This document shows, one piece after another, positions 1 to 64,000 of a stretch of DNA of 64,000 nucleotides. The notes beneath the pieces were generated by a model, which worked only from the letters and a program-made list of their open reading frames with translations, had not been told where the DNA came from and searched no databases. Within the stretch, counting starts at the first letter, position 1; the number at the start of each line of letters is the position of its first letter. This DNA is from Candidatus Paceibacter sp. Lineage in GTDB: Bacteria > Patescibacteriota > Minisyncoccia > UBA6257 > 02-FULL-45-10c. Made by a program: the position numbers and the translations under genes. The stretch is from contig DYGE01000002.1 in the NCBI GenBank assembly GCA_020724845.1, positions 35,961 through 99,960 on the forward strand, written 5' to 3'.

Positions 1-838
1 AAAATATATTGTGAGGGTTACCGGCGACTATGCCTGGGAGCAGGGCGTTCAAAGGTTTGGGGTGAATGATCTACTCGATGACTTTCAAGATAAAAAATAC
101 GGCCTTTTTGTTGAGTTTTTGCGGAAGTGCCAAAGATTTTCAGTAAGTTCGGCAGATGTTGTTATTTCGCCGAGTAAATATCTAAAAAAAATAGCTTCCG
201 GATGGGGTATTGATGCGAATAAAATCCAAGTAATTTACAATTCCTCGGAATTGCCGGATGGCAAAATGACTAAACAGGAAGCTCGAGAGAGGCTGGGTCT
301 TGGCGGGAATATTTTATTATCGGCCGGCAGATTGGTCCCTTGGAAAGGTTTTGGCTTGTTGATTGAGATTCTGCCGAGGCTTTTGGGAGAATATCCGGAT
401 TTAAGGTTGGTAATTTTAGGCGACGGCCCTGAGCGCGCAGCGCTTGAGTTAAAAGCCAAAAACCTGAAGCTTGAAGCTAATGTATCATTTACCGGCAAGC
501 TGCCAAAGGCGGAGCTGCTGCAATATTTGGCTGCTGCTGATGTATTCGCCCTGAATACGGCTTATGAAGGATTTTCTCATCAGATCATTGAAGCAATGAG
601 TTTTGGCTTGCCTGTGATTACGACGAGAGTCGGCGGGAATCCGGAAATCGTCAGAGATGGTGAGAGCGGATTCTTAGGAAGTTATAATGACCCTGTTTTT
701 TTCAGAGATTCTATTAGGAAAATCTTGGCGGATGCCGGCTCTAGATCCAAGCTTGGAGAGGGCGCCAGAGCGGCCGCGGACAGGTTTTCAAAAGAAAGAA
801 TGCTCAAGGAATTAAGCGAACTACTGAACTCTTTATGA
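1..838 (+). CDS. Glycosyltransferase family 1 (GT4-like), C-terminal part; 5' end truncated by window edge
   Basis: ORF 11..838 is open to the window start. It carries the GT1 C-terminal signature (EAMSFGLPVITTRVGGNPEIVRDGESGFL). Confidence 0.75.
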   Translation, partial: KYIVRVTGDYAWEQGVQRFGVNDLLDDFQDKKYGLFVEFLRKCQRFSVSSADVVISPSKYLKKIASGWGIDANKIQVIYNSSELPDGKMTKQEARERLGLGGNILLSAGRLVPWKGFGLLIEILPRLLGEYPDLRLVILGDGPERAALELKAKNLKLEANVSFTGKLPKAELLQYLAAADVFALNTAYEGFSHQIIEAMSFGLPVITTRVGGNPEIVRDGESGFLGSYNDPVFFRDSIRKILADAGSRSKLGEGARAAADRFSKERMLKELSELLNSL

Positions 839-3084
839 TTAAGGTTTTAATGCTCTCTACTGACCAAAAGATTTTGGAGAAAGGGTCGGCGGCGCAAAAA
901 AGAATGTTGGAATATGGAGAGCTCTTTAAAGAGCTGCATATTGTTGTCTTTACGACGCAACCTACAACTGACAACCTACAACTAACAACTAATACCTGGG
1001 TTTACCCAACCAATACAAAATGGAAGCCGCTTTATTTTAGGGATGCCTATAAAATTGGAAAAGATATCTTGAGCGGTTCGCATGATTCGGATAAGAGTTC
1101 GGGTAATTCGGATTATGCAATTACTACGCAGGACCCATTTGAAACCGGCTTAATCGGCTGGCTGCTTAAAGCGAAATTTGGTCTTCCGTTGCAGCTGCAA
1201 ATTCATACTGATATCTTCAGCCCGTATTTTAGGCAGGAATCTTTGAAAAACAGGATTCGCGTACTACTGGCAAGGTTTTTGTTGCCTCGCGCAGATGGCA
1301 TCCGTGTTGTCTCTGAACGTATCAAACAATCTCTCATATCCCGTGTCTCATATCCCGCATCTCATATCTCTGTTTTGCCGATCTCTGTTGATGTCAAAAA
1401 AATCCGAAACAAAAAAGTTAAAACCGATTTGCGGCAAAAATATCCGGACCGTGATTTTATAATCCTGATGGCTTCCCGCCTGACTAAAGAAAAAAATATC
1501 GGTTTAGCAATTGACGCCATGAAGGAATTGCTAAGCGCTAAACGCTTAACGCTAACTCCTTTGCTCCTCATTGTTGGCGATGGCCCGGAGCGCAGTAATC
1601 TGGAGTCAAGAATTAAGAATTATGAATTATGGGACAGCGTAAAAATAGAGAATTGGACCGATGATCTTGCTTCATATTATAAAACTGCCGATATATTTTT
1701 GCTTACTTCTAATTATGAGGGATATGGCCGTACCGCGATTGAAGCGATGGCAGCTGGTTTGCCGGTAATAATGACGGACGTCGGCCTTGCCGGGGAGTTG
1801 CTGGTTGACGATTTGGATGGGGCGGTGGTTCCGGTGGGCGACAAAAAAGCGCTGGCGGAATCAATTTCAAGGCTGGCTAATAATAAAGAAGTTACAGAAG
1901 GCTTTATAAAGGAGTCGGAAAAGCTCATCAACTCTTTGCCGGAAAAAAGCGAATATCTTGCTTCATATAAGGAATCTTTAGAAATACTGGCTTCTTCGCA
2001 AAAAGCGAAATTATGTTATGTTTTGCCGAAATATGATCCTAATGACAGCACTCACTTTTCTTACTTGCGTGATTTTTTGAAGGAAATTTCCAAATCGTTT
2101 GATATATTTTTAGTTGTGGAAAAAGGAGAAATCCCTCCAGCCGACTTAGGTTACCGAAAAGCAAAAATCTCTCGAATCAGCCTTTGGCCGATTTTGCGGG
2201 CCAGGTTTTCCGGATACAGAGATTTCTATATCCATTATTCGTTTCGGGCAGCCTTTTGGGCTTCGTTGGTGGTGAGAATTTTTGGGGGCAGGGTATTTTA
2301 TTGGAATTGCGGAGAGCCTTGGAAATATCGCAGGAATTTTTTGCGGGAACTATTTGAGGACAGCGCGTACCATTTGATTACTTTTTTAGTGACTGGAACG
2401 GAATCATTGGCAAAACAATATGCCAATTATTATAAAATCCCGCTTGGGAAAATTAAGATTATGTCGAATTGGATCAACTTAGATCGAATTATGAATCAAG
2501 AATCAAGAATCAAGAAAGAGGAATTAGGGATTAAAGAGGGGACGAAAATTTTGCTTTTTGCGCACCGGCTATCAAAAAGAAAGGGGGCGCATTACTTGCC
2601 GGAAATCGCGAAAAATCTGAATCCCATTATTCATGATTCGTTATTCGTGATTCTTGTAGTCGGAGACGGCCCCGAGCGCGAGGAAATAGAATTAAGAATT
2701 AAGAATTATGAATTAGGGAATAAAGTTCGATTTTTGGGATCTATACCTAATCATCGGTTGCCCGGATATTATTCGCTTGCTGACGTATTTATAATGCCTT
2801 CCGACGAGGAGGGATTCCCGCACGTTTTATTGGAATCCATGGCTGCTGGCACGCCTTTCGTTGCCAGCGACGTCGGCAGCGTTAAAGAAATCATTCCTGA
2901 AGCGATGCAAAAATATGCGGTAAAAGCAGGAGATGTCCTTGGTTTTTCGGATAAAATAAATGAGTTGTTGTTGAAATCTCCGAAAGAGCTGGAGCATCTT
3001 GGCGAGTCATTAAAAGATTGGGTGAAACGTTATGATCTGCCGATTGTGGCTAGAAAATTCACAAATCTAATCAATAATGGCTAG
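835..3084 (+). CDS. Tandem (duplicated) glycosyltransferase family 1 protein, two GT-B modules in one 749-aa polypeptide
   Basis: Two separate GT1 C-terminal cores: ..IVGDGPERSNLESRIKNYELWDSV..EGYGRTAIEAMAAGLPVIMTD.. and ..VVGDGPEREEIELRIKNYELGNKV..EGFPHVLLESMAAGTPFVASD... Start overlaps the stop of the upstream GT. The gene also contains several short in-gene tandem repeats. Confidence 0.75.
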   Translation: MIKVLMLSTDQKILEKGSAAQKRMLEYGELFKELHIVVFTTQPTTDNLQLTTNTWVYPTNTKWKPLYFRDAYKIGKDILSGSHDSDKSSGNSDYAITTQDPFETGLIGWLLKAKFGLPLQLQIHTDIFSPYFRQESLKNRIRVLLARFLLPRADGIRVVSERIKQSLISRVSYPASHISVLPISVDVKKIRNKKVKTDLRQKYPDRDFIILMASRLTKEKNIGLAIDAMKELLSAKRLTLTPLLLIVGDGPERSNLESRIKNYELWDSVKIENWTDDLASYYKTADIFLLTSNYEGYGRTAIEAMAAGLPVIMTDVGLAGELLVDDLDGAVVPVGDKKALAESISRLANNKEVTEGFIKESEKLINSLPEKSEYLASYKESLEILASSQKAKLCYVLPKYDPNDSTHFSYLRDFLKEISKSFDIFLVVEKGEIPPADLGYRKAKISRISLWPILRARFSGYRDFYIHYSFRAAFWASLVVRIFGGRVFYWNCGEPWKYRRNFLRELFEDSAYHLITFLVTGTESLAKQYANYYKIPLGKIKIMSNWINLDRIMNQESRIKKEELGIKEGTKILLFAHRLSKRKGAHYLPEIAKNLNPIIHDSLFVILVVGDGPEREEIELRIKNYELGNKVRFLGSIPNHRLPGYYSLADVFIMPSDEEGFPHVLLESMAAGTPFVASDVGSVKEIIPEAMQKYAVKAGDVLGFSDKINELLLKSPKELEHLGESLKDWVKRYDLPIVARKFTNLINNG

Positions 3085-3820
3085 GATTATCGCCATCATT
3101 CCAACTTATAACGAAAATGATTCCATCGGACGCTTAATTGACGCGCTAGAGAGGGAGTTCGGAAAAATTCAAAATCACGATTTTGAGATTGTCGTGGTTG
3201 ATGCCAATTCTCCTGACGGGACGGCCGAGACTGTCAAGGAAAGAAAAAAGTTATATAAGAATATAGAGCTTATCGTTGAAAAGAAGAGGCGCGGATTGGG
3301 CTTGGCGTATATTGCCGGGATGCGGCGCGCGATTGGCCAGCTCGGAGCGGACGCTATTATTGAATTTGACGGCGATTGGCAGCATAACCCGGAAGATATC
3401 AAGCGATTAGTGGCAGAATTTGATAATGGTTACGATTACGTAATCGGATCGCGATACGTCTCCGGAGGAGGCGTGCCGGAGGAGTGGGGATGGCATAGGA
3501 AGTTATTAAGCAAATATGGCAGCCTGTTTATCCGCTGGGCGCTTCACCTCTCGGTTCATGACGCTACTTCCGGTTTCAAGCTCTCCAGGGTGGCTGGATT
3601 TGCTGAAAAAATGCCGTTAAGCGAAAAACAGATCTTGTCCAAGCGGCATGCCTATAAAATCCACCTGCTCTACGAAATGATAAAGCGGGGCGCTAAAGTT
3701 AAAGAGGTTCCTATTGTTTTTTCCGAGCGGCAAAGAGGCAGTTCCAAAAGTGCCGCGGAAGATATTTTTGAGTCACTGAAAGTAGTTTTTATCTTATGGA
3801 TAAGAAGCCTGAAAAATTAA
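3077..3820 (+). CDS. GT2 family glycosyltransferase, polyprenol-phosphate mannosyl/glucosyl-transferase (DPM1/GtrB-like)
   Basis: N-terminus IIPTYNENDSIGRLIDAL..VVVDANSPDGT is typical of dolichol-P/undecaprenol-P hexose synthases. Length 247 aa. Confidence 0.7.
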   Translation: MARIIAIIPTYNENDSIGRLIDALEREFGKIQNHDFEIVVVDANSPDGTAETVKERKKLYKNIELIVEKKRRGLGLAYIAGMRRAIGQLGADAIIEFDGDWQHNPEDIKRLVAEFDNGYDYVIGSRYVSGGGVPEEWGWHRKLLSKYGSLFIRWALHLSVHDATSGFKLSRVAGFAEKMPLSEKQILSKRHAYKIHLLYEMIKRGAKVKEVPIVFSERQRGSSKSAAEDIFESLKVVFILWIRSLKN

Positions 3821-4950
3821 AAATTTATTACATTGCTAATGCTAGAATGCCGACCGAAAAGGCCCACGGCATTCAGCTGGCAAAAATGTGCGAAGCTTTC
3901 GTGAAACAGGGTGTTGATTTGGAATTGATCCTGCCGCGAAAAATAAATCTGGAAAAAGACTCAATTGAAAGTTTCTACGAACTGCGATCGCCCTTAAAAG
4001 TGAAGAAGCTGCCGGTCCTGCATTTCGGAACTTCTTACTGGGCGGATTTTACCTTAAGCGCTTTAACTTTTTCGATTTCTTATTTTATCTATATGATTTT
4101 GGAGAAGCTAAAGGGGAGAAAGGGGGTTATCTATACGATAGATCTGGATTATTTTTCATTTTCTTTGATTCCACTGCTTGGTATGCCGTACTTTATGGAA
4201 ATTCACGGAGAGAAGAAAAATACTCTCGCTCATCGGCTGATGTTCCGTTCCGTTCGGGGCATTATTACCATCAACCGTTATATTAAGCGGCAGCTCATGG
4301 AAACATTTAGTATTCCTTCTGAAAAGATTATCGTTCACCCAAATGGGATTGACCTTGATTTGTTTTCCGGCGCTATTTCCCGCGATGAAGCCAGATTAAA
4401 ACTTGGCCTGAAAAAGGACGTTGCCATCGCGCTTTATACCGGCCAATTTTACGACTGGAAAGGGCTGGAAATCCTTGTTTCCCTTGCCAGCCGCCTTGAT
4501 GGCATTTATCTTTATGTGGTGGGAGGAACTCCGGAGGAATTCAAAAAGCTAACCGGCATCAACGAGATTCCTTCCAATATGGTTATAGCCGGCAGGGCGG
4601 AGTTTAAGGACATCCCCCTTTGGCTGGCCGCGAGCGATGTATTGGCGGTAATCGGAACCAAAAAAAACAACTATTCTTACCTGTATACCTCTCCAATGAA
4701 GCTTTTTGAGTATCTGGCGGCGAAGCGCCCGATTGTCGCCAGCGAAACCCCGTCTAATAAAGAGATTGTGTCCGAAAAGGAGGTATTATTTTATGAACCG
4801 GATAATGCCGATGATTTCGCGGAGAAGGTCCGGTTTGCGGCGAGGAATCGGGACGCAATGAGTTCCTATATAGATGCCGGCTTGCGAAAGGCCAAGGAAT
4901 TTTCATGGGAAAACAGGGCCAGGCGCATTATTGAATTTATCAATTTATGA
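3796..4950 (+). CDS. Glycosyltransferase family 1
   Basis: 384-aa GT-B-sized ORF; the C-terminal half has a GT1-like core (..LFEYLAAKRPIVASETPSNKEIV..). Confidence 0.6.
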   Translation: MDKKPEKLKIYYIANARMPTEKAHGIQLAKMCEAFVKQGVDLELILPRKINLEKDSIESFYELRSPLKVKKLPVLHFGTSYWADFTLSALTFSISYFIYMILEKLKGRKGVIYTIDLDYFSFSLIPLLGMPYFMEIHGEKKNTLAHRLMFRSVRGIITINRYIKRQLMETFSIPSEKIIVHPNGIDLDLFSGAISRDEARLKLGLKKDVAIALYTGQFYDWKGLEILVSLASRLDGIYLYVVGGTPEEFKKLTGINEIPSNMVIAGRAEFKDIPLWLAASDVLAVIGTKKNNYSYLYTSPMKLFEYLAAKRPIVASETPSNKEIVSEKEVLFYEPDNADDFAEKVRFAARNRDAMSSYIDAGLRKAKEFSWENRARRIIEFINL

Positions 4951-5555
4951 AAAATATGAATAAATTATTAACGCCGCGGATTTTTACCTTAAGCGGGCTG
5001 GTCCGCGAAGACATTTTTGAAGGAAGGCGGGTGCTTGACGTAGGATGCGGAAACCGGAAACTTCCCGGTTCTGTGGGAATGGATATAATTAAAAACTCCC
5101 AGGCGGATATAGTGCACGACCTTTCCTCTTTTCCATGGCCGGTAGGCTCTGATTCTTTCGATATCGTCTTTTTGAATAGCGTCTTGGAACACGTTCCGGA
5201 TGTTTTAAAAACGATGGGAGAGCTTCATAGGATCGCGAAAAATGGCGGGCGTATCGTCATTAAGGTTCCGTATTTTCGTTCAGTTGACGCGTTCGCCGAT
5301 CCGAGCCATTATCACTTTTTTGCCTCCAGCTCCATGGATTTTTTCATTGAGGGAACAGAGTTTCGGCACTATGGTTATGTTCCGTTTCATTTTAAAAAAT
5401 TGGGTTTTTGGTACGGGTGGCCGCATAGATCTCGAAATCCAATCAAGCAGATCATTAAACTATTTGTGCATCGATTCCCGAACTTTTATGACCAGTACCT
5501 ATCCCTGCTTCTTCCGGTAGAGTGCGTTTTCTGGGAATTAGAAGTCGTGAAATAA
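4947..5555 (+). CDS. Class I SAM-dependent methyltransferase
   Basis: Motif I VLDVGCGNRKL and the Methyltransf_11-like downstream segments NSVLEHVPD and GGRIVI. Confidence 0.7.
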   Translation: MKNMNKLLTPRIFTLSGLVREDIFEGRRVLDVGCGNRKLPGSVGMDIIKNSQADIVHDLSSFPWPVGSDSFDIVFLNSVLEHVPDVLKTMGELHRIAKNGGRIVIKVPYFRSVDAFADPSHYHFFASSSMDFFIEGTEFRHYGYVPFHFKKLGFWYGWPHRSRNPIKQIIKLFVHRFPNFYDQYLSLLLPVECVFWELEVVK

Positions 5556-5558
5556 GTT

Positions 5559-6647
5559 ATGAAAATTGGCATTATTCTTCATCCTTACGGCGAAACCATG
5601 CCCGGCGGCCTGCCGCGGGTGATTTTTGAGTGGACTAAGGCGCTGCTGGAGCGGGATCAAGAGAATGAATATATTATTTACGTAAAAAACCAGCCGAAAT
5701 CACCGCCTTCGCTTCCGGGGAAAAATTGGAAGCTGGAAGTTTTAGGATCTGGCCTTTTCTGGTTGAATCGCCTTAAGAAATCGTCCTCGGCTGATGTTTA
5801 TATCTTCAACACCCCGATTCTGCCGCTTTTCTTCAGGCCCAAGAAATCTGTATTGATAGTTTACGATTATCCGTACAAGCATCTTCCGCCGAAAGACATG
5901 AAAGACCGCTTTCGCCGAGTTATTATCGGCTGGTATCATAAATTTTCCCTTAAGCGCGCCGATGCGATAGTGTCCATATCCCAATCCACCAAAGACGAAA
6001 CGGTCAGGATTTTTGGAGTTCCGCCGGAGAAAATTTCCGTTATCTATCACGGCTTTAAGAGTATCTGCGATGTTCCGGAATCAAAAATCGATTTGCCGGA
6101 GAAGTTTTTCATTTTTGCCGGGACTATCAAGGAGCGCAAAAACGTTTTTAATATTGTGAAAGCGTATCGCGAGTTCAAAAAATCTTCTCCGGGAGCGAAA
6201 GAAAAGCTGGTTATCGGCGGGAAAAGCGAGGGAGCTTATTATGAATCCATTAAAAAGTATGTTCAGGAGGAGGGGTTGGAAAATGATGTTATTTTTGCCG
6301 GATACCTTAATGACGGGCAATTATCCTACGCTTATCGCCGGGCTTCCGCGCTGGTCTTTCCAAGCATCATTGAAGGTTCCGGGAACCCGATTCTGGAGGC
6401 GATGGACTGCGGAATTCCGGTGATAACTTCCAACATTTTTGGTCCGGCCGAGTTGGGCAGCGACGGATCGGCTCTTTTAGTTGATCCTTATAGCGTTCCG
6501 GAGCTGGCTAAGGCTATGGCAAGAATTTCTGGCGATGAGAGCCTAAGAGAACAGTTGGTTTCCAGGGGCCGCGATCAGATTAAAAAATTCTCCTGGGACA
6601 AGGCGGTAACGGAGCTTCTGAAGATTATAGATTCTCTATGCGGGTAG
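5559..6647 (+). CDS. Glycosyltransferase family 1
   Basis: GT1 C-terminal core (FPSIIEGSGNPILEAMDCGIPVITSNIFGPAE). Length 362 aa. Confidence 0.75.
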   Translation: MKIGIILHPYGETMPGGLPRVIFEWTKALLERDQENEYIIYVKNQPKSPPSLPGKNWKLEVLGSGLFWLNRLKKSSSADVYIFNTPILPLFFRPKKSVLIVYDYPYKHLPPKDMKDRFRRVIIGWYHKFSLKRADAIVSISQSTKDETVRIFGVPPEKISVIYHGFKSICDVPESKIDLPEKFFIFAGTIKERKNVFNIVKAYREFKKSSPGAKEKLVIGGKSEGAYYESIKKYVQEEGLENDVIFAGYLNDGQLSYAYRRASALVFPSIIEGSGNPILEAMDCGIPVITSNIFGPAELGSDGSALLVDPYSVPELAKAMARISGDESLREQLVSRGRDQIKKFSWDKAVTELLKIIDSLCG

Positions 6648-7726
6648 GTTTTCTAACTCACAATTTAAGACACGATAACGGAGCGGGAGTATTTTCCAGG
6701 CGCCTCATTGCCGGCGTAAAAAAAAGCCTTAATTGCGAAGTAGTGGCGCTGACCACTATCCCTTCCGGAGATGATTTTGAGAAACCGATTATTTATCCCG
6801 GCAAGCGGCGTCTTTTAATGTCGCTCTTTGCCATCAGGCGGGTGTTGAAGGATTGCGATGTTATCCATGCTTTAGACGGCTATCCCTATGGCGTAGTAGC
6901 GGTTCTGGCATCGCTCGGTCTCAAGAAAAAAATCATAATTACTGCTGTAGGAACCGGCTCAATCAACCCCTTATACCGACCCTTCTATTCCCGGCTTCTT
7001 AAATACAGTTATCGGAAGGCGAACAGGGTAACGGCAATCAGCCGGTTCACGAAAAATGAAATTTTAAAAAGAGTCCCGAATCTTGATATTGAAGTTATTA
7101 ATCACGGGGTAGATTTTAAGAAATACCAAGCTGTCTCCGGCTCTGAAAAATTTTCCAAATATCAGCCATACATTCTAAGCGTGGGCTCTTTGCGTTGGCG
7201 CAAGGGATACCATTTGAGCATCCCTGCTTTTGCCAAAGTAAGCGAGGCCTTTCCGGATTTGAAATATCTTATCGTCGGGAAAAGATATGCCAAAGATTAT
7301 TACGATCGGCTAAATGGTCTCATCGGGGAATATAACTTGAAAGACAAGGTGATACTACTTGATTCGGTTGATAAGTTTGAAGACTTAGTTGCGGCTTACA
7401 GGGGCGCGGAATTGTTCTGTTTGCTCTCCCAAAATATCCGGCACGACGTTGAGGGGTTTGGACTGGTCTTCTTAGAGGCGGCGGCGGCCGGCTTGCCGGT
7501 CGTAGGCAGCAAGGGCGGCGGCGTGGAAGACGCGGTTTTGGAAGGCGAGAACGGCCTTTTAGTCCCGGAAACCAGCCAGGAAGATTTCGCGGGCGCGATA
7601 ATCAAAATTTTAAGGGACAGGGCCATGATGGAGCGAATGTCAGCGGCGTCTCTGCGATTAGCCAATTCCTTTGATTGGAGCGGGCAGATATCCAAATATA
7701 TTGATTTATATCGTGAATTAAGTTAA
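6638..7726 (+). CDS. Glycosyltransferase family 1
   Basis: [38 protein letters not shown] is the classic GT4 E-x7-E region. Confidence 0.8.
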
Positions 7727-7769
7727 TAATGTTACCAGGCTTATAAGGGTTAAGTTATATCTATTACTT

Positions 7770-8783
7770 ATGGAACAACGGCCAAAAAAAGCGCTTATTA
7801 CCGGAGTTACTGGTCAGGACGGCTCTTACATGGCCGATCTTTTGTTATCTAAAGGATATGAAGTGCACGGTTTGGTAAGGCGATCCTCTACTTTCAATAC
7901 CGAGAGGATTGACCATCTTTATGGAGGAACGGTTCAGGAAGCAAAGGGCAGGTTTTTTATGCATTACGGCGACCTGACTGACACTAATTCTCTGATTCAG
8001 ATATTAAGCAAAGTTAATCCGGATGAAGTATATCATTTCGGGGCGCAGAGCCATGTCAGGATCAGCTTTGATATTCCGGAGTCAACAGCTCAAACCACCG
8101 GGATTTCAACTCTGAAAATTCTGGAGGCCTTGCGCATCGTTAACCCGAAAGCGAAATTCTATCAGGCGTCTTCCAGCGAGATGTTCGGAAAGATTCAAGA
8201 GAACCCGCAAACCGAGAAGACCCCCTTCTATCCGCGCAGCCCCTATGGGGTTTCTAAGGTGTTTGCTTATTGGATGGCGGTTAATTACCGCGAGGCTTAT
8301 GGCATGTTTGCCTGCAACGGCATTCTTTTCAATCATGAATCTCCGAGGCGCGGAGAGAATTTCGTCACCAGGAAAATAACTACCGGCTTAGCCAAGATTC
8401 TTGCCGGCAAGCAGAAAAAAATTTATTTGGGAAATCTTGACGCGAAAAGAGACTGGGGTTACGCGCCGGAGTATGTGGAGGCGGCTTGGCGCATGCTTCA
8501 GCAGGAGCGGCCGGATGATTACGTGGTTGCCACCGGCGAAACCCGCACGATTAAGGAGTTTGTCGAAGAGTCTTTCCGTTTCGCTGGAATTAATGACTGG
8601 GAAAATTATATTGAGATTGATCCTCGCTACTATCGGCCAACGGAGGTTGATGTGCTTATCGGCGATGCTTCCAAGGCCAAAGAAAAACTGGGCTGGGAGC
8701 CGAAGACTAAATTCAAAGATTTGGTGAAGATTATGGTCAAGGCGGATTGCGAAAAACACGGGGTTCAATTAAAAGAAGTATAA
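7770..8783 (+). CDS. gmd: GDP-mannose 4,6-dehydratase
   Basis: [45 protein letters not shown] is a near-canonical GMD N-terminus. Length 337 aa with a YxxxK SDR core. Confidence 0.92.
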
Positions 8784-8826
8784 AAATTTTTTGTAAACGA
8801 CGATAGGGTATATTTGTACTTAAGAG

Positions 8827-8966
8827 CGGGTAGATGTCCTCTGTGCGGCAACTACGGAGCGCCAGATTGCTTGGTTGTCCATCGGACAAATTTGGCGTGA
8901 GGCGTAGGCGGCGTCAATCGCAGGAATTGGCGAACGCCGGTGCCGGTAAGAGGATATCTGCCCGCT
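8827..8966 (+). repeat. Structured palindrome-bounded repeat, copy B (forward core)
   Basis: Outer arms gcgggtagatgtcctct / agaggatatctgcccgc pair with G-U wobbles. The core CTCTGTGCGGCAACT.ACGGA...GGTGCCGGTAAGAG is shared with the copies at 10201, 12697, 32378 and 59814. Confidence 0.85.
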
Positions 8967-8985
8967 TCTAACTTGGAGAAATACT

Positions 8986-10194
8986 ATGAAAAAAATTAAC
9001 TATCAGATTGGCGTCGGTTGCGCCGATATCACTCAAAAAGAAAAAAGCTATGTAATGGACGTTCTCAACAAAGAACGTCTTTCGCACGGCCCTTACAGCC
9101 AAAAATTTGAAAAATCCTTTGCCAAGGCCCACGGCTGCAAATACGGCCTTTTCGTAAATAGCGGAACCGGCGCGCTCCGTATTGCTGTTGCCGCCCTGAA
9201 AGAAGCGGAAGGATGGAAGGATGGCGACGAGGTGCTTTGCCCAGCGGTTACTTTTGTCGCCTCCTCCAATGTGATTATCATGAACGGCCTAAAGCCGGTT
9301 TTTGTGGATGTGGACAGCCGAACCTATAACATTGACCCGCGTGAGATAGAAAAGCATATTACTCCGAAAACTAAGGCAATAATGGTGGTTAATCTATTCG
9401 GCCAGCCGGCCGACATGGAGCCGATGTTGAAAATCGCCCGCAAGTATAAATTAAAAGTTATTGAAGATTCTTGCGAGACTATGTTCGTGAAATATAAGGG
9501 CAAGCCGGTCGGCTCATTCGGGGATATCAGCTGTTTTTCCACTTATGTCGCTCATCTTTTGGTTACTGGCGTTGGCGGTTTAGCGTGCACTAATAATCAA
9601 AAATATGCGGAAATTATGAAGAGCTTGGCTAATCATGGCCGGGATAACATTTATTTACATATTGATGATGATAAAAATCTAAGCCGGCGCCGGCTTGCTC
9701 AATTGGTGTCGCGAAGATTTAATTTTATCCGCCTTGGTTACAGCTTTAGGGCGACGGAAATGGAGGCAGCTCTCGGGTTGGCCCAGATGGAAAGGAAGGA
9801 TAAAATTTTAAAAGCTCGCAAGAAGAATGCCGGATATTTAATTAACAAACTGAAACCGCTTGAAAAATACCTTCAGCTGCCATGGCATCCTAAATACGCG
9901 GAACATTCTTTTATGATGTTCCCGATAGTGGTTAAGAAAGATTCAGGAATCCGTAAGGCCGATTTGGTAATGCATCTGGAAAACTATAACGTTGAAACCA
10001 GGGACATGCTTCCGCTTTTGAATCAGCCGATTTACAAAAAGCTCTTTGGAAATCTTGAGAACCGATATCCGGTTGCCAAATGGGTCAATGACAATGGCTT
10101 TTACATCGGCTGCCACCAAAAGCTTTCCAAGAAAGAACTGGATTATATCGTAGCGGTATTTAAAGACTTTTTTGATAGTAGAAAAATTATTTAG
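8986..10194 (+). CDS. DegT/DnrJ/EryC1 family PLP enzyme of the His-variant (ColD/E1-like) subgroup; likely NDP-4-keto-6-deoxyhexose 3-dehydratase
   Basis: Sugar-aminotransferase fold (..GLFVNSGTGALRIAVAAL..), but the Schiff-base lysine position reads FSTYVAHLLVTGVGG, i.e. His not Lys, as in ColD. It lies directly downstream of gmd. Confidence 0.6.
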   Translation: MKKINYQIGVGCADITQKEKSYVMDVLNKERLSHGPYSQKFEKSFAKAHGCKYGLFVNSGTGALRIAVAALKEAEGWKDGDEVLCPAVTFVASSNVIIMNGLKPVFVDVDSRTYNIDPREIEKHITPKTKAIMVVNLFGQPADMEPMLKIARKYKLKVIEDSCETMFVKYKGKPVGSFGDISCFSTYVAHLLVTGVGGLACTNNQKYAEIMKSLANHGRDNIYLHIDDDKNLSRRRLAQLVSRRFNFIRLGYSFRATEMEAALGLAQMERKDKILKARKKNAGYLINKLKPLEKYLQLPWHPKYAEHSFMMFPIVVKKDSGIRKADLVMHLENYNVETRDMLPLLNQPIYKKLFGNLENRYPVAKWVNDNGFYIGCHQKLSKKELDYIVAVFKDFFDSRKII

Positions 10195-10200
10195 ACACAG

Positions 10201-10446
10201 GAAATCAGAAAGAGTATTTTCTTTAGACTCGGGCTGCGCGGTGGGGACAAAGTGTCATAACCAGAAAGTATCCTCTTACCGGCACCAGCGTTCGCTGATT
10301 CCTGCGATCAGCGCCGCTTACGTCTCATCCTGATTTTCGCAAGCGAACCGAGCAAATCAGGATTCCGTCAGTTGCCGCACAGAGGATACTTTCTGGTTAT
10401 GTTTATCAGGTGGAGGCGGTCTAAAGAAAATACTCTTTCTGATTTC
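10201..10446. repeat. Composite repeat, copy A: perfect 28-bp outer TIR, perfect 18-bp inner IR, and the conserved core in reverse orientation
   Basis: 10201-10228 gaaatcagaaagagtattttctttagac is the exact reverse complement of 10419-10446. The inner IR is aaccagaaagtatcctct (10259-10276) versus agaggatactttctggtt (10381-10398). The core between them is the reverse complement of the copy D/E core. Confidence 0.9.
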
Positions 10447-10475
10447 TAAATTCGTTTATATAATAAAAAGTACTT

Positions 10476-11705
10476 ATGAAACCTCTCAAAATAGCTTTTA
10501 TTATTCGCAGGTTGAATGTTAAGGGGGGTACCCAGCGGCAGGCCCTTTCCTTAGTTAGGGAGCTAAGAAAACGCGGCCATATCGTTAAGGCCTACACCTT
10601 TTTGTATTCTCCGGAAAATTGCTATCCGGATTTGTTAGAGGGATTGGAGGTGGTTTCTCTGGAGCGCGGCACCAGCGCCAAGTTTTTCAAAGCCATTCCG
10701 TTAATTCGCCACTTAGAGCAGGTTTTTAATGAGAATCGGCTGGCTAAAAAATTGGCGCTTAAAATGGACAAAGATTTTGACGTTCTGAATCCGCACGACC
10801 AGGTCAGCTACAAAGTCGCTTACTACTATAAAAAGCGGGTTAAGAAAGCCCCTTCGGTTTGGCATATGAATGATTTGCCTCTGCTTCGCTGGGGGTACGA
10901 TAAAATGCGCGGCGTTGACGATGATTTTCAACAATCTGTCATAAAGCGGATTTTCTATTATCTTTTTGATCTTTATGAAATCAAAAAGTTTCTACGCCAT
11001 CAGGACAAAATCATAGTCGTGGATAATTTTAATGTCGGGTTGGTTAAAGATTATATGGGTCTTGAGGCGGAAACCGTCCGCAGCGGGCCGGACATAGAAC
11101 ATTTTACCTATACAGCCAGGAAGCACCCAGGCAAGGACATCAAAATTTTGACCAGCGGCATTTTGATGCCGCACAGGAGATATCAAGATACTATTTCAGC
11201 CGTGGGTATATTAGCCGGCTGGGGCTATAATCCGATGCTCACGATTTTGGGCGCTTACCAAGACAGTGATCCGTATTATAAAAAACTCACCCGCTTGGTG
11301 GGTGAGTTGGGTTTAGAAAATAGAGTGTCTTTCGTCGGCAGAGTAACGGAAAAGGAGCTGCTTCGGGTCTATGCCGAAAACGATGTTTACATTTTTCAGC
11401 ACCACCTCCAGTCCGATGGCCTGTCTCCATTCGAAGCGGCCGTCTCCGGCCTTCCGGTTGTAATCTCCAGAACTGCCGGGTCTCATGAAACCTTGACCGA
11501 TCACGAGAATGCTCTTTTGATTAATCCGAAAGATCCGGAAGATATCGCTGGGCGGATTAAGGAGTTGGCTGACAATCCGGAGTTGTATTTGAAGCTAAGT
11601 AAATCCGGGGCAGAGTTCGTGAAAAACAATTTTTCCTGGGAGAAGTATGCCGATGGCGTTCTGAAAGAATTTCAGTCCGCGCTTTCGGATTACAGTTCGG
11701 GATAA
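10476..11705 (+). CDS. Glycosyltransferase family 1
   Basis: GT1 C-terminal core SPFEAAVSGLPVVISRTAGSHETLTDHENALLINP. Length 409 aa. Confidence 0.75.
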   Translation: MKPLKIAFIIRRLNVKGGTQRQALSLVRELRKRGHIVKAYTFLYSPENCYPDLLEGLEVVSLERGTSAKFFKAIPLIRHLEQVFNENRLAKKLALKMDKDFDVLNPHDQVSYKVAYYYKKRVKKAPSVWHMNDLPLLRWGYDKMRGVDDDFQQSVIKRIFYYLFDLYEIKKFLRHQDKIIVVDNFNVGLVKDYMGLEAETVRSGPDIEHFTYTARKHPGKDIKILTSGILMPHRRYQDTISAVGILAGWGYNPMLTILGAYQDSDPYYKKLTRLVGELGLENRVSFVGRVTEKELLRVYAENDVYIFQHHLQSDGLSPFEAAVSGLPVVISRTAGSHETLTDHENALLINPKDPEDIAGRIKELADNPELYLKLSKSGAEFVKNNFSWEKYADGVLKEFQSALSDYSSG

Positions 11706-12589
11706 TAAGTCTCTAGGTATTCCCGCAGGGCGTATCGCCAATCGCGCAACGCCGGCAATTTGGCGCTTTTTAATACATTAGATGGCGCTCTTGGAACTTT
11801 AAAAAATTCGCCTTGAGAAACTAATCGGATTTTCAATTTTTCAGCCGGGCGGCCAAGATATTCCGAAACCGCTTTTATGACATCCAGGGTGGTAGCTTCG
11901 CCGGCGGACGTTTGGTTAACAATGTGATAGATTCCGCTTTCTGATTTTCCGAATATCAGCTTTGCTAGTTCATGGGCAAAGTCCTGGACATTAGTAGGCG
12001 ATCGCCACTGATCGCTTATCGCGACTATCTCATCCCCCTTTTGTATATCGGCAAGAAACTGTTCAACGAAGGTTTTTCTTCCCGGCCCATAAAGCCAGCC
12101 GGTGCGGGCAATGATCCATTTCGGAAATATTTCCGGGTATTTTTCGCCAAGTCCTTTTACGATATCCTCCGCCTCTTTCTTTGATTTTTGATAAACGGTT
12201 ATCGGGCGCGGCTGGTCATCTTCGGTGTAGCCCTCAATTTTGCAATTTTCCCGGGTTCTGCCGAAAACCTCCGAGGTGCTTATTTGTACGAAGGTGGCGG
12301 GTTTCCCGATCTGTGCCAGCGCTTCCATCAAGTTTTTGGCCCCGTCTCGGTTGACCGCGTAGCATTGCTCCGGGTTTTCTTCGCAAAAATCCACCTTCAG
12401 GATAGCGGCGCAGTTGATTACCGCATCAGGAAGGATTTCCCTGAATCGCCTCTCAATCTTCTCCTTGTCGGTAATTTCTAAATCCCGATGCATTAAAGCA
12501 TGGATTTCCAGCTTGGGATCTTGTCTGAAATATTCAGTTAATGCCTGGCCGACTAGTCCGCCGGCCCCAACAATTGCCACCTTTTTCAT
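11690..12589 (-). CDS. RmlD-like NAD(P)-dependent nucleotide-sugar 4-keto reductase (SDR)
   Basis: MKKVAIVGAGGLVGQAL Rossmann N-terminus. ..DAVINCAAILKVDFCEENPEQCYAVN.. and ..FVQISTSEVFG.. mirror the RmlD substrate-binding domain. It is the only minus-strand gene in this stretch and sits next to gmd and the ColD-like gene. Confidence 0.65.
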   Translation of the reverse strand: MKKVAIVGAGGLVGQALTEYFRQDPKLEIHALMHRDLEITDKEKIERRFREILPDAVINCAAILKVDFCEENPEQCYAVNRDGAKNLMEALAQIGKPATFVQISTSEVFGRTRENCKIEGYTEDDQPRPITVYQKSKKEAEDIVKGLGEKYPEIFPKWIIARTGWLYGPGRKTFVEQFLADIQKGDEIVAISDQWRSPTNVQDFAHELAKLIFGKSESGIYHIVNQTSAGEATTLDVIKAVSEYLGRPAEKLKIRLVSQGEFFKVPRAPSNVLKSAKLPALRDWRYALREYLETYYPEL

Positions 12590-12696
12590 ATTGTTTCCTT
12601 TTTGGCTGTTCTGAAGTTATACTATACGTCAATATAACAGCGATTTCAAGGACAAATTCAAAACTTCTCATCCTAAATATTTTTTGTAGCGCCTGA

Positions 12697-12906
12697 CACA
12701 GGAAAGCACCCTCTGTGCGGCAACTGACGGAATCCTGATTAGCTTGGATTCCGTAAGGAATAATCAGGATGAGTCGTAAGCGGAATTATCACCCCGTGTT
12801 GGAAGGTAGGCCGCTATGCTATAGCATAGCGGTCGTCGGAAACCTGAAGGTGTTCGAGATGGGGGTCGGGGTGAGAATCTGGGACGGTAAGAGGGTGCTT
12901 TCCTGT
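12697..12906 (+). repeat. Structured repeat, copy C: perfect 18-bp bounding IR, extra internal hairpin insertion
   Basis: cacaggaaagcaccctct (12697-12714) is the exact reverse complement of agagggtgctttcctgtg (12889-12906). The conserved 5' core is CTCTGTGCGGCAACTGACGGAATCCTGATT. The 3' part is replaced or expanded by a segment containing the perfect hairpin ccgctatgctatagcatagcgg. Confidence 0.85.
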
Positions 12907-12917
12907 GCAGCTAATAT

Positions 12918-14292
12918 GCCTAAAAAAATATTTCTAAACCTCTATTCAACCATGACCTTCCGAAACTTCGTCGTTTTTCCTGACGGCGTAGTTTCCAAAT
13001 TAGCCGACAATCCGGATATTAAACTGCATGTTTTGATACCTAAGGGCTCTAATTTCCGGGAGCTCTTGAGCCGTTATCCGTTTGGCAAAAAACTGGAAGT
13101 CATAGAAGTCAATACTAAAATGCCAAAGCTTAATCCGGCGCAAAAGCTTTTTTATTTTTTCTATTCCTACTTGATTTTTACCGGCACCACTCGTCTGCTT
13201 GCGACTTTCGGCGCTCGCGCTGACGCTCCTCCGGCCGGCGGCAACCGCTTTTTTGCCCCCCTTAAAAGCGCTATCGCCAATATTTTTGGCAGGTCTAAAT
13301 GGATTAAAACCTCATTCGTTCCTTGGGCGTACAAGAAGCTATTTTCCCGAAAAGAGCTGGCTGATATTTTTGACCGGTATCAGCCGGACTTTGTGTTCTT
13401 ATCCGGCATTGCCGCTTTTGAAGATGTTGAATTGCTTGCCGAGGCACAACGAAGGAAAATCAAGACTATGGGCATGCCAATGAATTGGGATCATTTAAAT
13501 AAATATTACATTCCGCTCCATCCGGACCGCCTATTGATCCAAAATCAGCCAATGAAAAAAGAAGCAGAGGAATACCATGCCTATAAGGAGAGCCAAATTC
13601 AAATGGTCGGCTTTCCCCAGTTTGATTTTTATATTACCGGAAAAGAACATCTTCGCCCGCGCGCTGAATTTATGAAAAAATACGGCTTATCGCCGAATTC
13701 CAAATTAATCCTTTTTATTTCCGGCAGCGTTTACGCTTCCGGCGAACAGGAAATTCTAAAGGAAATGCGCCAATGGGCCAAGGATGGTAAACTGGGGCAA
13801 GAAGTCGGTTTTATGGTTAGGCCCTATCCTAACAGAGCGGATATTGCCAAATACAAAGAATTGGAAAAGTTGCCGGAGATGAAATTTTTCTGGGAAGATA
13901 CCACGACTGATTTAGAGAATATTATAGAATTTATGAATATTCTTTATCATTCGGATATCGTTATATCAATATTTTCTACTACCGCGATTGAAGCGGCAAT
14001 TTTTGATAAGCCGACTATTACCCTTGGCTTTGACGGCCGGGAGAAAAAGCCGGAACACCAGTCGGTTGCCCGGTTGGAGAAGCTCTCCCACTTCAAGCAT
14101 GTTCTTGACACGGGCGGCGTCAGGGTAGCGCGCGGTTTTTCTGATTTATTGGAATTTATAGCAATGTACTTGGAATCTCCTGAAGAAGACAAAGAAAAGC
14201 GGGATTTTCTTTCCGAAAAGATGGCTTATAAAGTCGACGGCAAAGCGTCAGGGCGAGTGGCGGAGGCAATAGTTGCTTATCTTAATGAATAA
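12918..14292 (+). CDS. TagF-like (Glyphos_transf-like) GT-B transferase, paralog 1 of 4
   Basis: The C-terminus SDIVISIFSTTAIEAAIFDKPTITLGFDG is shared with the paralogs at 17665, 26290 and 30021. The ORF-track start at 12769 lies inside the repeat element, so the ATG at 12918 (MPKKIFLN) is preferred. Confidence 0.55.
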
Positions 14293-15658
14293 AAGTCTTT
14301 CTTTTACAGATAAGTTCATTACCGGCGAGGCCTATTTTTGGTTCTGGAATTTAGTTAGCAAGGGCATCGGCTTTGTAAATACTTTTTTTATAATTTCCTC
14401 CCTGAGCATTTACGAGTACGGAGTTTTTCAGCTCCTGCTTGCTACTTATAATATTCTCTCTGATGTCATTTCAACCGGCGGAGGCGCGGTGGGCAATGAT
14501 GTGCTCCGCCTGATAGGCGGGGGAAAGGAAGACAAAGCTAAGCGGCTTTTTTACGAGTATAACCGGTGGCGCGTCGGCCTAAGCATATTATTTTTTGCGG
14601 CTTTCTTTTTCGGCGCCCCGCTGCTGTCTTTTCGCTACGGCCCGGATTTTATCCGGCTGATTCAGATCCTGTCCGTCTTGTTTTTGGTGGAGATATTTCT
14701 GTTGATATCCAAGTCCATATTAAAAATGAGGCTGTATTTTAAGGAGGTGGCCAGTCGGTCGGCTATCGGCAAGCTGGTCCAGTTGGCTGTGCTCGCGTAT
14801 TTTTTCTTTTATGCCGCCTTGGGAACCAGGGAAGTTCTGATTTCCATGATCGCGGCTTCTTTCCTGTCCACCTTGTTTCAACTGCCTTCTCTGCTTCGCG
14901 CCTACCGGCCCTGGCGAGGGCTTGCCACGCCCAGGGAATCCCTGCTCTTTCCACTGCTTAAGTCCCACGGCAAATGGGCGATTTTGCGGCAATTCGCTTC
15001 TGATTTTTCCAACAAAATAAAGCCCTGGTTGATTAAGCTTTTCATTAGCACCGAGGCGGTCGGCGTTTTTAGCGTTGCCACGCAGATGGTGAATGTCTTT
15101 AAGACTTTCTTGCCGACTAATACTTTGGCCACCCTAGTCCCGAGGTCGCTGACCGAGCAGGCGAGAATGAAGAATATATTCGTCTTTGGCACCAAATACT
15201 TGGTTCTACTTGGCATAGTCTTTGTACTGGCCGGCTGGGTTGCCGGACCGGTAGCGGTAGGCCTATTTTTTGAGCAATATGTCGTTTCTTTGCCCTTCTT
15301 TTTTGTCTTAATGCTTTTACTCCCAATTCAGTCTTTCTGGAGGATAGTGGATATTTACCTGGTAGCTTTCCAGGCCCAAAAATTCTTCTTTTTCCGAACC
15401 GGACTTCGGGCCGGGCTCTCATTCTTGTCGCTTCTTATTTTTCTTCCCCTGTTTGGGTTGTGGGGCGTGGTTATTCACGACTTGATGATCCCGCTAGTTA
15501 TGTCGCTAGTGAGCTATTATTATCTCTTTAGGATTAGGCCGATATTTTGGTTCAGCTTCAAATCCATCTTCAGCTTCGGAACGGAGGATAAAATTATGCT
15601 GAAAAATTTGTATAATAACTTTATTCGCTTGTTAAAGATTAAATTGAAACTTGGATGA
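14273..15658 (+). CDS. Polysaccharide biosynthesis protein / oligosaccharide flippase (Wzx-like, MOP superfamily)
   Basis: 461 aa, about 12-14 predicted hydrophobic helices; its position inside a glycan locus supports the call. Confidence 0.55.
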   Translation: MLILMNKSLSFTDKFITGEAYFWFWNLVSKGIGFVNTFFIISSLSIYEYGVFQLLLATYNILSDVISTGGGAVGNDVLRLIGGGKEDKAKRLFYEYNRWRVGLSILFFAAFFFGAPLLSFRYGPDFIRLIQILSVLFLVEIFLLISKSILKMRLYFKEVASRSAIGKLVQLAVLAYFFFYAALGTREVLISMIAASFLSTLFQLPSLLRAYRPWRGLATPRESLLFPLLKSHGKWAILRQFASDFSNKIKPWLIKLFISTEAVGVFSVATQMVNVFKTFLPTNTLATLVPRSLTEQARMKNIFVFGTKYLVLLGIVFVLAGWVAGPVAVGLFFEQYVVSLPFFFVLMLLLPIQSFWRIVDIYLVAFQAQKFFFFRTGLRAGLSFLSLLIFLPLFGLWGVVIHDLMIPLVMSLVSYYYLFRIRPIFWFSFKSIFSFGTEDKIMLKNLYNNFIRLLKIKLKLG

Positions 15659-16692
15659 TTAGAAACATACCTTGCCGCATTTGCGGAGAAAGTAAGAATT
15701 TTTTTAACTTGATTGCTGCCACCGGGAATCGCGGAGTTCCGTTTATTAGCAAAGAGCATAAAGTGGCGCTTTGCCAGAATTGCGGGGTGTGTTTTTTAAA
15801 TCCCCAGCATGAGGATGGCGATTATAAAAAATACTATGAATGGCATGACCGGCCGGTGGACAGGAAAGTGAGTCCCAAGGGTTTTCGTCCGGGAACCAGG
15901 GGAGAGTACGATCGTTTGCGGCTGGATTTCTTTACTAAGATCTTAAAGGACAAGAATGCGAGAATTCTGGATATTGGCAGCGGTTACGGTAGATTCTTGA
16001 AATCTCTGGAGGAGAGGGGTTACCGGAATCTTCACGGCCTGGAGCCGAACCGGGAAGCGGTGAAAGTGGCGGAGGAAAACTACGGATATAAGTTTTACAA
16101 TGCCGGCTTAGGAGACGCTTCCTTGCCGGAGAAGGAATTTGATGCCGCCACTCTAATCGCGGTTATTGAGCATTTCACCGATCCGGTGAAGGCGCTAAGA
16201 GATATGTACAAATTATTGAGGCCGGGTGGCTATCTGTATGTGAATACTCCGAATTTGGAAGATGTGGTTTTGCGCCAGGGAATTAATAAATATTTCAAGT
16301 TCGTCCATACCTTCTACTTTACGGAAAAGAGCCTGAAGAACGCGCTTAAAAAAGCCGGTTTCGAAATAGCCGGAAGCTATACCTTGCCGGCTGACCGGAG
16401 ATTTTCCAACTTGCTCTGTCCGGAAAATTACTCCAATAGCGAGCTGAATATTATTGCTAAGCGCCCATTAAAAGATGGCGCGGCGTTGGAAATTGAAAAG
16501 GAGGATTGGAAGAAGATTCGTGACAAGGTTAGGAGCATTTGGAGAAAGGATAAATATTATGCTTTGACTGGGCGCCTGTTATCCATTTGGCGGCACAGAA
16601 AATTCATCGGTTATCCCGCGATTTTGCTTAAAAAGAAATTATGCTCTAAAAAGCCGCTGACAGATTTTGAAATACCGGAAACAACCGGATAA
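15655..16692 (+). CDS. SAM-dependent methyltransferase with N-terminal Cys4 zinc-ribbon (sugar C-/O-methyltransferase-like)
   Basis: CRICGES..(x)..CQNCGVCFLNP ribbon, then ILDIGSGYGRF motif I. It is paralogous to 31352..32347. Confidence 0.65.
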   Translation: MIRNIPCRICGESKNFFNLIAATGNRGVPFISKEHKVALCQNCGVCFLNPQHEDGDYKKYYEWHDRPVDRKVSPKGFRPGTRGEYDRLRLDFFTKILKDKNARILDIGSGYGRFLKSLEERGYRNLHGLEPNREAVKVAEENYGYKFYNAGLGDASLPEKEFDAATLIAVIEHFTDPVKALRDMYKLLRPGGYLYVNTPNLEDVVLRQGINKYFKFVHTFYFTEKSLKNALKKAGFEIAGSYTLPADRRFSNLLCPENYSNSELNIIAKRPLKDGAALEIEKEDWKKIRDKVRSIWRKDKYYALTGRLLSIWRHRKFIGYPAILLKKKLCSKKPLTDFEIPETTG

Positions 16693-17627
16693 CTATTTTC
16701 CAAGCTGTATTTTGAAATCGGCTCTAAATTTGCCAACCTTGCTTCAAAGTTATCCGGATAACTGAATTTCGCCTTGCCGATTGCTGATTTCGGTTCGTAA
16801 AGGGCGGTAAACATAACGCGCTCTTTAGAGGTGGCGTAACCCCCTTTGTGGATTCCGGTGGTGTCGCAGAAAATTATCGTTCCCGCCTTGCCGGTAGCCA
16901 GCTTTATCTCTTCGTTTGGTATTTTATTCTCTACCGCGCCTTCCGGTGGATAAACCCCGATTCGGCCGAAAGCTTTTTGAGGGAAAAGTTTTCCGTATTT
17001 TCCTTCTCGGTGAGATCCAAGGGCGTAAGTAAATGGGCCCGCTTCTTCGCCGACATCGTTGAGGTACAAAAACATTTTGCAGATTTTGGTGATTCCGGGG
17101 TCTCGGTGCCATCTCTGGGATCCGGCCGCCTCGGTTCCGGGCGGTACCGGTAAAGTAAGATTGGCAGAAAAGAATTTGAATTTTGGATAAGTTTCCAGGT
17201 AGGAAGCGGCAATAGCAAGCGCTTTCGGGTTGATTGCCAATAAAAAAAGAGGATTCCCAAAGTCTGCCGGCTGTTTGTCCTGATTCCAGGCGTATTTGAG
17301 GAACTTTTTCTTTCTACCGGTTTGGGCTGATTTGAGCTTGCTAGCCGTGTATTCTTGGAGCTTCGGCAGAAGATTTTCTTCCGGAAAGAGCTCGTCAATG
17401 TGCGTGAAAGCAACGCCATTCTTTTTGAGGTCATCTGCGATTCGCCGCTGGGCTTCATTTAACTTTGGTTGATTAGCCGTATAAAGCTTGATTCCCTTGC
17501 TATCAATCAGTCGCAGAACTGGCCGGGAAGCGCGGATTGAATAATATAGGTATAATATTACTAAACGCAGGTTTTCCCGAATCGGAAGAATTATGGTCCG
17601 GTATGCTGATTTCAGAATTGATTTCAT
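16611..17627 (-). CDS. Phytanoyl-CoA dioxygenase (PhyH)-like Fe(II)/2-oxoglutarate oxygenase
   Basis: QRWHRDPG (HxD) and ..ALGSHREG.. (second His), with a PhyH-like spacing; 338 aa. Its 3' end overlaps the convergent methyltransferase by 82 bp. Confidence 0.55.
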   Translation of the reverse strand: MKSILKSAYRTIILPIRENLRLVILYLYYSIRASRPVLRLIDSKGIKLYTANQPKLNEAQRRIADDLKKNGVAFTHIDELFPEENLLPKLQEYTASKLKSAQTGRKKKFLKYAWNQDKQPADFGNPLFLLAINPKALAIAASYLETYPKFKFFSANLTLPVPPGTEAAGSQRWHRDPGITKICKMFLYLNDVGEEAGPFTYALGSHREGKYGKLFPQKAFGRIGVYPPEGAVENKIPNEEIKLATGKAGTIIFCDTTGIHKGGYATSKERVMFTALYEPKSAIGKAKFSYPDNFEARLANLEPISKYSLENSYPVVSGISKSVSGFLEHNFFLSKIAG

Positions 17628-17664
17628 AAACGCAATAGTATTATATTACGATAATTAAAATTAT

Positions 17665-19029
17665 ATGCAATCAAAGCCAAAAACTATTTTTATTTCTAGC
17701 TTTCACCCAGCGATTTTTCGTAATATTCTAGCAACTGATGTATTAAAGGTTTTATTAAAAAGGAACGACATAAGAATCGTTATTTTTACTTTGAAACACA
17801 AAAAATCTTATTTCGAATCCCTACTCAATTCTCCTAATATATCTATTGAAGGCATCCCATTCGATCCGCCTTCAAAAAGGTTTTCAACGCTTGTGATGAA
17901 AAGGGTGGCCAGGCTAAGTCTCGATACCTTGACTGCTCGTGTCGAAAAACTTGCAAAGTGGAAAAAGGAAAAAAAATTCTTTTATTATTTTTTCGCATCT
18001 ATTTTAGGCAAAATCATGTCCCGCTCATCGGTGCTCAGAAAATTATTCAGATTTCTCGATTATCGCATTACCAAAACAGACCGTTATGGATTATTTTTTG
18101 AAAAATATAATCCAAGTTTAGTTCTTGTTACTGATATCCAGAATGAAAGAGATGTAGAGCTATTGCAGAGTGGCAAGGACAACAATGTTTCATCCTATGG
18201 AATGGTCCGTAATTGGGATAATCTTACTAGTCATGGAATCATTAGGTTGCTTCCGGATAAGCTGATTGTTCAAAGCGAGGAAGTGAAAAAACAAGCATTA
18301 AAATACAACGACTTACCAGAGAAGGATGTATTTGTAACGGGCATCCCTCATTATGATAAATATTTCCGAGGCCCCAAGATATCTAAGAAAGAATTTTTGA
18401 GAGTATCTAATTTGAATACTAGCAAGAAAACAATTTTTTATAGCGTGATTGGAGACGCCTACTTACCCAACAATAACTTAGATCCCTATATTCTGGATAT
18501 TCTTTCCGGGGTAGACGCTCAAGTATTTGTTCGTTTCTCTCCCACAGTTCCCGTGAAGCAATTAGAAAACATCGATTCATATACGAATATGTTTTTTGAT
18601 CGACCTGGGGTTAGTTTTAATCGAGACGGTTTTTTTATGGATCGAGAATTAAGCGAGGAGGATGACACTAATTTAATGACGGCGCTTTATTACAGCGATC
18701 TAATCGTCTCTGGGCCATCGACCATTTCTTTAGACGCGATTTTCTTTGATAAGCCGGTCATCTTGATAGATTTTTACAAGGAAAGTAGGGGTGAATGGGA
18801 AAAAATATTAAAATATAGGTGTGACCATTTAGATTTTATCATCAAAAATAGAGCCGTGAAGGTTGCAAAAAATGAGAAAGAGTTGATCGAATTTATAAAT
18901 TTATACCTTAATAATCCACAAGAAGATTCTATTGGCAGAATGACAGTTAGGGGTGCGTACTGCGGCCCCAGAGATGGTAAATCGGGTAATCGACTAGCGA
19001 ACCTTCTTTTAAAGGGGTTAGAAAGCTAA
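17665..19029 (+). CDS. TagF-like GT-B transferase, paralog 2 of 4
   Basis: SDLIVSGPSTISLDAIFFDKPVILIDF, and KTIFYSVIGDAY in the position of the TagF YAPT motif. Confidence 0.55.
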   Translation: MQSKPKTIFISSFHPAIFRNILATDVLKVLLKRNDIRIVIFTLKHKKSYFESLLNSPNISIEGIPFDPPSKRFSTLVMKRVARLSLDTLTARVEKLAKWKKEKKFFYYFFASILGKIMSRSSVLRKLFRFLDYRITKTDRYGLFFEKYNPSLVLVTDIQNERDVELLQSGKDNNVSSYGMVRNWDNLTSHGIIRLLPDKLIVQSEEVKKQALKYNDLPEKDVFVTGIPHYDKYFRGPKISKKEFLRVSNLNTSKKTIFYSVIGDAYLPNNNLDPYILDILSGVDAQVFVRFSPTVPVKQLENIDSYTNMFFDRPGVSFNRDGFFMDRELSEEDDTNLMTALYYSDLIVSGPSTISLDAIFFDKPVILIDFYKESRGEWEKILKYRCDHLDFIIKNRAVKVAKNEKELIEFINLYLNNPQEDSIGRMTVRGAYCGPRDGKSGNRLANLLLKGLES

Positions 19030-19739
19030 CTATACAATTTCTTCTTAAGAAGAAGCTCGGCCAATAGAAAGTCGTTTTCGTTGTCTATATCCACAGAGTC
19101 TAGTTTTTCAATTCTATGATACCGGATTCTGTTACCAGTTAATAATTGGTCTTTAATCAGGGTATTGTATTTTACAGCTATCACGTCTGTATGGCTATAG
19201 GCCTGGGGAAAAAGTTGCCGAGGCATATTTGACGGCTCTATAAATCCGGTAATCTCTTTTGGTACGAAGGGAATTAACACATCTTCATTAATCCTCCAAA
19301 GTTTGTAAGGATGTTTTGGCGCGATGGTTATTGTTCTTGCCGAAGTTGCGTCATTATCATTAATTAGCAAGTCTATGCAAGCATCAATTGACGAAGTTGC
19401 GCAAAGGGGAGATGTGGGTGGGAGTCTTAATATTATATCAGCCTTCCAGCCTTCATTTTCTTCTAACCAAATAGTAGCATGCGAAAGATAATCTATATCT
19501 GAGGATTTATCGTTCGCCAGCTCTTTTGGCCTCAAAAACGGGACTTCGATCCCTAGATCCTTACCGATTTCCGCGTATTTTGGGGAGTCTGTAGATAGGA
19601 TAAGTCGATTTATATATTTTGACTTTTTCGCCGCTTCTATTATCCATGCCATCAATGGCTTACCTAAAAGAGGGCGAATATTTTTATCAGGGACCGCCTT
19701 AGAGCCGGCTCTAGCCCCTACGACGCCAAGGATGTTCAT
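19026..19739 (-). CDS. Acylneuraminate cytidylyltransferase family (CMP-nonulosonate / CMP-sugar synthetase)
   Basis: ILGVVGARAGSKAVPDKNIRPLLGKPLMAWIIEAAKKSKYINRLILSTDSP is the CTP_transf_3 (NeuA/KdsB-like) N-terminus. Confidence 0.8.
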   Translation of the reverse strand: MNILGVVGARAGSKAVPDKNIRPLLGKPLMAWIIEAAKKSKYINRLILSTDSPKYAEIGKDLGIEVPFLRPKELANDKSSDIDYLSHATIWLEENEGWKADIILRLPPTSPLCATSSIDACIDLLINDNDATSARTITIAPKHPYKLWRINEDVLIPFVPKEITGFIEPSNMPRQLFPQAYSHTDVIAVKYNTLIKDQLLTGNRIRYHRIEKLDSVDIDNENDFLLAELLLKKKLYS

Positions 19740-19799
19740 ACGTTTTTATATTAAAGGTGTTGATCTGTATTATCAAGCTTGATTGATAGTTGATGAAAA

Positions 19800-20738
19800 T
19801 TGCATTATCATATTGTCAATAAGAGCAATAATCTACTTACTAATAAAAACATGACACACCTGACTAAAGCGCTAAGGAAGTTCTTAAGCACTCAATATTT
19901 GAGGGCTTTGAGTTTGGGCGCGGCGTTACTTGCATTTTGTACTAATCTTTTACCATCCTTCATGCGCGCGCGGATAAAAGAAAAATTAGAAATAATTGGA
20001 AAGTTGGATTACAAGCCTAAAAAGATTTACATGGCCATTGATAACCATTGGCAAATACAGCGACTATATGCTTGCTCAAAAGAACCGGAAACAGTTGCCT
20101 GGATAGAGAAATCTATTCAAGCAAATGACGTCTTTTATGACGTTGGCGCCAATGTCGGAGCTTATTCTTTTGTAGCTTGGGCAGCTGCTGCTGGAAAATT
20201 AAAAGTTTATGCTTTTGAGCCAAGTCCTAGCAGCTTCGCGGCTCTTAGTAAGAATATTGTGTTAAATAATTGTAGCGACGTAATCACGCCCTTTAATTTA
20301 GCGTTGGTTGACGAAACAAAATTACTACACTTAAATTATTCGAATATAGAAGCTGGTGCAGCTTCGCATAGCTTAGATAAGGGGATGGGCATGTCTAAGG
20401 GAGAGGCGCAAAGGCAGGTGATTTTGGGGTATGCATTAGATGATTTTGTGAGGAAATTCGATCTAGCGATGCCAAATTATATGAAAATAGATGTTGATGG
20501 GGCTGAGATGATGGTCTTGGGAGGGGCTCATTGCATATTGGCGCACAAGGGTTTAGAATCAATTCTTATTGAGGTAGATAACTTTGGTTCTAACTTTGAG
20601 AAAGTTGATGGATTTTTGATCGAGCACAATTTCAAAAGACTGTCTAAGTTTACAAGGGGGAGGCATGATGGATCTATATTTAATTGTATCTATCAGAGAG
20701 GGAGCGGAGAAATATCTTGCGCGGTATGTAACCAATAG
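19800..20738 (+). CDS. FkbM family methyltransferase
   Basis: YDVGANVGAYSF and ..MKIDVDGAEMMVLGG.. are Methyltransf_21/FkbM hallmarks. An alternative ATG start lies at 19851. Confidence 0.75.
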   Translation: MHYHIVNKSNNLLTNKNMTHLTKALRKFLSTQYLRALSLGAALLAFCTNLLPSFMRARIKEKLEIIGKLDYKPKKIYMAIDNHWQIQRLYACSKEPETVAWIEKSIQANDVFYDVGANVGAYSFVAWAAAAGKLKVYAFEPSPSSFAALSKNIVLNNCSDVITPFNLALVDETKLLHLNYSNIEAGAASHSLDKGMGMSKGEAQRQVILGYALDDFVRKFDLAMPNYMKIDVDGAEMMVLGGAHCILAHKGLESILIEVDNFGSNFEKVDGFLIEHNFKRLSKFTRGRHDGSIFNCIYQRGSGEISCAVCNQ

Positions 20739-20799
20739 TCGATTATAATAGTTTTATTAAGGCAAGAAGATAATATAAGTTGCCAAAAAATATTGATTT

Positions 20800-21867
20800 A
20801 TGGGAAATTTCAAAAATAAGGTCAAAATAGGCGATAGATATGTGGGCGAGGGTGAGCCGACCTATTTTATTGCAGAAATAGGGAATAATCATAATGGTGA
20901 TTACTATTTAGCGAAGAGAACTATTGAGGAGGCTGTTAAGGCTGGCGCGGACGCGGTGAAATTTCAGAAACGTTTTATTGACCAGACTTTTGCCAAGGAG
21001 TTGAGGGAGAAGCCTCAGACAAAGGACCAGGTTTTGGGGAAAACTTATGGAGAATACAGGCAGGCTCTGGAGTTGTCTCTAGATGAATTCAAAAAACTGA
21101 AAAAAGTTGCTCAAGATTTAGGTACTACTTTTTTTGCCACGCCTTTTGACAAAAAGAGCGTGGATTTCCTGGAAGAAGTAGGGGTGGACGTATACAAGAT
21201 TGCATCTTTTGACGCTACTAATCTTCCATTATTAGAATATGTCGCAAAGAAGGGGAAGCCCATGATTCTTTCAACTGGTATGACCTCTCTAGAGGAATTG
21301 GATGAGGCGGTTAAAACGATTGCGCCGCTAAACAACCAACTCGTCATCCTGCATTGCGTTTCTGTGTATCCTACTACAGACGAGAGATTAAATCTCGCAA
21401 CTATACCATTTTTAAGAGAAAGGTATAAACCGATTCCTATTGGGTATTCCGGACATGAAAGGGATTACGCGCCTACCCTTGCGGCTATAGCATTAGGCGC
21501 TAAGTGCGTTGAAAGGCATATCACTCTTGATAAATCTTTGCCTGGGCCGGATCATGCTACAGTCAGCATAGACCATTTAGAATTTAAGCAAATGGTAGAC
21601 GAGGCAAGGAGGATAGAGACTGCGCTTGGTAAGCCAGGAAAACATCTTTTTGAAGAAGAGATGAAGACTAGAGAGAAGCATAGCAAGAGCATAGTTTCCA
21701 AAGTTAAAATTTCTGCCGGTACGCCTATTACTGCCGATATGGTGATCTGCAAAAGCCCTGGTTATGGCCTTAAGCCAAGGAGGTTGCCGGAAGTTATCGG
21801 AAAAAAATTGAAGAAAGATGTTGAGGAGGATACTGTCTTGACGGAGGACCACATTTTATGGGCCTAA
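20800..21867 (+). CDS. neuB: N-acetylneuraminate (nonulosonate) synthase, NeuB family with C-terminal SAF domain
   Basis: YFIAEIGNNHNGDYYLAKRTIEEAVKAGADAVKFQ is the NeuB signature. ..ILHCVSVYPT.. and an antifreeze-like/SAF C-terminus are present. Confidence 0.9.
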   Translation: MGNFKNKVKIGDRYVGEGEPTYFIAEIGNNHNGDYYLAKRTIEEAVKAGADAVKFQKRFIDQTFAKELREKPQTKDQVLGKTYGEYRQALELSLDEFKKLKKVAQDLGTTFFATPFDKKSVDFLEEVGVDVYKIASFDATNLPLLEYVAKKGKPMILSTGMTSLEELDEAVKTIAPLNNQLVILHCVSVYPTTDERLNLATIPFLRERYKPIPIGYSGHERDYAPTLAAIALGAKCVERHITLDKSLPGPDHATVSIDHLEFKQMVDEARRIETALGKPGKHLFEEEMKTREKHSKSIVSKVKISAGTPITADMVICKSPGYGLKPRRLPEVIGKKLKKDVEEDTVLTEDHILWA

Positions 21868-22682
21868 AAAATGATTACTTAAACAACCTATTTAATCTTA
21901 GGGATAAGGTTGCTGTCATTACTGGCGGTAACGGTCAATTAGGCTCTGAGTATGCTAAGGCGTTACTGTCGGTAGGAGCAAGGGTAGTTGTTTTGGATAC
22001 GACTGATGGGATGGGCGAGAGATTGGCAGATGCCGGCGGTTCTTTAATGTATCTACAAACGGATATCACTGATAAGAAAAAAGTTGAAAGAGCTCTAGAG
22101 GCGATAGAAGAAAAGTGGGAAGCTCCGCATATCCTTATTAATAATGCTGCCTTGGATTCTCCGCCCGGAGCCAATCCGGAGGAAAATCGATCATTTGAAA
22201 AATATTCTCTTGAAAGCTGGCAATCTGTTCTGGGTGTGAATCTTACCGGTCCTTTTATCTGTTGCCAGGTGTTTGGTGGTAAGATGGCTGAGCTGGGCAG
22301 GGGGAGTATTATAAATATTTCCTCAACCTATGGGTTAGTTTCTCCTAATCAGGGCGTTTATAAATATCGTGAGGAAAAAGAAGGCGTGCCTTTCGTGAAG
22401 CCAATTTCTTATAGCGCGACTAAGTCGGCAGTCCTTAATTTTACGCGTTATCTGGCAACTTATTGGGCGAAGAAGGGTGTGCGAGTTAACACATTGATTC
22501 CTGGCGGGGTATTTAATGGTCAAGATCAAGAGTTTATAAACGAATACAAAAAACTGGTTCCAATGGGAAGAATGGCGAGGGGGGACGAGTATAATGCCGC
22601 CGTGCTTTTCTTATCCTCCGACGCCTCATCTTATATGACCGGGGCTAGCCTTGTAATTGATGGTGGTTGGACCGCTTGGTAA
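21858..22682 (+). CDS. Short-chain dehydrogenase/reductase (SDR)
   Basis: VAVITGGNGQLGSEYAKAL glycine motif and a YSATK (YxxxK) catalytic motif. Confidence 0.8.
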   Translation: MGLKNDYLNNLFNLRDKVAVITGGNGQLGSEYAKALLSVGARVVVLDTTDGMGERLADAGGSLMYLQTDITDKKKVERALEAIEEKWEAPHILINNAALDSPPGANPEENRSFEKYSLESWQSVLGVNLTGPFICCQVFGGKMAELGRGSIINISSTYGLVSPNQGVYKYREEKEGVPFVKPISYSATKSAVLNFTRYLATYWAKKGVRVNTLIPGGVFNGQDQEFINEYKKLVPMGRMARGDEYNAAVLFLSSDASSYMTGASLVIDGGWTAW

Positions 22683-22695
22683 TTTAATTTAAAAA

Positions 22696-24312
22696 ATGAT
22701 TAATAAGGCGCTTAAAAAAATTTTTTTTAAAGATAAAAAGGCAAATTTCATAAAAAGCTTTATTAATGGCGCGTGGGAAAATGGTGGCTCTGGGGTCGTT
22801 GTTGATGTAAAAGATCCTGCTACCGGAGAATTAGTCTATAAAGTCAAAGATGTTTCCGCGTTCCAAATTAAAAAAGCATTTAAGGCAGCGCATTCCGCTC
22901 AAGAAAAATGGCAATTTGAGGTCAGTATTCCTGAAAAGGAAGATATCTTTCGGCAAACTGCTAAATTTTTAGAAGATTCACGTGGAGATCTCGCTTGGGT
23001 GCAAATTAGAGAAGGGGGCAGGCTTTGGAAGTTTGCTGATGCCGAAGTGCAGGGGGCGCTTAATAGTATTTGGCATTATCATGGCGAGCTATCCAGGGCT
23101 CATGGGGATTTCTCTCGCACTCAGATGAAAGATAAGTTCGCCTTTGGAATCCGCGAACCTTACGGAGTTATTTTAGGGATAACTCCATGGAATTCCACTT
23201 TGGTTTTGCCGAGCAGAAAGGTTTTTGCGTCGCTTGCAGGGGGTAACGCGATCATTTTGAAGGATCCTACTGAAACCCCTTTAGCGGCTTCTTTGCTTTG
23301 CCTTGCCTTTCAAAAAGCCATGCTGCAGGTTCTGGGCAAGGACCGTTATAGAGAGGTTTCTGGTATTTTTCAGGTTCTTCACGGTAAAGGTTCCACGGTC
23401 GGAAAGGCCTTGGTAGAAAAGGGAGACTATGACAAGGTAACCTTTACTGGCTCGCGGAGCGTGGGAAGCTATATCGCGGAAGTTGCCGGGAAAAGAATAA
23501 AGCCAGTTAGCCTAGAGCTAGGTGGGCATGGCGCCATGATTGTTATGGATGATTTTGATATAGATAGAGCTGTTTCAGAGGCCATTGCTGCTAATTGTGG
23601 AGATGCCGGACAGCGATGCGTTGCTCTAAGGGCTGTTTTTGTGCATAAGAAAAAATACGATGAGTTTTTGAATAAATACATCAAGGCGATAAGCGCATTG
23701 AAGATCGGCGACCCTTCCTCTATCAAATCGGATATTCCGCCACTTATAAACAGAGCCGCCCTCGAAGCGGTTATGAAGGACTTAGAGATGGCCAAAAAAG
23801 ATGGCGCTAAGGTGGCATATGGCGGGAAATCACTGAATGAGAGTAGCTGCTTCTTCATGCCAACAGTTCTTACTAAAGTAGATTTGAAAAATTTGGCTAT
23901 GACAAAAGAGATTTTTGCCCCAATACTATCCGTAATTCCATTTGGCAGTGTCAACAGAGAAAAAGCTATTATGGCAGCTGTTAAAATGATGAATGCGTCA
24001 AATTATGGTCTAAGCAACGCGATTTTAACAAACGATATTTCTTTAGCGATGAAGGCTATGGCAAAGGTAAGAACAGGCGTTCTTTACATTGGTAGAGGGA
24101 CCACGGGCGCTGAGGAAGGAAAACTTTTCGGTGGCGTGAAAGATTCCGGCTTTGGTAAGGAAGCGGGCGGCTTGGAAGATTTTACCTATGTTAAACAGGT
24201 TTATATTGACTATCATGGTAAGGCAAGGCTGGCTAATGTTCATCAGGCTAAGATTGTGAGGAAAAGGCTAGCTAATGCTGATCGAAAAACTCGAAGAAGC
24301 AGGCGTAAATAG
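22696..24312 (+). CDS. Aldehyde dehydrogenase family protein
   Basis: ..VTFTGSRSVG.. and ..LELGGHGAMIV.. are ALDH motifs. The catalytic Cys context is ..QRCVALR... Length 538 aa. Confidence 0.75.
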   Translation: MINKALKKIFFKDKKANFIKSFINGAWENGGSGVVVDVKDPATGELVYKVKDVSAFQIKKAFKAAHSAQEKWQFEVSIPEKEDIFRQTAKFLEDSRGDLAWVQIREGGRLWKFADAEVQGALNSIWHYHGELSRAHGDFSRTQMKDKFAFGIREPYGVILGITPWNSTLVLPSRKVFASLAGGNAIILKDPTETPLAASLLCLAFQKAMLQVLGKDRYREVSGIFQVLHGKGSTVGKALVEKGDYDKVTFTGSRSVGSYIAEVAGKRIKPVSLELGGHGAMIVMDDFDIDRAVSEAIAANCGDAGQRCVALRAVFVHKKKYDEFLNKYIKAISALKIGDPSSIKSDIPPLINRAALEAVMKDLEMAKKDGAKVAYGGKSLNESSCFFMPTVLTKVDLKNLAMTKEIFAPILSVIPFGSVNREKAIMAAVKMMNASNYGLSNAILTNDISLAMKAMAKVRTGVLYIGRGTTGAEEGKLFGGVKDSGFGKEAGGLEDFTYVKQVYIDYHGKARLANVHQAKIVRKRLANADRKTRRSRRK

Positions 24313-24364
24313 AAATTTTCTACCTTTTTGAATTATTTCTCGATTATATTAACGAGTTAATATA

Positions 24365-26263
24365 TTGAATATGGAAAGGCTTAATTACGTACCAATATCG
24401 GAGATAAGAAGAGTCAAAGATGGCGTCAAAGATCCTATTTTTTTGAGTCGTATATTAGCGGACATCTTTCGAATTAATACCCTTTATATGATCACTTTTT
24501 CTGGATCAGGACATATCGGCTCTAGCTTTAGCGCGATGGATATTGTCACTCTGCTCTGGACAAAGATAATGAGAAATCCAAATGAGAATAAGGTTGACAG
24601 CGATACCTATTTTTCTTCAAAGGGTCACGATGTGCCGGGTCTTTATGCTTTATTGATGGGATTGGAGAAATTAGATTTTGAATACATTAATAAATTGCGT
24701 AGATTAGATGGTCTTCCTGGACATCCAGACGTTGAAACGCCTTATATTGTAGCTAATACCGGTTCGCTGGGCATGGGAATTTCTAAAGCGCGAGGAATGG
24801 CGATAGCTAATCGCCTGGATAAAAAGAGTGGTCGTTTTTATGTTTTGACTGGAGACGGGGAACTGCAGGAGGGACAAATCTGGGAATCTTTACAGCCTGC
24901 TGCTAATGGTAATTTTTCCGAAGTGACCGTGATCGTTGATCATAATAAAATACAATCGGACTTAGAGGTCAAGAATACCAGCGATTTAGGTGACCTAGAG
25001 GCTAAATTCAAATCATTTGGTTGGGAGGTAGCTCGCTGTGATGGGCATAATCTTGACGCATTAGTCAAAGTTTTCGATCGCTTTAATAAAATTAAAGATC
25101 GCCCGCAGGTTCTTATTGCTGATACCGTAAAAGGTAAAGGAGTGTCATTTATGGAAAAGATGGGCGGAGACGGGCTTTATAAATTCCATAGTGGCGCGCC
25201 GGATTTTGAAACTTACCAAAAGGCTCTAACAGAGATTCTGGCGAGAGTTAATAAGGGCTTAAATGACAGTAACCAACCGCCCATGACGTTGGTTGAAGTT
25301 GGCCTCCCCGAAAAACATTCATTTGTTAATCAGCAAAAACTTGTATCTGCATACAGCGATGAGTTGTTGAAGCTCTCCGAGGAGAACAAAGAATTGGTAG
25401 TCTTAGATGCGGATCTTATGCTAGATTGCGGGCTCATCCCCATGAAAGAAAAATTTCCTGATCGTTATATAGAATCAGGAATAGCCGAGCAGGATATGGT
25501 CTCTGTAGCGGGGGGGCTAGCCCTAAGAGGAAAGTTGCCAGTTGTTCATTCTTTTGCTTGTTTTCTATCTACTCGTCCGAATGAACAAATCTATAATAAT
25601 GCCACAGAAAAGAAAAAGATAATTTATACAGGGACACTGGCTGGGTTGCTCCCCGCTACTCCTGGCCACTCACATCAGTCAGTTAGGGATATTTCTTGTC
25701 TAGCATCGGTGCCTGGTTTGCATATGATACAGCCTAGCAATGAGGCGGAGACCAGAATGGCTATAAGGTGGGCAGTAAATGAAAATCAAGAGAGCACCTA
25801 CTTAAGGATTGTTTCAATAGCTTGCGATAAGTTGTTTGAATTACCTGAGGGATACGAACTTAGTCCTGGTAAGGGCGCGTTACTAAGAGGAGGGCGAGAT
25901 GCCGTGATTATAGGTTATGGGCCTTTAATGCTTGGTGAAGCTGTTAGGGCTAGCGATCTATTGGCAACTAAGGGAAGGTCTTTGGCGGTCATAAATTTGC
26001 CCTGGTTGAATAAAATAGATGAGGAGTGGTTGATGTCAGCAGTTAGAGAATTCAAAACCATATTCACTCTGGACGACCATTATATTGATTTTGGCCAGGG
26101 GATGTTCATAGGAAATGCTCTGTCTAAAATTAAGAGCGACAAGAAAGTTATTAACTTTGGCGTGAGAGAAATACCGAGATCCGGGCATAACGCGGAAGTT
26201 TTAAAATATCATGGGCTCGATTATGAGAGTCTAGCCGAGGAAATATCTAGTCATTTGGGGTAG
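24365..26263 (+). CDS. Transketolase-like TPP enzyme, N- and C-terminal halves fused (632 aa)
   Basis: TPP-binding SGSGHIGSSFSAMDIV ... SSKGHDVPGLYALLMGL...LPGHPD (transketolase-type, not DXS-type). The C-terminal half resembles the pyrimidine-binding domain. It is distinct from the split transketolase at 61589/62937. Confidence 0.7.
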   Translation: MNMERLNYVPISEIRRVKDGVKDPIFLSRILADIFRINTLYMITFSGSGHIGSSFSAMDIVTLLWTKIMRNPNENKVDSDTYFSSKGHDVPGLYALLMGLEKLDFEYINKLRRLDGLPGHPDVETPYIVANTGSLGMGISKARGMAIANRLDKKSGRFYVLTGDGELQEGQIWESLQPAANGNFSEVTVIVDHNKIQSDLEVKNTSDLGDLEAKFKSFGWEVARCDGHNLDALVKVFDRFNKIKDRPQVLIADTVKGKGVSFMEKMGGDGLYKFHSGAPDFETYQKALTEILARVNKGLNDSNQPPMTLVEVGLPEKHSFVNQQKLVSAYSDELLKLSEENKELVVLDADLMLDCGLIPMKEKFPDRYIESGIAEQDMVSVAGGLALRGKLPVVHSFACFLSTRPNEQIYNNATEKKKIIYTGTLAGLLPATPGHSHQSVRDISCLASVPGLHMIQPSNEAETRMAIRWAVNENQESTYLRIVSIACDKLFELPEGYELSPGKGALLRGGRDAVIIGYGPLMLGEAVRASDLLATKGRSLAVINLPWLNKIDEEWLMSAVREFKTIFTLDDHYIDFGQGMFIGNALSKIKSDKKVINFGVREIPRSGHNAEVLKYHGLDYESLAEEISSHLG

Positions 26264-26289
26264 GCATAAGAATGTCCTTATTTTAAAAA

Positions 26290-27612
26290 ATGAAAACGAT
26301 TTTTATAACCAGTTTTCACCCGATTATTTCCCGGAATATTCTTGCTACTTCTCTGATAGATCGCTTGCTAGAGAAGGGGGCTCGTGTTGTTATTCTGACT
26401 TTCAATAAGAAAAAGGAATTTTTTGAAGAAGAATTTTCGCGAGAGAGAGTAATCGTAGAAGGCGCGGAAAAAAAGCTTGCTTGGCGAGATGCTTTCCTGC
26501 GCTACCTTTCGCTGGCGGCGCTGAATACCAATTCACTTGCCATCAAAAGAAAAACAGAAATGCGTGGCAGCGGTTCGTGGCTGGCTTTACTTATCGGCAA
26601 TCAGAAATGGCCAAGAAAACTGGTAAGAAAATTAAATCTGCTCCTTACGCCGAAAAACGCCTTTGCCGATCTTTTTAATCGTTACCAGCCGGACTTGGTA
26701 TTTTCTACTGATGTTCAAAATGAATTTGATGCAAGAATCATTAGGGAATCTAAGTCCAGGAATGTTTTGGCGGTGGGGATGGTCCGCTCTTGGGATAATC
26801 TTGCCGCGAAGGGATTAATCAGAATTGTTCTGGATAAATTAATTGTCCAAAACGAATTTGCTAAAAAAAGCGCGGTTGACCTCCATGGCATACCGGAAGA
26901 AATTATAGAGATTGTCGGCATACCCCATTACGACTTATATTTGACCGGTCAGCGGATGGAAAGAAAAGAGTTTTTCGCTAAGATTGGGGCCGATCCGAAA
27001 AAGAAGTTGGTGATTTTCGCCCCGACCGGGGATCGGTACATAAAGAATAATTCTGTGGATCGGGATATTCTGGAAATTTTGGACAAAAACCTGCCGCCGG
27101 ATTGTCAGATTCTGGTTAGGTTTCCTCCCACCGATACGGTTAGCGGCCTGGATGTGCGTAAAAATGAAGGCCGTATTATTTTTGATCGCCCCAGTACCAG
27201 GTTTAAGACATTGAAAAACACCGAGCTTTCCAAGGTGGATGATGCGCATCTTGCTGATACGCTTTACTGGAGCGACCTGGTTGTTTCCGGCCCCTCTACA
27301 ATTTGCGTTGACGCCGCGTTTTTTGATAAGCCGGTGATCTTAGCCGGTTTTGACGGTTATGAAAGTCGTTCGTATTTACAAAGTGTTAGGCGATACTTTG
27401 ATTATGACCACTTTCAGCCGATACTAAAGAGTGGCGGAGTGAAATTCGCTGAAAACCCGGAAGAATTATTGAAATTCGCAAATGATTATCTTGATAATCC
27501 CGAACTTGATTCTGCCGGAAGATTGAGAATTGTAAATGAGCAATGCTGGAGGGGGGGCGGCCAAGCTACTGAACGTCTGGCAAATGTGCTATTATCCATT
27601 CTAAATGGATAA
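26290..27612 (+). CDS. TagF-like GT-B transferase, paralog 3 of 4
   Basis: KKLVIFAPTGDRY matches the TagF (I/L)YAPT(W)R motif; SDLVVSGPSTICVDAAFFDKPVILAGFDG. Confidence 0.6.
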   Translation: MKTIFITSFHPIISRNILATSLIDRLLEKGARVVILTFNKKKEFFEEEFSRERVIVEGAEKKLAWRDAFLRYLSLAALNTNSLAIKRKTEMRGSGSWLALLIGNQKWPRKLVRKLNLLLTPKNAFADLFNRYQPDLVFSTDVQNEFDARIIRESKSRNVLAVGMVRSWDNLAAKGLIRIVLDKLIVQNEFAKKSAVDLHGIPEEIIEIVGIPHYDLYLTGQRMERKEFFAKIGADPKKKLVIFAPTGDRYIKNNSVDRDILEILDKNLPPDCQILVRFPPTDTVSGLDVRKNEGRIIFDRPSTRFKTLKNTELSKVDDAHLADTLYWSDLVVSGPSTICVDAAFFDKPVILAGFDGYESRSYLQSVRRYFDYDHFQPILKSGGVKFAENPEELLKFANDYLDNPELDSAGRLRIVNEQCWRGGGQATERLANVLLSILNG

Positions 27613-28318
27613 AAAGCTTTCAGTTATCATTCCAGTTTATAACGAGAAAAACACAATACAGAAAGTCATAGAAGCCGTAAGGGGCAGTGGGGCCGGCGGG
27701 CTAGAAAAGGAGATAATAATTGTTGATGATTTCTCTAATGACGGAACGAGGGATCTTCTTAGGGAAATAGAAAATGAAAGCGATTGCAAGGTCTTTTTTC
27801 AGGATAGGAACCGAGGAAAGGGCGCGGCGGTTCGCCGCGGCTTTTCCGAAGTTTCCGGCGACTTTGTCGTGATTCAGGATGCTGATTTGGAATATGACCC
27901 CGCGGAATATGAAACGCTGTTAAAACCACTTTTGGAGGGGCGGGCGGATGTAGTTTACGGGTCCAGATTCATAGGCGGGAAGAATACTTCGCATCGGGCT
28001 TTATTTTTTTGGCATTATCTTGGCAATAGGTTCCTCACTATTTTATCCAATATTTTTACCAACCTTAATTTGACGGACATGGAAACGGGATATAAAGCGT
28101 TCACCAAAGAGGCGCTTTCTAAGATTACTCCAAAGCTTCAGTCGAACCGGTTCGGCATAGAACCGGAAATCACCGCGCAAGTGGCGAAAAATAATCTGCG
28201 CATTTATGAAGTCGGAATATCTTATTTCGGCAGAACCTATGACGAAGGTAAAAAGATAAACTGGAAAGACGGCCTGGCGGCTATTTGGTTTATTTTTAAA
28301 TATAATTTATTCGGATAA
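27605..28318 (+). CDS. GT2 family glycosyltransferase (polyprenol-phosphate hexosyltransferase-like)
   Basis: SVIIPVYNEKNTIQKVIEAV..IIVDDFSNDGT..VIQDADLEYDP is DPM1/ArnC-like. Length 237 aa. Confidence 0.75.
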   Translation: MDKKLSVIIPVYNEKNTIQKVIEAVRGSGAGGLEKEIIIVDDFSNDGTRDLLREIENESDCKVFFQDRNRGKGAAVRRGFSEVSGDFVVIQDADLEYDPAEYETLLKPLLEGRADVVYGSRFIGGKNTSHRALFFWHYLGNRFLTILSNIFTNLNLTDMETGYKAFTKEALSKITPKLQSNRFGIEPEITAQVAKNNLRIYEVGISYFGRTYDEGKKINWKDGLAAIWFIFKYNLFG

Positions 28319-28328
28319 TAAAGGGTTC

Positions 28329-30014
28329 ATGAGCGGAATTTTCACTAAGGCATCTTTATTGCCGGAGCTTCTCAAAAATATTTTTTTGCTGAATTTTGAG
28401 AATATCTACACTTTTCATAATTTGGAAATATTGCTGGAAGCGTCGTTATTTATTTATGTTTCGTTTCTAGCCGGCAATTTGGCATTGAAGGCAGCGGGGA
28501 TACAGTTTTCTTCTAGCGCTAAAAAAGTCGCCTATTCGGTTATGCTCGGTTATGGGATTTTCGGCACCGCGGGGCTTCTCCTGGCGGTGCTCGGCAAATT
28601 TACCGCGCTTAATATCAGACTGGTTTTTATCGCGGTTGCTATTCTTTCGCTCCGAGAAATTTTAACCCATCTGCGTTCTTTGGTTAATTCCAGCTTTTCA
28701 TTCGTAAAATTCAAGATTTATTTTAACCGCTTTTTTAGGGAAAACTTTTTTCTGAAACTTATTGTGGCGGTTTGGTTGATAATCAATTTTGCGGTAGTTT
28801 TCGTTCCAATTACCGGTCACGATACGTTGGATTATCACCTACCATTGATAAAAAGCATATTGGACAAGGGAAGGATTGATTTTTATTTAAGTTCGTCTGG
28901 CTATTTTCCTACAATTTTGAGTGGCACAGTGCCAAGTAAATTTTTACCGCTCCTCGGTGAAATTATTTACACTGCGCCGTTGCTCATTTTCAACAATTTC
29001 AACGAGCCGTTCATATTCCAGCTGCTCCAATACAGCATGCTGATTTTGCTGATTGCCTTACTATACGATTTCCTGCGGGAAAGATTGGAAAATAAATTTT
29101 TAGCCATCGTTGGGGTGTTGCTGACGTTGTCTATTATGGACCTTCAGAGGGAAATAATGCATGGCGGTTATATTGACGTTCTCGCCTTTTTATTCGGAAT
29201 AGCGAGCTCCTTGCTGGTAATTGATAATTGCTGCAGAGAAGAGATGAGTCAAAAAGAGCTTAGCCTATCCGCTTTGATGCTAGGGCTTGCTTTGGGGGTG
29301 AAATATTTAGCTTTGAATTTCGCGGCTATTAATGTTTTGTTCTTAGCGGGCGCGTTTTTATATAAAAGGATTCCTGCTAATGAGGCTATTGAGGGCCTTA
29401 TAAAATACTCATTCATTGCTTTTCTAGTATCCGGGTTTTGGTATCTTAAAAATCTTGTACTCTTCGGAAATCCGGTCCATCCGATGTTCTCTAGCTCTTT
29501 GTTTACGTCGCAGGTAAATATGTTTCTTATGGACAGGACTTCTTTAAATTTCTTCGCCTTTCCTTTTTACCGTTACGGCCAGTGGTTCGTACAGGAGGTG
29601 GAAACTTCCAGCCGGCTGATTATTTTGGGGTACTTTATATTGGCCTATCTGCTGATTTTGCTTTTTGCCGCCTTCCGCCGGAGATTTAATTGCTCGGAAA
29701 TACTCTTATTCGCCTTTGTCCAGCTCTATCTGTTATTTTTATTCGTTACTTCCCACCAGTACCGATTTCTTTTGCCGGCGGTGATTATGCTGGTGCCGCT
29801 TTTGGCATTACTGGCCGATCGCTTGTACAAATTTTTGCAGGAAAGGCTAAGCGAGCGGTTTTATAAAATTTTCTTGAAGTCATCTATCGCGGGACTGAAT
29901 TTGTTTTTTCTTTTTATGCTTCTGGCAAATATTCATTTTTTTCACGTGAAGTTTTTGTACGCGACCGGAATTTATGATCAGGAGGAATACATTTTGGAAA
30001 TTGGAGGGTTTTAA
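28329..30014 (+). CDS. Polytopic membrane protein, candidate GT-C-type glycosyltransferase using a polyprenol-P-sugar donor
   Basis: 561 aa and strongly hydrophobic throughout (12 or more predicted TM segments). It sits immediately downstream of a polyprenol-P-sugar synthase-like GT2, so the function is inferred from context only. Confidence 0.35.
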   Translation: MSGIFTKASLLPELLKNIFLLNFENIYTFHNLEILLEASLFIYVSFLAGNLALKAAGIQFSSSAKKVAYSVMLGYGIFGTAGLLLAVLGKFTALNIRLVFIAVAILSLREILTHLRSLVNSSFSFVKFKIYFNRFFRENFFLKLIVAVWLIINFAVVFVPITGHDTLDYHLPLIKSILDKGRIDFYLSSSGYFPTILSGTVPSKFLPLLGEIIYTAPLLIFNNFNEPFIFQLLQYSMLILLIALLYDFLRERLENKFLAIVGVLLTLSIMDLQREIMHGGYIDVLAFLFGIASSLLVIDNCCREEMSQKELSLSALMLGLALGVKYLALNFAAINVLFLAGAFLYKRIPANEAIEGLIKYSFIAFLVSGFWYLKNLVLFGNPVHPMFSSSLFTSQVNMFLMDRTSLNFFAFPFYRYGQWFVQEVETSSRLIILGYFILAYLLILLFAAFRRRFNCSEILLFAFVQLYLLFLFVTSHQYRFLLPAVIMLVPLLALLADRLYKFLQERLSERFYKIFLKSSIAGLNLFFLFMLLANIHFFHVKFLYATGIYDQEEYILEIGGF

Positions 30015-30020
30015 TGGTAT

Positions 30021-31349
30021 ATGACCAAAACGATATTTCTTACGATTTTTGAAGGAGCGGAGGCGCGAAATCTTTTGAGGACTTCGGTGGCGCCGACTTT
30101 GCTTGGCGATCCGGAAACGCGAATCGTGCTTTTTACAAAAAGCCCGGAGCGAGTTGAATATTATAAGAAGGAATTTAATGATCCGCGGCTGATTTACGAA
30201 GTGGTGACGCCGAAACCGGTGAGGGGGCTGGACAAAGTTTTTGCGTCTCTGAAGTTTTTTCTTCTAAAAACTGAAACAACAGACCTGCGACGTTCTTCCG
30301 GATTGAGCCGGTTTGCGAGCTGGCTTCTAGCGAGGCCTTGGGTAAGGAAAGCAGTTAGATTCCTGGATTACCATTTGGTCAGAAATAATGCCTATGCTGA
30401 ATATTTCGAAAAATACCAGCCCCAGGCCGTCTTATTGGCACATCTTTTTGATGAGCCGGAAATTCAGCTTCTGCGGGAAGCGAAGCGGCGCGGAGTGAAG
30501 ACGGTGGGATTCGTAAATTCCTGGGACAAAGTTACTGCTCGCTGTATCATGCGGCTTTTGCCGGATAAGGCGATTGTCTTCAACGATATAGTTAAGCGGG
30601 AAATGATGGATTATAACGACATGGATGAAAGAGATATCTTCGTGAGCGGGCTTCCGCAATATGATAGCTATTTTACGGATAACGATTATTCATCGCGCGA
30701 GGAATTTTTTAAAAAACCAGGCCTTGATCCCGCGAAAAAACTTATAGTATACGCCCCGCTGGGACGATCCTTCGGCGCTTCGGATTGGGATATTATTGAT
30801 TTGCTGTATCGCTTGAAGGACGAGAGGAAATTTAGCGCCGACGTTGAGATATTAGTTCGTTTTCAACCAAATGATTTTTTGGACGAATCAGAGCTGAAAA
30901 AGCGGCCGCATCTTGTTTATGATTATCCCGGCATTCGGTTTTCGGCTAAGCGCGGGGTAGATTGGGACATGAATGCCGATCATCTGAAGCATTTGCGCGA
31001 TACCCTTTATCATATGAATCTTTTAGTTTGCTACGCTTCCAGCATGAGTATTGATGCGTCAGTTTTTGACAAGCCGGTTATTAATATCAATTTTGAGCTC
31101 CGCAGGCCTAAATCTTTTGAAAAATCTTCCACTAAATATTATTCTTTCGCCCATTACAAGAAAGCGCTTCGAGCCGGCGGAATCCGGCTGGTGGGTAGCG
31201 AGGCGGAGCTGGTGGAGTGGGTGGGCAAGTATCTGCAGGATTCCTCCATTGACCGCGAAGGACGAAAAAAATTGGTAGCGGAACAGTGCCAGTTTACTGA
31301 CGGCAAATCAGGAGAGCGAATCGGAAAATTTATTCTTAGTTTGATGTAA
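30021..31349 (+). CDS. TagF-like GT-B transferase, paralog 4 of 4
   Basis: KKLIVYAPLGRSF (YAPT-type motif) and NLLVCYASSMSIDASVFDKPVININF. Confidence 0.6.
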   Translation: MTKTIFLTIFEGAEARNLLRTSVAPTLLGDPETRIVLFTKSPERVEYYKKEFNDPRLIYEVVTPKPVRGLDKVFASLKFFLLKTETTDLRRSSGLSRFASWLLARPWVRKAVRFLDYHLVRNNAYAEYFEKYQPQAVLLAHLFDEPEIQLLREAKRRGVKTVGFVNSWDKVTARCIMRLLPDKAIVFNDIVKREMMDYNDMDERDIFVSGLPQYDSYFTDNDYSSREEFFKKPGLDPAKKLIVYAPLGRSFGASDWDIIDLLYRLKDERKFSADVEILVRFQPNDFLDESELKKRPHLVYDYPGIRFSAKRGVDWDMNADHLKHLRDTLYHMNLLVCYASSMSIDASVFDKPVININFELRRPKSFEKSSTKYYSFAHYKKALRAGGIRLVGSEAELVEWVGKYLQDSSIDREGRKKLVAEQCQFTDGKSGERIGKFILSLM

Positions 31350-31351
31350 GT

Positions 31352-32347
31352 ATGAATAATCAAGAATTTAATTATAATGGGCAGAAACTGGAAAACATCC
31401 CTTGCAACCTGTGCGGGGAGGATAATTTTGCGATTATAGCCAGGCGTTCGGCTAACGGCCTGCCGGTAAATACTTGCCTCTGCAGAAACTGCGGCTTGAT
31501 TTATATAAATCCGCGAATGACCAAAGAAGGGTACGATGAATATTATAAATACCACTATCGCCATGATCGGGCGCTTGCCAAAGGAAAAGAAGATGCCGGA
31601 GGCGATCTGGAGAAAAATTTTTCGGCGGCCAGAAAATTCGGTTCGGCTTTAGCGGGTCGGTTAAGGGAATACCTTGGAAGCGGAATTACTCTGGATATTG
31701 GGTCCAGCACCGGAGGCGTTCTTCAAGGGCTGAAAGATGTTGTTCCGGATTTGGAAGTTGTCGGGGTTGAGCCGTCGGTCGCGGAGTCAGGATTTGCCAA
31801 CCAAAAAGGCATTAAAACCCATGTGTCTTTGTTTGAGAATCTCCCGCGAGAGACTATTGCTTCGGCTCAAAATATACTCTGCGTGCAAAGCTTGAATCAT
31901 TTGCTCGATCCAAGGAGTTTTTTCCAAAGGTGTTTTGACTATCTGGAGGAAGGCGGGCATTTAATCCTTTCGGTTAAGAATTTTCGCCATCAGGCAAGGC
32001 GGGCCGGATCTATTGAAGCCGGAGTTCAGATTGACCACCCCTACATGTTTACTCCGGAAACTTTGAAATTATTTGTAGAATCCATCGGATTCAGGGTCGT
32101 CTACTTGGATGTTGATGAAGGGAAGCCGCAGCGGGATCTGATACAGCAGAGAAAAGAGGGGCTAAGCCGCCACCATATTCGCTTGGTAGCGGAAAAGCCG
32201 AAAGGCAAAAAAATAGCGGTAGCCGAAGTTAGCCGTCCGGATATCTACAGGCAAATGCGCCGGCAATTCTCCAGGCCATATTTGAAGTTGTATTATTTGC
32301 TTTTTTATTCTCATCGGCTGGGGTTTTTGAGGAAGATTTTTCAATAA
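31352..32347 (+). CDS. SAM-dependent methyltransferase with N-terminal Cys4 zinc-ribbon (paralog of 15655..16692)
   Basis: CNLCGEDNF..(x)..CRNCGLIYINP ribbon, then LDIGSSTGG motif I. Confidence 0.65.
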   Translation: MNNQEFNYNGQKLENIPCNLCGEDNFAIIARRSANGLPVNTCLCRNCGLIYINPRMTKEGYDEYYKYHYRHDRALAKGKEDAGGDLEKNFSAARKFGSALAGRLREYLGSGITLDIGSSTGGVLQGLKDVVPDLEVVGVEPSVAESGFANQKGIKTHVSLFENLPRETIASAQNILCVQSLNHLLDPRSFFQRCFDYLEEGGHLILSVKNFRHQARRAGSIEAGVQIDHPYMFTPETLKLFVESIGFRVVYLDVDEGKPQRDLIQQRKEGLSRHHIRLVAEKPKGKKIAVAEVSRPDIYRQMRRQFSRPYLKLYYLLFYSHRLGFLRKIFQ

Positions 32348-32377
32348 CTTCCCATTCTCTTTATTTAGTATTCTTTT

Positions 32378-32523
32378 GAATACCAAAGCACCCTCTGTGC
32401 GGCAACTGACGGAATCCTGATTTGCTTGGTTCGCTTGCGAAAATCAGGATGAGACGTAAGCGGCGCTGATCGCAGGAATCAGCGAACGCTGGTGCCGGTA
32501 AGAGGGTGCTTTGGTGTTTATTC
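32378..32523 (+). repeat. Structured repeat, copy D (forward core)
   Basis: gaataccaaagcaccctct ... agagggtgctttggtgtttattc bounding IR. The core is identical to copy E and is the reverse complement of copy A's core. Confidence 0.9.
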
Positions 32524-32659
32524 TATAAATACACTTCCCGTGAAACTGAAATAGGGCGATTTTAGTTGTATATAAAGAGCGGCCTCGATAGCTTGCTCTA
32601 TTTATTAAAATACTGCAGAATAACAAGGCAATTTTATCCCGTTAGAGCTAACCACCATT

Positions 32660-33832
32660 ATGGCCATTAAAAAGAAAACTGAAAAGCGCAAAGTTTGTTT
32701 TCCGATAATGAACCGGGTTCATTATGCTCGCAATAAGAAGCTTCTAGGGATGCTTAATAAGCATCCGCAAGTGGAGCTTCAGCTGGTTGTCGGGGGATCG
32801 GTGCTTTTGGACAAATACGGGGAGCGTTTCCTGCCGGATATGCAAAAATCCGGGTTCACAGTCAATGAAGCGCTTTACAATGTGATTGACGGGGGAAGCC
32901 ATATTACTATGGCGAAGACTGCCGGCCTGACCGCTTTGGAATTCTCCAACTCTTTGCATAAATTAGATCCGGACATCGTGGTGATCCGCGGCGATCGTTT
33001 TGAGCAATTGGCGATTGCTATGGTGGCAGCTTATTTGAATAAAACCATCGCTCACATTGAAGGTGGCGATCTGACCGGCACCATTGACGAAAGCGTCCGG
33101 CACGCCATTACCAAACTTGCCCATATTCATTTTGTTACCAATGAGGATGCCAAAAAACGGGTCATTCAGATGGGAGAAGATCCGAAGCAAGTTTTCAATG
33201 TTGGGTCTCCGGATGTGGAATTCGCGGCTTCGGTAGATAAGAAATTAGATGGCAGCGTGGTTAACGAGGTTGGAGTCGGCGAAGAAATAAACTTAAATAA
33301 GCCATTTCTGATGGTAATGCAGCACCCGGTCACTACTGAAAAAAATAATAAGGAAAATATGGAATTGACCTTGAAATCAATTGATGAGCTTAATATGCCG
33401 ACTATTTGGTTTTGGCCGAACAGCGATGCCGGCACCAGCGAGATGTCAAAAGTAATCCGCTACTATCGGGAGTCCGGAAAGCTGAAGAATAATCAGATTA
33501 GGTTTGTAACCGATCTCCTTCCTGAAGATTTTATAGCTCTTCTGCGAAGAGCCAGGGTGCTGATAGGCAATTCGTCCGCCGGAATAAAAGAATGCTCTTA
33601 TCTTGGCGTTCCAGTGGTGAACATTGGCAGTAGGCAGAATAACCGTCTGCGCGGACCGAATGTGATGGATGTGAGCCATAATGCGGCGGCAATTAAGCGG
33701 GCGGTTCACGAACAGCTGGCTCGAGGGAAGTATCCGAGTTCGGACTTATATTACAAGCCAAACTGCAGCAAAGAAATGGTTAATATCTTAAATAGAGTTA
33801 CTCTTCATGCCCAAAAAAAGTTCCACTCCTAA
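32660..33832 (+). CDS. neuC: UDP-N-acetylglucosamine 2-epimerase (hydrolysing), NeuC-type
   Basis: VCFPIMNRVHYARNKKLLGML..LQLVVGGS.. and ..HIEGGDLTGTIDESVRHAITKLAHIHFV.. are NeuC/Epimerase_2 motifs. Length 390 aa. Confidence 0.85.
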   Translation: MAIKKKTEKRKVCFPIMNRVHYARNKKLLGMLNKHPQVELQLVVGGSVLLDKYGERFLPDMQKSGFTVNEALYNVIDGGSHITMAKTAGLTALEFSNSLHKLDPDIVVIRGDRFEQLAIAMVAAYLNKTIAHIEGGDLTGTIDESVRHAITKLAHIHFVTNEDAKKRVIQMGEDPKQVFNVGSPDVEFAASVDKKLDGSVVNEVGVGEEINLNKPFLMVMQHPVTTEKNNKENMELTLKSIDELNMPTIWFWPNSDAGTSEMSKVIRYYRESGKLKNNQIRFVTDLLPEDFIALLRRARVLIGNSSAGIKECSYLGVPVVNIGSRQNNRLRGPNVMDVSHNAAAIKRAVHEQLARGKYPSSDLYYKPNCSKEMVNILNRVTLHAQKKFHS

Positions 33833-34589
33833 GATACTTGGCATAGTTACCGCCCGCGGAGGTTCAAAAGGGATTCCCGGTAAAAATATTAAAATTTTAT
33901 CCGGAAAGCCGTTGATTGCTTATACTATTGAGGCGGCTAAAGAGTCCGGCGTTTTGGATCGCTTGATTTTATCCACCGATGATCAAAAAATTGCCGGCGT
34001 GGCCGAGGAATACGGATGCGAAGTTCCTTTTTTGCGGCCGGCGGAAATTGCCCAAGATACGACGGAGCACTTGCCGGTCGTTCGGCATGCTGTCCAATGG
34101 CTGAAAGACAAGGAGGGATATTATCCGGACTATGTGATGATTCTGCAGCCGACTTCGCCGCTTCGCCAGCCGTTTCACATAAAAGAATCGGTTGAGCTGA
34201 TTATTAAATCCGGCGCGGATTCGGTCTTAAGCGTTTCGGAAATTCCAGAAAATTTCAGCCCCTACAAGGCGATGGTGGTTGATAGAAATAACTTGCTTAA
34301 GCTCTTCAGCGGCGACCCGGTTAAAAACCGCACCGCCAGGCGGCAGGATCTCGGTACCGCTTACTGGAGCATCGGCTCAATTTACCTTTTTAAAACCGAC
34401 CTGCTTTTTAATTCCGAAGATCCTAACTTTTATGGCGAAAAAGTGGCGCCTTATATAGTTGATAAAAAATACGTAGTTGACATTAATGTTCCGGCGGACT
34501 GGGAAACGGCCGAAAGGGCCCTGAATGCCATGAATAAAGACAATCCGAGCGTTACGAACAGTTCGGAAAATTCGGATAAAATTTCGTAG
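33807..34589 (+). CDS. neuA: N-acylneuraminate cytidylyltransferase (CMP-nonulosonate synthetase)
   Basis: ILGIVTARGGSKGIPGKNIKILSGKPLIAYTIEAAKESGVLDRLILSTDD and ..ILQPTSPLR.. are CTP_transf_3 motifs. Confidence 0.85.
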   Translation: MPKKSSTPKILGIVTARGGSKGIPGKNIKILSGKPLIAYTIEAAKESGVLDRLILSTDDQKIAGVAEEYGCEVPFLRPAEIAQDTTEHLPVVRHAVQWLKDKEGYYPDYVMILQPTSPLRQPFHIKESVELIIKSGADSVLSVSEIPENFSPYKAMVVDRNNLLKLFSGDPVKNRTARRQDLGTAYWSIGSIYLFKTDLLFNSEDPNFYGEKVAPYIVDKKYVVDINVPADWETAERALNAMNKDNPSVTNSSENSDKIS

Positions 34590-34603
34590 TATTCGTATTA
34601 TCT

Positions 34604-35575
34604 ATGGTTATATTAATTACCGAATCAAAAGATTATTCCGAAAAAGCATTGGCGACCTATCGATCGCTGGGCGAGGTCATTTTTTTTGACGCCTTGCCAA
34701 GCGCGAAGAAAAGCAATGCCTTAGCTAAGGCGGACGTTTTGGTGGTCCGATTGAATCATAAAATTGCCGGCGATTGGATGGAAAAAATGCCGAATCTCAA
34801 GGCGATAGCTACGCCTACCACCGGCTTGAATCATATTGATCTTGAGGAAGCCAAAAGACGCGGGGTTAGGGTGGTATCTTTGCGGGGGCGAACCGGTTTC
34901 CTGAAATATATACCCTCTACCGCGGAGGAAACTTTGGCGCTAATGCTTTCTTTGGTTAGGAATATCCCCTGGGCTTTTGAGGATGTCAAAAAAGGCAATT
35001 GGAATCGGGATAGGTGGCGTGGCCGCCAGCTTGTCGGGAAGACTCTCGGGATTCTTGGTTGCGGAAGATTGGGCAAAATAGTAGCCAAATATGCCAAGGC
35101 GTTAGGTATGGAAGTTGTTGGGTCCGATCCGAATGTGGAAGCGAAAGTCATGAAACGCTACGGGATTCGAAAAGTAAGCGCAGAAAAGCTTTTTAAGGAA
35201 TCCGATATCGTTAGCTTACATGTATTATTGACTGACGATACTTATAATCTTATTAAAGAAAAGCATTTGCGATCTATGAAGCCGAGCAGTTTCTTGATAA
35301 ATACCGCTCGCGCCGAATTAATAGAAAAGGGCGCCCTTCTGAAAGCGCTTAAAAATAAGTGGCTGGCGGGCGCGGCGGTTGACGTCATGTGGGATGAAAC
35401 CGGAAAGTCCGCCAAGCATCTGCGCGACAATCCTCTGCTGGAATACGCGAAATCAAATCAGAACCTTCTTATCGTTCCCCATATCGGCGGAGCGACTCAT
35501 GAAGCCATGCAGGTTACCGAAAATTTCATTGCTGATTTAGTAAAAAATTATTTCAAGAAGCATGGCTCAAGATAA
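34604..35575 (+). CDS. D-isomer-specific 2-hydroxyacid dehydrogenase family protein (NAD-binding)
   Basis: GKTLGILGCGRLGKIVAKYAKALGMEVVGSDP Rossmann motif and a ..VPHIGGATHEA.. catalytic-region motif. Confidence 0.75.
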   Translation: MVILITESKDYSEKALATYRSLGEVIFFDALPSAKKSNALAKADVLVVRLNHKIAGDWMEKMPNLKAIATPTTGLNHIDLEEAKRRGVRVVSLRGRTGFLKYIPSTAEETLALMLSLVRNIPWAFEDVKKGNWNRDRWRGRQLVGKTLGILGCGRLGKIVAKYAKALGMEVVGSDPNVEAKVMKRYGIRKVSAEKLFKESDIVSLHVLLTDDTYNLIKEKHLRSMKPSSFLINTARAELIEKGALLKALKNKWLAGAAVDVMWDETGKSAKHLRDNPLLEYAKSNQNLLIVPHIGGATHEAMQVTENFIADLVKNYFKKHGSR

Positions 35576-36719
35576 TTCTCAAGAGATTTGGAAGAAAATC
35601 AGTTCGCCGGTCAGCGAAGGCGTTTTTATTATTGCCGAAATTGGAAAGAATTTTATCCAGACCCGGGATGAGCGGCCGGTTGAGGAATACTTGGAGAACG
35701 CCAAGAAATTGGTTGATGAGGCCGCGAAAGCGGGCGCGGACGCGGTTAAGTTTCAAACTCACAATGTTGAGGATGAACAGCTCAATATCAACGTCACCTC
35801 TCCGCACTTTAAGGGCAGCGACCGCTATAATTGGGTGGCTAGAAACACCGGGGCTACTCCAGTGGAAGGCTTCTGGAAGCCCCTGAAAGAGCATTGCGAA
35901 AAACGAGGGATTGTTTTCTTTTCCACGCCGATGAGCCGGGGATCGGCAAAAATTTTAAACGAACAAATTGGCGTTAGTCTTTGGAAAATCGGATCCGGAG
36001 ATATTTTAGATTTTGTGATGCTGGATTATCTTAGGAATACCGGCAAGCCGATTATTCTTTCTTCCGGCATGAGCACTCTGGAAGAGGTGGAGAAAACGGT
36101 AAAATTCCTGCGGGAGAAAAACAATCAGATTGTTCTTCTTCATTGTGTTTCAAAATATCCCTGCCCGCCTGAAGATTTGCATCTGCGCACCATTGATTTT
36201 TATAAAGAAAAATTTGACATGCCGATTGGTTTTTCAGACCATTCGATCGGCGTTGATTCGGCTTTGGTGGCGGTGGCAATGGGCGCCACGGTGATTGAAA
36301 AGCATTTCTCTCTTTCCCGTGACCTATGGGGTTCTGACCACAAAGTTTCGCTGACTCCCGAAGAGCTGGCCGATCTGGTGGCGGGCGTCCGGGAATTGGA
36401 AAATAATCCGCGAAAAAGGCAAGAATTGTTGAATAGCGATTTCGCGAAAAGAGGCATGGGCCAAAAAGAGAAGGTGCTTCAGGAGGGGGAGGCGGCTTTT
36501 CGTCCGCTGTTCAGGAAATCCCTGATGGCCGGCCAAGACATTTCTGCCGGGACGGTTCTTGCGGAGGAAATGATATATGCCATGCGTCCCCAGCAATACG
36601 CCGGCGGGTTGCCGTCGGAAAATTACGAATCCGTTCTTGGGAAAAAAACTAAGCAAGATTTAAAAAAATACGACCCGATTACTGAACTAACGCTTAGGAG
36701 AACAGAATACGAACTCTGA
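35562..36719 (+). CDS. neuB: Second NeuB-family nonulosonate synthase with SAF domain
   Basis: FIIAEIGKNFIQTRDERPVEEYLENAKKLVDEAAKAGADAVKFQTH, ..LLHCVSKYPCP.. and a SAF-like C-terminus; 385 aa. A paralog of 20800..21867. Confidence 0.85.
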   Translation: MAQDNSQEIWKKISSPVSEGVFIIAEIGKNFIQTRDERPVEEYLENAKKLVDEAAKAGADAVKFQTHNVEDEQLNINVTSPHFKGSDRYNWVARNTGATPVEGFWKPLKEHCEKRGIVFFSTPMSRGSAKILNEQIGVSLWKIGSGDILDFVMLDYLRNTGKPIILSSGMSTLEEVEKTVKFLREKNNQIVLLHCVSKYPCPPEDLHLRTIDFYKEKFDMPIGFSDHSIGVDSALVAVAMGATVIEKHFSLSRDLWGSDHKVSLTPEELADLVAGVRELENNPRKRQELLNSDFAKRGMGQKEKVLQEGEAAFRPLFRKSLMAGQDISAGTVLAEEMIYAMRPQQYAGGLPSENYESVLGKKTKQDLKKYDPITELTLRRTEYEL

Positions 36720-37025
36720 TTGAGTTTAGAAGCAAGAATTTGAGTTAAGTTTGCGAAGCGACGAGGAGATCGCGCCCATAGGCGCCTCTCCGAGAAGCGA
36801 CAAAGAAATTAACCAAATTCTTGCTTCCCTCCGGGTGAGTCAAAAAGACATCATTTTCTTCGTTAATCGTCGCTTATGTATCTAAAGATACACTACGCTC
36901 CTCTTGCCTTGAAACTGACATCTTTTTGACTCACTAAATCTAATCAAGGTTCGTATTCTGCTCTCCTAGTTACATTTGACCATTGGCGTAAGTTGTATAA
37001 AATGTAGTAATTACACACCATCATT

Positions 37026-37967
37026 ATGCAAAACGAATTAAAAATCGGAGTTGCCGGAGTCGGCTGGGTAGGAGGCCAGCTGGAAAGGTATTTTAGAGAA
37101 ATTAAAGGATATCAGACCGGCAAAAATCTTTTCCTTTACGATATTCTTCCGGAAAAATGCTCCGGCAGCATCGGAGAAGCTGATATTATTTTTGTTACCT
37201 TGCCAACTCCGCGCGATTCGCAGACCGGAGCTTGTGATACATCCATCATCGCTGATGCGATGAAAAAAATTGACCAATTATCTAATGGACAGGAGAAGGT
37301 CATCGTTATCAAGTCCACTGTCCCCCCGGGCACCACGGAAAGTTTTCAAAAGCAATATCCTCATCATAAATTTTTATTCAATCCTGAATTCTTGAGCGAA
37401 AAAACGGCCTGGCACGATATGATGAAGCCGGATCGCCAAATAGTCGGATTTACTGAAAATGGCTTTGAAGCCGCCCAACTAGTGCTTTCTTTACTGCCGA
37501 AAGCTCCGTTTATGTCTCCCTGGGGGATCGGTACTTATCAGCATACCAGGATTACCGCCACGGAAGCGGAATTCATCAAATATGCCGGCAATGTCTATTT
37601 TGTGAGAAAGGTAAATTGGGCGAATGCTCTGGCGAGAGCTGCCGAAAAACTTGGCGTAGACTATGAAAACATCCGCAAGGGAATGTCGGCGGATCATCGC
37701 ATTGGCGATTCCCATCTGGATGTCGCTCATGGGGGATATAAAGGCTGGGGCGGATATTGTTTCCCCAAAGACCTGGATGCTTTTATTCAGTTTGCAAAGA
37801 TTTCCGATTTGGAAGATATGGCGACCATGCTGACCGCGGACAGAAATTTTAATGAAGCGTTGTTGAATGAGCAGGGCCTGACTTTGGCGGATGTCAGTAT
37901 GCATATTGATAAACTTGCCGAGAAGCTGAAATTGCTGCAAGATAAGAAGAGTCAGAATACGAATTAG
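37026..37967 (+). CDS. Nucleotide-sugar dehydrogenase family protein (UDP-glucose/GDP-mannose dehydrogenase-like), short form
   Basis: IGVAGVGWVGGQ N-terminal Rossmann and GGYCFPKDL (UDPG_MGDP_dh GGxCFPKD motif). At 313 aa it is shorter than canonical Ugd and seems to lack the C-terminal UDP-binding domain. Confidence 0.5.
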   Translation: MQNELKIGVAGVGWVGGQLERYFREIKGYQTGKNLFLYDILPEKCSGSIGEADIIFVTLPTPRDSQTGACDTSIIADAMKKIDQLSNGQEKVIVIKSTVPPGTTESFQKQYPHHKFLFNPEFLSEKTAWHDMMKPDRQIVGFTENGFEAAQLVLSLLPKAPFMSPWGIGTYQHTRITATEAEFIKYAGNVYFVRKVNWANALARAAEKLGVDYENIRKGMSADHRIGDSHLDVAHGGYKGWGGYCFPKDLDAFIQFAKISDLEDMATMLTADRNFNEALLNEQGLTLADVSMHIDKLAEKLKLLQDKKSQNTN

Positions 37968-37975
37968 AAGACGAA

Positions 37976-40168
37976 ATGCATTCTACTTATAAAAAATTTG
38001 CCCTTGGCTTGGCAAAGGCCGGACTCTTTATAGTTCCATTTATACCCTTGTACGTATCAAGGTCTTTATTTTTTCCTTACATCACCGGCAAGGCTTTTAT
38101 TTTCAGGCTCGTCGTGGAGGCTGCCTTTGCGGCCTGGATATTTTTAGCGATTTTTTATAAGGAATATCGTCCGCGGAAATCATATCTTTTATTGGCAATC
38201 GGGATTTTTGTTTCAGTCGTAACTTTGGCAACCATTTTTGGGGTTAATCCTTGGCGTAGCTTTTGGTCAAACTTTGAGCGAATGGAGGGATTGCTGGCCC
38301 ACTTGCATCTTTTTGCCTACTTTTTAGTTCTGGGGCACGTTTTCAAAAGAAAAGATTGGCTGATTTTCCTTAACCTTTTTGTCATTGCCGGATTGGGCGA
38401 AAATATTTACGCGCTTATCCAGAAACTCGGATATCTACCTTCGCCGCAGGGCGGATTCCGGGTAGACGGCACGATTGGCAATCCGACTTATCTTTCCGCT
38501 TATTTAATTTTTGTCGCCGCTTTCTGTTTGTGGCTTTTTCTAGAGGCCAAGAATAAGTCTGCTAAGTATTTTTACGCTTTTGTCGGCCTATTTTCACTTC
38601 TTTCTATATACTTTACCGCCACCAGGGGAGCGGCTGTCGCTTTGGTTGCCGGCGGATTCTTGGCGGTATTGCTTTATCTGATTTTTATCAAGGCCGATAC
38701 GGAGCAGAAAAGGCTGCATAAAAAATTCGCCGTGGTTTTTTTGGCTCTTCTCATTTTGATCCCAGCCGCCATTAAGCTTTCCGCGGACACTTCTTTCGTC
38801 AAAAATAATGAGGTTCTTTCCCGATTCGCGTCTATTTCTTTTTCTGAAGCGAAAACCCGGTTCACTATTTGGGAAATGGGCTGGCAGGGGGTCAAAGAAA
38901 GGCCGGTTCTCGGTTGGGGGCCGGAGAATTATGCGGTAATTTTCGCCAAACATTATAACCCCTCGCTTTATTCTCAAGAGCCGTGGTTTGACCGTTCGCA
39001 CAACATAGTTTTTGACTGGCTCATTAATGCCGGCATTTTAGGACTCTTGTCTTATCTGGGAGTTCTATTGGCGGCTTTTTATATGATTTGGAAGAATTAT
39101 TTGAAAAATATATTTTCTGTTGAGCTTGCGATTTTATTCTCGGTTCTTCTATCGGTATATGTTTTGCAGAACATGTTTGTCTTTGATCAGTTGGCGACTT
39201 ATTTGAGCTATTTCGCGGTTTTGGCTTATATACACAACGCAGCCACGATGCAAAAGAGGGCGGAATTAGAAGGCGCGGCCGGGGCGGATGTTCAGAAGTT
39301 CGGGCCGTTAGTTGCGGCGGGCTTGCTGGCGCTTTTGGTATTGGTTGCCTATTTTGTTAATTTTCGGCCTTATGCCGCGAACAGGAATTTACTGGATGCA
39401 TTGAAGCTTCAGAACCAGGATTTGCCCGGAGCTTTTGAGAGTTATAAAAAAGCCATGTCTTACGATACCTTGGGCCGGCAAGAAGCCAGAGAACAGTTTG
39501 CCAGATTTGCCGTTGCTATCGGTTCCTTGCCGCAGGTAGGCGCCGAGTTAAAGGACGAGGCATTGAGAAGGGCGATTACGGAGGCCGAGAAAGGAGTGGC
39601 GGAAAACGAACTTGATCCGCGGCCTTACATATTTTTGGGAAGCGTTTATAGCCGGGTTGGCCTGCTGGATCCGGCGGCCCAGGTTCTGAATAAGGCTTTA
39701 GAACTTTCTCCCAAAAAGCAGCAGATCTATTTTGAACTGGCGGATGTTTATATCAAGAAAGAAGACTATGCGACGGCGGTCAGTATTTTGGAGCGGGCCT
39801 TTAATTTTGCCCCCCGATTTGATTTGGCAAGAATGAATTTGGCTGCCGCCTATATTCTCAACGGCCAGCAGGAAAAAGCGGATCAATTATTGATAGAAGC
39901 TTACGGCAGGACCGATGTTACGGAAAGCGTTTTAGTTCAGGTTTATTCCGCCAGGAAAGATTACCAGAGGTTGGCGGGCATCTGGGGGGCTTTCGTAGAG
40001 TCGGATCCAGCCAATACGCAATACATAAAGGGACTAACTGGCGCTTATCTTCTGCTTGGCGACGAGGCCAGCGCGATTAAGACTCTGGAAGAAGGCGCTT
40101 CTGCCAACCCTGCTTTTGCGCCGGAGGCAAGCGCTTTTATCAGGCAGATTAGGTCCGGCAATTATTAA
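37976..40168 (+). CDS. O-antigen ligase (Wzy_C)-like polytopic membrane domain fused to C-terminal TPR repeats
   Basis: The first ~430 aa are highly hydrophobic, with a large periplasmic-type loop. The last ~280 aa have TPR-like A/L/Y periodicity (..KALELSPKKQQIYFELADVYIKKEDYATAVSILERAFNF..). Confidence 0.55.
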   Translation: MHSTYKKFALGLAKAGLFIVPFIPLYVSRSLFFPYITGKAFIFRLVVEAAFAAWIFLAIFYKEYRPRKSYLLLAIGIFVSVVTLATIFGVNPWRSFWSNFERMEGLLAHLHLFAYFLVLGHVFKRKDWLIFLNLFVIAGLGENIYALIQKLGYLPSPQGGFRVDGTIGNPTYLSAYLIFVAAFCLWLFLEAKNKSAKYFYAFVGLFSLLSIYFTATRGAAVALVAGGFLAVLLYLIFIKADTEQKRLHKKFAVVFLALLILIPAAIKLSADTSFVKNNEVLSRFASISFSEAKTRFTIWEMGWQGVKERPVLGWGPENYAVIFAKHYNPSLYSQEPWFDRSHNIVFDWLINAGILGLLSYLGVLLAAFYMIWKNYLKNIFSVELAILFSVLLSVYVLQNMFVFDQLATYLSYFAVLAYIHNAATMQKRAELEGAAGADVQKFGPLVAAGLLALLVLVAYFVNFRPYAANRNLLDALKLQNQDLPGAFESYKKAMSYDTLGRQEAREQFARFAVAIGSLPQVGAELKDEALRRAITEAEKGVAENELDPRPYIFLGSVYSRVGLLDPAAQVLNKALELSPKKQQIYFELADVYIKKEDYATAVSILERAFNFAPRFDLARMNLAAAYILNGQQEKADQLLIEAYGRTDVTESVLVQVYSARKDYQRLAGIWGAFVESDPANTQYIKGLTGAYLLLGDEASAIKTLEEGASANPAFAPEASAFIRQIRSGNY

Positions 40169-41607
40169 TTCCGGAGAAAAGCCAATAGCTTTTCTTTTTG
40201 GATATTCAAAGCCAAAAAATAGACTAGCGCGGCCGAAGTGATGTTTAGAATAACGTTGGCACCGGCTTGTCTTAAAAGAAAAACCAGTATTGCGGCTGCT
40301 ATAGTCGCGATTATTATTTTTTTCATCTTATTGAAGATAGAAAACTGATTTATTTCTTTCATAGAATTCCAGATGAATGCGTTGGCTATTATTTGGGTAG
40401 CGATAGTTGATATGGCGCAGCCGACTATGCCGAACTGGGGGATCAATAGAAAGTTGAAAAGCAGATTTCCGGCCGCTCCCAGCGTTGAGAAAGTTACGAA
40501 TCTTTTTTGCTGATTGTAGGCGAAGATGGAATTGCTGATGATAACCGAAGGAAAGACGATGACTAGCGTCAGCAAAAGCACCTGAAATGCGGTGACGGCG
40601 GCTTGATAGGCGGGACCGAAAAGAAGATTAATTATTTGATCCCCTAGAATAATTCCTCCAGCGGCGATAGGCAAGGCGAAAAGAAGGGCTGTCGCCAAAG
40701 AAGTCTCCAGTATCTCCCTGAATTGATGATTGTCCTGATTGGCAAGCTTGGTCAGAGTTGGAAATAGGCTGGTGGCGAATAAAGACGGCAAAACGTAGAG
40801 AAGCTGTATTGGCCGCTGGGCGGCGGAATAGAAACCGACTTCTGCCGGAGAGCGCAGCCAGCCGATCATAATTACGTCAGTATTAATCATTATTGCCCCT
40901 AGAAAACTTGCCATGGCGAACGGCCAAGATGATTTGATGATTGTCCCCGCTAAAGAGAGATCAAAATTCTTGGCAAGGTAATAAAAATAGTTCTTAAGCT
41001 GCCAAGCGATAATTAAAAATCCCAGGCCGATTGCGATTACATAACCCATTACCAGGGCGCGGCTGGTGGGCGAGATGGCTAAAAATCCGATTCCTAAAAT
41101 AGCGATGACTAGATTGGTAACTATCTCGTTGATTCCTTCCAGTTGCATTTTTTCTTTGGCTCGGCTGACGGCAAATCCAAAATTACGCAGGCTATCAAAG
41201 ACGAGAACCAAGCTGATCAATGGCAATAAACTTTTTACTTCTTCTATATTAGTCACGTAAGGTGCGCCAAAGATTAAGATGGCGCTGCCGGCAGCGAGGA
41301 GCATTATCTTAATAAAGAAAGCTGTTGAAAAATATTTGTCGCCTATTCCCGGATCCCGTACCGATTCTCTGGTGACAATCGCCCCTACTCCCATATCGGA
41401 AAAAATTGTCATGAAGGCCACTAAGCTCATGGCGTAGGAGAAAGCCCCCCAGCTGGATGGCCCGAGGATTCTGGCCGCGTAGATTACCACCGCCACCCTG
41501 ATCAATCTTCCGAAAACTTGGCCGGAAAATAGCCAAAATGTATTTTTGGCTATTTTTTGTTTCAAGCCCTGATTTTCAAAGAGGAATTGTCTGATTTTCC
41601 TTAGCAT
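40165..41607 (-). CDS. Oligosaccharide flippase (Wzx/MOP superfamily)
   Basis: 480 aa, about 12-14 predicted TM segments, with a Polysacc_synt-like N-terminus (..TFWLFSGQVFGRLIRVAVVIYAARILGP..). Confidence 0.65.
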   Translation of the reverse strand: MLRKIRQFLFENQGLKQKIAKNTFWLFSGQVFGRLIRVAVVIYAARILGPSSWGAFSYAMSLVAFMTIFSDMGVGAIVTRESVRDPGIGDKYFSTAFFIKIMLLAAGSAILIFGAPYVTNIEEVKSLLPLISLVLVFDSLRNFGFAVSRAKEKMQLEGINEIVTNLVIAILGIGFLAISPTSRALVMGYVIAIGLGFLIIAWQLKNYFYYLAKNFDLSLAGTIIKSSWPFAMASFLGAIMINTDVIMIGWLRSPAEVGFYSAAQRPIQLLYVLPSLFATSLFPTLTKLANQDNHQFREILETSLATALLFALPIAAGGIILGDQIINLLFGPAYQAAVTAFQVLLLTLVIVFPSVIISNSIFAYNQQKRFVTFSTLGAAGNLLFNFLLIPQFGIVGCAISTIATQIIANAFIWNSMKEINQFSIFNKMKKIIIATIAAAILVFLLRQAGANVILNITSAALVYFLALNIQKEKLLAFLRN

Positions 41608-41614
41608 TGCCGGT

Positions 41615-42955
41615 TTAAGTATTATTGGTGATCAGGAATTTTATGGTTTTGATAATAATCAGAAAATCCAGGAGCGGAGAATTATTTTTGAGATAGTAAA
41701 TGTCATACTGCAGTTTTTGATAGGCGTCTTCGGCCGAGGCGGCGTATCGGTAGTTGATCTGGGCCCAGCCGCTGATGCCCGGCTTGGTCAAATGCCGTAG
41801 GTCATAATAAGGCAGCTCCTTTCTTAGTTTGACGACGAATTCCGGCCTTTCCGGTCGGGGGCCGACGAAAGAAAGCTCTCCTTTCAGAATATTCCAAAGC
41901 TGAGGGAGTTCGTCTAAATGAGAGCGGCGCAATATCTTCCCGATCCAAGTCGCCCGTTCGTCTTGCTGGTAATTGGCCCATTGCGGGCCGTCTTTTTCCG
42001 CATCAACGCTCATGGTCCGAAATTTGTAGATGGTAAACTCGCGCTCGTTCTTGCCTATTCTGGTTTGTTTAAAAATCACCGGGCCCGGCGAGGTTAGTTT
42101 TATCAATATGGCTATCAATATTCCCAGAGGAAATAACAATATTCCGAGAATTAGCGCCGCGATGATTTCCATTGGTCCGTTTACCAGTTCGTAAACCTTA
42201 TGTTTGTTGACTAGGTTTTCCAGGAACCAAACTTCCTCCAGTTCTGCCAGCGGTATTTTATGGAAAATTATTTCGTACAGTCTGGATAGTTCCGTGACTT
42301 CAATCCCTAAAACCAATATTTTATAAATAAGCTTGGCAGAACGGCTGTCTTTTTTAAGGTGGGCTGGTATGACGACTGTATTTATATTGTGGGATAGGAT
42401 GATCTGGGCCAGGTGATTGAATTCTTTGTCTTCCAGCCCTTCTTTCATCCAGTAACTGATTTGATAGCCGAGTTGGGGATTATTTTGGATATGCTCTACT
42501 GCTTCTTGGGCGGTTTTATTGGAGCCGACCATTAAGACTCGGTTGGCGGCTCCGGTCTTCAATAAGATGAAATTATAAATCTGTCTCCAGAAATAATTTA
42601 TTCCTCCGAAGATGAAGAAGAATATCAACAGGTTGGTTTTTGGAGTGATGCCGAAGTAGGGGATGAGGTAGAAGAACAGCGCGGCGGTGACGATGTTAGC
42701 GACCAAGGCATACCAGTAGGCCTTCTCAAATTCTAGGCCGTTTTTCAGGAATTTAAGATCGTAGAGTCCGGCAATGTAAAATACGACGATCCAGGCCATG
42801 AACAATATGGTGAATGGATCAATGTGGGTATTGATCAGGTTAGCATAAAAAAGATCGCCGTAGCGGAGCCAGAGCGTCAGGGTAAGGGCGATATATAAGG
42901 TAGCTATGTCGCCGACCATCAGCGACACTTGTTTTATTCTAGACAAATTGTTCAT
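41615..42955 (-). CDS. Polyprenyl-phosphate sugar phosphotransferase (WbaP/Bac_transf-type priming enzyme)
   Basis: The C-terminus PGISGWAQINYRYAASAEDAYQKLQYDIYYLKN..LSFVGPRPERPEFV is the bacterial sugar-transferase domain. It has N-terminal TM helices. Confidence 0.85.
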   Translation of the reverse strand: MNNLSRIKQVSLMVGDIATLYIALTLTLWLRYGDLFYANLINTHIDPFTILFMAWIVVFYIAGLYDLKFLKNGLEFEKAYWYALVANIVTAALFFYLIPYFGITPKTNLLIFFFIFGGINYFWRQIYNFILLKTGAANRVLMVGSNKTAQEAVEHIQNNPQLGYQISYWMKEGLEDKEFNHLAQIILSHNINTVVIPAHLKKDSRSAKLIYKILVLGIEVTELSRLYEIIFHKIPLAELEEVWFLENLVNKHKVYELVNGPMEIIAALILGILLFPLGILIAILIKLTSPGPVIFKQTRIGKNEREFTIYKFRTMSVDAEKDGPQWANYQQDERATWIGKILRRSHLDELPQLWNILKGELSFVGPRPERPEFVVKLRKELPYYDLRHLTKPGISGWAQINYRYAASAEDAYQKLQYDIYYLKNNSPLLDFLIIIKTIKFLITNNT

Positions 42956-43007
42956 TTAGGTTATCATTATATTACCTATATAAAATATAACATCAATTAA
43001 CACCTAT

Positions 43008-43724
43008 ATGGATACTTCATCACAAGACAAGAAAAATCAGAGCAATATTTTTTTACCCGCCAGTATTCTAATTGCCGGCGTGCTTATTTCCGGATCGGTC
43101 ATTTATAGCACCGGCCTGAAGCAGGGAGGAGCCGGCGCCGTCCAGGAACCTGACTCCGCTGCAGAGGTTGTAGATGAATCAAAGCTGGCGCTAAATGACG
43201 AGGACGTCATTTTGGGCGATCCGAACGCTCCGGTGACTATTATTGAATACAGCGATTTCCAGTGTCCTTTTTGCGGGAGATTTTATTCCCAGTCAGAAGG
43301 CCAGATTAAAGAGAATTACATTAAAAACGGCCAGGTTAAATTTATTTATCGGCATTTTGCCTTTTTGGGTCCCGAGTCCAGGGCTGCCGCCGAGGCCGTG
43401 GAGTGCGCCAAAGATCAGGGAAATTTTTGGCAGTACCATGACCAGCTGTTTGACGAGGAGATTGCCGATGGCGCAGAGCATAATGGAAATTTGAACAGGG
43501 AATTATTTATGGAGCTTGCTGAAGCTGCAGATTTAGATTCTGCGGAGTTTGCCAGCTGTCTGGATGCCGGAAAATACTCCGAAAAGGTGGAAAGCGATTA
43601 TGCCGGGGCTCAAGCGCTTGGCGTTCGCGCTACTCCCACCATCTTTGTAAATGGAACCAAGGTTGAAGGGGCTTTGCCATTTAGTTACTTCCAGGCGCTG
43701 ATTGATTCCGAGTTGGCTAAGTAG
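43008..43724 (+). CDS. DsbA-like thiol:disulfide oxidoreductase (thioredoxin fold), membrane-anchored
   Basis: N-terminal TM segment, CPFC active site (DFQCPFCGRF) and a DsbA-like ..GVRATPTIFVNG.. motif. Confidence 0.8.
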   Translation: MDTSSQDKKNQSNIFLPASILIAGVLISGSVIYSTGLKQGGAGAVQEPDSAAEVVDESKLALNDEDVILGDPNAPVTIIEYSDFQCPFCGRFYSQSEGQIKENYIKNGQVKFIYRHFAFLGPESRAAAEAVECAKDQGNFWQYHDQLFDEEIADGAEHNGNLNRELFMELAEAADLDSAEFASCLDAGKYSEKVESDYAGAQALGVRATPTIFVNGTKVEGALPFSYFQALIDSELAK

Positions 43725-43769
43725 CTTTGTCTTGATATAATTTAATTAAATAATTAATTTTGTAGAAAT

Positions 43770-44012
43770 ATGGCGAACAAAGTAACAATTTATTCCACCC
43801 CTACTTGCGTGTATTGCAAAATGGCGAAAGATTTTTTTAAAAATAACAATGTTGAATATACGGAGCACAATGTCGCGGAGGATGACTCGGCCCGCGAAGA
43901 AATGGTCCACAAATCCCATCAGCTCGGCGTTCCGGTAATTGATATCAACGGCGAGGTATTTGTCGGTTTTAACAAAAGAGAAATCGCGAAGGCGCTGGGA
44001 GTAAGCGAGTAG
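43770..44012 (+). CDS. Glutaredoxin-like protein (NrdH/Grx family)
   Basis: 80 aa with YSTPTCVYCKMAKDFF (CxxC) and ..GVPVIDINGEVFVGFN... Confidence 0.75.
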   Translation: MANKVTIYSTPTCVYCKMAKDFFKNNNVEYTEHNVAEDDSAREEMVHKSHQLGVPVIDINGEVFVGFNKREIAKALGVSE

Positions 44013-44015
44013 GAT

Positions 44016-44942
44016 ATGTACGATTTGATTATTATTGGAGGAGGTCCGGCTGGCGCTGCCGCTGGAGTCTACGCGGCCAGGAAGAAAATAAAAACTTTAT
44101 TGATTGCCAAAGAATTTGGCGGGCAATCTTTAGTTTCTCCGGATGTTCAAAACTGGATCGGCACTAAATCTATTTCTGGACTGGAGCTAGCTCAAAATCT
44201 GGAAGAGCATGTTAGGAGCCAGGAGGGCATTGAGATTGTAGACGGCGATCTAGTTGAGGGGGTAGTTAAGTCCGATAGCGTATTCTCCATCAAAACGAAA
44301 GAAGGCAAGAGTTTCGAATCTAAAACTGTCTTAGTGGTTTCCGGCAGCCGTCGGCGCCGCCTGGGCATTCCTGGCGAAGACAAATTGGATGGCAAAGGCG
44401 TGGCCTGGTGCGCTACCTGTGATGCGCCTCTTTTTGGCGGGAAAACTGTGGCAGTGATCGGCGCCGGCAATGCTGGCCTGGAAGCGGTGCGCGATCTTTT
44501 TCCTTACGCGAGCAAGGTATATCTGATAAACCGAAGCGACAAAATTAAGGGAGACGCGGTCACCTTTGAAGAGATAAAAAAGAATCCGAAGTTGGAGATA
44601 ATCATGATGGCGGAAACTAAAGAAATTTTGGGAGATAAGATGGTTACCGGACTTAAGTATCTGGACGCGGAGAGCGGGCAGGAGAAAGAGTTGAAGCTGG
44701 ACGGTGTTTTTATAGAAATCGGATCTATCCCCAATGTTGAGTTTTTGGGAGACTTGGTTGAAAAGAATCAGTACAACGAAATTAAAGTTGATCACAAAAC
44801 CCAGCAAACCTCCCAGCCCGGTGTTTGGGCTGCTGGCGACGTTTCCGACGTTCTCTATAAGCAAAACAACATCTCCGCCGGCGATGCTATCAAGGCAGTG
44901 CTGAATATCCACGACTACTTAAATGGCGTAGAAAGAAAATAG
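44016..44942 (+). CDS. trxB: Thioredoxin-disulfide reductase
   Basis: IIGGGPAGAAAGVYAAR FAD motif, redox-active CATCDAPLF and ..VIGAGNAGLEA.. NADPH motif; 308 aa. Confidence 0.9.
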   Translation: MYDLIIIGGGPAGAAAGVYAARKKIKTLLIAKEFGGQSLVSPDVQNWIGTKSISGLELAQNLEEHVRSQEGIEIVDGDLVEGVVKSDSVFSIKTKEGKSFESKTVLVVSGSRRRRLGIPGEDKLDGKGVAWCATCDAPLFGGKTVAVIGAGNAGLEAVRDLFPYASKVYLINRSDKIKGDAVTFEEIKKNPKLEIIMMAETKEILGDKMVTGLKYLDAESGQEKELKLDGVFIEIGSIPNVEFLGDLVEKNQYNEIKVDHKTQQTSQPGVWAAGDVSDVLYKQNNISAGDAIKAVLNIHDYLNGVERK

Positions 44943-44989
44943 GTCCGAAGATAGGACTTTCTTACAATCCTTAATTTTACTTAGCCTAA

Positions 44990-45035
44990 CCTATCCCCAC
45001 TTATTCCCGCGTACGCGGGAATAAGTGGGGATAGG
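44990..45035. repeat. 46-bp perfect palindrome (hairpin) downstream of trxB, member of a 2-copy palindrome family
   Basis: cctatccccacttattcccgcgtacgcgggaataagtggggatagg is exactly self-complementary. Its core is related to the palindrome at 45632. Confidence 0.85.
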
Positions 45036-45048
45036 AAAGGTCAATTAT

Positions 45049-45609
45049 ATGCGGCAAAAAATTGGAACAATTCAAAAGAAAATTTTACTGCTTTTACTTT
45101 TGATTCCGGCAACCGGCTTAGCTTATTCGCCTCGTCAGCGAGCAAAGATATTCCGAAAATTTGGAGAAGAATGGGATAAGATCAACGAGACCGCGCTTAG
45201 CCGAGCGATTAAAGGTTTATATGAAAACAGGATGATAGATTTTCAAGAACATAAAAGTGGAAAGATTAGGATTACTCTACTTAACGATGGGAAAAAGAAG
45301 GCGTTAGAATATGATTTGGAAAATTTAGCGTTGAAAAAACCTAAGCGCTGGGACGGAAAGTGGAGAATGATATTATTTGATATTCCTAATACCAAGAGTA
45401 AGGCGAGAGAAGCGATCCGCTATCATTTGAAGAGATTGGGTTTCTATCGATATCAGAAGAGCATATTCGTGCACCCTTACCCATGCAGGGACGAACTTGA
45501 TTTTGTGATTGAATTATACGGAATAAGGCTGCATGTGCGTTATATAGTCGCCGAGGAAATAGACAACGATATTCATCTTAGGAAAGTATTCAGAGCTTTA
45601 ATAGCTTAA
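45049..45609 (+). CDS. PaaX-family transcriptional regulator, short form
   Basis: N-terminal wHTH-like region and the PaaX-diagnostic ..RWDGKWRMILFDIP.. (compare E. coli PaaX AWDGKWLLLL). The ORF-track start at 45025 lies inside the palindrome, so the ATG at 45049 is preferred. Confidence 0.55.
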   Translation: MRQKIGTIQKKILLLLLLIPATGLAYSPRQRAKIFRKFGEEWDKINETALSRAIKGLYENRMIDFQEHKSGKIRITLLNDGKKKALEYDLENLALKKPKRWDGKWRMILFDIPNTKSKAREAIRYHLKRLGFYRYQKSIFVHPYPCRDELDFVIELYGIRLHVRYIVAEEIDNDIHLRKVFRALIA

Positions 45610-45631
45610 TTTAATGTTTATATCGAACAAA

Positions 45632-45681
45632 AAACATCCCTACCTATTCCTGCGTACGCAGGAATAGGTAGGGATGTTTTA
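45632..45681 (+). terminator. 50-bp perfect palindrome ending in a T-run; likely intrinsic terminator of the PaaX-like gene and second member of the palindrome family
   Basis: aaaacatccctacctattcctgcgtacgcaggaataggtagggatgtttt. It shares the core tattcc(c/t)gcgtacgc(g/a)ggaata with 44990..45035, with a compensatory c:g to t:a change. Confidence 0.6.
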
Positions 45682-45783
45682 AAGATGCGAGAAAAGATAT
45701 GAGATACGAGAGGGGCGACAAGGGAAGGGTTGACCTCGTTAGAGACCGCGAGGGCACACAGCGCGCCCTTGTCTCTAACGGGG

Positions 45784-45811
45784 TTGACTTTTTTGGGGGA
45801 TTGAATATAAT
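45784..45811 (+). promoter_or_regulatory. Sigma70-like promoter candidate (TTGACT-16-TATAAT)
   Basis: TTGACT at 45784-45789, a 16-nt spacer and TATAAT at 45806-45811, 27 bp upstream of the ORF at 45838. Confidence 0.5.
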
Positions 45812-45837
45812 AATAAGCGATTTATTTATCAGGGATT

Positions 45838-46365
45838 ATGGAAAGTAATTTCAACCAAAATAACGGAGAGGGCGTTGTCTCTAAGAAACGCTTTTTTATT
45901 TTTGCGGGAGTTTTGGTCAGCGCGGTCGTTTTGCTGGCCAGCAGTTTGTATTGGTATCAGTGGTATAGCGACCCGGACCGCTTGGAACTGAAAGCTTTCC
46001 AAGACTATCAAAAACAGGTTGAGGAAGCTTATAAAAACGATACTTATGGAGGAGCGACCCCGGAAGAAACTTTGCGTCTTTTTATAGAAGCACTGAAAGC
46101 AGAAGACATTGAGCTTGCGAGCAAATATTTTGCCTTGGATGACAATTTGAGTAGGTATAAGTGGGTGGAGTTTTTGGAGAATATTAAGCAGAGGGAGTTG
46201 TTGCAGGTTATGGCGAATGATATCGAATCCAAGGCTGTATCTGTCGGGGCCTCTTATGAAGGAAACTATGCTTTCGAAATCTATAATAATGACGGGACGG
46301 TCGCTGTTACGATTGAGTTAACTAAGAATCCTTATTCCAATATTTGGAAAGTAGAAAGTCTATAG
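45838..46365 (+). CDS. Hypothetical membrane-anchored protein
   Basis: 175 aa with an N-terminal TM helix (FIFAGVLVSAVVLLASSLYWY) and no recognisable catalytic motif. Confidence 0.5.
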   Translation: MESNFNQNNGEGVVSKKRFFIFAGVLVSAVVLLASSLYWYQWYSDPDRLELKAFQDYQKQVEEAYKNDTYGGATPEETLRLFIEALKAEDIELASKYFALDDNLSRYKWVEFLENIKQRELLQVMANDIESKAVSVGASYEGNYAFEIYNNDGTVAVTIELTKNPYSNIWKVESL

Positions 46366-46375
46366 ATTAGGAAAT

Positions 46376-49300
46376 ATGAGGAAAATAGTAATTCTATCCA
46401 TTTTAATATTTCCTCTGAATGTCTTTGCTTACAGCGTGGGGACTCACGCTTTTTTAACTCAAGAACTGGTTGAATTTTATAATCAGCAATTTCCAGAGCG
46501 GCAGATCCCGGAAGAATTTGAAGATGAAATCATTGAGGGCTCTAGAAGAGAAGACGACTTAGTCCGTTGGATGAATCATTTTTATGACCCGGTCAACAAC
46601 CGCGGGCTTACCGCCGTTCCAGGTAATTGGCTTAGTTCTAAAGAGTGGTCCAGGAGCGCGGATGAGCAGGTTTCCGCTTTGTATAACCCGATTGTCAACA
46701 CCACTATCGCGGATTTACTGGCGGTTACTAATCCGATGGCTTTGCGTGAGACGGATTTCACTTGGGAGCGGGCCATTCAGGATTACGTCAAAGGGGACAG
46801 GGAAAGGGCCTTTCGCGCCCTCGGCCAAGTGCTTCATTTGATTGAAGACGCTTCGGTGCCGGACCACACCCGCAATGATCCGCACCCGGCTTTTGACGAC
46901 CACGACGCCTTGGGCACGGGGAGTCCCTACGAAATTTGGACTAAGAATTTTAATTTGAGCAGTCCGGATAATAATTTGCCGAACCGGCTTTCCGGTAAAA
47001 AACCGGTAATGCTTGGAAATCTGGAAGAATACTTTGATGGCCTGGCGACTTATTCCAATAATAATTTCTACAGTAAAGACACTATTGGTATGGGTGAATA
47101 TTCCTCTCCAGAGCCAACGTATATTTGGAGAGAAGAAAAAATATTCTATGGTTTTAGGAAGGATGAAGATGGTAATTATTACCATTTAGTTAGTTATAAA
47201 AATGATCCCAAAGATGTTTTATGGGCACAAAAGGGAAACTTAGATTTAAGAGATAAGCAGGGCGATAGAGTGCTAAACGACTACTGGAACCGTCTTTCGG
47301 TGAAATCCATCCAATATGGAGCAGGAGTTGTCAATTTATTTTTTAAAGAGGTTGAAAAAGCCCAAAAAGATCCTAATTTTGTAATTGAGGAACCGAAATC
47401 TTTATTTGCTCAAGCGGTAGAGGTTGTGGGCGGGTTTTTCAAAAATTTATTTCAGAATAATCAGGAAGAAGATTCCGGACTCAATTTGGTCGCAGAGATT
47501 GATTTGAACGATCAGGAAAATTCAGCTTCGCCGGAGAGGAGCGATAACCTTGCGCGGCCAGATGATCTTGTTGAAGAGCTTGTATCAGAGGAAGCCCTCG
47601 CCGATGAGCCAGAGGCGCAAGAATCGGAAGAAGCGTTAGACGAGGAATTGGAAGAGGCGCCAGAAGATGTTAATCAAGAAACTTTGGAGTTGGAAGAAGG
47701 GGCAGAAGCTGAAGAGGTCTTAGATCCGCCAACTCAAGAAAATTCAGCTGATAATTTTCAGGTATGCACTTTCGCGACTAGTCAATCCGCCAGCAGAAAT
47801 AAATTACTCATAAATGAAGTTGCCTGGGCCGGCACCGCCGAAAGCTCTTCAAATGAATGGATTGAGTTAAAAAATATTTCCGGCGGCGAGCTGGACATTT
47901 CCAACTGGCAGCTGCTGGATGAGGCTGAACAGATTAAGGTGACTTTCCCGTCTGGCACGAAAGTGGCGAGCGGGGGTTTTGTTCTCCTTGAAAGGACGGA
48001 TGATAATTCAGTCCCAGGCGTGGCGGCGGATATTATTTATACCGGAGCGCTTTCCAATAGCAACGAAGGCCTGCGCCTTTTTGATCCTAGCTGTCAGCTT
48101 ATTGACGAAGTTTCGGCAGATTCATCCTGGCCGGCCGGAGATAGCAGTACCAGGAGGACGATGGAGCGCTCTGCTGATCTAACCTGGCACACTTATAATG
48201 GCAGCGGCGAGAGCGGAATTTTTGGGACCCCGAAGAAAGAAAACAGCCAGTTGCCGACTACCAGCGGAGGATCTCCGTCTCCGGCGGAGAACGCGCAAGC
48301 GAGCGCCAATTTGAATATTCTTATCTCGGAAGCGCAAATAACCGGATCCGGCGGATCAAAAGACGAGTTTGTGGAATTATACAATCCCAACTCGGCTTCG
48401 GTAGATTTGACCGGCTGGTACGTAAAAAGGAAAAGCTCCAGCGGCAACGAATACAGCTTGGTTTCCGCCGGCAATCTTTCCGGGAAAACTATCCCGGCCA
48501 AGGGTTATTTCTTGCTGGCCCATCCGGATTACAGCGGTTCTGTCGCCGCTGATGTTACCTGGCCGTCTTCCTACGCGGTCTCGGCGGACAACACGGTCAT
48601 TTTATATAAATCAGACGGTTCGGTGTCCGATAAATTAGGATTCGGTTCGGCCGCCGACTATGAAACCAGCCCGTATTCGGATAATCCCGCTTCCGGCCAA
48701 ACGCTTTCCAGGGAATCTGAAAACGACACCGATAATAACGCCGCTGATTTTGAGCTGACCACGCCTTCTCCGAAAAATTCCAGCACTTCTGGCGGATTTC
48801 TCGCCATTCAGGCGGAAGCTGATTCTTCCAATCCGGCCAATCACCCGGTTATCAGCGAATTGTTTATCAATATGGCCGGTTCGGACGACCAAGAATTTAT
48901 TGAGATTTATAATCCGACCAGCCAGCAGGTTAGTTTGTCCGGATGGTCCCTGCAATACTTGAGCGGGGGAGCCAGCACTATGGCGCAAATCGCCAAGAAA
49001 AATTTTACTGACGGCGCCAGCGTCCAGCCGTTAAGTTACTATCTGATTGGAGTCGGTGGTTACAGCAGCAGTACTGCGGCCGACATGACTTGGAGCCAAT
49101 CATTGAATAACACCGGCGCCACGGTGTTTTTGGTTGCCAGTTCCTCCGGGCTGGCGTCCTTTGATAGCGATGAGATTATAGATAAAGTCGCCTACGGTTC
49201 CGCTTCCGGCGGGGAATTGCGCTCGGAAGGCGCCGCGGCTCTATTGCCGCCGGAAGGGCAGAGTTTAGAGCGAAAAGCTAATACTGATAATTCTTGCTTA

Positions 49301-51088
49301 TCTATTTTAGATGAGGAGAATAAATTTTCCGGCAATGCTTGCGATCGGGATAATAATTCCAAAGATTGGGAAGCGCAAAGCTTGCCTAATCCGCAGAACA
49401 GCCAAAGCTTTCCGGAGCCCCGGACAGCTCCGACGGCGCCTGACGATTTCAGCGCGGCATACGACTCACCGAATATGATTGTGAATTTGAGCTGGTCCCC
49501 GTCTCAAGATTACGCCAGCAGCTCTTCCGCCGTAAATTATGTTTTGAGTTATGCGACTTCCACCAACTCTCTTATCCAACTGGCGGAGGTAACGGCCACG
49601 ACTACGTATAGCGCCAGCATTAAAGAGGTCGGCATCGGCCACGCCTTTTCCATTACTGCTAAAGACAGAGATGGCTTGCCTTCCGCTTCCAGCAGCTCCG
49701 TCAGCTTAAATGTTCCTAGTCTGTATTCCAATTTTTCCTTCTATAAGGACACCCGCGCCGCTTCCAGCACTAAGTATTTGTTAGATTTCTACTATAATAA
49801 CTATCCTTTTGCGCCGGATGTGTACGATAACGGCGATGCTTGGAAAATTTTGGTGTTTTATTTAAACAGCGACGCTCCGGACGAGGTGGAATTGAACGCC
49901 GCCGGCAATTGGAATTTGGAGAATCCAGGCGTTGCTCTAGGGGTTGCTTATGGAAATTGCGCCAGCGGAAATGAAAACCGCTACTCTTTGATTTTGCCGG
50001 ACACTTCCGCGCGCTGCAGCAATGGCGGAGGCGTGGAGAATGAGGCGATGCATTGGGATAACCTGGAAGACCTTCATTTATTAGTTGAGCTCTCAACGAC
50101 TACCGCGGACGCCACTTTCACGAATCAGGATTTTGTGACGGTCGGCGCTTACTCGCTGCAAAGTTCCGGCGGCGGAGATCAAAAATTCAAATTGGCGGCT
50201 TTGGATAGGACTAAGCGTTATTTCCAGAGCGATACTCCCGCGCATCAGTCTCCGGATATGCCGGATAATTTCGAATTAAGCTTCAATCAGAGCAGCTCTC
50301 TGCTTCGGATCATCTGGGACAGGTCTCGCGACGGAGATACTTTGGATTCGCTGATAGATTATGAAATTAAATACACAACCGGAGATCTTGATAGCGCCAG
50401 CTGGATTGACGCTCCGGAAGTCAGCCCCGACTCCGGTGAGAATTCGGAGATAGGCGGACGGCCGTTTACTAAAATTTCCGTTGAGTCCGATACGCTTTAT
50501 AACCTCGCTGTCAGGGCCAAAGATGATTTTGGAAATTACTCCGTGGCGACCACTACCTCTTACCAAGTTCCGGAAATAGCTCCGCCTTACGGAATTTCCA
50601 ATATTCAATGGGGGTATATAAATTCTTCTTCCACTATTGAAATATCTTTTAGCGCCAATGCCTATCCGTTTATGACCGCCGGCAATTCCAGCGCCATTCT
50701 CTTTTTCTTGAATCAGTCGCCGCCAAGCAGTTATTCTTTTTCAAATTCCAGCGACCGCTGGGCGATTGGCGGCTCAAATAAGGTATTGAAGCTCAAATAC
50801 AGCACTTGCCAATACGGAGTAGATGAATTGCTGGGCGGCTTACTGATGCACAACAGCGACCAATGCCCTAATGGCGGCAGCGGACTAAAGAAAAACGCGG
50901 TCAGAAATGATTTGGCCAGCGGCCAGACCAGCTTCGGAGTTGAGGTGATTGGCGTTTTGGAAAACGAAGGATCGGCTTCTCATACCTTTAGCGCCGATGA
51001 CTACCTGACCATGGGCTTTTACGAGCTCCAAGGGAATTCTTTCCAGGCGGTCTCAAGCCATAACGAGAAAATTTATTTTTCGGAATAG
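46376..51088 (+). CDS. Giant secreted protein: N-terminal zinc-dependent phospholipase C (Zn_dep_PLPC/P1-nuclease-fold) domain, three lamin-tail domains (LTD), FN3-like modules
   Basis: Signal peptide MRKIVILSILIFPLNVFAYSV. The PLC-like motifs are ..GTHAFLT.., HFYDPVNNRG (compare B. cereus PLC HFYDPDNGK) and LGQVLHLIEDASVPDHTRND (compare LGLSLHYLGDVNQPMHA). The three LTD repeats begin LLINEVAWAGT..EWIELKNISGGELDISNWQL, ILISEAQITGSGGSKDEFVELYNPNSASVDLTGWYV and VISELFINMAGSDDQEFIEIYNPTSQQVSLSGWSL. Ser/Thr-rich FN3-like regions follow. Confidence 0.7.
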   Translation: MRKIVILSILIFPLNVFAYSVGTHAFLTQELVEFYNQQFPERQIPEEFEDEIIEGSRREDDLVRWMNHFYDPVNNRGLTAVPGNWLSSKEWSRSADEQVSALYNPIVNTTIADLLAVTNPMALRETDFTWERAIQDYVKGDRERAFRALGQVLHLIEDASVPDHTRNDPHPAFDDHDALGTGSPYEIWTKNFNLSSPDNNLPNRLSGKKPVMLGNLEEYFDGLATYSNNNFYSKDTIGMGEYSSPEPTYIWREEKIFYGFRKDEDGNYYHLVSYKNDPKDVLWAQKGNLDLRDKQGDRVLNDYWNRLSVKSIQYGAGVVNLFFKEVEKAQKDPNFVIEEPKSLFAQAVEVVGGFFKNLFQNNQEEDSGLNLVAEIDLNDQENSASPERSDNLARPDDLVEELVSEEALADEPEAQESEEALDEELEEAPEDVNQETLELEEGAEAEEVLDPPTQENSADNFQVCTFATSQSASRNKLLINEVAWAGTAESSSNEWIELKNISGGELDISNWQLLDEAEQIKVTFPSGTKVASGGFVLLERTDDNSVPGVAADIIYTGALSNSNEGLRLFDPSCQLIDEVSADSSWPAGDSSTRRTMERSADLTWHTYNGSGESGIFGTPKKENSQLPTTSGGSPSPAENAQASANLNILISEAQITGSGGSKDEFVELYNPNSASVDLTGWYVKRKSSSGNEYSLVSAGNLSGKTIPAKGYFLLAHPDYSGSVAADVTWPSSYAVSADNTVILYKSDGSVSDKLGFGSAADYETSPYSDNPASGQTLSRESENDTDNNAADFELTTPSPKNSSTSGGFLAIQAEADSSNPANHPVISELFINMAGSDDQEFIEIYNPTSQQVSLSGWSLQYLSGGASTMAQIAKKNFTDGASVQPLSYYLIGVGGYSSSTAADMTWSQSLNNTGATVFLVASSSGLASFDSDEIIDKVAYGSASGGELRSEGAAALLPPEGQSLERKANTDNSCLSILDEENKFSGNACDRDNNSKDWEAQSLPNPQNSQSFPEPRTAPTAPDDFSAAYDSPNMIVNLSWSPSQDYASSSSAVNYVLSYATSTNSLIQLAEVTATTTYSASIKEVGIGHAFSITAKDRDGLPSASSSSVSLNVPSLYSNFSFYKDTRAASSTKYLLDFYYNNYPFAPDVYDNGDAWKILVFYLNSDAPDEVELNAAGNWNLENPGVALGVAYGNCASGNENRYSLILPDTSARCSNGGGVENEAMHWDNLEDLHLLVELSTTTADATFTNQDFVTVGAYSLQSSGGGDQKFKLAALDRTKRYFQSDTPAHQSPDMPDNFELSFNQSSSLLRIIWDRSRDGDTLDSLIDYEIKYTTGDLDSASWIDAPEVSPDSGENSEIGGRPFTKISVESDTLYNLAVRAKDDFGNYSVATTTSYQVPEIAPPYGISNIQWGYINSSSTIEISFSANAYPFMTAGNSSAILFFLNQSPPSSYSFSNSSDRWAIGGSNKVLKLKYSTCQYGVDELLGGLLMHNSDQCPNGGSGLKKNAVRNDLASGQTSFGVEVIGVLENEGSASHTFSADDYLTMGFYELQGNSFQAVSSHNEKIYFSE

Positions 51089-51102
51089 TTAGATAAGAAG
51101 GT

Positions 51103-51130
51103 TTGACTTTCCAAAAATTTCTGCTAGAAT
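51103..51130 (+). promoter_or_regulatory. Sigma70-like promoter candidate (TTGACT-16-TAGAAT)
   Basis: TTGACT at 51103-51108, a 16-nt spacer and TAGAAT at 51125-51130, ~40 bp upstream of the ORF at 51170. Confidence 0.45.
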
Positions 51131-51169
51131 AACCACATTCTGATCTTTGAACTGTAAATGGAGTTCTGA

Positions 51170-51652
51170 ATGAGCGGTTGGCTGATGGCGTTTCTGATCC
51201 TGGCAGGCCTTGCGCTGCTTACCGGGACACTCTGGTTTGTCGGAAGAGTCTATCATGATGTCACTGAAGTAACTTCAAGCGGCATTCATATAGTAAGATG
51301 GACCGGCGTCCTGACATTTATGGAATATGTCTCTAACAAAGAAAGGGGGTATGAGATTTTCCGAGAACAATCTCTTTTGGCCGCTTTGGTTCTGAAGCGT
51401 TCGGCGCCTCCTTCCAAAGACCCGCCTTGGCAGATCTCCGTCCAAGATTTTCAAGCCGGATCCCAATTGGAGATTGCTCCGTTCTCAAAGGGCAAGAATG
51501 ACCAGGTTTCAGTAGTGCGCAGAACTGAAGGCTTTCTTATGGCCACTGCAGAGCCGAGAAGCAAGTATAAAGATTTGATTACGGCAGCTAATCAGCTGGA
51601 TGTGGAAATTAAAAGGAGATTTAATCCCATCATCGAAGATGCCCTGAAGTAA
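51170..51652 (+). CDS. Hypothetical membrane-anchored protein
   Basis: 160 aa with an N-terminal TM (WLMAFLILAGLALLTGTLWFVG) and no motif recognised. Confidence 0.45.
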   Translation: MSGWLMAFLILAGLALLTGTLWFVGRVYHDVTEVTSSGIHIVRWTGVLTFMEYVSNKERGYEIFREQSLLAALVLKRSAPPSKDPPWQISVQDFQAGSQLEIAPFSKGKNDQVSVVRRTEGFLMATAEPRSKYKDLITAANQLDVEIKRRFNPIIEDALK

Positions 51653-51654
51653 AC

Positions 51655-51681
51655 AAAGCAGCGCTTTAGCGCTGCTTTTTT
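51655..51681. terminator. Bidirectional rho-independent terminator between convergent genes
   Basis: aagcagcgc-ttta-gcgctgctt hairpin flanked by an A-run (5') and a T-run (3'), between the + gene ending at 51652 and the - gene ending at 51680. Confidence 0.7.
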
Positions 51682-52546
51682 AATAGTTGAGAGGACAGTT
51701 TACAATCAAACTCTCCACCATTTTTGCCTGCTTGTCTTTCGCGGCTTCAGAGCCGCTCTCTCTATTTTGTATTCTCTTCTGAACCTCGTCTCCCTCAATG
51801 CCGTGTTTCAGCGATTTAATGCTTAGTTCCCGGTGGATGCCACCCTCCCGGATATCCAGCCGCTTGCTTATAAAATCTAAAATTTTAACAAATGATCCTG
51901 ACTCCAGCATTTGCTTGTGTTGATCGCTTGCTGGAACCCCAAGTTTGTTTAAGGCCAGATGCTCATCTTCATGGGCTATCACCCCATAGAAATAAGCTTC
52001 CTGTTCCAGGTAGCTGAAACTGATAAAGTTGCGCCGATAATATCTTTCATATGACGCAAGCCATTCGTAGATTTCTAGTGGATAGATTTCCGCTCGGTAA
52101 TGACCGAAGAAAGCGCGCCCGAAAACTTTTCCATCGTCATTCTCTATCCTCTTTTTGTCTTTTTTACACTGTTTGATTTTCTTTTTATCTTGATATTGGC
52201 TGCAATCCTCTCTTAGAAATCGCCATTCCGCCTCAACGTATTCCTTGTAAATTTCATCATAATCTCTCCCGAGCATTTCTTCCGCTTTTTCTTCAAGTTC
52301 TTTTCTGTCTTCCAGGCAGTCCTCTTTACGCGAGCCTTTATATCCGGAACAGTCTTTTCTGACTAATTTTCTGTAAATATCTTCTTCTAAGAAGGCAATT
52401 TCCGGCATTGGCGTTTTTGGGTCAAGCCTATGCACCCTGACCACTTCTTGCCAGATGTCCCTAATCAGCGGTTCGTCAATTTCCTTTTCCCAGCATCCTG
52501 CTAGCGGCAAAAGGAGTATCAGAAGTAATAGTTTTTTAAGGTTCAA
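51680..52546 (-). CDS. Putative lipoprotein with HExxH zinc-metallopeptidase-like motif
   Basis: Lipobox-like signal MNLKKLLLLILLLPLAGCW, an HEDEH (HExxH) motif at ..GVIAHEDEHLALN.., and Cys/Glu/Lys-rich repeats. Confidence 0.4.
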   Translation of the reverse strand: MNLKKLLLLILLLPLAGCWEKEIDEPLIRDIWQEVVRVHRLDPKTPMPEIAFLEEDIYRKLVRKDCSGYKGSRKEDCLEDRKELEEKAEEMLGRDYDEIYKEYVEAEWRFLREDCSQYQDKKKIKQCKKDKKRIENDDGKVFGRAFFGHYRAEIYPLEIYEWLASYERYYRRNFISFSYLEQEAYFYGVIAHEDEHLALNKLGVPASDQHKQMLESGSFVKILDFISKRLDIREGGIHRELSIKSLKHGIEGDEVQKRIQNRESGSEAAKDKQAKMVESLIVNCPLNY

Positions 52547-52633
52547 ACTAACCCCCTTGGAGAATTAGCTTACTTTCAATATACCACTATCGCGGTTTAT
52601 TTTTCCAACGGATTACTTTACATTAAAAGAATC

Positions 52634-53119
52634 ATGATCGTTATATTGGATAATATACGAAGCTTATATAATGTAGGTTCTATTTTCAGAACAGCGGACG
52701 CCGCCGGAGTTGAGAAAATCTACTTATGCGGCATCACGCCGGAGCCGATAGACCGATTCGGCAGAATCAGGCCGCAGCTCGCCAAGGTTTCTTTAGGCGC
52801 GGAGAAAACTGTTTCTTGGGAAAAATGTCCTTCCTCGGCTCGGCTGATAAGCAAGCTTAAAAAAGAAGGATACAAAATTTACGCCGTAGAGCAGTCAAAG
52901 AATTCCATCCCGTATTACACCCCGCGCCCTAAGCCCTCCGCCCTGGAGCGAAGCGTTTTTATTTTCGGCAACGAAGTCAAAGGAATCTCGGAATCAGTTT
53001 TAGCTAAAACGGACAAAATTTTAGAAATTCCTATGCATGGGAAGAAAGAATCGCTAAACGTGTCCGTTGCCGCTGGGATTATTCTATTTCATTTCAAGCA
53101 ATTCGCCGGCAAGCGGTAA
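52634..53119 (+). CDS. SpoU/TrmH-family RNA 2'-O-methyltransferase (TrmL-like)
   Basis: IVILDNIRSLYNVGSIFRTADAAGVEKIYLCG..IFGNEVKGIS..LNVSVAAGIIL are SPOUT motifs; 161 aa. Confidence 0.85.
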   Translation: MIVILDNIRSLYNVGSIFRTADAAGVEKIYLCGITPEPIDRFGRIRPQLAKVSLGAEKTVSWEKCPSSARLISKLKKEGYKIYAVEQSKNSIPYYTPRPKPSALERSVFIFGNEVKGISESVLAKTDKILEIPMHGKKESLNVSVAAGIILFHFKQFAGKR

Positions 53120-53147
53120 TTGCCTGAATTTGTTATAATTTAAGGTA

Positions 53148-54671
53148 ATGAGAATTTTTAGCGCAAAACCACAGATGAAGGTTCTTTTTGTCGCGTCTGA
53201 AGGCGCGCCCTTTATAAAGGCGGGCGGATTGGGAGAGGTTATGTTCTCTTTGCCGCGGGCTATGCGTGATTTGGGCCATGACGCCCGGGTAATGATTCCT
53301 CGCTACGCCGGTATTGATCAGGAAAAATTTGAGTTGAAGATGGAGCATGAGAATCTTATGGTTCCGACCGGGGCGGAAGATCCGCAGCAGCCGGAAAGCC
53401 TGGTTTGCAATGTTAAAAGGTTTGATGAGCGTTCGGACGATCGTTCTCCGGTAACTACCTATTTTCTGGAGAATCAGGAGTATTACGAGAATAGAGCTAA
53501 TGTTTACGGCTATGGAGACGACGCGGTTCGCTGGGCGCTGCTGGGGCGCGGAGTGATAGAGTTTTTGCGCTCGTCCAAGTGGGTTCCCGACGTATTGGTA
53601 GCCGCTGACTGGCAAGCGGCCTTTGCCATCAATTTTTTGAAAACCTCGTATAAAGATGACGATAAATTGAAAAAAATAGCCACTGTATTTTCCATTCATA
53701 ATATTTCCTATCAGGGAATGTTTGACTACCGGTTTGTTTCAGAGATGGATTACGATGACGGCCGTTCGGCTATTCCTTCTTTTTACGATCCGCGCCTTTT
53801 GAAATTGAATATGATGCGGCGAGGAATATTGTACGCGGACATTATTAATACCGTTTCGCCGACCTACGCCAAAGAAATTATGACCGAAGAGTACGGAGAG
53901 CTGTTGCAGGATCTTCTGAAAGAAAGGCGTTCGGTGGTTTATGGGATTCTCAATGGGATTGATTATGAAACTGTCAATCCGGAAACTGATCAGAACTTAG
54001 CGGCCGCTTACAGCGCTCGGGAACTTGAAAAGCGCAGGAAGAACAAAGCCCAACTGCAGGAACGATTCGGCCTTCCGGTTGATGAGGATAAATTCGTCAT
54101 TGGCATAGTATCTCGATTGGACAGCCAAAAGGGCTTTGATCTTTTATTCAAAACTTTGCGCCCTTTGGTAAAGCAGCTGGATTTTGACTTGGTGGTTGTC
54201 GGAGGGGGCGATGCCACCTACATGACTTTTTTTGACGAAGCAAGCAAAGAGTTCCCTCAAAACATTGCCGCGCACATCAGTTTTGACCTTATTTTGCCGC
54301 GCCTGATTTTCGGGGGCGCTGACGCGCTTCTGATTCCCTCCCGTTTTGAGCCGTCCGGATTAACGCAGATGGAAGCTATGCGTTATGGAGTGGTGCCGAT
54401 TGTCAGGAGAACCGGCGGGTTGGCGGATACGGTGGAGGATTACAATCCCGAGGAAAATACCGGCACCGGGTTTGTTTTTGACGAGTTTGACGAGACGGCG
54501 CTTACTATCGCTATTACCAGGGCTTACGTAAACTATCGGCACAAGAAGGTTTGGCGGGGGATCCAGGAGCGGGCAATGAGGAAAGACTTTTCCTGGAAAC
54601 ATTCCGCGAGCGAATATCTTAAGCTTTTTGAGAGGGCCCTGGCGATTAAGAAAGAAGAACAGGCGAATTAA
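53148..54671 (+). CDS. glgA: Glycogen (starch) synthase
   Basis: MKVLFVASEGAPFIKAGGLGEVMFSLPRAM (K-x-GGL motif) with a GT5-type layout; 507 aa. Confidence 0.88.
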   Translation: MRIFSAKPQMKVLFVASEGAPFIKAGGLGEVMFSLPRAMRDLGHDARVMIPRYAGIDQEKFELKMEHENLMVPTGAEDPQQPESLVCNVKRFDERSDDRSPVTTYFLENQEYYENRANVYGYGDDAVRWALLGRGVIEFLRSSKWVPDVLVAADWQAAFAINFLKTSYKDDDKLKKIATVFSIHNISYQGMFDYRFVSEMDYDDGRSAIPSFYDPRLLKLNMMRRGILYADIINTVSPTYAKEIMTEEYGELLQDLLKERRSVVYGILNGIDYETVNPETDQNLAAAYSARELEKRRKNKAQLQERFGLPVDEDKFVIGIVSRLDSQKGFDLLFKTLRPLVKQLDFDLVVVGGGDATYMTFFDEASKEFPQNIAAHISFDLILPRLIFGGADALLIPSRFEPSGLTQMEAMRYGVVPIVRRTGGLADTVEDYNPEENTGTGFVFDEFDETALTIAITRAYVNYRHKKVWRGIQERAMRKDFSWKHSASEYLKLFERALAIKKEEQAN

Positions 54672-54705
54672 ATTTCTGAATATAGAAATTTAATTTTTTA
54701 CAATT

Positions 54706-56058
54706 ATGCATTGGGCCAATTTTTTACATATTTACCAACCGCCGACCCAGAAGGAGGTGTGGGTGAGAAGGATAACTAAAGAATCATACAGGAAAATATT
54801 TTCGGGCTTATTGGACATTCCCCAGGCTCGTTTGACTATTAATATTAACGGCGTTCTTTGCGAATTGCTGGAGAAATACGGCGGCCAGGATGTTTTGGAT
54901 GACATAAATAGGCTTCTTAAAAGAGGAAGTATTGAAATTACCGGCAGCGCGAAATATCACGCTTTCCTGCCACTTTTGCCGGAAGAAGAAATTGAGCGGC
55001 AGATCAAGCTTAATGAGGAATCGCTCAATAAATATTTTGGCTCCAGTTGGAAAAAAGATGGATTTTTCAGCCCGGAGATGGCCTATTCTTACAAGGTTGC
55101 GAAAGCGGCTAAGAAATTGGGATACAAATGGATTGTTATGGATGAGTTAGGGTTTCCCGAAGCCAAGCCGTCTACAGATACCATTTACAAGATTCAGGGC
55201 TTGGACGATTTTTCAGTTTTCTTTCGAGAGAGGAATTTTTCTTTCATCATCTTATCCGCCCAGGCCGGTTCCGTGCCGACAATCTTGAGATATTTGGGAG
55301 ATAGGCTGGAAAAAGAAGAGTACATTGTTACGGCCATGGACGGAGAAACTTTCGGACACCACCGTCCCGGCCTGGAGATGCTCCTTTTTGACGTCTTGAA
55401 AGAGGGAAAATTGAACACGGTAATGATCAGCGATCTGCCGGGCAAATTTTCCAAAACAGAGGTTATTGAACCGAGAGAATCCACCTGGGCGGTGACCAAA
55501 AGAAACATGAAAGAAGGGCAGCCATTTGCGCGCTGGAAGAATAATGAAAATATAATTCAGCAAAAACAATGGGAGTTGACGGACCTGGCGATTGCGGTGG
55601 TTAATCGAGATAAAGGGGAAGAAACCAGGGAATTACTTGATCGGGCTTTGCACTCCGATCAGTATTGGTGGTCTTCAGCCAGGCCATGGTGGAGTTTGGA
55701 AATGATTGAGCGCGGCGCTTTTGAGTTGAAATCGCTGATTTTACTTTCTAAATCCGCGACTAAAGAGGAGCGCCAGCAAGCCGAATCTCTGTATAAGGAA
55801 ATAATCTATACCGGCTTTGATTGGCAGAGGACCGGAAAAGTTGATGAAATCACCCGGCAGGAGAATGAAGAGATCGCCGGCCGGCTGGATGAAAAAGAAA
55901 AATTGTTTGTTACCCAAGAAGAATACCGGCAGATGATTAAAACTTTGCGTGAGCAGATGGAACTTTCCGCGCAGACAAAAGAATATAGCCGAGCGGCTAT
56001 GATTCAGGATAGAATCAGAGAGCTGGAGGAAGAAATGAAAAAATCACCAAACCAATAA
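54706..56058 (+). CDS. Glycoside hydrolase family 57 protein (alpha-glucan branching/amylase type)
   Basis: ..HIYQPP.. N-terminal motif and ..AMDGETFGHH.. catalytic-region motif typical of GH57. It lies adjacent to glgA. Confidence 0.6.
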   Translation: MHWANFLHIYQPPTQKEVWVRRITKESYRKIFSGLLDIPQARLTININGVLCELLEKYGGQDVLDDINRLLKRGSIEITGSAKYHAFLPLLPEEEIERQIKLNEESLNKYFGSSWKKDGFFSPEMAYSYKVAKAAKKLGYKWIVMDELGFPEAKPSTDTIYKIQGLDDFSVFFRERNFSFIILSAQAGSVPTILRYLGDRLEKEEYIVTAMDGETFGHHRPGLEMLLFDVLKEGKLNTVMISDLPGKFSKTEVIEPRESTWAVTKRNMKEGQPFARWKNNENIIQQKQWELTDLAIAVVNRDKGEETRELLDRALHSDQYWWSSARPWWSLEMIERGAFELKSLILLSKSATKEERQQAESLYKEIIYTGFDWQRTGKVDEITRQENEEIAGRLDEKEKLFVTQEEYRQMIKTLREQMELSAQTKEYSRAAMIQDRIRELEEEMKKSPNQ

Positions 56059-56067
56059 TTCAATTCT

Positions 56068-56517
56068 ATGAAGAATATCTTAGTTGCTTCTTCGCTCTTT
56101 GTGATTTTGGTGACGGCTGGGCTCGTTTATAATCTCTTAACTCGGAAAGAGCCGGCGCTTAAAGAATTAAGAATTGGCGAGCATCTTTTTAAAGTTGAGA
56201 TAGCTGATACTCCGGCCGCCCAGGCTAGGGGGCTTTCCGGCCGGCTGCGCCTGCCGGAGGATCGGGGCATGCTTTTTATTTTTAATAATCTTTCCATGCA
56301 GAGCTTCTGGATGGTGGGGATGCGCTTTCCTTTAGATATCATTTGGATTAGCGGCGATCGTATTGTTGGCATTTCGGACAATTTATTGCCGGCGGCGGTG
56401 ACCGGAACCAGGACTTACGCCCCGCCGGAACCGATTGATAAAGTTTTGGAAATTAACGCCGGCTTAGCCGAAAAATTAGGCATCAGGATAGGCGATTTAG
56501 TGGAAATCCCAAGATAA
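56068..56517 (+). CDS. DUF192-family protein (COG1430-like), secreted or membrane-anchored
   Basis: N-terminal TM plus ..MRFPLDIIWISGDRIVGI.., resembling the conserved DUF192 core. Confidence 0.45.
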   Translation: MKNILVASSLFVILVTAGLVYNLLTRKEPALKELRIGEHLFKVEIADTPAAQARGLSGRLRLPEDRGMLFIFNNLSMQSFWMVGMRFPLDIIWISGDRIVGISDNLLPAAVTGTRTYAPPEPIDKVLEINAGLAEKLGIRIGDLVEIPR

Positions 56518-56519
56518 AA

Positions 56520-56936
56520 ATGAAAATTCTTTCCAAGAAGAACAATAAATATATATTACGTTTCAGTTACCAGGAAGATTTTCAAAAAGAGCTGGGCGAG
56601 TTTTTTAAGAAAGAAAAGATTAAGGGCGGCTGGATATCCGGACTGGGCGCGCTGATTGACCCGGTGATTGCCTATTACGACCTCAAAAAGAAAAAATACC
56701 TGAAGAAAAAATTAAAAGGGTTTTTTGAAGTTTTGAATCTGGCCGGCAATATCGCCCAACTGGAAGGAGAAACAGTTACCCACATTCACATAACTCTAGG
56801 AGATAAAAATTATAAAGCTCTCGGCGGGCATTTTGTCTCCGGGAAAGTAGGCGGGACGATAGAGCTCTTGGTAGAGTCCGGCCATCTTCTGAAAAGAAAG
56901 AAAGACAAGTCAACCAGGCTCAACTTATTAAGCTAG
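56520..56936 (+). CDS. PPC-domain (DUF296) protein
   Basis: ..GGWISGLGALIDPVIAYYD..VTHIHITLG.. matches the PPC/DUF296 pattern; 138 aa. Confidence 0.45.
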   Translation: MKILSKKNNKYILRFSYQEDFQKELGEFFKKEKIKGGWISGLGALIDPVIAYYDLKKKKYLKKKLKGFFEVLNLAGNIAQLEGETVTHIHITLGDKNYKALGGHFVSGKVGGTIELLVESGHLLKRKKDKSTRLNLLS

Positions 56937-56947
56937 GACTGAAGAAT

Positions 56948-56997
56948 AAACGGCTCACTCCGCCAGCCGGCGGATGAGCCGTTTATTTTTTGATTTT
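56948..56997 (+). terminator. Rho-independent terminator
   Basis: aaacggctcactccgcc-agcc-ggcggatgagccgttt imperfect GC-rich hairpin followed by tattttttgattttt. Confidence 0.7.
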
Positions 56998-57031
56998 TAG
57001 CTGGATTAACGGTAAAATTATCATCATAGTC

Positions 57032-58222
57032 ATGAACAAAGATAGCTCTAAGCGGATATTCGGCTTGCGGCCCAACGTTTTCTGGTTGGGCCTTGTCAGT
57101 TTATTGAACGACTTTTCTTCGGAAATGATTTATTCGGTGATGCCGGCGTTTTTAACCGTGGTCCTGGGCGCGCCGCCGGTGATTGTCGGATTTATTGAGG
57201 GGTTTGCCGACGCCTTGGCCAGTGTTTTGAAAATTTATTTCGGCTGGTTTTCCGACAAAATCAAGAAGCGAAAAATTCTCGCGGTGTCCGGCTACACGCT
57301 TTCCGTTTCCACGAGGTGGTTTTTGGCGTTGGTGGGAAATTTCTGGCAGGTGTTTATTTTGCGGTCTATTGACCGCATCGGTAAAGGACTCCGTGATTCT
57401 CCGCGTGATGCCCTCCTTTCCGAATCAGTAGAGCAAAAAGAGCTTGGAAAATCTTTCGGCTATCATCGGGCGATGGATAACATCGGCGCCACTCTCGGCC
57501 CGCTTGCGGCGGTGCTAATTTTGCCGCTGATTATGAATGATTATCGGCTGCTTTTCCAGATCGGTTTTGTGATCGGCATTTTAGCAATCTTCGCTTTTGT
57601 CTTTGTGAAAGATGTAAAGAAAGAAAAGCCAACCGAACCGCATCCGCCTTTCACTTTTTCTTTGCGGGGCTATAGCCATTCTTTTCGAGTGTATCTGGCG
57701 GCGGTATTTATGTTTGGGCTTGGGTTTATGCCGATCGCGCTGATGCTTTTGAAATCGCAGGAAGTCGGTTTAAACGGTTACGCGGTGCCGCTGATGTATT
57801 TTGTCTATAATTTGTCCTTTGTTTTATTCGCTATTCCGGCTGGGAAATTGGCGGATAAAATAGGAGAAAAGAAAGTGCTGGCTTTCGGATTTCTAGCGGC
57901 TATCTTGGGTTATCTGGAACTAATACTTTTTTCCAATGTAGCCGGCGTAATTATCGGATTCATTATTCTGGGAATCTATTCAGCTTTGACCGACGGGGTT
58001 GAGCGGGCGTTTGCCGCCAAGCTGGTGCCGCAGAATAAATTGGCCACCGGGCAAGGATTTTTAAACGCCGCTGTCGGCATATCCTCGCTTTTGGCCGGAT
58101 TGATCGGCGGCATAATCTGGACGCAGTTCGGTTCGGCTCCGGCCTTGGGCTATGGCGCCGTAATGATGGTTATCGGTTTATTAACTTTCATCCATTTGAA
58201 CGGCCACAAGAAAGATTTATAA
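57032..58222 (+). CDS. MFS transporter
   Basis: About 12 hydrophobic helices with ..DRIGKGLRDSPRDALLS.. (MFS loop 2-3 motif-like). The ORF-track TTG start at 56990 lies inside the terminator, so the ATG at 57032 is preferred. Confidence 0.75.
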   Translation: MNKDSSKRIFGLRPNVFWLGLVSLLNDFSSEMIYSVMPAFLTVVLGAPPVIVGFIEGFADALASVLKIYFGWFSDKIKKRKILAVSGYTLSVSTRWFLALVGNFWQVFILRSIDRIGKGLRDSPRDALLSESVEQKELGKSFGYHRAMDNIGATLGPLAAVLILPLIMNDYRLLFQIGFVIGILAIFAFVFVKDVKKEKPTEPHPPFTFSLRGYSHSFRVYLAAVFMFGLGFMPIALMLLKSQEVGLNGYAVPLMYFVYNLSFVLFAIPAGKLADKIGEKKVLAFGFLAAILGYLELILFSNVAGVIIGFIILGIYSALTDGVERAFAAKLVPQNKLATGQGFLNAAVGISSLLAGLIGGIIWTQFGSAPALGYGAVMMVIGLLTFIHLNGHKKDL

Positions 58223-58227
58223 TAAAG

Positions 58228-59253
58228 GTGATGTCTAAAACAAAAATATCAATTAACGGATTTGGCAGGATCGGCCGGCTTTTCTTCCGCCAGGTCTGGA
58301 ATAAAAAAGATTTGGAGGTGGTGGCGATCAATGATCTGGGAGATATAGAAAATCTTGCTTACTTGTTAAAGTACGACACTGTCTACGGGCGATTCGGTTT
58401 TGATGTCAAAGTTGAAGATGGAGAACTGGTAGTTGACGGGGCTCGGGTAAAAGTTCTGCAGGAAAAAGATCCGACCAAGCTTCCCTGGGGAGAGCTGGGG
58501 GTTGATGTCGCGGTTGAGGCGACCGGAGTTTTTGAAACTTTTGAAAAAGCCAAGATGCACCTTACGGCGGGAGCGAAAAAGGTAGTGCTGACCGCGCCGG
58601 CGAAAGATGAAGATACTGAAGACGCTAAAACCATTTTGCTTGGCGTTAATGAGGAGCTTTTTAAAACCTGCAAAATTTCCTCTAACGGCTCTTGCACTAC
58701 TAACGCGACTTCTCCGGTAACGACCATCATGTCGGAAACTCTGGGGATTGAGAAAGCGTTTTTGAATACCGTACACGGCTACACCGCTACCCAAAATTTG
58801 GTTGACGGTCCTACTAGAGGGAAGGATTTTCGACGCGGCCGCGCTGCCGCTCAAAATATCGTGCCTTCAACGACCGGGGCGGCAATTTCGGTGACTAGAG
58901 GCCTGCCGGAGTTAAAAGGAAGGTTTGACGGTGTCGCTATGAGAGTCCCTACGATAACCGGCTCTTTAGCAGTTATTTCCTTTTTATCAAAGAAAGAAAC
59001 ATCAGTAGAGGAAATTAAGAGCATTTTTCGGGAGGCGGCTGAATCGCCTCGCTGGAGGGGTATTCTGGCAGTTAGCGAAGATCCGCTAGTTTCATCCGAT
59101 ATCATCGGCCAGCCATTTGGGGCTATCGTTGACTTGCAATTCACGAAAGTAATTGATAAAAATTTCGTCTCGGTTTTTTCTTGGTACGACAACGAGGCGG
59201 GATATGTTGCTACTTTAGTAGGGCATGTTCAAAAGGCTGCTGAATCGCTTTAG
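58228..59253 (+). CDS. gap: Glyceraldehyde-3-phosphate dehydrogenase
   Basis: ISINGFGRIGRLFFRQV NAD-binding N-terminus, with the active-site Cys in SNGSCTTNATSP (SNASCTTN-like). Confidence 0.9.
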   Translation: MMSKTKISINGFGRIGRLFFRQVWNKKDLEVVAINDLGDIENLAYLLKYDTVYGRFGFDVKVEDGELVVDGARVKVLQEKDPTKLPWGELGVDVAVEATGVFETFEKAKMHLTAGAKKVVLTAPAKDEDTEDAKTILLGVNEELFKTCKISSNGSCTTNATSPVTTIMSETLGIEKAFLNTVHGYTATQNLVDGPTRGKDFRRGRAAAQNIVPSTTGAAISVTRGLPELKGRFDGVAMRVPTITGSLAVISFLSKKETSVEEIKSIFREAAESPRWRGILAVSEDPLVSSDIIGQPFGAIVDLQFTKVIDKNFVSVFSWYDNEAGYVATLVGHVQKAAESL

Positions 59254-59343
59254 TTGAACCAAGAATCATGAATAATGAATCAAGGAAAATGAAAAGTATG
59301 ACAAAATTCATAATTCTTAATTCGTTATTCTTTATTCAATAGC

Positions 59344-59799
59344 ATGCTAATCTACATCGGCGCCGACCACAGGGGATTTGAACTTAAAAACGCGCTTGAG
59401 CGATATCTTAAAGACGAGGCCGGTTACGAGGTGGAGGATTGCGGCAATACGAATTATGACCCGGCTGATGATTATCCGGATTTCGCGGCCAGAGTTGCTT
59501 CCAAGGTCAGTCTGGACCCAAAAAACTCCAGGGGGATAGTTATTTGCGGATCTGGGGTGGGAATGGATGTTGTGGCGAATAAGTTTAAAAATATCCGTTC
59601 TGCTTTAGCTGCCACGCCGGACCAGGCCATGTCTTCCAGGAGGGATGATGATACTAATGTTCTTGCTTTGGCATCGGACTTTCTAACCGAGAGAGAAGCC
59701 AAGAAAATTTTAAGCGTATGGCTGCAGACGGACTTTTGCGGGGAAGAAAAATACAGGCGAAGAATTGAGAAGATAGAAAAAATAGAGGAAGAGAGATAA
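59344..59799 (+). CDS. rpiB: Ribose-5-phosphate isomerase B (RpiB/LacAB family)
   Basis: MLIYIGADHRGFELKNAL..ICGSGVGMDVVANKF are LacAB_rpiB motifs. Confidence 0.85.
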   Translation: MLIYIGADHRGFELKNALERYLKDEAGYEVEDCGNTNYDPADDYPDFAARVASKVSLDPKNSRGIVICGSGVGMDVVANKFKNIRSALAATPDQAMSSRRDDDTNVLALASDFLTEREAKKILSVWLQTDFCGEEKYRRRIEKIEKIEEER

Positions 59800-59813
59800 G
59801 ATTTTGGCGTTAT

Positions 59814-60003
59814 AACCAGAAAGTATCCTCTGTGCGGCAACTGACGGAATCCTGATTTGCTTGGTTCGCTTGCGAAAATCAGGATGAGACGTAAGCGGCG
59901 CTGATCGCAGGAATCAGCGAACGCTGGTGCCGGTAAGAGGATACTTTCTGGTTATGTTTATCAGGTGGAGGCGGTCTGAAGAGATAGTATTCAGGGTATT
60001 TCT
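59814..60003 (+). repeat. Structured repeat, copy E (forward core, left outer arm missing)
   Basis: The inner IR aaccagaaagtatcctct / agaggatactttctggtt is the same as in copy A, but the core is in the opposite orientation. The right flank atgtttatcaggtggaggcggtct(g/a)aag is shared with copy A. Confidence 0.9.
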
Positions 60004-60093
60004 TAAATAGAAGCGAAAATCTTAACATCATTTGCTTTTTTCTTTTGAAAATGTTATTTTATTAACGAGACTGGACATTGAAAAGGAGGCAGG

Positions 60094-60852
60094 ATGAGGC
60101 TATTCAAGTTCCATCCGTTCGTAAGGCTGGTGCTGGTTCGGCACGGTCAGTCAAGGAAGAACCAAGCCAAAGGGCCTTTTTATAAAGACGAACAGGAAAG
60201 AACCAAGCTGCACGTAACTAAAGATCGCTTGACTCCCTTGACGAAGGAAGGGAGGCTGCAGGCGAGGAAGGCGGGGCGCGGATTGAAGAAGTTGTTCGGC
60301 AGATTTGACCGAATTTACCACTCCGGGTTCGTTCGAGCCAAAGATACGGCGGCGGAAATCCAAAGCGTTTTTAAACCGTCGCAGAGGGTAACTCCGGAAT
60401 CGGTAATAGTTAGGCATTCCATTCGAGAGCGGAATCCCGGCTATCTGTCTGACTTTACAAATGACGAAGTCGGAGACAGATTCTCCTGGTGGGACAACTA
60501 CTATTACTACAGCGACAAGTTTCTTTTGACTCCGATCGGCGGAGAGAGCTTGATTTGTATGGCCGAAGGCCGGATACAGACTTTTCTGCGGGATTTGTCG
60601 CAGGAATTGGACAGCGTGCTAGCTAGCTGCAGTCATTCGGAGTATCACGACGGCGAGAAAGAGTTCAGAGTTCTAATCGTCTCACATGGCAGGGCTATCC
60701 AATGCATGCGTTATATCCTGGAAGAATTGAGCTACGAGGCGGCGGAAGAAATGATAGAAGGAAAAAACCCTCCGAATTGCTCCGCTACTTCTTACATCTT
60801 TGACTATTCGGGCAAGGCAGTGCTGGATTTTGAGAATAAGGTGTTCAAATAG
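60094..60852 (+). CDS. Histidine phosphatase family protein (phosphoglycerate-mutase-like)
   Basis: RLVLVRHGQS (RHG catalytic motif) and ..SHGRAIQ.. (second His). Confidence 0.7.
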   Translation: MRLFKFHPFVRLVLVRHGQSRKNQAKGPFYKDEQERTKLHVTKDRLTPLTKEGRLQARKAGRGLKKLFGRFDRIYHSGFVRAKDTAAEIQSVFKPSQRVTPESVIVRHSIRERNPGYLSDFTNDEVGDRFSWWDNYYYYSDKFLLTPIGGESLICMAEGRIQTFLRDLSQELDSVLASCSHSEYHDGEKEFRVLIVSHGRAIQCMRYILEELSYEAAEEMIEGKNPPNCSATSYIFDYSGKAVLDFENKVFK

Positions 60853-60898
60853 TTTTAGACACGCAGCCGCAAGGCTGCTTTTTTGTTATCATTATAAG

Positions 60899-61552
60899 AT
60901 GGAAGTTATACCAGCGATAAACGAAATAGAGTTTGGCGAAATAAAAAAGAAAATGGAAACAGCTCATAGATTTGGAGCCGCTTGGGTCCATTTGGATGTG
61001 GCTGACGGCAAATTTACCGCCAATCAATTATGGAATAACCATAAAGACTTAGCGGAAGTTCGCGCTTCCCGGATGCAGCATCCGCACGTGGAAATGCATC
61101 TGATGGTGGAAAATCCGGACGAAGCGCTTGACGATTGGCTGGATGCTAACGTTAATCGAATTATTGTCCATGTGGAAGCGGCAAGAGACGTGGCCGCGAT
61201 GAAAGCAAAGTGCGAAATGTTCGGCGCTGATTTAGTGCTGGCAAGCAACCCTGATACGCCGGCAGAAAAACTTCTGGCGCACAAAGAAAGCGTTGATAAC
61301 TTTTTAGTTTTAGCAGTCAATCCGGGCGTAGCGGGGCAGAAGTTTCAGGAAAGCCAATTGCAAAAAATAAAGGCCTTAAGGGAAAGCGCGCCCGGCGCCA
61401 AAATAGAAGTAGACGGCGGAGTGGATGCCGAAGTCGCCTTAAAAGTAAAGGCGGCCGGCGCCGATATCTTGGCATCGGCTTCTTATATTTGGAACAGCGA
61501 TAATCCTAAAGACGCGTACGAGGCTTTGGGCAAACTGTCTGAAGGTGCGTAA
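60899..61552 (+). CDS. rpe: Ribulose-phosphate 3-epimerase
   Basis: ..AWVHLDVADGKF..MHLMVENP..IIVHVEA..VDGGV.. are Rpe motifs. The ORF-track start at 60800 overlaps the upstream gene, so the ATG at 60899 (MEVIPAINE) is preferred. Confidence 0.85.
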   Translation: MEVIPAINEIEFGEIKKKMETAHRFGAAWVHLDVADGKFTANQLWNNHKDLAEVRASRMQHPHVEMHLMVENPDEALDDWLDANVNRIIVHVEAARDVAAMKAKCEMFGADLVLASNPDTPAEKLLAHKESVDNFLVLAVNPGVAGQKFQESQLQKIKALRESAPGAKIEVDGGVDAEVALKVKAAGADILASASYIWNSDNPKDAYEALGKLSEGA

Positions 61553-61588
61553 ATTTTTATAAAGTTTATATTCGGTTATAATAATAGT

Positions 61589-62455
61589 ATGTCGGCACTG
61601 CACGAAAAAAAGCTTAAATCTCTTGAAGAGATGGCGAATAAGATCCGCCAGGACATCATCTCTTCTTTGGTGGAAGCCAAGTCCGGCCATTCGGCTGGTC
61701 CGCTTGGGATGGCGGATATTTTCACCGCTTTTTATTTTCATATTTTAAATCACGATCCCAAGAAGCCGGACTGGCCAGAGCGGGACCGATTAGTTCTTTC
61801 TAATGGCCATATTTGCCCAGTACTTTACGCGACTTTGGCCAACGCCGGATATTTCCCGATGGAAGAATTGATGACTTTGCGTAAATTGGACAGTCGATTA
61901 CAGGGACATCCGCATCGCGGCAGCTTGCCGGGACTGGAAACGACTTCCGGTCCGCTCGGTTCCGGCATCTCCCAAGCGATTGGGATGGCGCTGGCTGCCC
62001 GCCTTGATAAAAAAAAGCAGCGAATTTATTGCCTGACATCCGACGGAGAGCATCAGGAGGGAAATACTTGGGAAGCTATTATGTTTGCCGGCAAGCAAAA
62101 ATCCAAACTGAATAATTTGACTGTGGTAATGGACAGGAACAATATCCAGATTGACGGTTTCACGGAGGAGGTAATGCCCCTGGAGCCGCTTAGGGATAAA
62201 TACGAGTCATTTGGCTGGCACGTGATTGAAGTTAGTGGTCATGATATTGAGGAATTCGTGGCAGCGGTTAATGAGGCGAAGGCAATCTATGAAAAGCCGA
62301 CGGTAATAATCGCTCACACTATTCCTGGCAAAGGAGTGAGTTTCATGGAGAACGATTATACCTGGCACGGCAAGCCGCCGAAGCCGGAAGAGGCGGAGAT
62401 TGCCCTGAAAGAGTTGCGGACGCTGGAAGGCAGGATTAAATCAGAGCATGAGTAG
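61589..62455 (+). CDS. Transketolase, N-terminal (TPP-binding) subunit
   Basis: ..KSGHSAGPLGMADIFTAFYF..LVLSNGHICPVLYATLANAGY..QGHPH.. and ..LTSDGEHQEGNTWEA.. are transketolase N-terminal motifs; 288 aa. Confidence 0.88.
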   Translation: MSALHEKKLKSLEEMANKIRQDIISSLVEAKSGHSAGPLGMADIFTAFYFHILNHDPKKPDWPERDRLVLSNGHICPVLYATLANAGYFPMEELMTLRKLDSRLQGHPHRGSLPGLETTSGPLGSGISQAIGMALAARLDKKKQRIYCLTSDGEHQEGNTWEAIMFAGKQKSKLNNLTVVMDRNNIQIDGFTEEVMPLEPLRDKYESFGWHVIEVSGHDIEEFVAAVNEAKAIYEKPTVIIAHTIPGKGVSFMENDYTWHGKPPKPEEAEIALKELRTLEGRIKSEHE

Positions 62456-62531
62456 CGTCCGCTGATTGTCGGTTTGTTATAATTATAAAGACACAGAAAG
62501 GTCGTAAAAGTAATCTATCAATCTTAAAAAT

Positions 62532-62795
62532 ATGCATATGATGAAAGGAAAATGGCATAAGTATTGCTGGTGGTTCGGGGGCCTTCTCTGGACTTTGGCA
62601 GCTTTGTCAGTTCTTCTTGCTTGGTGGGCAGTTTATCGCCGAGGGCTAGTTCTCGGTCTTGAGCCGCTCGCTTGGTATTGGAACGCTTTAGTTCTTGGCG
62701 TACTTGCTTTGGGCTGCAAGAGCGATTGCGGATCCTGCGGATCTTGCGGCGCTTGCGGAACCTGTATGCCGGAGGAAAAAGGAGGAGAAATGTAG
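62532..62795 (+). CDS. Small hydrophobic protein with C-terminal Cys-rich tail (CxxCGSCGSCGACGTC)
   Basis: 87 aa with two predicted TM segments, then CKSDCGSCGSCGACGTCMPEEKGG. Coding status is uncertain: there are overlapping ORFs on both strands and the DNA here is a simple repeat. Confidence 0.3.
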   Translation: MHMMKGKWHKYCWWFGGLLWTLAALSVLLAWWAVYRRGLVLGLEPLAWYWNALVLGVLALGCKSDCGSCGSCGACGTCMPEEKGGEM

Positions 62796-62936
62796 TTTTT
62801 ATTGAGCTCAATAAAAATACGCAAGGAGAGTTCCTTGTCTCGCCGGATCCGCCAGTTGGCGGAGTAGGCGGATCGAGAATTTTCATGCCCCGCATGATAG
62901 TGCGGGGAAGAAAGCTCTTGAATTCAATTACGCATA

Positions 62937-63950
62937 ATGCTTAACAAATCAGCAAAACTTAGCCCAAAAATTTTTGATAAGGACATAGATCAGAAGCCGA
63001 CCCGTGATGGTTATGGGCAGGGTTTGGTAGTGGCGGGCGAAAAAAATCCCAATGTCGTGGTTCTTTGCGCCGATCTTACCGAATCAACCCGCTCCCATCT
63101 TTTCGCTGAAAAATTCCCGGAAAGATTTTTTGAAGTTGGCGTGGCGGAACAGAATCTGGCGACTATTGCTTCCGGTCTGGGCGTTAGCGGCAAAATTCCA
63201 TTCGTGTCTTCCTATGCCACTTTTTCGCCTGGCAGGAACTGGGAGCAAATCCGCACTACTATTTCTTACAATGATTCAAATGTGAAAATAGCCGGAGCGC
63301 ATGCGGGCATTTCGGTTGGCCCCGATGGAGCGACTCACCAGGCGATTGAAGATATAGCGACTATGCGGGTCATGGCCAATATGAAAGTCTTTGTGCCTTG
63401 CGACGCGGTTGAGGCCGAAAAAGCTACGGTAGCCGCGGCGAAAATTTGGGGCCCGGTTTATCTCCGTTTCGGCAGAGAGAAGATGCCGGTCTTCACTACT
63501 GAAGAAACCCCTTTTACTCCGGGTAAGGCTGAAATCTTCTGGGAATCCTCCGGGAAGGGTTCCAGGGCAAAAAAGCCGCAAGTCGCGATTATCGGCTGCG
63601 GTTCTTTGGTGCATAACGCGTTATTAGCCGCTAAAGATTTGGAAGAGGAGGGGATCGGCACGATGGTCATCAATAATCACACTATCAAGCCATTAGACGA
63701 GAAGACGATTTTGGAAGCGGCAGAACGGTGCGGCGCCGTGGTAACTGTTGAGGAGCATCAGGTTCTCGGCGGATTAGGCGGAGCGATATCCGAACTACTG
63801 GCGAGGAAGCTGCCAATGCCGATGGAGTTCGTCGGGATGCAGAACACTTTTGGCGAATCCGGTGAGCCGAAAGAGTTGATAGAAAAGTACGGGATGGGCG
63901 CAAAAGACATAAAAGCGGCAGTCAAGAAAGTACTAAAAAGGAAAAGATAA
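62937..63950 (+). CDS. Transketolase, C-terminal (pyrimidine-binding) subunit
   Basis: ..FEVGVAEQNLATIASGL..YATFSPGRNWEQIR..GPDGATHQAIEDIATMRVMANM.. are transketolase Pyr/C-terminal motifs; 337 aa. Confidence 0.88.
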   Translation: MLNKSAKLSPKIFDKDIDQKPTRDGYGQGLVVAGEKNPNVVVLCADLTESTRSHLFAEKFPERFFEVGVAEQNLATIASGLGVSGKIPFVSSYATFSPGRNWEQIRTTISYNDSNVKIAGAHAGISVGPDGATHQAIEDIATMRVMANMKVFVPCDAVEAEKATVAAAKIWGPVYLRFGREKMPVFTTEETPFTPGKAEIFWESSGKGSRAKKPQVAIIGCGSLVHNALLAAKDLEEEGIGTMVINNHTIKPLDEKTILEAAERCGAVVTVEEHQVLGGLGGAISELLARKLPMPMEFVGMQNTFGESGEPKELIEKYGMGAKDIKAAVKKVLKRKR

Positions 63951-63964
63951 GAATTTAGCAGTAA

Positions 63965-64000
63965 AACAGCTCTATACTATTTTTGATACTCGGGCTGCGC
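63965..64000 (+). repeat. Start of a further repeat copy (left outer arm), truncated by the window end
   Basis: cagctctatactatttttgatactcgggctgcgc aligns with copy A's left arm cagaaagagtattttctttagactcgggctgcgc. Confidence 0.6.

Follow-up and report, generated by a model that had tools for sequence, protein, structure and literature searches.

Among the described systems closest to the element reported here are the invertible switches, such as fimS of Escherichia coli, hin of Salmonella, the polysaccharide-promoter invertons of Bacteroides and the R64 shufflon, with which it has in common short perfect inverted repeats, a segment of ~100 bp and a position in a polysaccharide locus. Polysaccharide clusters are a classic context of invertible promoters in Bacteroides. 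The element differs from such switches in that its repeats are not common to all copies, that no recombinase is found nearby and that it holds neither a promoter nor a coding end; in addition, the second orientation was not seen at the same locus, and the repeats are covarying helices. Small inversions associated with hairpins in plastid non-coding DNA were reportedly described by Kelchner and Wendel in 1996. In plastid hairpin inversions the sequence enclosed by perfect stem arms changes direction without the help of a dedicated recombinase, leaving no scar and giving fixed differences between lineages or loci, a parallel to the rearrangement considered below (PMC12371153); the plastid loops are 4-50 bp long, whereas here the segment concerned is a structured core of 104 nt from a bacterial repeat, for which deletion between copies or gene conversion are equally possible routes.

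Repeat families such as REP/REPIN, ERIC, the Correia elements of Neisseria and BOX/RUP are likewise multi-copy, intergenic, present in either orientation and rich in long hairpins, and their copies homogenise or recombine. These families keep their sequence, especially at the termini, whereas in the element described here termini and stems are hypervariable and the junction and loop nucleotides are near-invariant, as in functional RNAs; unlike REP-type repeats, it also showed no target-site duplications and no associated transposase. By analogy only, bacterial twister and hammerhead ribozymes resemble it in having an invariant junction among covarying helices and several copies per genome, in unrelated contexts and in both orientations, but no match to any Rfam ribozyme model was obtained at E<=10 and the hammerhead core was absent by eye. 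An architectural analogy, again nothing more, can be drawn with the RNase III stems that flank rRNAs, in that locus-specific and near-perfect duplexes, here of 17-28 bp, surround a conserved structured RNA; the element differs in that it has one stem nested inside another, separated by conserved C-rich linkers.

The element was studied in a 64,000-nucleotide stretch of a Candidatus Paceibacter genome (contig DYGE01000002.1), referred to hereafter as the window. A sequence-only reading of the window had proposed that the conserved core of a repeat at 10201-10446 sits between nested perfect inverted repeats and forms a possible invertible segment. The repeats themselves were confirmed. The outer one is exact over its 28 bp (Table 1), had no further occurrence at <=3 mismatches and was found 0 times in 100 shuffles. 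The inner one, consisting of aaccagaaagtatcctct and agaggatactttctggtt, is exact over 18 bp; including an adjoining 'at' its arms grow to 20 bp, and they bracket 104 nt. The same arms are present at a second locus, copy E (59814-59831 and 59936-59953), as had been claimed, and 10256-10400 and 59812-59956 are 99% reverse-complementary over 145 nt. The flank to the right, GTTTATCAGGTGGAGGCGGTCT, occurs only at 10401-10422 and 59956-59977, on the plus strand in both cases, with 0 occurrences expected by chance. Since this flank has the same strand at both loci and the cores are reverse-complementary, the 104-nt core is truly reversed relative to the flank, in agreement with the opposite orientations that the earlier reading had noted. 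What stood of the proposed inversion is a rearrangement via palindromic arms, which is the best explanation of the difference; the suggested kinship with fim, hin or shufflon-type programmed switches found no support. We put at roughly 70% the probability that 10201-10446 holds an entire copy, on the minus strand, of a structured element present in several copies, and that copy E is the product of one past recombination at palindromic arms, with no ongoing switch driven by a recombinase.

Comparison of the copies gave the inverted repeats of copy A a structural identity: the inner repeat corresponds to helix P1 and the outer one to helix P0, and the flank common to copies A and E is the reverse complement of the 5' linker of the element. 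Read 5' to 3', a full element consists of a P0 arm, the 5' linker CGCCTCCAC..ATAAA, the unit P1-core-P1', the 3' linker ..CCC(C)ACCGC(G)CAGCCCGA and the second P0 arm. Both linkers are C-rich and in RNA form read CGCCUCCAC..AUAAA (5') and CCCACCGC.CAGCCCGA (3'). The core belongs to a multi-helix junction of ~130 nt with the nearly invariant strands GUGCGGCAACU(G)ACGGA, GAGnCGUArGCGG and CGnYA, among which the helices P1, P2 and P3 are free to vary in sequence as long as pairing is kept. Its parts are a GUG/NYA internal loop, P1b (CGGCA/UGCCG), P2a, a P2b-P2c hairpin with a GCUNGG loop, P3a and a P3b hairpin with a CGCWGGA loop. For the whole of copy A the predicted fold had a free energy of -120.5 kcal/mol (z = -13.6). 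Full elements were found in copies A and F and on the contigs L001, L003 and L013, representing at least two genomes and having the linkers in common; P0 is locus-specific and near-perfect in all of them (28 bp in A, 21-26 bp in the other four).

Table 1. Parts of copy A and location of all copies of the element in and next to the window; strand refers to the RNA-like strand, and scores are from the covariance model.
Feature	Position	Strand	Remarks
Copy A, full element	10201-10446	-	core 151.9 bits (minus strand) vs 32.6 bits (plus strand)
Copy A, helix P0, 5' arm (right outer repeat of the sequence-only reading)	10419-10446	-	28 bp, exact inverted repeat of 10201-10228
Copy A, conserved 5' linker (right-hand flank of the sequence-only reading)	10399-10418	-	RNA strand CGCCTCCACCTGATAAACAT; block common to F, L001, L003 and L013
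Copy A, helix P1, 5' arm	10381-10398	-	RNA strand AACCAGAAAGTATCCTCT; P1 paired in 17/17 aligned copies
Copy A, core	10277-10380	-	supported by covariance model and covariation
Copy A, helix P1, 3' arm	10259-10276	-	exact complement of 10381-10398
Copy A, conserved 3' linker	10229-10258	-	RNA strand ATGACACTTTGTCCCCACCGCGCAGCCCGA; block CCC..ACCGC(G)CAGCCCGA common to F, L001, L003 and L013
Copy A, helix P0, 3' arm (left outer repeat of the sequence-only reading)	10201-10228	-	pairs with 10419-10446
Copy B, core-only	8826-8965	+	151.3 bits; own P1 sequence with two G·U pairs
Copy C, core-only	12697-12907	+	96.7 bits; larger branched insertion in place of P3
Copy D, core-only	32382-32515	+	149.5 bits; core 96-97% identical to A and E; P1 like that of C
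Copy E, P1, core and P1'	59814-59953	+	155.3 bits; core inverted with respect to the linker remnant to its right
Copy E, 5' linker remnant	59954-59977	-	identical to the linker of A over 24 nt; strand opposite to the core of E
Copy F, full element	L015:4085-4362, about 30-310 nt past the window end	-	JGI contig from the same population

Five copies (A-E) lie within the window and a sixth (F) just past its end, so that about 85 kb hold six small copies, all of them intergenic and in mixed orientation; no more were found in ~17 kb of further sequence of the source genome. Copy F has the P1 and the linkers of copy A and differs from it in P0 (26 bp), P2 and P3; an extra GC-rich hairpin is inserted in its 3' linker, and its P2 is interrupted by an N-gap in the JGI scaffold. 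A pattern search with the junction strands identified relatives in a Candidatus Harrisonbacteria MAG, a Patescibacteria MAG and 11 contigs from groundwater metagenomes; besides these eleven contigs, the metagenome search returned one false match (L006). The motif was not found in viral contigs (two patterns), PLSDB plasmids or INPHARED phages (blastn). Contig L001 carries a second, decayed copy, which only the covariance model detected. Linkers are absent from the core-only copies, represented by B, C and D in the window and by L002, L005, L007-L012 and L014 elsewhere. The opposite arrangement, a linker without a core as a possible empty target, was sought in the window and none was found. To the right of copy D, the sequence at 32516-32540 (TGTTTATTC...) resembles the reverse complement of the end of the 5' linker of copy F (..AATAAACA), and copy D may be a second, more decayed arrangement of the kind seen in copy E, although the match comprises only 8 nt in AT-rich DNA and is possibly due to chance.

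The case for a structured RNA was based on an alignment of 17 sequences and on scores of a covariance model (R1). RNAalifold predicted 44 pairs, with compensatory changes in 33 of them. In a 50-pair structure to which P3a had been added, 96.3% of the cells were paired, compared with 32-39% when the partners were slid by 1-3 columns, and double changes, affecting both sides, were present in 35 of the 50 pairs. The covariation score was 0.641 vs a maximum of 0.134 in the controls, and was reached by none of 500 shuffles. In P1, changes on both sides were observed in 18 of 19 pairs, while P3a is G-C in 12 sequences, A-U in four and unpaired in one. The sequence of the outer stem differs between B, C/D and A/E and is always paired, the internal hairpins change by paired substitutions, and the three junction strands are constant. 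As these strands served as the search pattern, some of their invariance among the loci retrieved follows from the search itself; the copies found by the model only (F and the second copy of L001) vary slightly in them.

Wobble pairs were distributed one-sidedly, with 44 G·U vs 7 A·C, and the copies in the window scored 97-155 bits on one strand vs 9.5-33 bits on the other with the covariance model. The large excess of G·U over A·C, together with model scores far higher on one strand than on the other, indicates that the structure is selected on one strand, in copy A the minus strand. From the covariation and the G·U asymmetry we infer that the element acts as RNA, a pattern that a specific single DNA strand could in principle also give. 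A search of the whole window against Rfam 15 gave no match at the gathering score, and lowering the threshold to E<=10 for 8700-13000 and L014:12230-12440 returned only noise; tRNA and tmRNA scans gave no match either. No described RNA motif or repeat of this kind from Patescibacteria or the CPR was found in a literature search. Judged by its sequences, the family is thus RNA-like with very strong covariation, has no match in Rfam 15 and is present in other Patescibacteria.

The asymmetric order of the full element allows the two orientations to be polarised. In all five full elements the linker stands 5' of the core, and copy E is the sole exception; copy A is therefore the canonical form and copy E the rearranged one. 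Copy E has its core on the plus strand and its only linker remnant on the minus strand. To the left of it there is no 3' linker and no second P0 arm, and the stop codon of rpiB is located 14 nt from P1; beyond the linker remnant on the right lies a diverged remnant of a P0 arm. Its P1 is identical to that of copy A. Recombination at the palindromic P1 arms best explains this arrangement. A single past event at the perfectly palindromic 20-bp arms could have followed one of three routes, namely (i) an intramolecular, hairpin-mediated inversion, for which the small hairpin-associated inversions of plastid DNA offer a precedent (PMC12371153), (ii) a deletion, via identical P1' arms, that joined a core-only copy in sense orientation immediately behind rpiB to a full antisense copy next to it, or (iii) ectopic gene conversion in flipped register. 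Because P1 is a perfect palindrome, each of these would yield the exact structure of copy E; the product is the same and free of scars in all cases, and the routes are indistinguishable here. Route (ii) would in one step also account for the missing left linker and left P0 arm.

Several other accounts of the difference between copies A and E were weighed against recombination at the P1 arms. A programmed switch, in which a site-specific recombinase encoded elsewhere would flip the 104-bp segment between the 18-20 bp repeats and bring about phase variation of the RNA or of the neighbouring polysaccharide genes, agrees with the perfect inverted repeats around a short segment, with opposite core orientations relative to a common flank at two loci and with the setting in a polysaccharide-biosynthesis cluster. 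The arms are at odds with it, as they differ between B, C/D, A/E/F and other genomes around a conserved interior, the reverse of what is expected of recombinase sites, and covary like RNA helices, G·U pairs (two in copy B) included. What differs, moreover, is two loci and not two states of one locus. Of the 54 listed ORFs of the window with at least 120 aa, 52 were scanned against Pfam; they included no recombinase, integrase, resolvase, invertase or transposase, which bears out the earlier statement that no invertase gene lies in the window, and no sigma-70-like site was found on either strand of the core (10277-10380), with the proviso that the promoters of this lineage may not conform to the sigma-70 consensus. 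In other assemblies, contigs end at the element, which might be taken to reflect a switch, but these breaks are explained by 31-mers common to A, E and F. Every available assembly junction has the orientation of the window: the left junction of E in two other assemblies, JGI 3300029893 and Logan SRR5011275, and its right junction as well as the whole of A in JGI, the only assembly informative there. The JGI contigs that terminate or begin within E match the window at both junctions, and a Logan contig extends 10 nt beyond P1 into the core of E with no branch; the Logan contig to the right of E starts inside P1' and carries no orientation information. By these signs, taken from consensus contigs in which a minority orientation may be hidden, nothing indicates that the flip of E is programmed or still under way, and we regard a recombinase-driven switch as very improbable. 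The same junctions bear on the suspicion that the orientation or sequence of the core was mis-joined at A or E, near-identical 130-nt repeats being apt to confuse short-read assemblers. JGI and Logan contigs do end inside or at the repeats, and the window and JGI disagree only inside copy A, where the window has the allele of D and E; yet the junctions from unique flank to core need reads that span just 20 nt of P1, the left junction of E is identical in JGI and Logan and the right one is confirmed by JGI, copy A has the same orientation in the JGI contig, and an A-specific SNP (gctCgg) was kept in both assemblies. An assembly artefact is hence scarcely credible as the source of the flip.

Rather improbable, on balance, is also that P1-core-P1' is a small mobile DNA that inserts either way round and prefers sites beside the linker, copy E being an independent insertion. 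Such a module would be in keeping with the frequent core-only copies without linkers, with near-identical cores at unrelated loci and with mixed orientation relative to genes, the neighbours being housekeeping genes of all kinds. Against this, neither conserved terminal repeats nor target-site duplications occur at the P1 boundaries, no transposase was detected among the Pfam-scanned ORFs of the window, and the window holds no linker lacking a core. The linker of E, identical to that of A over 24 nt, and its identical P1 point to shared descent with A. Insertion irrespective of orientation would not be expected to leave the orientation fixed in all five other linker-bearing copies. The earlier reading had named independent insertions of a whole palindromic element as the scenario that would undo an inversion; this fits poorly, because the common flank is the element's own conserved 5' linker, which stands 5' of the core in those same five copies. 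Recombination at the palindromic P1 arms thus remains the preferred explanation of copy E.

Further signs of exchange between copies were found in the distribution of sequence modules, which is mosaic: copies A, E and F have one and the same P1, copies C and D have similar P1 sequences, and the P2/P3 part of the core is near-identical in A, D and E and different in F. Apart from a scaffold gap, a 21-kb comparison of the JGI contig with the window showed 16 differences, all of them within 10287-10331 (L021:4617-4661). They are located in the P3 hairpin of copy A and the adjoining strand, and the hairpin is kept in both alleles, that of the window being the allele of D and E. The difference in P3 of copy A is either a real gene conversion, strain heterogeneity or the result of repeat collapse during assembly, and the 99% identity between A and E could in part stem from recent gene conversion or assembly repeat collapse. 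Whether the copies truly exchange segments or are confused with one another by assemblers, both possibilities suggest that the repeats are substrates of recombination. The element may spread or homogenise between loci by recombination.

The genes of the window are predicted by Pfam scans to encode functions in the biosynthesis of polysaccharide or teichoic-acid-like polymers and in the pentose-phosphate pathway, with copy E in the spacer between rpiB and a His_Phos_1 gene. The neighbours of the copies of the element are unrelated to one another and include cysS, corA, groEL, hrcA/grpE, rpsP, ksgA and an xerC-like gene. Several copies are situated just downstream of intrinsic terminators. Mixed orientation, unrelated neighbours and terminators upstream together argue against a classical cis-regulatory leader; an independent small RNA and a proliferating structured repeat both fit the context. 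Promoter-like sites upstream of copy A occurred at chance frequency, as did promoters and terminators counted around the elements. The terminators, made up of a GC-rich hairpin and a T-run, were observed 8-30 nt upstream on the RNA strand at L003:9130-9180, L013:4460-4500, L011:130-175 and L014:12190-12240. Across several subfamilies that otherwise differ, a TATAAA-like box is present 0-8 nt 5' of P1, at L001:755-775, L002:751-772, L011:190-200, L005:2195-2215 and, on the minus strand of the window, 10399-10410; the box may act as a -10 promoter element, with the RNA beginning inside P1, or may belong to the RNA itself.

In our working model, the invariant junction and loops (GCUNGG and CGCWGGA) would make up a catalytic core or a binding site for a conserved partner. 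The perfect stems P1 and P0 (17-28 bp) would be substrates for a double-strand-specific RNase, by which the RNA might be released from longer transcripts. More speculatively, the C-rich linkers (CCUCCAC and CCCACC) may be exposed strands that could pair with G-rich, Shine-Dalgarno-like sequences. The boldest reading of the data, which we consider unlikely as a whole, is that the element constitutes a new class of functional RNA from Patescibacteria, a catalytic or protein-binding scaffold released from long stems, the modules of which are actively exchanged and occasionally flipped by recombination at palindromic helices; the flipped copy E and the P3 polymorphism of copy A would then be snapshots of a cassette shuffling of RNA genes.

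To our knowledge, the non-coding RNA content of Patescibacteria has been little studied. If transcribed, the family is a candidate for tests of self-cleavage, of RNase III processing and of protein or ligand binding, and its mosaic copies lend themselves, on a small scale, to the study of recombination and gene conversion between structured repeats in nature. For inverton mining, the element shows that the helices of structured repeats imitate the inverton signature and that palindromic stems can give rise to flipped copies without a recombinase.

A number of known element types were compared with the family and rejected. Its small size, multi-copy and intergenic nature and occurrence in either orientation would fit a MITE, but the termini (P1 and P0) are hypervariable and there are no direct repeats at the boundaries. 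Inspection of the P1 and P0 ends revealed none of the GTTRRRY boxes of integron attC sites, and the conservation of the interior with variable stem bases is the reverse of the pattern in attC. No adjacent reverse transcriptase is present, as would be required of a retron ncRNA, no conserved hairpin sequence of the IS200/IS605 or REP kind was found, and there is no adenine-specific variation as in DGRs. A resemblance to hammerhead, twister, twister-sister, hatchet, c-di-GMP, cobalamin and Moco RNAs and to J11/12 of RNase P was considered as well; none of their cores matched, and Rfam agrees.

Other repeats in and features near the window were recorded alongside the element. The direct repeats at 1562-1632 and 2648-2718 are an internal duplication in a two-domain GT4 glycosyltransferase (835-3084), and those at 20911-20966 and 35700-35755 belong to two NeuB paralogues, an ordinary duplication; both are unrelated to the element. 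The spacer between neuB and a UDP-glucose dehydrogenase gene contains another, unrelated nested-repeat element (36695-36968), in which an imperfect outer stem of 35 bp surrounds two long hairpins; its RNA fold had a free energy of -115.5 kcal/mol (z = -10.3), and it has no Rfam match. Long perfect or near-perfect palindromes with the common centre ATTCCyGCGTACGCrGGAAT are located at 44978-45047 and 45631-45680, where they flank a small gene with a PaaX central (Cas2-like) domain (45025-45609), the former overlapping its called GTG start; possible explanations are pairs of operators or terminators, or a further repeat family. A protein of 1570 aa with three lamin-tail domains is encoded at 46376-51088. 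Downstream of the window, L023:7592-14071 carries a cluster of genes for PAS histidine kinases, response regulators and an autoinducer-synthase-like acetyltransferase.

Follow-up and report, generated by a model that had tools for sequence, protein, structure and literature searches.

The open reading frame of a TagF-like gene in the stretch of DNA analysed here (64,000 nucleotides, hereafter the window) begins inside a structured segment, and this raises two questions: where does the gene start, and what is the segment in front of it? The reading frame, 12769..14292, encodes 507 amino acids and is deposited at that length (protein P0001). As the first-pass annotation had observed, its annotated ATG lies within the segment. 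The ATG is part of the conserved GGAUGAG of arm P2 (see below). That annotation considered the start to be wrong, and comparison with related proteins agrees. Among 92 homologues (E <= 1e-20) none covers residues 1-43; no alignment starts before query residue 44, the start is at residue 52 for 52 of the 92, and in most of them query residue 52 stands against subject residue 1-9. Orthologues that conserve the N-terminal extension, the result named beforehand as contrary to this view, were sought in the same 92 sequences and there are none. Nor is the extension found in any of three paralogues, which begin opposite M50 with the N-termini MQSKPKTIFISSFHP, MKTIFITSFHP and MTKTIFLTIFEG, as had been stated; the N-terminus of the closest homologue (P0002) is MKKTLFFSAYSTMGFRNF. 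Judged by these sequence comparisons, TagF starts at the ATG 12916-12918 and the 507-residue form is a gene-caller artefact. This in-frame ATG, opening MPKKIFLN, had been recognised earlier, with 12918, the last base of the codon, given as its position. The extra codons had been ascribed to a conserved core; most of them come instead from an insert specific to this copy of the segment and from the 3' arm of its closing stem. It is only because of the insert that the frame stays open past the false AUG, and the equivalent AUG of two related segments (copies D and E) runs six codons to a stop (MRRKRR, then stop).

The segment is one copy (copy C) of a structured repeat of about 140 nt, a family not catalogued before, which occupies intergenic positions in a small number of Parcubacteria from groundwater, relatives of Candidatus Harrisonbacteria. 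Five copies, A to E, are present within the window (Table 1), where a search with the covariance model R1, repeated with filters off, gives no other credible match, and copy F, the sixth of this genome, follows 37 nt beyond the window end. The repeat was also found in two further genomes (two copies in L025, one in L010). The survey in total comprises about ten copies from three genomes, of which B, D and E are near-identical, so that the counts overstate how much independent evidence there is. The cores of these three are 99-100% identical (those of D and E completely so) and their flanks are unrelated. Three subfamilies can be distinguished, each common to more than one genome, and assemblies end at repeat copies. 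One of four loci from a scan of a genome collection is real, as is clearly one of seven from a metagenome scan, where a second is a probable truncated copy and the remainder are chance matches in coding regions; three viral scans gave no real match. Rfam 15 contains no family that the whole window matches at the gathering threshold; a search at E <= 10 with three copies (C, E and the long form B) retrieves only chance C/D-box fragments of 8-12 bits. ARAGORN finds neither tRNA nor tmRNA in the window. Searches of the literature by word and by sequence string turned up no account of the element.

Table 1. Copies of the repeat within the window, with the parts of copy C and the TagF-like gene downstream of it.
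Feature	Position	Strand	Details
Copy A, subfamily gamma	8826..8965	+	R1 144 bits; fold z = -7.6; DegT aminotransferase ATG 20 nt downstream
Copy B, long form	10201..10446	-	P1-bounded core 10256-10401
Copy B outer inverted repeat	10201-10228 / 10419-10446		28 bp, perfect; plus C-rich linkers around the core
Copy C	12697..12907	+	211 nt, P1 5' arm to P1 3' arm; 5' of TagF-like gene
P1 5' arm (CACAGGAAAGCACCCTCT)	12697..12714	+	18 nt, 100% complementary to 12890-12907
Conserved 5' core	12715..12783	+	loop strand GUG, P1b strand CGGCA, junction, entire P2 arm
Copy-specific branched domain	12784..12878	+	95 nt, replaces 29-nt P3; folds alone at -44.1 kcal/mol, z = -4.3
Perfect palindrome (CCGCTATGCTATAGCATAGCGG)	12811..12832	+	22 nt; 9-bp stem, UAUA loop; inside the 95-nt domain
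Degraded 3' core	12879..12889	+	CUGG-GACG-GUA vs consensus CUGGUGCCG-GUA
P1 3' arm (AGAGGGTGCTTTCCTGTG)	12890..12907	+	ends 8 nt 5' of the real start codon
Spurious N-terminal extension	12769..12915	+	49 codons; homologue and paralogue comparison
TagF-like (Glyphos_transf) gene, start as corrected by comparison	12916..14292	+	458 aa, MPKKIFLNLYSTMTFRNF...; Pfam PF04464
Copy D	32379..32518	+	R1 150 bits; UDP-GlcNAc 2-epimerase gene 141 nt downstream
Copy E	59812..59955	+	R1 154 bits; fold z = -10.1; rpiB / histidine-phosphatase gene gap

The repeat is built from a long closing helix (P1), a 3x3 internal loop conserved as GUG / RYA, a 5-bp helix (P1b) and a three-way junction carrying the arms P2 and P3. 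P1, the basal helix, is near-perfect over 13-20 bp and differs in sequence from copy to copy through compensatory changes. In nine copies from three genomes, aligned by a fit to R1's own structure, standard pairs fill 98.2% of pair cells and changes on both sides of the pair (compensatory) occur in 30 of 48 pairs, values equalled by none of 500 shuffles, while slid-alignment controls are at most 44% paired. In copy G, for example, CUCU/AGAG, invariant in the earlier copies, has become UUCC/GGAA with pairing kept. The first alignments showed no variation at about 50 positions, of which several are unpaired. The 15 G-U cells, against 4 A-C cells, indicate that the structure belongs to one strand, and R1 scores of 111-154 bits on the element strand compare with 27-38 on the opposite one (for copy B, 153 on the minus strand and 35 on the plus strand). 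Selection acts on the single-stranded fold of one strand, most simply an RNA. The long form (B, F and G) has an additional outer duplex of 26-28 bp around the inner helix, and its two C-rich, single-stranded linkers, GCCUCCACC and UCCCCACC, which join the outer helix to the inner one, are kept between two species whose helices have diverged. At the ends of the repeat, conservation is confined to an inner imperfect repeat of 13 nt, and the outer stems vary. An RNA beneficial to the host would also fit the conserved unpaired nucleotides and the subfamilies kept across species.

Copy C is a variant and partly degraded member of the family. It is recognised at 71 bits (E = 2e-15) by R1 built without it, and over its full length it has a folding energy of -101.4 kcal/mol (z = -8.3). 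In the conserved 5' core it shares 88% identity with copy E and 86% with copy G, which comes from another species. The exchange of helix 3 for a longer segment with a perfect 22-nt hairpin, already noted in the first-pass annotation, is borne out, the 29 nt of copy E corresponding to 95 nt here. Neither the window nor any of the loci retrieved for comparison contains a second match to this domain; the palindrome is likewise unique in the window with up to three mismatches allowed (0/100 shuffles matched) and has no match in viral contigs. The 3' arm of the closing stem is where it had been placed, with its end at 12907 rather than 12906. Of the features described as kept, CUCUGUGCGGCAACUGACGGA... 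in the 5' core and GGUAAGAG at the 3' end are indeed present, but the 3' strand of P1b has changed from UGCCG to GGACG, and a G22-A mismatch together with a lost U leaves three of the five P1b pairs. The replacement of P3 is a single case in which a closed domain is retained and P1b damaged alongside, so that the swap may equally be decay as the modular variability proposed earlier.

How did the copies come to be where they are? Both orientations occur, B, F, G and L001_1 being antisense to both of their flanking genes, and the flanking genes of different copies are mutually unrelated. In the syntenic loci L019, L020 and L021 the epimerase, DegT, GT4, RmlD (minus strand) and TagF genes abut or overlap, the exceptions being a 21-nt gap (L020/L021) and an RmlD-TagF spacer of 69-123 nt. 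The repeat is absent from the 53 kb of these three loci, the junctions of A, B and C included, where the gaps in the window measure 202, 281 and 326 nt; across related genomes it is absent from about 200 kb of syntenic sequence. At another junction, mutM and holA are 396 nt apart where the element is present (L025); in seven relatives that lack it the two genes are 7-106 nt apart or overlap. The repeat is multi-copy, non-coding and polymorphic in its insertion, as MITEs are. No transposase, recombinase or reverse transcriptase is encoded among the scanned proteins of the window, and inspection of the flanks of all copies revealed neither the usual terminal inverted repeats nor direct target-site duplications, so that the mechanism of mobility cannot be named. 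Scans with promoter consensus sequences found no promoter consistent across copies and none inside the cores, and no terminator is consistent across copies.

The explanation we favour, with roughly even confidence, is that of an insertional element, mobile-like but non-autonomous, on whose structure selection acts and which is co-transcribed with host genes. Under this explanation copy C would have inserted downstream of the divergent RmlD/TagF promoter block and ahead of the start codon of TagF. That promoter block is conserved, and copy C, lying between it and the ATG, should belong to the TagF 5' UTR; it would be transcribed there, with TagF translated from the ATG at 12916. Elsewhere too the element is presumably transcribed. 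The perfect basal duplex, accompanied in the long form by the 26-28-bp outer duplex, would make it an autonomous folding unit, and these duplexes, likely to be substrates of RNase III, would uncouple the flanking cistrons. The conserved core may be the binding or active site for a trans factor needed in spread or function.

It is possible, if rather unlikely, that the copies are instead an independent family of small-RNA genes, encoding a trans regulator or protein-binding RNA, which has been duplicated here and is transcribed from its own strand, the long-form linkers acting as seeds for G-rich targets. Consistent with this are the roughly 50 positions invariant in the first alignments, several of which do not pair, the strand-specific fold, and the linkers kept across two species despite divergence of the helices. 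The copies antisense to their neighbours (B, F, G and L001_1) cannot be leaders, a 10/12 sigma-70-like promoter ends about 14 nt upstream of the outer helix of B on the strand of B, and a U run follows P1 in L001_1. However, the remaining copies have no consistent promoter or terminator, near-identical copies lie at unrelated sites, and a housekeeping RNA would not be missing from some 200 kb of syntenic DNA. Shine-Dalgarno sequences are absent from the majority of genes here, so there would be few obvious targets for anti-SD-like seeds.

An improbable alternative is a cis-acting 5' leader or riboswitch-like RNA in which P1 would be the helix that switches, controlling the sugar and glycan genes that follow. 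Copies A, C, D and E do lie in sense upstream of genes of sugar or glycopolymer metabolism, and aptamers typically combine a conserved junction with peripheral stems that vary. In copy C, moreover, P1 ends 8 nt before the ATG, so that the helix would occlude the initiation region. Against this, the distance to the ATG ranges from 8 nt in C through 20 in A and 138 in E to 141 in D, the downstream genes (DegT, TagF, epimerase and histidine phosphatase) are unrelated, the orthologous genes of relatives lack the element, and four of the ten copies are antisense to both neighbours or between convergent genes. No alternative pairing or expression platform was found. As there is no consistent position or orientation upstream of one gene class, we do not assign the repeat to a riboswitch or leader class. 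The earlier proposal of a 5' leader for TagF stands as far as position goes, without support for dedication to that gene, and its extension to a dedicated cis-regulatory "variable-stem RNA" finds no support, given the antisense copies, the unrelated flanking genes and the absence of A, B and C from the syntenic junctions.

Quite improbable, in our estimate, is a more far-reaching reading: that the repeat represents a hitherto undescribed class of mobile structured RNA in bacteria of the candidate phyla radiation, whether a ribozyme that processes itself or an RNA that works with an as yet unrecognised protein, spreading without a conventional transposase and using the internal loop and junction as its active or recognition site. 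Doubtful to a similar or greater degree is a self-processing (ribozyme-type) or RNA-mobilised element as such, with the internal loop and junction as candidate active site and the variable helices as scaffold. Multiple copies, patchy presence, either orientation, strict conservation of junction and loop, and covarying stems would all suit it, and scattered bacterial hammerhead and twister ribozymes have the same pattern of distribution and conservation; spread without a visible DNA transposase signature points the same way. On the other hand, there is no similarity to Rfam ribozyme families at E <= 10, and no reverse transcriptase was seen nearby.

A DNA inverton is highly unlikely. In such a phase-variation switch for glycan genes, a site-specific recombinase would act on the inverted repeats of the P1 arms and turn the core around. 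In its favour, E has on its 3' side the reverse complement of the 5' flank common to B and F, so that the core is flipped relative to a conserved flank, and perfect inverted repeats of 18-20 bp lie in a surface-glycan cluster. Against it, the internal helices covary with a G-U strand bias, neither of which an inverton needs, there is no promoter within the core and no recombinase among the scanned proteins of the window, the mutM-holA locus of L025 has the minus orientation in six of six independent assemblies, and the flank exchange can be explained more simply. The palindromic nature of P1 means that a plus and a minus copy have its arms in common as direct repeats, and flanks can then be exchanged by ordinary recombination, or by gene conversion, inside one arm.

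Among the known systems closest to the mobile-like element that we favour are ERIC sequences, which are repeats of about 130 nt in transcribed intergenic regions, in either orientation and variably present at orthologous sites, and whose stems stay paired while evolving, internal insertions giving longer variants. Size, intergenic location, both orientations, presence or absence at orthologous sites and retained pairing are all similar here, and copy C too has been lengthened by an internal insertion. There is no sequence similarity, however, and ERIC is a simple imperfect palindrome, whereas the present repeat has a non-palindromic three-way-junction core with conserved unpaired nucleotides and a strand bias, in a Parcubacterium host. 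Correia elements of Neisseria (NEMIS) have terminal inverted sequences that form a long duplex cut by RNase III. With these and with MITEs the repeat shares small size, lack of coding capacity, multiple copies, a position beside genes with (here probable) co-transcription, a long duplex formed by inverted sequences at the ends, and a tendency to break assemblies. It differs in having a variable outer stem and no target duplication, where the terminal repeats of Correia elements are conserved over 26 bp and the target duplication is TA, and in that no parent insertion sequence is known for it. Like the eps-associated RNA (EAR), the repeat is structured and covarying with a conserved junction, and in copies A-D is in or upstream of glycan-biosynthesis operons; unlike EAR it is bound to no gene class or orientation and is missing in orthologous operons, and it has no Rfam match. 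The intervening sequences (IVS) of 23S rRNA, which are excised by RNase III, offer a possible analogy as sporadic insertions closed by a long near-perfect helix and tolerated by the host transcript, although the present repeat lies in intergenic mRNA regions and not in rRNA.

Several further classes were considered and rejected. A classical MITE does not fit outer stems that differ, the lack of conserved terminal repeats or the lack of target duplication. Integron attC sites are excluded by variable outer ends, mixed orientations, and CGGCAAC and GTAAGAG, which misfit R'' RYYYAAC and R' GTTRRRY. For a type I toxin-antitoxin system there are only short, non-conserved peptides (such as the six-codon frame in D and E) and none on the opposite strand of B, F and G; a mini-ORF beginning MFIRWRRS is not kept in copy G. 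The internal loops do not appear to fit the K-turn, loop E and T-loop sequences, and of the CsrA-type GGA motifs only that in the P3 loop is conserved. The likeness of the string GGUGCCGGUAAGAG to a conserved segment of RNase P has no support at the level of models.

For databases the consequence is that a deposited 507-residue TagF-like protein includes 49 residues read from a repeat. The hosts have reduced genomes in which few repeats or small RNAs have been known so far, and here the element has clearly been gained at junctions where neighbouring genes otherwise lie close together or overlap. If the basal duplex is processed, such insertions would also rewire expression of the polycistronic genes in a large surface-glycan cluster.

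The repeat at the start of the TagF-like gene belongs to an uncatalogued family of structured repeats in Parcubacteria, which shows unusually clean covariation and behaves like a mobile element. A direct-repeat search and a covariance model (R1, built without copy C) identify five copies in the window, A to E, and a sixth, F, lies just past its end. Copy F is of the long form, its perfect outer helix measuring 26 bp, and is flanked by a Peptidase_M50 gene and a transketolase C-terminal gene; in its contig a run of N falls within the P2b hairpin. Collection scans and look-ups gave further copies: L010 on a Hainich groundwater contig, and L001_1 and G in another Patescibacteria genome (the locus of L001_1 is both L001 and L025; G is in L025 only). 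Three subfamilies, each common to more than one genome, can be distinguished: alpha (B, C, D, E, G), beta (F, L001_1) and gamma (A, L010). Core identity among B, D and E is 99-100%, though their loci are unrelated. A more divergent member, in which a longer P2-like hairpin comes after CCCTCTGTGCGGCAACTACGGA, is probably present at a contig end, where it is cut off and hence lacks a model score. No Rfam 15 family matches the repeat, even at E ≤ 10, and literature searches, including by sequence string, found no description of it.

Coordinates of repeat copies and other features (window positions unless a locus is named)
Feature	Position	Strand	Remark
Copy A	8826-8965	+	
Copy B	10256-10401	-	
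Copy C	12697-12907	+	
Copy D	32379-32518	+	
Copy E	59812-59955	+	
Copy F	L023:4158-4302	-	overlapping contig, same organism; ~37-181 nt past window end
Divergent member	L005:1-88	-	contig end
Closing inverted repeat of C	12697-12714 / 12890-12907		18 nt, perfect
Palindrome CCGCTATGCTATAGCATAGCGG of C	12811-12832		22 nt
Mini-ORF stretch (B; E; F)	10401-10446; 59953-60008; L023 ~4100-4160		
Second structured region	36695-36968		
Its nested hairpins	36729-36742/36814-36827; 36835-36858/36911-36934		
Long palindromes	44978-45047; 45631-45680		second one perfect, 25+25 nt
PaaX_M/Cas2-like-domain ORF	45025..45609		
GIY-YIG, NYN and 23S_rRNA_IVP region genes	L025: 2206-2490, 3264-3737, 8307-8660		

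RNAalifold and pair counting agree on a consensus fold of a closing helix P1 (13-20 bp), a 3x3 loop (GUG / RYA), an inner 5-bp helix P1b (CGGCA/UGCCG) and a three-way junction with arms P2 and P3. P2 comprises an internal loop with GA on each strand, P2a, a conserved GYUYGGU stretch and the small hairpin P2b. Two helical segments make up the stem of P3, whose loop is CGCWGGA in most copies. Counted over nine copies, standard pairs make up 98.2% of pair cells, and 30 of 48 pairs have changes on both sides; the alignment counted was fitted to the model's own structure, and its B, D and E sequences scarcely differ. The observed pairing values were reached by none of 500 shuffles, and slid registers are only 31-44% paired. 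In copy G the otherwise invariant CUCU/AGAG is replaced by UUCC/GGAA, with pairing preserved. G-U cells outnumber A-C cells (15 vs 4) and R1 scores are 111-154 bits on one strand versus 27-38 on the opposite strand; therefore what is under selection is one strand with a fixed polarity, in the simplest case RNA.

Copy C is a domain-swap variant with some damage. The first-pass annotation had described it as retaining the 5' core and the 3' end, with a longer segment that contains a perfect 22-nt hairpin in place of helix 3, and direct reading of the sequence bears this out. P1 is perfect and P2 intact, with compensatory differences from E in a small P2 hairpin that resembles that of copy G, from another species. 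Where the family has its 29-nt P3, copy C has a unique segment of 95 nt (12784-12878), which alone folds as a closed, branched domain (z = -4.3); for the full 211 nt the folding energy is -101.4 kcal/mol (z = -8.3). The palindrome occurs once in the window, and shuffles gave 0 matches with up to three mismatches allowed. The P1b 3' strand is GGACG versus the usual UGCCG, so that two of five pairs are lost. From this single example, the variant may represent tolerated modularity or, equally, decay.

The annotated start of the TagF-like gene (12769..14292 in the ORF list, 507 aa, deposited at the same length as P0001) is misannotated. It is the AUG inside the conserved GGAUGAG of the repeat; in copies D and E a stop follows six codons after the same AUG, and the frame is kept open only by the insert specific to C. 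The in-frame ATG of MPKKIFLN, at 12916-12918, 49 codons 3' of 12769, had been proposed as the real start, and homology agrees. Residue M50 of the annotated protein is where alignment begins for the three in-window paralogues (17665, 26290, 30021). Among 92 homologues (database matches with E ≤ 1e-20), all alignments begin at query residue 44 or later, 52 of them at residue 52, and most begin at subject residues 1-9. The nearest, from Candidatus Harrisonbacteria (67% identity), has the N-terminus MKKTLFFSAYSTMGFRNF versus MPKKIFLNLYSTMTFRNF in the window protein. The 49-residue extension, whose conservation in orthologues would have favoured the annotated start, was found in none of the 92 homologues or three paralogues. 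No Shine-Dalgarno sequence precedes 12916, which is normal here because most window genes lack one.

The repeats have been gained at gene junctions. Two relatives supply three syntenic loci (L019, L020, L021) in which the epimerase, DegT, GT4, RmlD (minus strand) and TagF genes adjoin or overlap one another, apart from 21 nt left open in L020/L021 and an RmlD-TagF spacer of 69-123 nt, and a model search of these 53 kb found no copy; the same junctions in the window measure 202, 281 and 326 nt and contain A, B and C. L001_1 lies within a 396-nt mutM-holA gap, and in seven related loci these genes overlap or are 7-106 nt apart and the repeat is absent (0 matches in ~120 kb searched with the model). 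Assemblies also end at copies (window 59880 and 59948 in E, 10238 beside B): a JGI contig from the same organism, 164,681 bp long, stops inside copy E, and Logan unitigs begin where E ends and break off 18 nt short of B. The repeats thus fragment this genome's assemblies. We favour an insertional, mobile-like structured repeat over a TagF-specific regulator, at roughly even confidence; an independent small-RNA family is distinctly less probable. The divergent promoter block (RmlD promoter TTGAAA-17-TATAGT, minus strand) is conserved and kept upstream of C, and therefore C should form part of the TagF 5' UTR, though as inserted sequence. The earlier view of C as a 5' leader holds in the positional sense only: four copies (B, F, G, L001_1) run antisense to the genes on either side and syntenic junctions lack the repeat, which argues against a dedicated leader, and a riboswitch-like one is unlikely. 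L010 lies between convergent genes, beside a terminator. Among the window proteins scanned, none showed a recombinase, transposase or reverse transcriptase domain. A new ribozyme or RNA-mobilised element is improbable.

Copies B, F and G have a common extended architecture, with an outer helix of 26-28 bp, perfect or near-perfect, that differs between copies, and two conserved C-rich linkers (5' CGCCUCCAYCU-AUAAA; 3' (U)CCCACCGC-CAGCCCGA). Copy E has, on its 3' side, the reverse complement of the long-form 5' linker, which first suggested DNA inversion (an inverton). This is very improbable, as internal covariation with strand bias would not be expected of it and six independent assemblies of one locus have identical orientation. 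Flanks can instead be swapped when an arm undergoes gene conversion or ordinary recombination, because P1 is palindromic and its arms are in direct orientation between plus and minus copies, and the mosaic of P1 and core types among copies fits such arm recombination. A mini-ORF on the plus (gene) strand, whose ATG is formed by the end of the P1 3' arm, reads MFIRWRRS... in both B and E, and in F MFIGWRRYQK; copy G does not conserve it, and it is thus probably fortuitous. The same stretch holds a strong SD-like GGUGGAGG.

Apart from the repeats, the window encodes a glycan-biosynthesis cluster and pentose-phosphate and glycolytic genes. A very large surface-glycan cluster predominates in 1-43000, with four TagF-like paralogues, at least nine GT4/GT2 glycosyltransferases, two NeuB-family synthases with cytidylyltransferases, a Wzy-like ligase with TPR repeats, two flippases and an initiating sugar transferase. 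A second large structured intergenic region, unrelated to the repeat, separates a NeuB-family gene from a UDP-glucose dehydrogenase-like gene; it has 35-nt outer inverted repeats (83% complementary) around two nested hairpins, and R1 does not match it. Two related long palindromes (the second ...CCTATTCCTGCGT/ACGCAGGAATAGG...) on either side of the PaaX_M/Cas2-like-domain ORF are probably operator sites of this regulator; PaaX_M genes are again present in related loci L032 and L037. Near the repeat in the L025 genome are small GIY-YIG nuclease, NYN-domain and 23S_rRNA_IVP/bAvd-like genes, domains absent from the called-gene lists of most syntenic repeat-free relatives.

The repeat would be co-transcribed with host genes. 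Its perfect basal duplex would isolate it as a folding unit and could plausibly be cut by RNase III, an analogy drawn from Correia elements and from the intervening sequences of rRNA. The conserved core may serve a trans factor. Beyond the start codon, the larger result is the repeat family itself, which is open to testing in metagenomes and metatranscriptomes already available.

Follow-up and report, generated by a model that had tools for sequence, protein, structure and literature searches.

Four TagF-like GT-B paralogs in a Parcubacteria nonulosonate gene cluster are putative CMP-nonulosonate transferases

The window, a stretch of 64,000 nucleotides of contig DYGE01000002.1 from Candidatus Paceibacter sp., carries exactly four full-length TagF-like paralogs, all on the plus strand, within a cluster of predicted nonulosonate biosynthesis and glycan assembly genes. 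Searching the window by tblastn with each paralog as query revealed no fifth copy. The cluster includes:

12916-14292, plus strand: TagF-fold paralog 1, putative CMP-nonulosonate transferase (458 aa; PF04464, NF046086 sub-threshold)
14273-15658, plus strand: Wzx-like flippase (PF13440, PF01943)
15655-16692, plus strand: Cys4 zinc-ribbon SAM methyltransferase 1 (N-terminal CxxC...CxxC; Methyltransf_23, E 9e-27)
16611-17627, minus strand: PhyH-like Fe(II)/2-oxoglutarate dioxygenase (PF05721)
17665-19029, plus strand: TagF-fold paralog 2 (454 aa; PF04464)
19026-19739, minus strand: CMP-nonulosonate synthetase-like cytidylyltransferase 1 (PF02348; best NCBIfam model PseF, 115 bits, below cutoff)
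19800-20738, plus strand: FkbM-family methyltransferase (PF05050, TIGR01444)
20800-21867, plus strand: NeuB-family nonulosonate synthase 1 (PF03102, E 6e-81, and SAF domain; TIGR03569 323 bits, below equivalog cutoff)
21858-26263, plus strand: SDR, aldehyde dehydrogenase and transketolase-like genes (Pfam and NCBIfam matches), which probably make or modify the precursor of nonulosonate 1
26290-27612, plus strand: TagF-fold paralog 3 (440 aa; PF04464)
27605-30014, plus strand: GT2 (AglJ/Dpm1-like; PF00535, TIGR04182 sub-threshold) and a 561-aa polytopic membrane protein (LIC_10190 family, sub-threshold)
30021-31349, plus strand: TagF-fold paralog 4 (442 aa; PF04464, AF2 model)
31352-32347, plus strand: Cys4 zinc-ribbon SAM methyltransferase 2 (N-terminal CxxC...CxxC; Methyltransf_23)
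32660-36719, plus strand: nonulosonate 2 pathway, with NeuC (hydrolysing UDP-GlcNAc 2-epimerase; passes TIGR03568 with 356.7 bits, cutoff 235.9), CMP-synthetase 2 (33807-34589, plus strand; PF02348, PseF model 189 bits), 2-hydroxyacid dehydrogenase (PF02826) and NeuB2 (35562-36719; PF03102)
37976-40168, plus strand: Wzy_C and TPR membrane protein (PF04932 and TPR), polymerase or ligase/O-oligosaccharyltransferase-like
40165-42955, minus strand: second Wzx flippase (PF01943) and initiating phosphoglycosyl transferase, Bac_transf (PF02397)

The two cytidylyltransferases, described as NeuA/KdsB-like in a first-pass annotation of this DNA, are indeed PF02348 proteins. Neither they nor the two NeuB proteins reach any equivalog cutoff, so these matches do not identify the activated products. 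No KdsA or KdsB equivalog was found in the cluster, where both synthases are of the NeuB family. The two zinc-ribbon methyltransferases are homologues (E 1e-18), and the second begins 3 nt past paralog 4. Despite its two CMP-nonulosonate synthetases, the cluster has no member of the known sialyl- or nonulosonate-transferase Pfam families, and only the four paralogs are candidates for this missing role.

The paralogs share 26-40% pairwise identity in BLASTP (E 1e-37 to 1e-98), with paralogs 2 and 3 at 40%. Their earlier placement within 19 kb stands, and the coordinates agree except for the start of paralog 1, where the previously given 12918 is the last base of the ATG at 12916-12918. A longer reading frame of this gene from 12769, which a public record gives as 507 aa (P0121), is probably incorrect: homologues have about 460 aa, and the start was therefore placed at M50. 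The C-terminal motif that had been proposed as common to all four was recovered in part: FDKP(V/T)I is present in every paralog, but S(G/I)(P/F)ST in only three, paralog 4 having CYASS instead. As described before, (I/V)(F/Y)AP(T/L) is found in two paralogs only, 3 (VIFAPT) and 4 (IVYAPL). The four belong to a large, uncharacterised clade, spread across the Patescibacteria, whose relationship to TagF/TagB is only a distant one and whose members public records label 'CDP-glycerol glycerophosphotransferase'. Paralog 4, with hundreds of homologues at 55-60% identity, belongs to the most conserved Parcubacteria subfamily of TagF-fold proteins.

All four paralogs pass the gathering score (22.1 bits) of the Pfam TagF/TagB profile PF04464, at 34.6-48.1 bits (41, 34.6, 46.8 and 48.1 for paralogs 1 to 4), with a match limited to their C-terminal half (profile positions ~127-367 of 367). 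Comparison with a canonical TagF-like profile by hhalign gave 98% probability (E 5e-14). NF046086, the BFO_1060 family, is the best curated-model match of paralogs 1, 2 and 4, while paralog 3 scores higher with PF04464; this model is matched in parts only, at a sub-threshold 36-77 bits (cutoff 200). Paralog 1 reaches 76.6 bits with it and 28.6 bits with TIGR04396. In none of the four was PF05159, PF02350 or a sialyltransferase-family Pfam matched at E ≤ 0.01. The profile comparison suggested by the first-pass annotation favours its Glyphos_transf side, in the C-terminal half, and lends no support to membership in KpsC/KpsS or GT38.

The AF2 model of paralog 4 (pLDDT 93) has a two-Rossmann GT-B fold. 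The top Foldseek matches are UDP-GlcNAc 2-epimerases (E 4.5e-14, TM 0.57), with TagF below them (E 2.8e-10, TM 0.50) and neither a sialyltransferase nor a Kdo transferase among the top 50. No transmembrane helices are predicted in the paralog proteins, and the modelled one has a strongly basic, helical insertion at 63-135. Natural fusions join TagF-fold proteins to a Zn-ribbon-type methyltransferase, to a GT4 or to a deacetylase, and fused tandem duplicates occur as well.

The catalytic His of TagF, on which the first-pass annotation had made its assignment depend, is absent. By hhalign and alignment, the position of TagF H584 (the second catalytic His, equivalent to TarL H433) is occupied by Y, S, P and Q in paralogs 1 to 4; in 219 of 226 Parcubacteria homologues this HP-His position is Q/P or Y. 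There is no N-domain His common to the four paralogs and no TagF 'WHG' (H444) motif, and an invariant W-D occupies the topologically equivalent site. The PTxR Arg that is invariant in TagF-like enzymes is not conserved. Among 334 homologues the W-D, R..P and C-terminal His are 92-100% conserved, corresponding in paralog 4 to the invariant W168-D169, R280, P283 and H378.

Conservation extends to the gene neighbourhood. We compared 43 Parcubacteria genome loci that surround a paralog-4 orthologue, each 18 kb or longer. NeuB is encoded in 34, a PF02348 CMP-transferase in 35 and NeuC in 31 of them, NeuB and the CMP-transferase occurring together in 33. At least one of NeuB, NeuC and CMP-synthetase lies within 10 kb in 38 loci; the other five have no nonulosonate gene within that distance. 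The recurrent order is TagFl3-TagFl4-ZnMT-NeuC-NeuB-CMPt-2HacidDH-WzyTPR, a paralog-3-type gene often being immediately upstream of the paralog-4 type. The NeuC/CMP-synthetase/2-hydroxyacid dehydrogenase/NeuB set recurs as a module, and the nonulosonate module is closed by a Wzy_C-TPR gene in 12/43 loci. The NeuB/SDR/TK/CMP-transferase sub-module of the window reappears in L029 and L042, the GT2 and 561-aa-type membrane protein pair in the P0049 contig and L021, the methyltransferase 2 type in 15/43 loci and the PhyH-like dioxygenase in 7/43. Of 93 TagF-like genes in related loci, 14 have a Zn-ribbon methyltransferase gene immediately behind them; together with the natural TagF-fold and methyltransferase fusion P0353, this supports the pairing noted earlier with the two methyltransferases of the window (15655, 31352). 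Loci with more NeuB genes do not have correspondingly more TagF-like genes (Spearman 0.07), and gene association taken alone is a fallible guide.

Tannerella forsythia Tanf_01245 and TFUB4_00887 are genetically supported transferases of Pse/Leg derivatives with a TagB-type GT-B domain; they have ~365 aa and retain the HP and D/E-D/E-G motifs (PMC5420450). Like this BFO_1060 family, the paralogs are remote GT-B relatives of TagB/TagF whose genes accompany those for CMP-nonulosonate biosynthesis, and the reaction proposed for the family, in which a CMP donor passes its nonulosonate to a lipid-linked glycan, would be theirs as well (PMC5420450). They differ in their length (440-458 aa), the basic helical insertion and the Y/S/P/Q replacing the HP His. 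With TagF/TagB/TarL (PF04464; PDB 3L7I, 8VA1) they have in common the GT-B fold, a homologous C-terminal nucleotide-binding half, the motifs GxP..D, APT (two paralogs) and (D/S)xxS(S/T)...(D/K)KP, a predicted CMP leaving group and a likely monotopic membrane association (PMC10901376). In contrast to TagF, they lack H444, H584 and a conserved PTxR Arg, and nonulosonate biosynthesis genes replace TagD/TarI as neighbours.

A proteobacterial sister family of 'hypothetical proteins' (for example Rhizobium sp. WL3 WP_147885260, Polaromonas sp. YR568, Herbaspirillum) has the length and architecture of the paralogs, with 23.5% identity to paralog 1 over 66% of the length (E 3e-15). The only relative in the plasmid database is from Rhizobium (L090), and a Rickettsiales MAG also carries a member. 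This family shows no variation in the W-D, in the R that precedes the HP position by two residues or in the C-terminal His, and it retains the HP His (107/108), whereas the Parcubacteria families have Q/P or Y. All four loci of this family examined have it directly beside NeuB/NeuC/CMP-transferase genes, and a PF05159 protein co-occurs in L090, L092 and L093. KpsS/KpsC (PF05159) and related CMP-dependent GT-B enzymes, including GT-B sialyltransferases, use CMP-ulosonic acid donors, commonly with an Asp as base or nucleophile. From these the four paralogs are set apart by lacking both their Pfam matches (E ≤ 0.01) and the HP motif, whose His is regarded as important for bacterial sialyltransferases; their chemistry may therefore differ.

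The paralogs are probably GT-B enzymes of the cytoplasm, peripheral to the membrane, with CMP-activated nonulosonic acids as donors and a lipid-linked glycan as acceptor. Since both TagF His are absent and genes for sialic-acid-like sugars are almost always nearby, addition of such sugars to a surface glycan is their most likely function. The alternative raised in the first-pass annotation, CMP-ulosonic-acid transfer, fits the conserved neighbourhood and the nearest curated family, BFO_1060 (PMC5420450), though not as KpsC/KpsS or GT38 members. The donors would be CMP-nonulosonic acids from the two NeuB/CMP-synthetase sets, and each paralog would add a residue to a different acceptor hydroxyl, releasing CMP. 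That acceptor would probably be an oligosaccharide carried on undecaprenyl phosphate, initiated by Bac_transf and extended by GT4 and GT2 enzymes. The product may be decorated by the Zn-ribbon and FkbM methyltransferases, flipped by Wzx and polymerised, or ligated to a surface acceptor, by the Wzy_C-TPR protein. In the active site, the Asp of W-D would take over from TagF H444 as base or nucleophile, the invariant Arg, the Gln/Tyr and the conserved C-terminal His would substitute for the HP His in contacting the CMP phosphate, and the basic helical insertion may provide membrane contact. Counting against CMP-nonulosonate transfer are the loss of the HP His, the NF046086 scores, the rank of 2-epimerases above TagF in Foldseek, the absence of correlation with NeuB number, the five loci devoid of nonulosonate genes and a tagD/tarI check limited to ~84 kb.

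It is unlikely that the paralogs are same-pathway CMP- or nucleotide-dependent GT-B enzymes whose donor is, instead of a nonulosonate, either a Kdo-like octulosonate or a different acid or alcohol, activated with CMP or CDP and connected with the 2-hydroxyacid dehydrogenase, or that they are SpsB-like accessory transferases. Such a role would suit the 2-hydroxyacid (PGDH-like) dehydrogenase in the conserved module (19/43 loci), the sub-equivalog scores of the cytidylyltransferases and NeuB proteins, and active-site residues that suggest chemistry unlike that known. However, KdsA/KdsB equivalogs are missing, both synthases are NeuB-like, NeuC passes its equivalog cutoff, and the cluster has no other candidate consumer of CMP-nonulosonates.

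The Patescibacteria envelope is thought to be monoderm and Gram-positive-like, and teichoic acids would suit it. Genuine TagF/TagB-type polyol-phosphate transferases, adding glycerol- or ribitol-phosphate from CDP-alcohols supplied from elsewhere in the genome and so building a polymer like teichoic acid or decorating the nonulosonate glycan through phosphodiester links, would also account for the PF04464 and hhalign matches and the APT-type motif of two paralogs. SpsB sets a precedent, as a TagB-domain protein inside a nonulosonate cluster need not be a nonulosonate transferase (PMC7439481). Yet tblastn with plasmid-borne TagD, TarI and LicC proteins detected no homologue in the window, in line with the TagD/TarI absence reported earlier, nor is one among the called genes of ~20 kb of extra flank (~84 kb of contig in total). 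A TagD-like gene is present in 3 of the 81 loci compared and TarI in none; as a control, six of seven canonical plasmid TagF-like genes adjoin a TagD, TarI or LicC-type cytidylyltransferase, the seventh adjoining TagA and an ABC transporter. With CDP-polyol genes absent from the window and 78/81 loci, H584 replaced in all four paralogs, neither a WHG nor another conserved N-domain His, the PTxR Arg unconserved and nonulosonate genes as neighbours, polyol-phosphate transfer appears quite improbable, and the original proposal of CDP-glycerol/ribitol phosphotransferases making a teichoic-acid-like polymer is not supported.

Epimerase- or hydrolase-like GT-B proteins, or non-catalytic scaffolds organising the pathway at the membrane, are very unlikely: the Foldseek ranking, the loss of both canonical His and the PF02350 matches or '2-epimerase' source names of some homologues point that way, but sequence profiles favour PF04464 over PF02350, the cluster already has a bona fide NeuC, the strict invariance of W-D, R..P and His in hundreds of sequences from two phyla argues for catalysis, and the GT4, methyltransferase and deacetylase fusions suit a glycan-assembly enzyme.

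If the CMP-nonulosonate transferase reading is true, these four Parcubacteria enzymes, which resemble teichoic-acid polymerases, are mislabelled.

The window carries exactly four homologous TagF-fold genes on the + strand, with pairwise identities of 26–40% (BLASTP, E 1e-37 to 1e-98), and tblastn with each paralog as query found no fifth copy in the window. Two Cys4-ribbon methyltransferases accompany them, as the first-pass annotation had described; both have an N-terminal CxxC...CxxC and they are homologous to each other.

12916-14292, + strand: paralog 1, TagF-fold protein
15655-16692: Cys4 zinc-ribbon methyltransferase 1
17665-19029, + strand: paralog 2, TagF-fold protein
26290-27612, + strand: paralog 3, TagF-fold protein
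30021-31349, + strand: paralog 4, TagF-fold protein
31352-32347: Cys4 zinc-ribbon methyltransferase 2

The ATG of paralog 1 lies at 12916-12918. The public call for this gene (protein record P0121, 507 aa) comes from an ORF that opens 49 codons upstream, at 12769, and is probably wrong, its homologues being only about 460 aa long; this length backs the start at 12916 and makes 12769-12915 the extra upstream part of P0121. The motifs first quoted for the paralogs are indeed present: FDKP(V/T)I in all four, SxxST in three, and (I/V)(F/Y)AP(T/L) in paralogs 3 and 4. A sequence search of the PDB with methyltransferase 2 gave no match.

The resemblance to TagF is concentrated in one half of the protein. 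All four paralogs exceed the gathering score of PF04464 (34.6–48.1 bits vs 22.1), with coverage confined to profile positions of about 127–367 of 367, the C-terminal two-thirds. Profile-profile comparison with eight canonical TagF-like proteins (hhalign) aligned 231 columns of the C-terminal subdomain at 98% probability (E 5e-14), and in a PDB sequence search with paralog profiles TarL was the sole match, a weak one (E 5e-4 to 1e-3). The N-terminal subdomain alone reached a probability of 8% or less against canonical TagF-like profiles. The AlphaFold (AF2) model of paralog 4 (pLDDT 93, pTM 0.90) has the GT-B fold of the TagF-like family, with two Rossmann subdomains and a helical insertion at about residues 70–132. 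Foldseek searches of the PDB with this model placed UDP-GlcNAc 2-epimerases and MshA on top and TagF at rank 41 (E 3e-10); such matches are generic to GT-B proteins and do not discriminate between families. The paralogs have no transmembrane segment. Their helical insertion, taken as residues 63–135, is strongly basic (10–18 Lys and Arg vs 2–6 Asp and Glu). It is similar in this to the helices with which TarL and TagF, as monotopic proteins, bind the membrane (PMC10901376), and by this analogy we infer that it may serve as a monotopic membrane-binding element.

The two catalytic histidines of TagF were placed on the sequence by comparing wild-type and variant PDB entries. H444 is the His in QTWHGTPLK (3L7I vs 3L7J) and H584 the His in LLRMHYL (3L7I vs 3L7M, H584A); their counterparts in TarL are H300 and H433, respectively (PMC10901376). 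Both are invariant in eight canonical TagF-like sequences. hhalign pairs H584 with Q282 of paralog 4, and the invariant Arg two residues before it and the next Pro are retained. The register was fixed by an alignment including a Rhizobium relative, which reads R-C-H-P at this site (hereafter the HP position), where paralogs 1 to 4 read R-P-Y-P, R-F-S-P, R-F-P-P and R-F-Q-P. The replacement is systematic: the position is Q or P in 111 of 119 paralog-4-type homologues and Y in 103 of 107 paralog-1-type homologues, whereas proteobacterial relatives keep His in 107 of 108.

No His column common to all four paralogs was found in the N-terminal subdomain. When full-length profiles were forced across this domain, column confidence was near zero and H444 fell at a different position in each alignment mode. 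A W-D dipeptide follows directly after the fifth strand, about 41 residues ahead of the GxPxxD motif, in all 334 homologues. TagF and TarL have W-H where the paralogs carry W-D, and W-D is likely to be the counterpart of W-H, an equivalence drawn from strand order and spacing only, as profiles do not align reliably over the N-domain. Conservation reaches 92–99% at a C-terminal His (H378 of paralog 4). The first-pass annotation had offered a TagF-type phosphotransferase as one reading and had tied it to the conserved catalytic His; by that standard the reading fails.

The genes found among the paralogs are those of nonulosonate synthesis: two NeuB synthases, one NeuC, scoring above its equivalog cutoff, and two cytidylyltransferases of PF02348, both with PseF as best match. 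The cluster makes two CMP-activated nonulosonic acids. It also includes an FkbM methyltransferase, a PhyH dioxygenase, an SDR, an aldehyde dehydrogenase, a transketolase-like enzyme, a 2-hydroxyacid dehydrogenase, a GT2 with a 561-aa membrane protein, two Wzx flippases, a Wzy_C-TPR protein and a Bac_transf initiating transferase. Six GT4 genes, one GT2, a GDP-mannose dehydratase and a DegT aminotransferase lie upstream.

Several parts of this region stand out in their own right. A second ulosonate module at 19026-26263 consists of CMP-transferase 1, the FkbM methyltransferase, NeuB1, the SDR, the aldehyde dehydrogenase and a 632-aa transketolase/DXS-like enzyme, and is without an aminotransferase or dehydratase; it may be a route to an unusual, perhaps dicarboxylic, ulosonic acid. 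Its core of NeuB, SDR, transketolase and CMP-transferase is also found in two related loci (L029 and L042), the aldehyde dehydrogenase in L042 only. The PGDH-like D-2-hydroxyacid dehydrogenase at 34604-35575 accompanies NeuC, NeuB and CMP-synthetase as a fixed module member in 19 of 43 Parcubacteria loci. The GT2 (AglJ/Dpm1-like matches) and the 561-aa polytopic membrane protein (LIC_10190 family, weak) lie at 27605-30014, between paralogs 3 and 4, a pair that recurs in the contig of protein record P0049 and in locus L021 and may be a polyprenyl-phosphate-sugar synthase and a GT-C-like extracytoplasmic transferase.

The 730-aa Wzy_C domain protein at 37976-40168 has TPR repeats at its C-terminus, and in 12 of 43 loci its gene is the last of the nonulosonate module. 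It could act as a polymerase or else as a PglL-like protein O-oligosaccharyltransferase; an outer membrane is expected to be absent in the source organism. Just before it, a UDP-glucose dehydrogenase-like ORF of 313 aa (37026-37967) has neither the beginning of its N-terminal domain nor any of its C-terminal domain, its homologue in locus L001 being 568 aa; it is possibly truncated or a pseudogene. Genes at 45025-51088 are unrelated to the glycan cluster: a 194-aa PaaX_M/Cas2-like protein, a 175-aa ORF that matches no family, and a 1570-aa protein carrying three lamin-tail domains. Immediately ahead of the window, positions 306-6427 of locus L094 encode a 1179-aa protein (weak PG_binding_1 match), a TPR protein and a protein mannosyltransferase-like member of the PMT family (GT-C). 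Three further GT4 genes come next; the surface-glycan region therefore continues past the window edge.

Among curated families, the closest is NF046086, the BFO_1060 family, which is the best NCBIfam match for three of the four paralogs and the sole NCBIfam match for paralog 3, whose PF04464 score is higher. The matches are partial, at 76.6, 36.4, 36.3 and 54.3 bits for paralogs 1 to 4 vs a cutoff of 200. BFO_1060 of Tannerella forsythia is a transferase for a legionaminic acid derivative, and Tanf_01245 is its counterpart for Pse; both have a TagB-type domain and are backed by knock-out glycan analysis (PMC5420450). There is thus genetic precedent for nonulosonate transfer by a TagB-like GT-B protein. 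The HP motif, a feature of the BFO_1060 family common to bacterial sialyltransferases (PMC5420450), is replaced in the paralogs by Y, S, P or Q before the P; the coupling to CMP-nonulosonate genes seen for that family is present here. The 'surface carbohydrate biosynthesis protein' family TIGR04396 matched paralog 1 only (28.6 bits vs a cutoff of 125). No paralog matched KpsC/KpsS (PF05159) or sialyltransferase families GT38/42/52/80 at E ≤ 0.01, and membership in KpsC/KpsS or GT38 is rejected on that ground. The paralogs might instead be transferases with another donor, or with a SpsB-like role, a reading that we consider unlikely. SpsB (PMC7439481) is a caution here, since it shows that a protein with a TagB domain can be encoded among nonulosonate genes and need not be the transferase for that sugar.

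The association extends across genomes. The source organism belongs to the Parcubacteria (Patescibacteria), near Candidatus Harrisonbacteria. A scan of one genome per species returned 145 relatives, of which 79 loci were kept; one is labelled Bdellovibrionales, several only 'bacterium', and no other name falls outside Patescibacteria. Of the loci, 43 span 18 kb or more; among these, NeuB is found in 34, a PF02348 CMP-transferase in 35 and NeuC in 31; NeuB and CMP-transferase occur together in 33, and at least one of the three in 38. A repeated gene order is paralog-3-type, paralog-4-type, zinc-ribbon methyltransferase, NeuC, NeuB, CMP-transferase, 2-hydroxyacid dehydrogenase and Wzy_C/TPR, and the same neighbourhood was found on two additional contigs. 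These 43 loci hold 93 TagF-like genes, one to four per locus; paralog number does not track NeuB number (Spearman 0.07).

Coupling to CDP-glycerol, CDP-ribitol or CDP-choline synthesis was absent from the window and about 20 kb of flank; the first-pass annotation had asked for a search for tagD, tarI and tarJ. Annotated TagD, TarI and LicC proteins served as queries: TagD-like genes turned up at 3 of 81 related loci, TarI at none of the 81, and neither in the window. The gene calls for the additional 20 kb or so of flank include no TagD, TarI/TarJ or LicC. As a control, seven canonical TagF-like genes were sampled from plasmids. Six are beside a cytidylyltransferase (TagD in three, one of them annotated as adenylyl/cytidylyltransferase, TarI in two and a LicC-type enzyme in one), and the seventh adjoins TagA and an ABC transporter. 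True polyol-phosphate transferases whose donors are encoded elsewhere would agree with the PF04464 matches; with neither catalytic His nor these neighbours present, we regard them as quite improbable.

The link to nonulosonate genes is also seen in Proteobacteria. The plasmid collection yields a single relative, a 'hypothetical protein' of Rhizobium encoded directly after NeuB, KpsF, NeuC and an acylneuraminate cytidylyltransferase. Near it are four more divergent GT-B proteins, one of which matches PF05159 (KpsS/KpsC) and two of which have weak BFO_1060 and TIGR04396 matches. Homologues from Polaromonas, Herbaspirillum and a Rickettsiales MAG again have NeuB, NeuC-like and CMP-transferase genes on their flanks, which gives four of four loci when Rhizobium is counted. 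Since such clusters surround relatives in both lineages, the tie between the wider family and nonulosonate clusters spans two phyla. Compared with both the Tannerella precedent and this proteobacterial sister family, which keeps the HP His, the Parcubacteria families have systematically lost it.

A profile of the four paralogs retrieved 1,688 cluster representatives (50% identity) at E ≤ 1e-30 and 4,478 at E ≤ 1e-10. The clade is very large, almost restricted to Patescibacteria and probably mis-annotated, teichoic-acid-enzyme annotations standing on thousands of Patescibacteria proteins. Tandem double-domain (about 900 aa) or fused forms, some of which may be gene-calling artefacts, are seen in the representatives P0350, P0352, P0353, P0396 and P0432. 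The fusion partners are a GT4 domain, a polysaccharide deacetylase and a methyltransferase homologous to methyltransferase 2 of the window; this last fusion supports a functional pairing of transferase and methyltransferase.

We consider it reasonably probable that the paralogs transfer nonulosonates from CMP donors to a lipid-linked glycan on the inner side of the membrane. Two donors are made and no member of a recognised sialyl- or nonulosonate-transferase family is in the cluster; the four TagF-fold paralogs are the only candidate users. CMP leaves in TagF chemistry and in nonulosonate transfer alike, so a retained nucleotide-binding half with a remodelled catalytic half fits such a switch. 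The generic Foldseek matches would also allow GT-B proteins that are not transferases, which we think very improbable. In the reading that we favour, nonulosonate would pass from the CMP donor to the glycan as proposed for the BFO_1060 family, the product would be methylated and flipped by Wzx, and polymerisation or ligation would follow via the Wzy_C-TPR protein.

A broader proposal is more speculative, and we put it forward tentatively. Parcubacteria proteins called 'CDP-glycerol glycerophosphotransferase' might constitute a new family of glycosyltransferases (some 1,700 clusters at 50% identity) with a rebuilt TagF/sialyltransferase active site, in which an Asp would be the base and Arg with Gln/Tyr would replace the two His. 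One to four paralogs per genome, sometimes tandem-fused, might then build an anionic polymer that is methylated and rich in nonulosonic acids (teichulosonic-acid-like), or a protein glycan capped with nonulosonate, a product that would be near-universal on these ultra-small host-dependent bacteria instead of teichoic acids. We found no literature linking Patescibacteria/CPR with nonulosonic or neuraminic acids, and no biosynthetic precedent in that on teichulosonic acid.

The nonulosonate transferases known from bacteria are very few (PMC5420450, PMC7439481), and the clade, together with its sister family in Proteobacteria, would contribute many candidates that can be tested. The lineage-specific replacement of the HP His would be a natural experiment on the role of that residue in CMP-dependent GT-B enzymes. 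If the many Patescibacteria proteins annotated as teichoic-acid enzymes prove to be nonulosonate transferases, the envelope chemistry inferred for a major radiation of uncultivated bacteria would shift from polyol-phosphate to sialic-acid-like glycans, a shift that would bear on how epibionts attach to, or evade, their hosts.

Follow-up and report, generated by a model that had tools for sequence, protein, structure and literature searches.

A dispersed non-coding repeat with a conserved three-way-junction fold in Patescibacteria genomes

The window analyzed here is a 64,000-nucleotide stretch of a Candidatus Paceibacter sp. contig (DYGE01000002.1, assembly GCA_020724845.1) that is dominated by a glycan gene cluster. 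By searching for repeats, reading the sequence directly and running a covariance model with filters off, we located in it five full copies (A to E) of one non-coding element and the start of a sixth (F). The unit is approximately 140 nt long, or approximately 250 nt when an outer "shell" is included. Copy A (8820 to 8971, plus strand, 141.8 bits with the covariance model) lies in the sense orientation between the genes for a GDP-mannose dehydratase and a DegT aminotransferase. The core and closing stem (P1) of copy B are on the minus strand at 10256 to 10402 (144.3 bits), antisense to both neighboring genes. They are enclosed by a shell at 10201 to 10446, also on the minus strand, forming a 246-nt palindrome with a 28-bp outer stem and C-rich blocks, 5′ CCGCCUCCAC and 3′ CCCCACCGCGCAGCCCGAG, whose predicted fold reaches −120.5 kcal/mol (z = −11.4). 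Copy C (12697 to 12907, plus strand) is a variant scoring only 42.7 bits, in which P1 and P2 are intact, P1b is weakened and P3 is replaced by a branched insert of approximately 110 nt. This insert (12780 to 12885) is itself structured, with a perfect palindrome GCCGCTATGCTATAGCATAGCGGT and a CACCCCG/CGGGGTG stem. Copy D occupies 32377 to 32520 on the plus strand (141.8 bits). Copy E, core plus P1, lies on the plus strand between the RpiB and histidine-phosphatase genes at 59811 to 59956 (145.4 bits), adjoined at 59957 to 60003 by a shell remnant that consists of a 5′ shell block on the minus strand. Only the first 38 nt of copy F, its outer stem and 3′ block, fall inside the window (63963 to 64000, minus strand), and the full copy was recovered at about 4087 to 4345, minus strand, of L172, a JGI contig of the same organism.

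Two 21-nt blocks of the element occur four times each in the window, against 0.00 occurrences expected from 100 shuffles, and the GC content of the element is 0.53 to 0.60 compared to approximately 0.44 for the window. A search of the window for solo stems or decayed copies, with filters off, turned up nothing except two perfect palindromes, unrelated to the element, near 44990 and 45632. A preliminary description, made from the letters of the window, had reported a multi-copy element of raised GC content at these places; both points hold, and every helix variant that it quoted is present in the window copies. Some of its assignments needed correction. The CGCCAGAUU/AAUUUGGCG variant of the second helix exists, but in the copy at 8827 and not in the second copy. 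The blocks described as invariant deviate in three copies: B has GCUCGG in place of GCUUGG, A carries GAGGCGUAGGCGG, and in C the branched insert has taken the place of the third helix, so that the CGCAGGAAU and GAACGC blocks are missing.

In the fold of the element, a long closing stem of variable sequence leads through a 3×3 internal loop to a conserved stem of 5 bp and then to a three-way junction, whose loops are nearly invariant. In copy D, which consists of the P1 closing stem and the three-way-junction core (−75.2 kcal/mol, z = −7.7), the 5′ arm of P1 (32377 to 32396) pairs with 32501 to 32520 over 20 bp including G-U pairs; across copies P1 measures 14 to 23 bp and its sequence is free. 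The internal loop and P1b follow at 32397 to 32404, with GUG opposite GUA (32498 to 32500) and CGGCA paired to UGCCG (32493 to 32497). Throughout the family this GUG stands opposite G/U/A-Y-A and leads through P1b, CGGCA/UGCCG, into the three-way junction. The P2 domain of copy D (32407 to 32458) contains P2a, U(G)ACG/CGUA, a GA/GAGA loop, a 9-bp P2b, the invariant bulge (U)GCUUGG at 32423 to 32429 and the variable hairpin P2c at 32430 to 32441. The corresponding family arm reads U-ACG/CGUA, loop GA/GAGR, a variable P2b of 9 to 10 bp, the invariant bulge G-C-U-U-G-G and P2c, which lies outside the model and takes at least nine different sequences across copies, all of them fully complementary. 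The P3 domain (32459 to 32490) comprises P3a, AGCG/CGCU in copy D, a G/AA internal loop, a variable 7-bp P3b and an invariant loop, which is CGCAGGA at 32471 to 32477 of copy D and CGC(A/U)GGA in the family.

The helices are strongly supported by covariation, as the preliminary description had proposed. Over 18 distinct sequences, 98.2% of the cells pair, a value somewhat inflated since the alignment was fitted to the covariance model, and at 35 of the 46 base pairs both sides change. Of 500 shuffles, not one attained any of these measures, and sliding the 3′ partner by one to three columns lowered pairing to only 31 to 41%. The invariant blocks make the alignment of the copies unambiguous, and the same helices emerged from an independent MAFFT/RNAalifold run. 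Covariation is seen at 15 of the 16 modelled pairs in P1, at 9 of 9 in P2b and at 10 of 12 in the P3 domain, and P1b shows one U-A replacement, in L183. Although the paralogues have diverged, 18 of 20 copies are structurally intact.

Several further features of the core were considered and rejected. Pseudoknots between the invariant bulge GCUUGG and either the P3 loop or the shell block CCCGAG were discarded because the bulge variants (GCUCGG, GCUAGG, GUUUGG and GAUUGG) are uncompensated. The P2 internal loop contains tandem G-A pairs but is not a standard k-turn, as the extra bases are on the wrong strand. A short open reading frame through P3 is not coding because it is open in A and L016 but stopped in D. 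The sequence GCGUAGGCGG presumably also occurs in helix 20 of 16S rRNA, a resemblance probably due to chance.

The structure is specific to one strand. The modelled orientation contains 32 G-U wobble pairs and 5 A-C mismatches, each of the latter corresponding to a G-U pair on the opposite strand, and this same strand folds better in 18 of 18 copies, by a mean of 10.6 kcal/mol. On the basis of the G-U excess and the better folding, a single strand of defined polarity is constrained, in the form of RNA or single-stranded DNA. A folding molecule is naturally read as RNA, and single-stranded DNA is compatible as well. Six of the P2c hairpins use a C-GAA-G loop; GCGAAGC is an unusually stable DNA mini-hairpin. 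Templated correction of quasi-palindromes could keep long stems perfect without selection, but would not account for the G-U excess.

Searches outside the window added 14 copies, which come from Patescibacteria MAGs and from metagenomes of groundwater and sediment. Of 27 loci picked up by a pattern scan of metagenome contigs, 11 were true homologues representing 10 distinct copies (L026 duplicates L023), the remaining loci being GC-rich chance matches. A scan of a genome collection with the 21-nt block gave five matches, all without CGGTAAGAGG, and the covariance model, which was built from 14 copies, confirmed one of them (L001, 122.5 bits), a Patescibacteria MAG from Hainich well H52. Further copies in L175 and L183 were reached by walking from conserved neighboring proteins. 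No copy was found in viral-contig collections, where two scans were re-scored with the covariance model, and blastn gave no match in plasmids and phages. Comparison with Rfam 15, a check that the preliminary description had called for, gave no gathering-level match for the window or L177. With the element itself, a cutoff of E ≤ 10 returned chance snoRNA and UPD-PK fragments only, and eight further loci yielded nothing but a tRNA. The element is in this respect consistent with a candidate novel family. The literature search found no paper with the sequence blocks of the element and nothing relevant by topic. The element is a previously undescribed non-coding repeat family. As for its hosts, the transketolase C-terminal protein of the window is 86 to 88% identical to Candidatus Harrisonbacteria proteins from MAGs, and the CysRS encoded at L016 is closest to Patescibacteria/Paceibacterota proteins.

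The genes beside the copies are unrelated to one another and include housekeeping genes. Outside the window they encode Fpg, saccharopine dehydrogenase, KsgA, CysRS/CorA, HrcA/GrpE, a Band-7 protein, a LysM protein, a PDZ protease, GroEL, GT2, S16 and, together with a tRNA, a XerC-like integrase. Linkage to a tRNA was seen in a single case among the loci examined, L024 (1536 to 2753), where the element adjoins a tRNA-Leu gene (1749 to 1831) and a gene for a XerC-like tyrosine recombinase (1857 to 2753). Approximately 8 of 19 copies (B, F, L001, L012, L016/L183a, L023, L032 and L175) are antisense to both neighbors and six to nine are sense, so that orientation relative to the neighbors is overall close to 50:50. 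The element often fills the whole spacer, 1 to 3 nt from a stop codon. At L016, a P1 arm abuts the CorA stop codon and the element ends 23 nt from the CysRS start, and at L023 the element begins 1 nt past the hrcA stop.

Corresponding spacers in related genomes are found both filled and empty. The spacer between the RpiB and histidine-phosphatase genes measures 294 nt with copy E in the window and 66 nt when empty in L175. The spacer between the transketolase C-terminal gene and the next gene measures 374 nt with copy F in the window and L172, and 75 to 76 nt when empty in L175 and L176. Between CorA and CysRS, the spacer holds a copy in L016, L183 and L184 (167 nt) and is empty in L185 and L186 (32 nt). 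The single copy of L175 lies between the histidine-phosphatase and RPE genes, which overlap in the window. Six copies occur in approximately 84 kb of the genome of the window (the window plus 10 kb on each side); 21-kb stretches of three relatives contained 1, 0 and 0. These observations support an element that is gained and lost and behaves as a dispersed repeat. Since the compared relatives share only approximately 73 to 88% protein identity and are thus not close, an empty spacer could result from deletion rather than insertion, and the two are indistinguishable at these distances.

The window contains no transposase, reverse transcriptase or recombinase, and a target-site duplication differing by locus was found at none of 17 copies. 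One sub-family (L020, L024, L030, L032 and L183 8759 to 8899) has a direct repeat G(C/T)GAGC at both ends, which may belong to the element or represent a site-specific target duplication; its identity at five unrelated loci means that it is not a random one. In L177 (JGI Ga0613674_000577), from a related genome, the spacer between the RpiB and histidine-phosphatase genes holds, at 7065 to 7275, a different long-hairpin element of approximately 210 nt with outer repeats ctaaagatccctaatctttct and agaaagattgggtctctaaag. Its minus strand folds better (−95 versus −81 kcal/mol), and it has no Rfam match. The clade may carry several families of hairpin insertions.

The outer shell is a module separate from the core. 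It surrounds P1 in B, F (as read in L172), L009 and L031. The 5′ block is (C/U)CGCCUCCAC and the 3′ block is CCCACCGC(G)CAGCCCGA, and the outer stem is perfect over 24 to 28 bp and differs between copies. Compared to B, F, L009 and L031, the core of copy E is flipped relative to the shell, as the adjoining 5′ shell block is on the minus strand and the core on the plus strand. The arms of P1 in B, E and F are the same 21 bp.

Copies of the core are mosaics of one another. D and E have identical 105-nt cores and several compensated differences in P1. F and B have P1 and shell in common but different P2b, P2c and P3 helices. At locus B, the JGI assembly (L181 2785 to 2921, corresponding to window 10260 to 10396) differs by a single G-U change in P2b and by its P3, where a different complementary helix, AAUUGAUU/AAUCAAUU, is found; all else is identical. 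This difference is due either to gene conversion between paralogues or to an assembly chimera through the repeat. L181 also contains an N run at 4621 to 4630, inside the region of an RmlD-like gene. The mosaics are most simply explained if paralogues exchange whole hairpins, breaking within the invariant loops. The repeat also affects assembly, and contigs of two independent assemblies end inside copy E. The window corresponds to two JGI contigs of the same organism, Ga0246236_1000204 and Ga0246236_1000045, meeting near 59864/59880, and short-read assemblies could not join them across copy E.

Taken together, the data on balance favor a new family of dispersed, probably mobile non-coding repeats under structural constraint in Patescibacteria, in Paceibacteria or Candidatus Harrisonbacteria-like genomes, and we hold this reading with modest confidence. 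We are likewise inclined to regard its single-stranded form as the entity under selection. Insertion would proceed via a single-stranded intermediate, RNA or DNA, of the element-sense strand, and the invariant loops may be what an enzyme encoded at another place in the genome recognizes. Whole hairpins would then be swapped among copies by gene conversion. Once inserted, the element would be co-transcribed with the host operon in either orientation, placing between cistrons a perfect stem of at least 20 bp that is a likely RNase III substrate. Against a mobile repeat stand the lack of transposase, reverse transcriptase and recombinase genes in the window, the lack of locus-specific target-site duplications and the alternative of deletion at the empty spacers. 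In addition, the intactness of 18 of 20 copies is more typical of selection in place than of decaying insertions, and the terminators and TATAAA-like boxes found upstream of some copies would suit independent RNA genes.

The main rival, favored by the intactness of the copies and the upstream terminators, is a multi-copy gene family for a small trans-acting structured RNA, such as an RNP scaffold or a new catalytic RNA, with each copy under its own promoter. We consider it unlikely, while taking it seriously. In that case the helices would have a structural role only, and a protein or ligand would be bound by the invariant loops. Such an RNA would account for the strand-specific structure kept in all copies, including antisense ones, for the near-complete intactness of the copies and for loops that are invariant across diverged genomes. 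Intrinsic terminators lie directly 5′ of L009, L029 and L032, TATAAA-like boxes are found upstream of P1 in several copies, 23 to 27 nt from the core, and one promoter-like site lies directly upstream of B on its own strand. However, promoter-like sites as a whole are at chance frequency (9 found versus 6.6 expected in shuffled sequence), and P1 is followed by no consistent U-tract, a U-run being present in only 2 of approximately 19 copies (L001 and L175). L016, L023, L175 and B start 18 to 29 nt from the start codon of a neighbor and end 1 to 3 nt from a stop codon, which leaves no room for a promoter or terminator, and spacer-filling copies in general leave little room for either. Close relatives also differ in copy number, between 0 and 6, and none of the copies is in a syntenic position.

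A related proposal can be made only tentatively, that the three-way junction defines a new Patescibacteria-specific class of functional RNA. It might be a many-copy catalytic or protein-binding RNA, or the recognition core of a non-autonomous element that moves by way of an RNA intermediate; to our knowledge, no retro-mobile, SINE-like element of such a kind is known in bacteria.

The preliminary description had also allowed for a hairpin-forming MITE- or REP-like DNA element. A dispersed element of this general sort is close to the mobile repeat that we favor, but a classical MITE, whose conserved terminal inverted repeats are bound by a DDE transposase that duplicates the target site on insertion, is improbable. 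The multiple intergenic copies, their presence in both orientations, the presence and absence between genomes and the inverted-repeat ends formed by P1 all fit a MITE, as would the G(C/T)GAGC direct repeat of one sub-family were it not identical at its five loci. The pattern of conservation does not fit: conservation is highest in the interior and lowest at the ends, where 15 of the 16 modelled P1 pairs differ between copies in both partners. Moreover, the internal helices covary and tolerate G-U on one strand only, which a double-stranded DNA substrate would not explain.

Inversion of the core by a recombinase acting at the P1 inverted repeats, as in an inverton, could explain the flipped core of copy E and its identical 21-bp arms. 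It is nevertheless very improbable, since the orientation of E and B is the same in every available assembly, giving no hint of active switching, no invertase gene is nearby, P1 varies between copies unlike the recognition repeats of a shared invertase, and internal covariation is unexpected for a promoter cassette. Equally hard to credit is the leading idea of the preliminary description, a cis-acting leader of glycan operons, whether riboswitch, attenuator or processive antiterminator of the EAR or ops type, to which four of the five full window copies, co-oriented with and upstream of glycan genes, had pointed; it is contradicted by the mixed orientation (B and F are antisense in the same genome as these copies) and by the unrelated housekeeping genes that flank the homologues, and no EAR, JUMPstart or riboswitch model matches. 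The element senses nothing for the glycan genes, which are simply the content of the window.

Among known systems, the element looks most like ERIC, REPIN and Correia repeats in lifestyle and like an orphan structured RNA or small ribozyme in architecture. ERIC (IRU) elements of Enterobacteriaceae are imperfect palindromes of approximately 130 nt that occupy intergenic positions in transcribed operons and have no known transposase. Similarly, the present element is non-coding, occurs in either orientation, varies in copy number and orthologous presence, and keeps its hairpins through compensated changes. In contrast to the one long hairpin of ERIC, it is branched, with a three-way junction, invariant loops and, in some copies, a nested shell, and it has no sequence similarity to ERIC and resides in Patescibacteria. 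REP sequences and REPINs, whose units of 20 to 40 nt have conserved stems, are mobilized by RAYT (HUH Y1) transposases. They share with the element the dispersed intergenic palindromes, the strand specificity and the compensated stems, and REP is recognized as a folded single strand. REP palindromes are preceded by an invariant GTAG; in the element, most copies have GUAG before a GC-rich hairpin (P3), replaced by GUAA in the copies of the window genome (B to F) and in L012. The element differs from REP in its branched unit of 140 to 250 nt, and no RAYT gene was seen.

Correia (NEMIS) MITEs of Neisseria, which have conserved 26-bp terminal repeats and a TA duplication, are of similar size and intergenic, and their co-transcription with neighboring genes yields a long stem on which RNase III acts; in the present element it is the interior that is conserved and the ends that vary. 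Integron attC sites carry R″ RYYYAAC and R′ GTTRRRY core sites, with conserved outer boxes and a variable center. The conservation of structure on one folded strand, an unpaired central spacer in the stem and a position directly past stop codons are features in common with attC, but the element has the reverse arrangement of conserved interior and variable ends, and neither a co-oriented cassette array nor intI. The attC core sites are absent from the element sequences read, the window contains no integrase gene, and orientations are mixed. Like twister, hammerhead and hatchet ribozymes and other orphan RNAs, the element measures 100 to 150 nt, combines variable stems with invariant junction and loop nucleotides, and is multi-copy with no consistent gene association. 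It differs from the known ribozyme classes in matching no Rfam model of theirs even at E ≤ 10, and catalysis by the element is a candidate activity only.

Patescibacteria are ultra-small bacteria, here of groundwater, with tiny and streamlined genomes that are believed to contain few repeats. Structured elements of 140 to 250 nt at a density of up to one per 10 to 15 kb are unexpected in such genomes for this reason. The elements break contigs and may recombine with each other, which matters for genome evolution and assembly, and they place long double-stranded stems between cistrons, which matters for operon expression. From the perspective of RNA biology, the fold is strongly supported by covariation and belongs to no curated family, and its invariant loops should be expected to bind something. 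The covariance model and sequence blocks allow the element to be masked or annotated and its partner enzyme to be sought.

Other repeats in the window are distinct from the element. Two related perfect palindromes (44990 to 45035 and 45632 to 45681) flank a PaaX_M gene (Cas2-like domain) at 45025 to 45609. They have stems of 20 to 23 bp with a central CGTACG in the pattern ...TATTCCYGCGTACGCRGGAATA..., and runs of A and T flank the second, as in a bidirectional terminator. Diverged direct repeats were also present at 1562 to 1632 and 2648 to 2718 (73% identical) and at 20911 to 20966 and 35700 to 35755 (75% identical), the first pair lying inside a gene for a 749-residue double GT4 glycosyltransferase.
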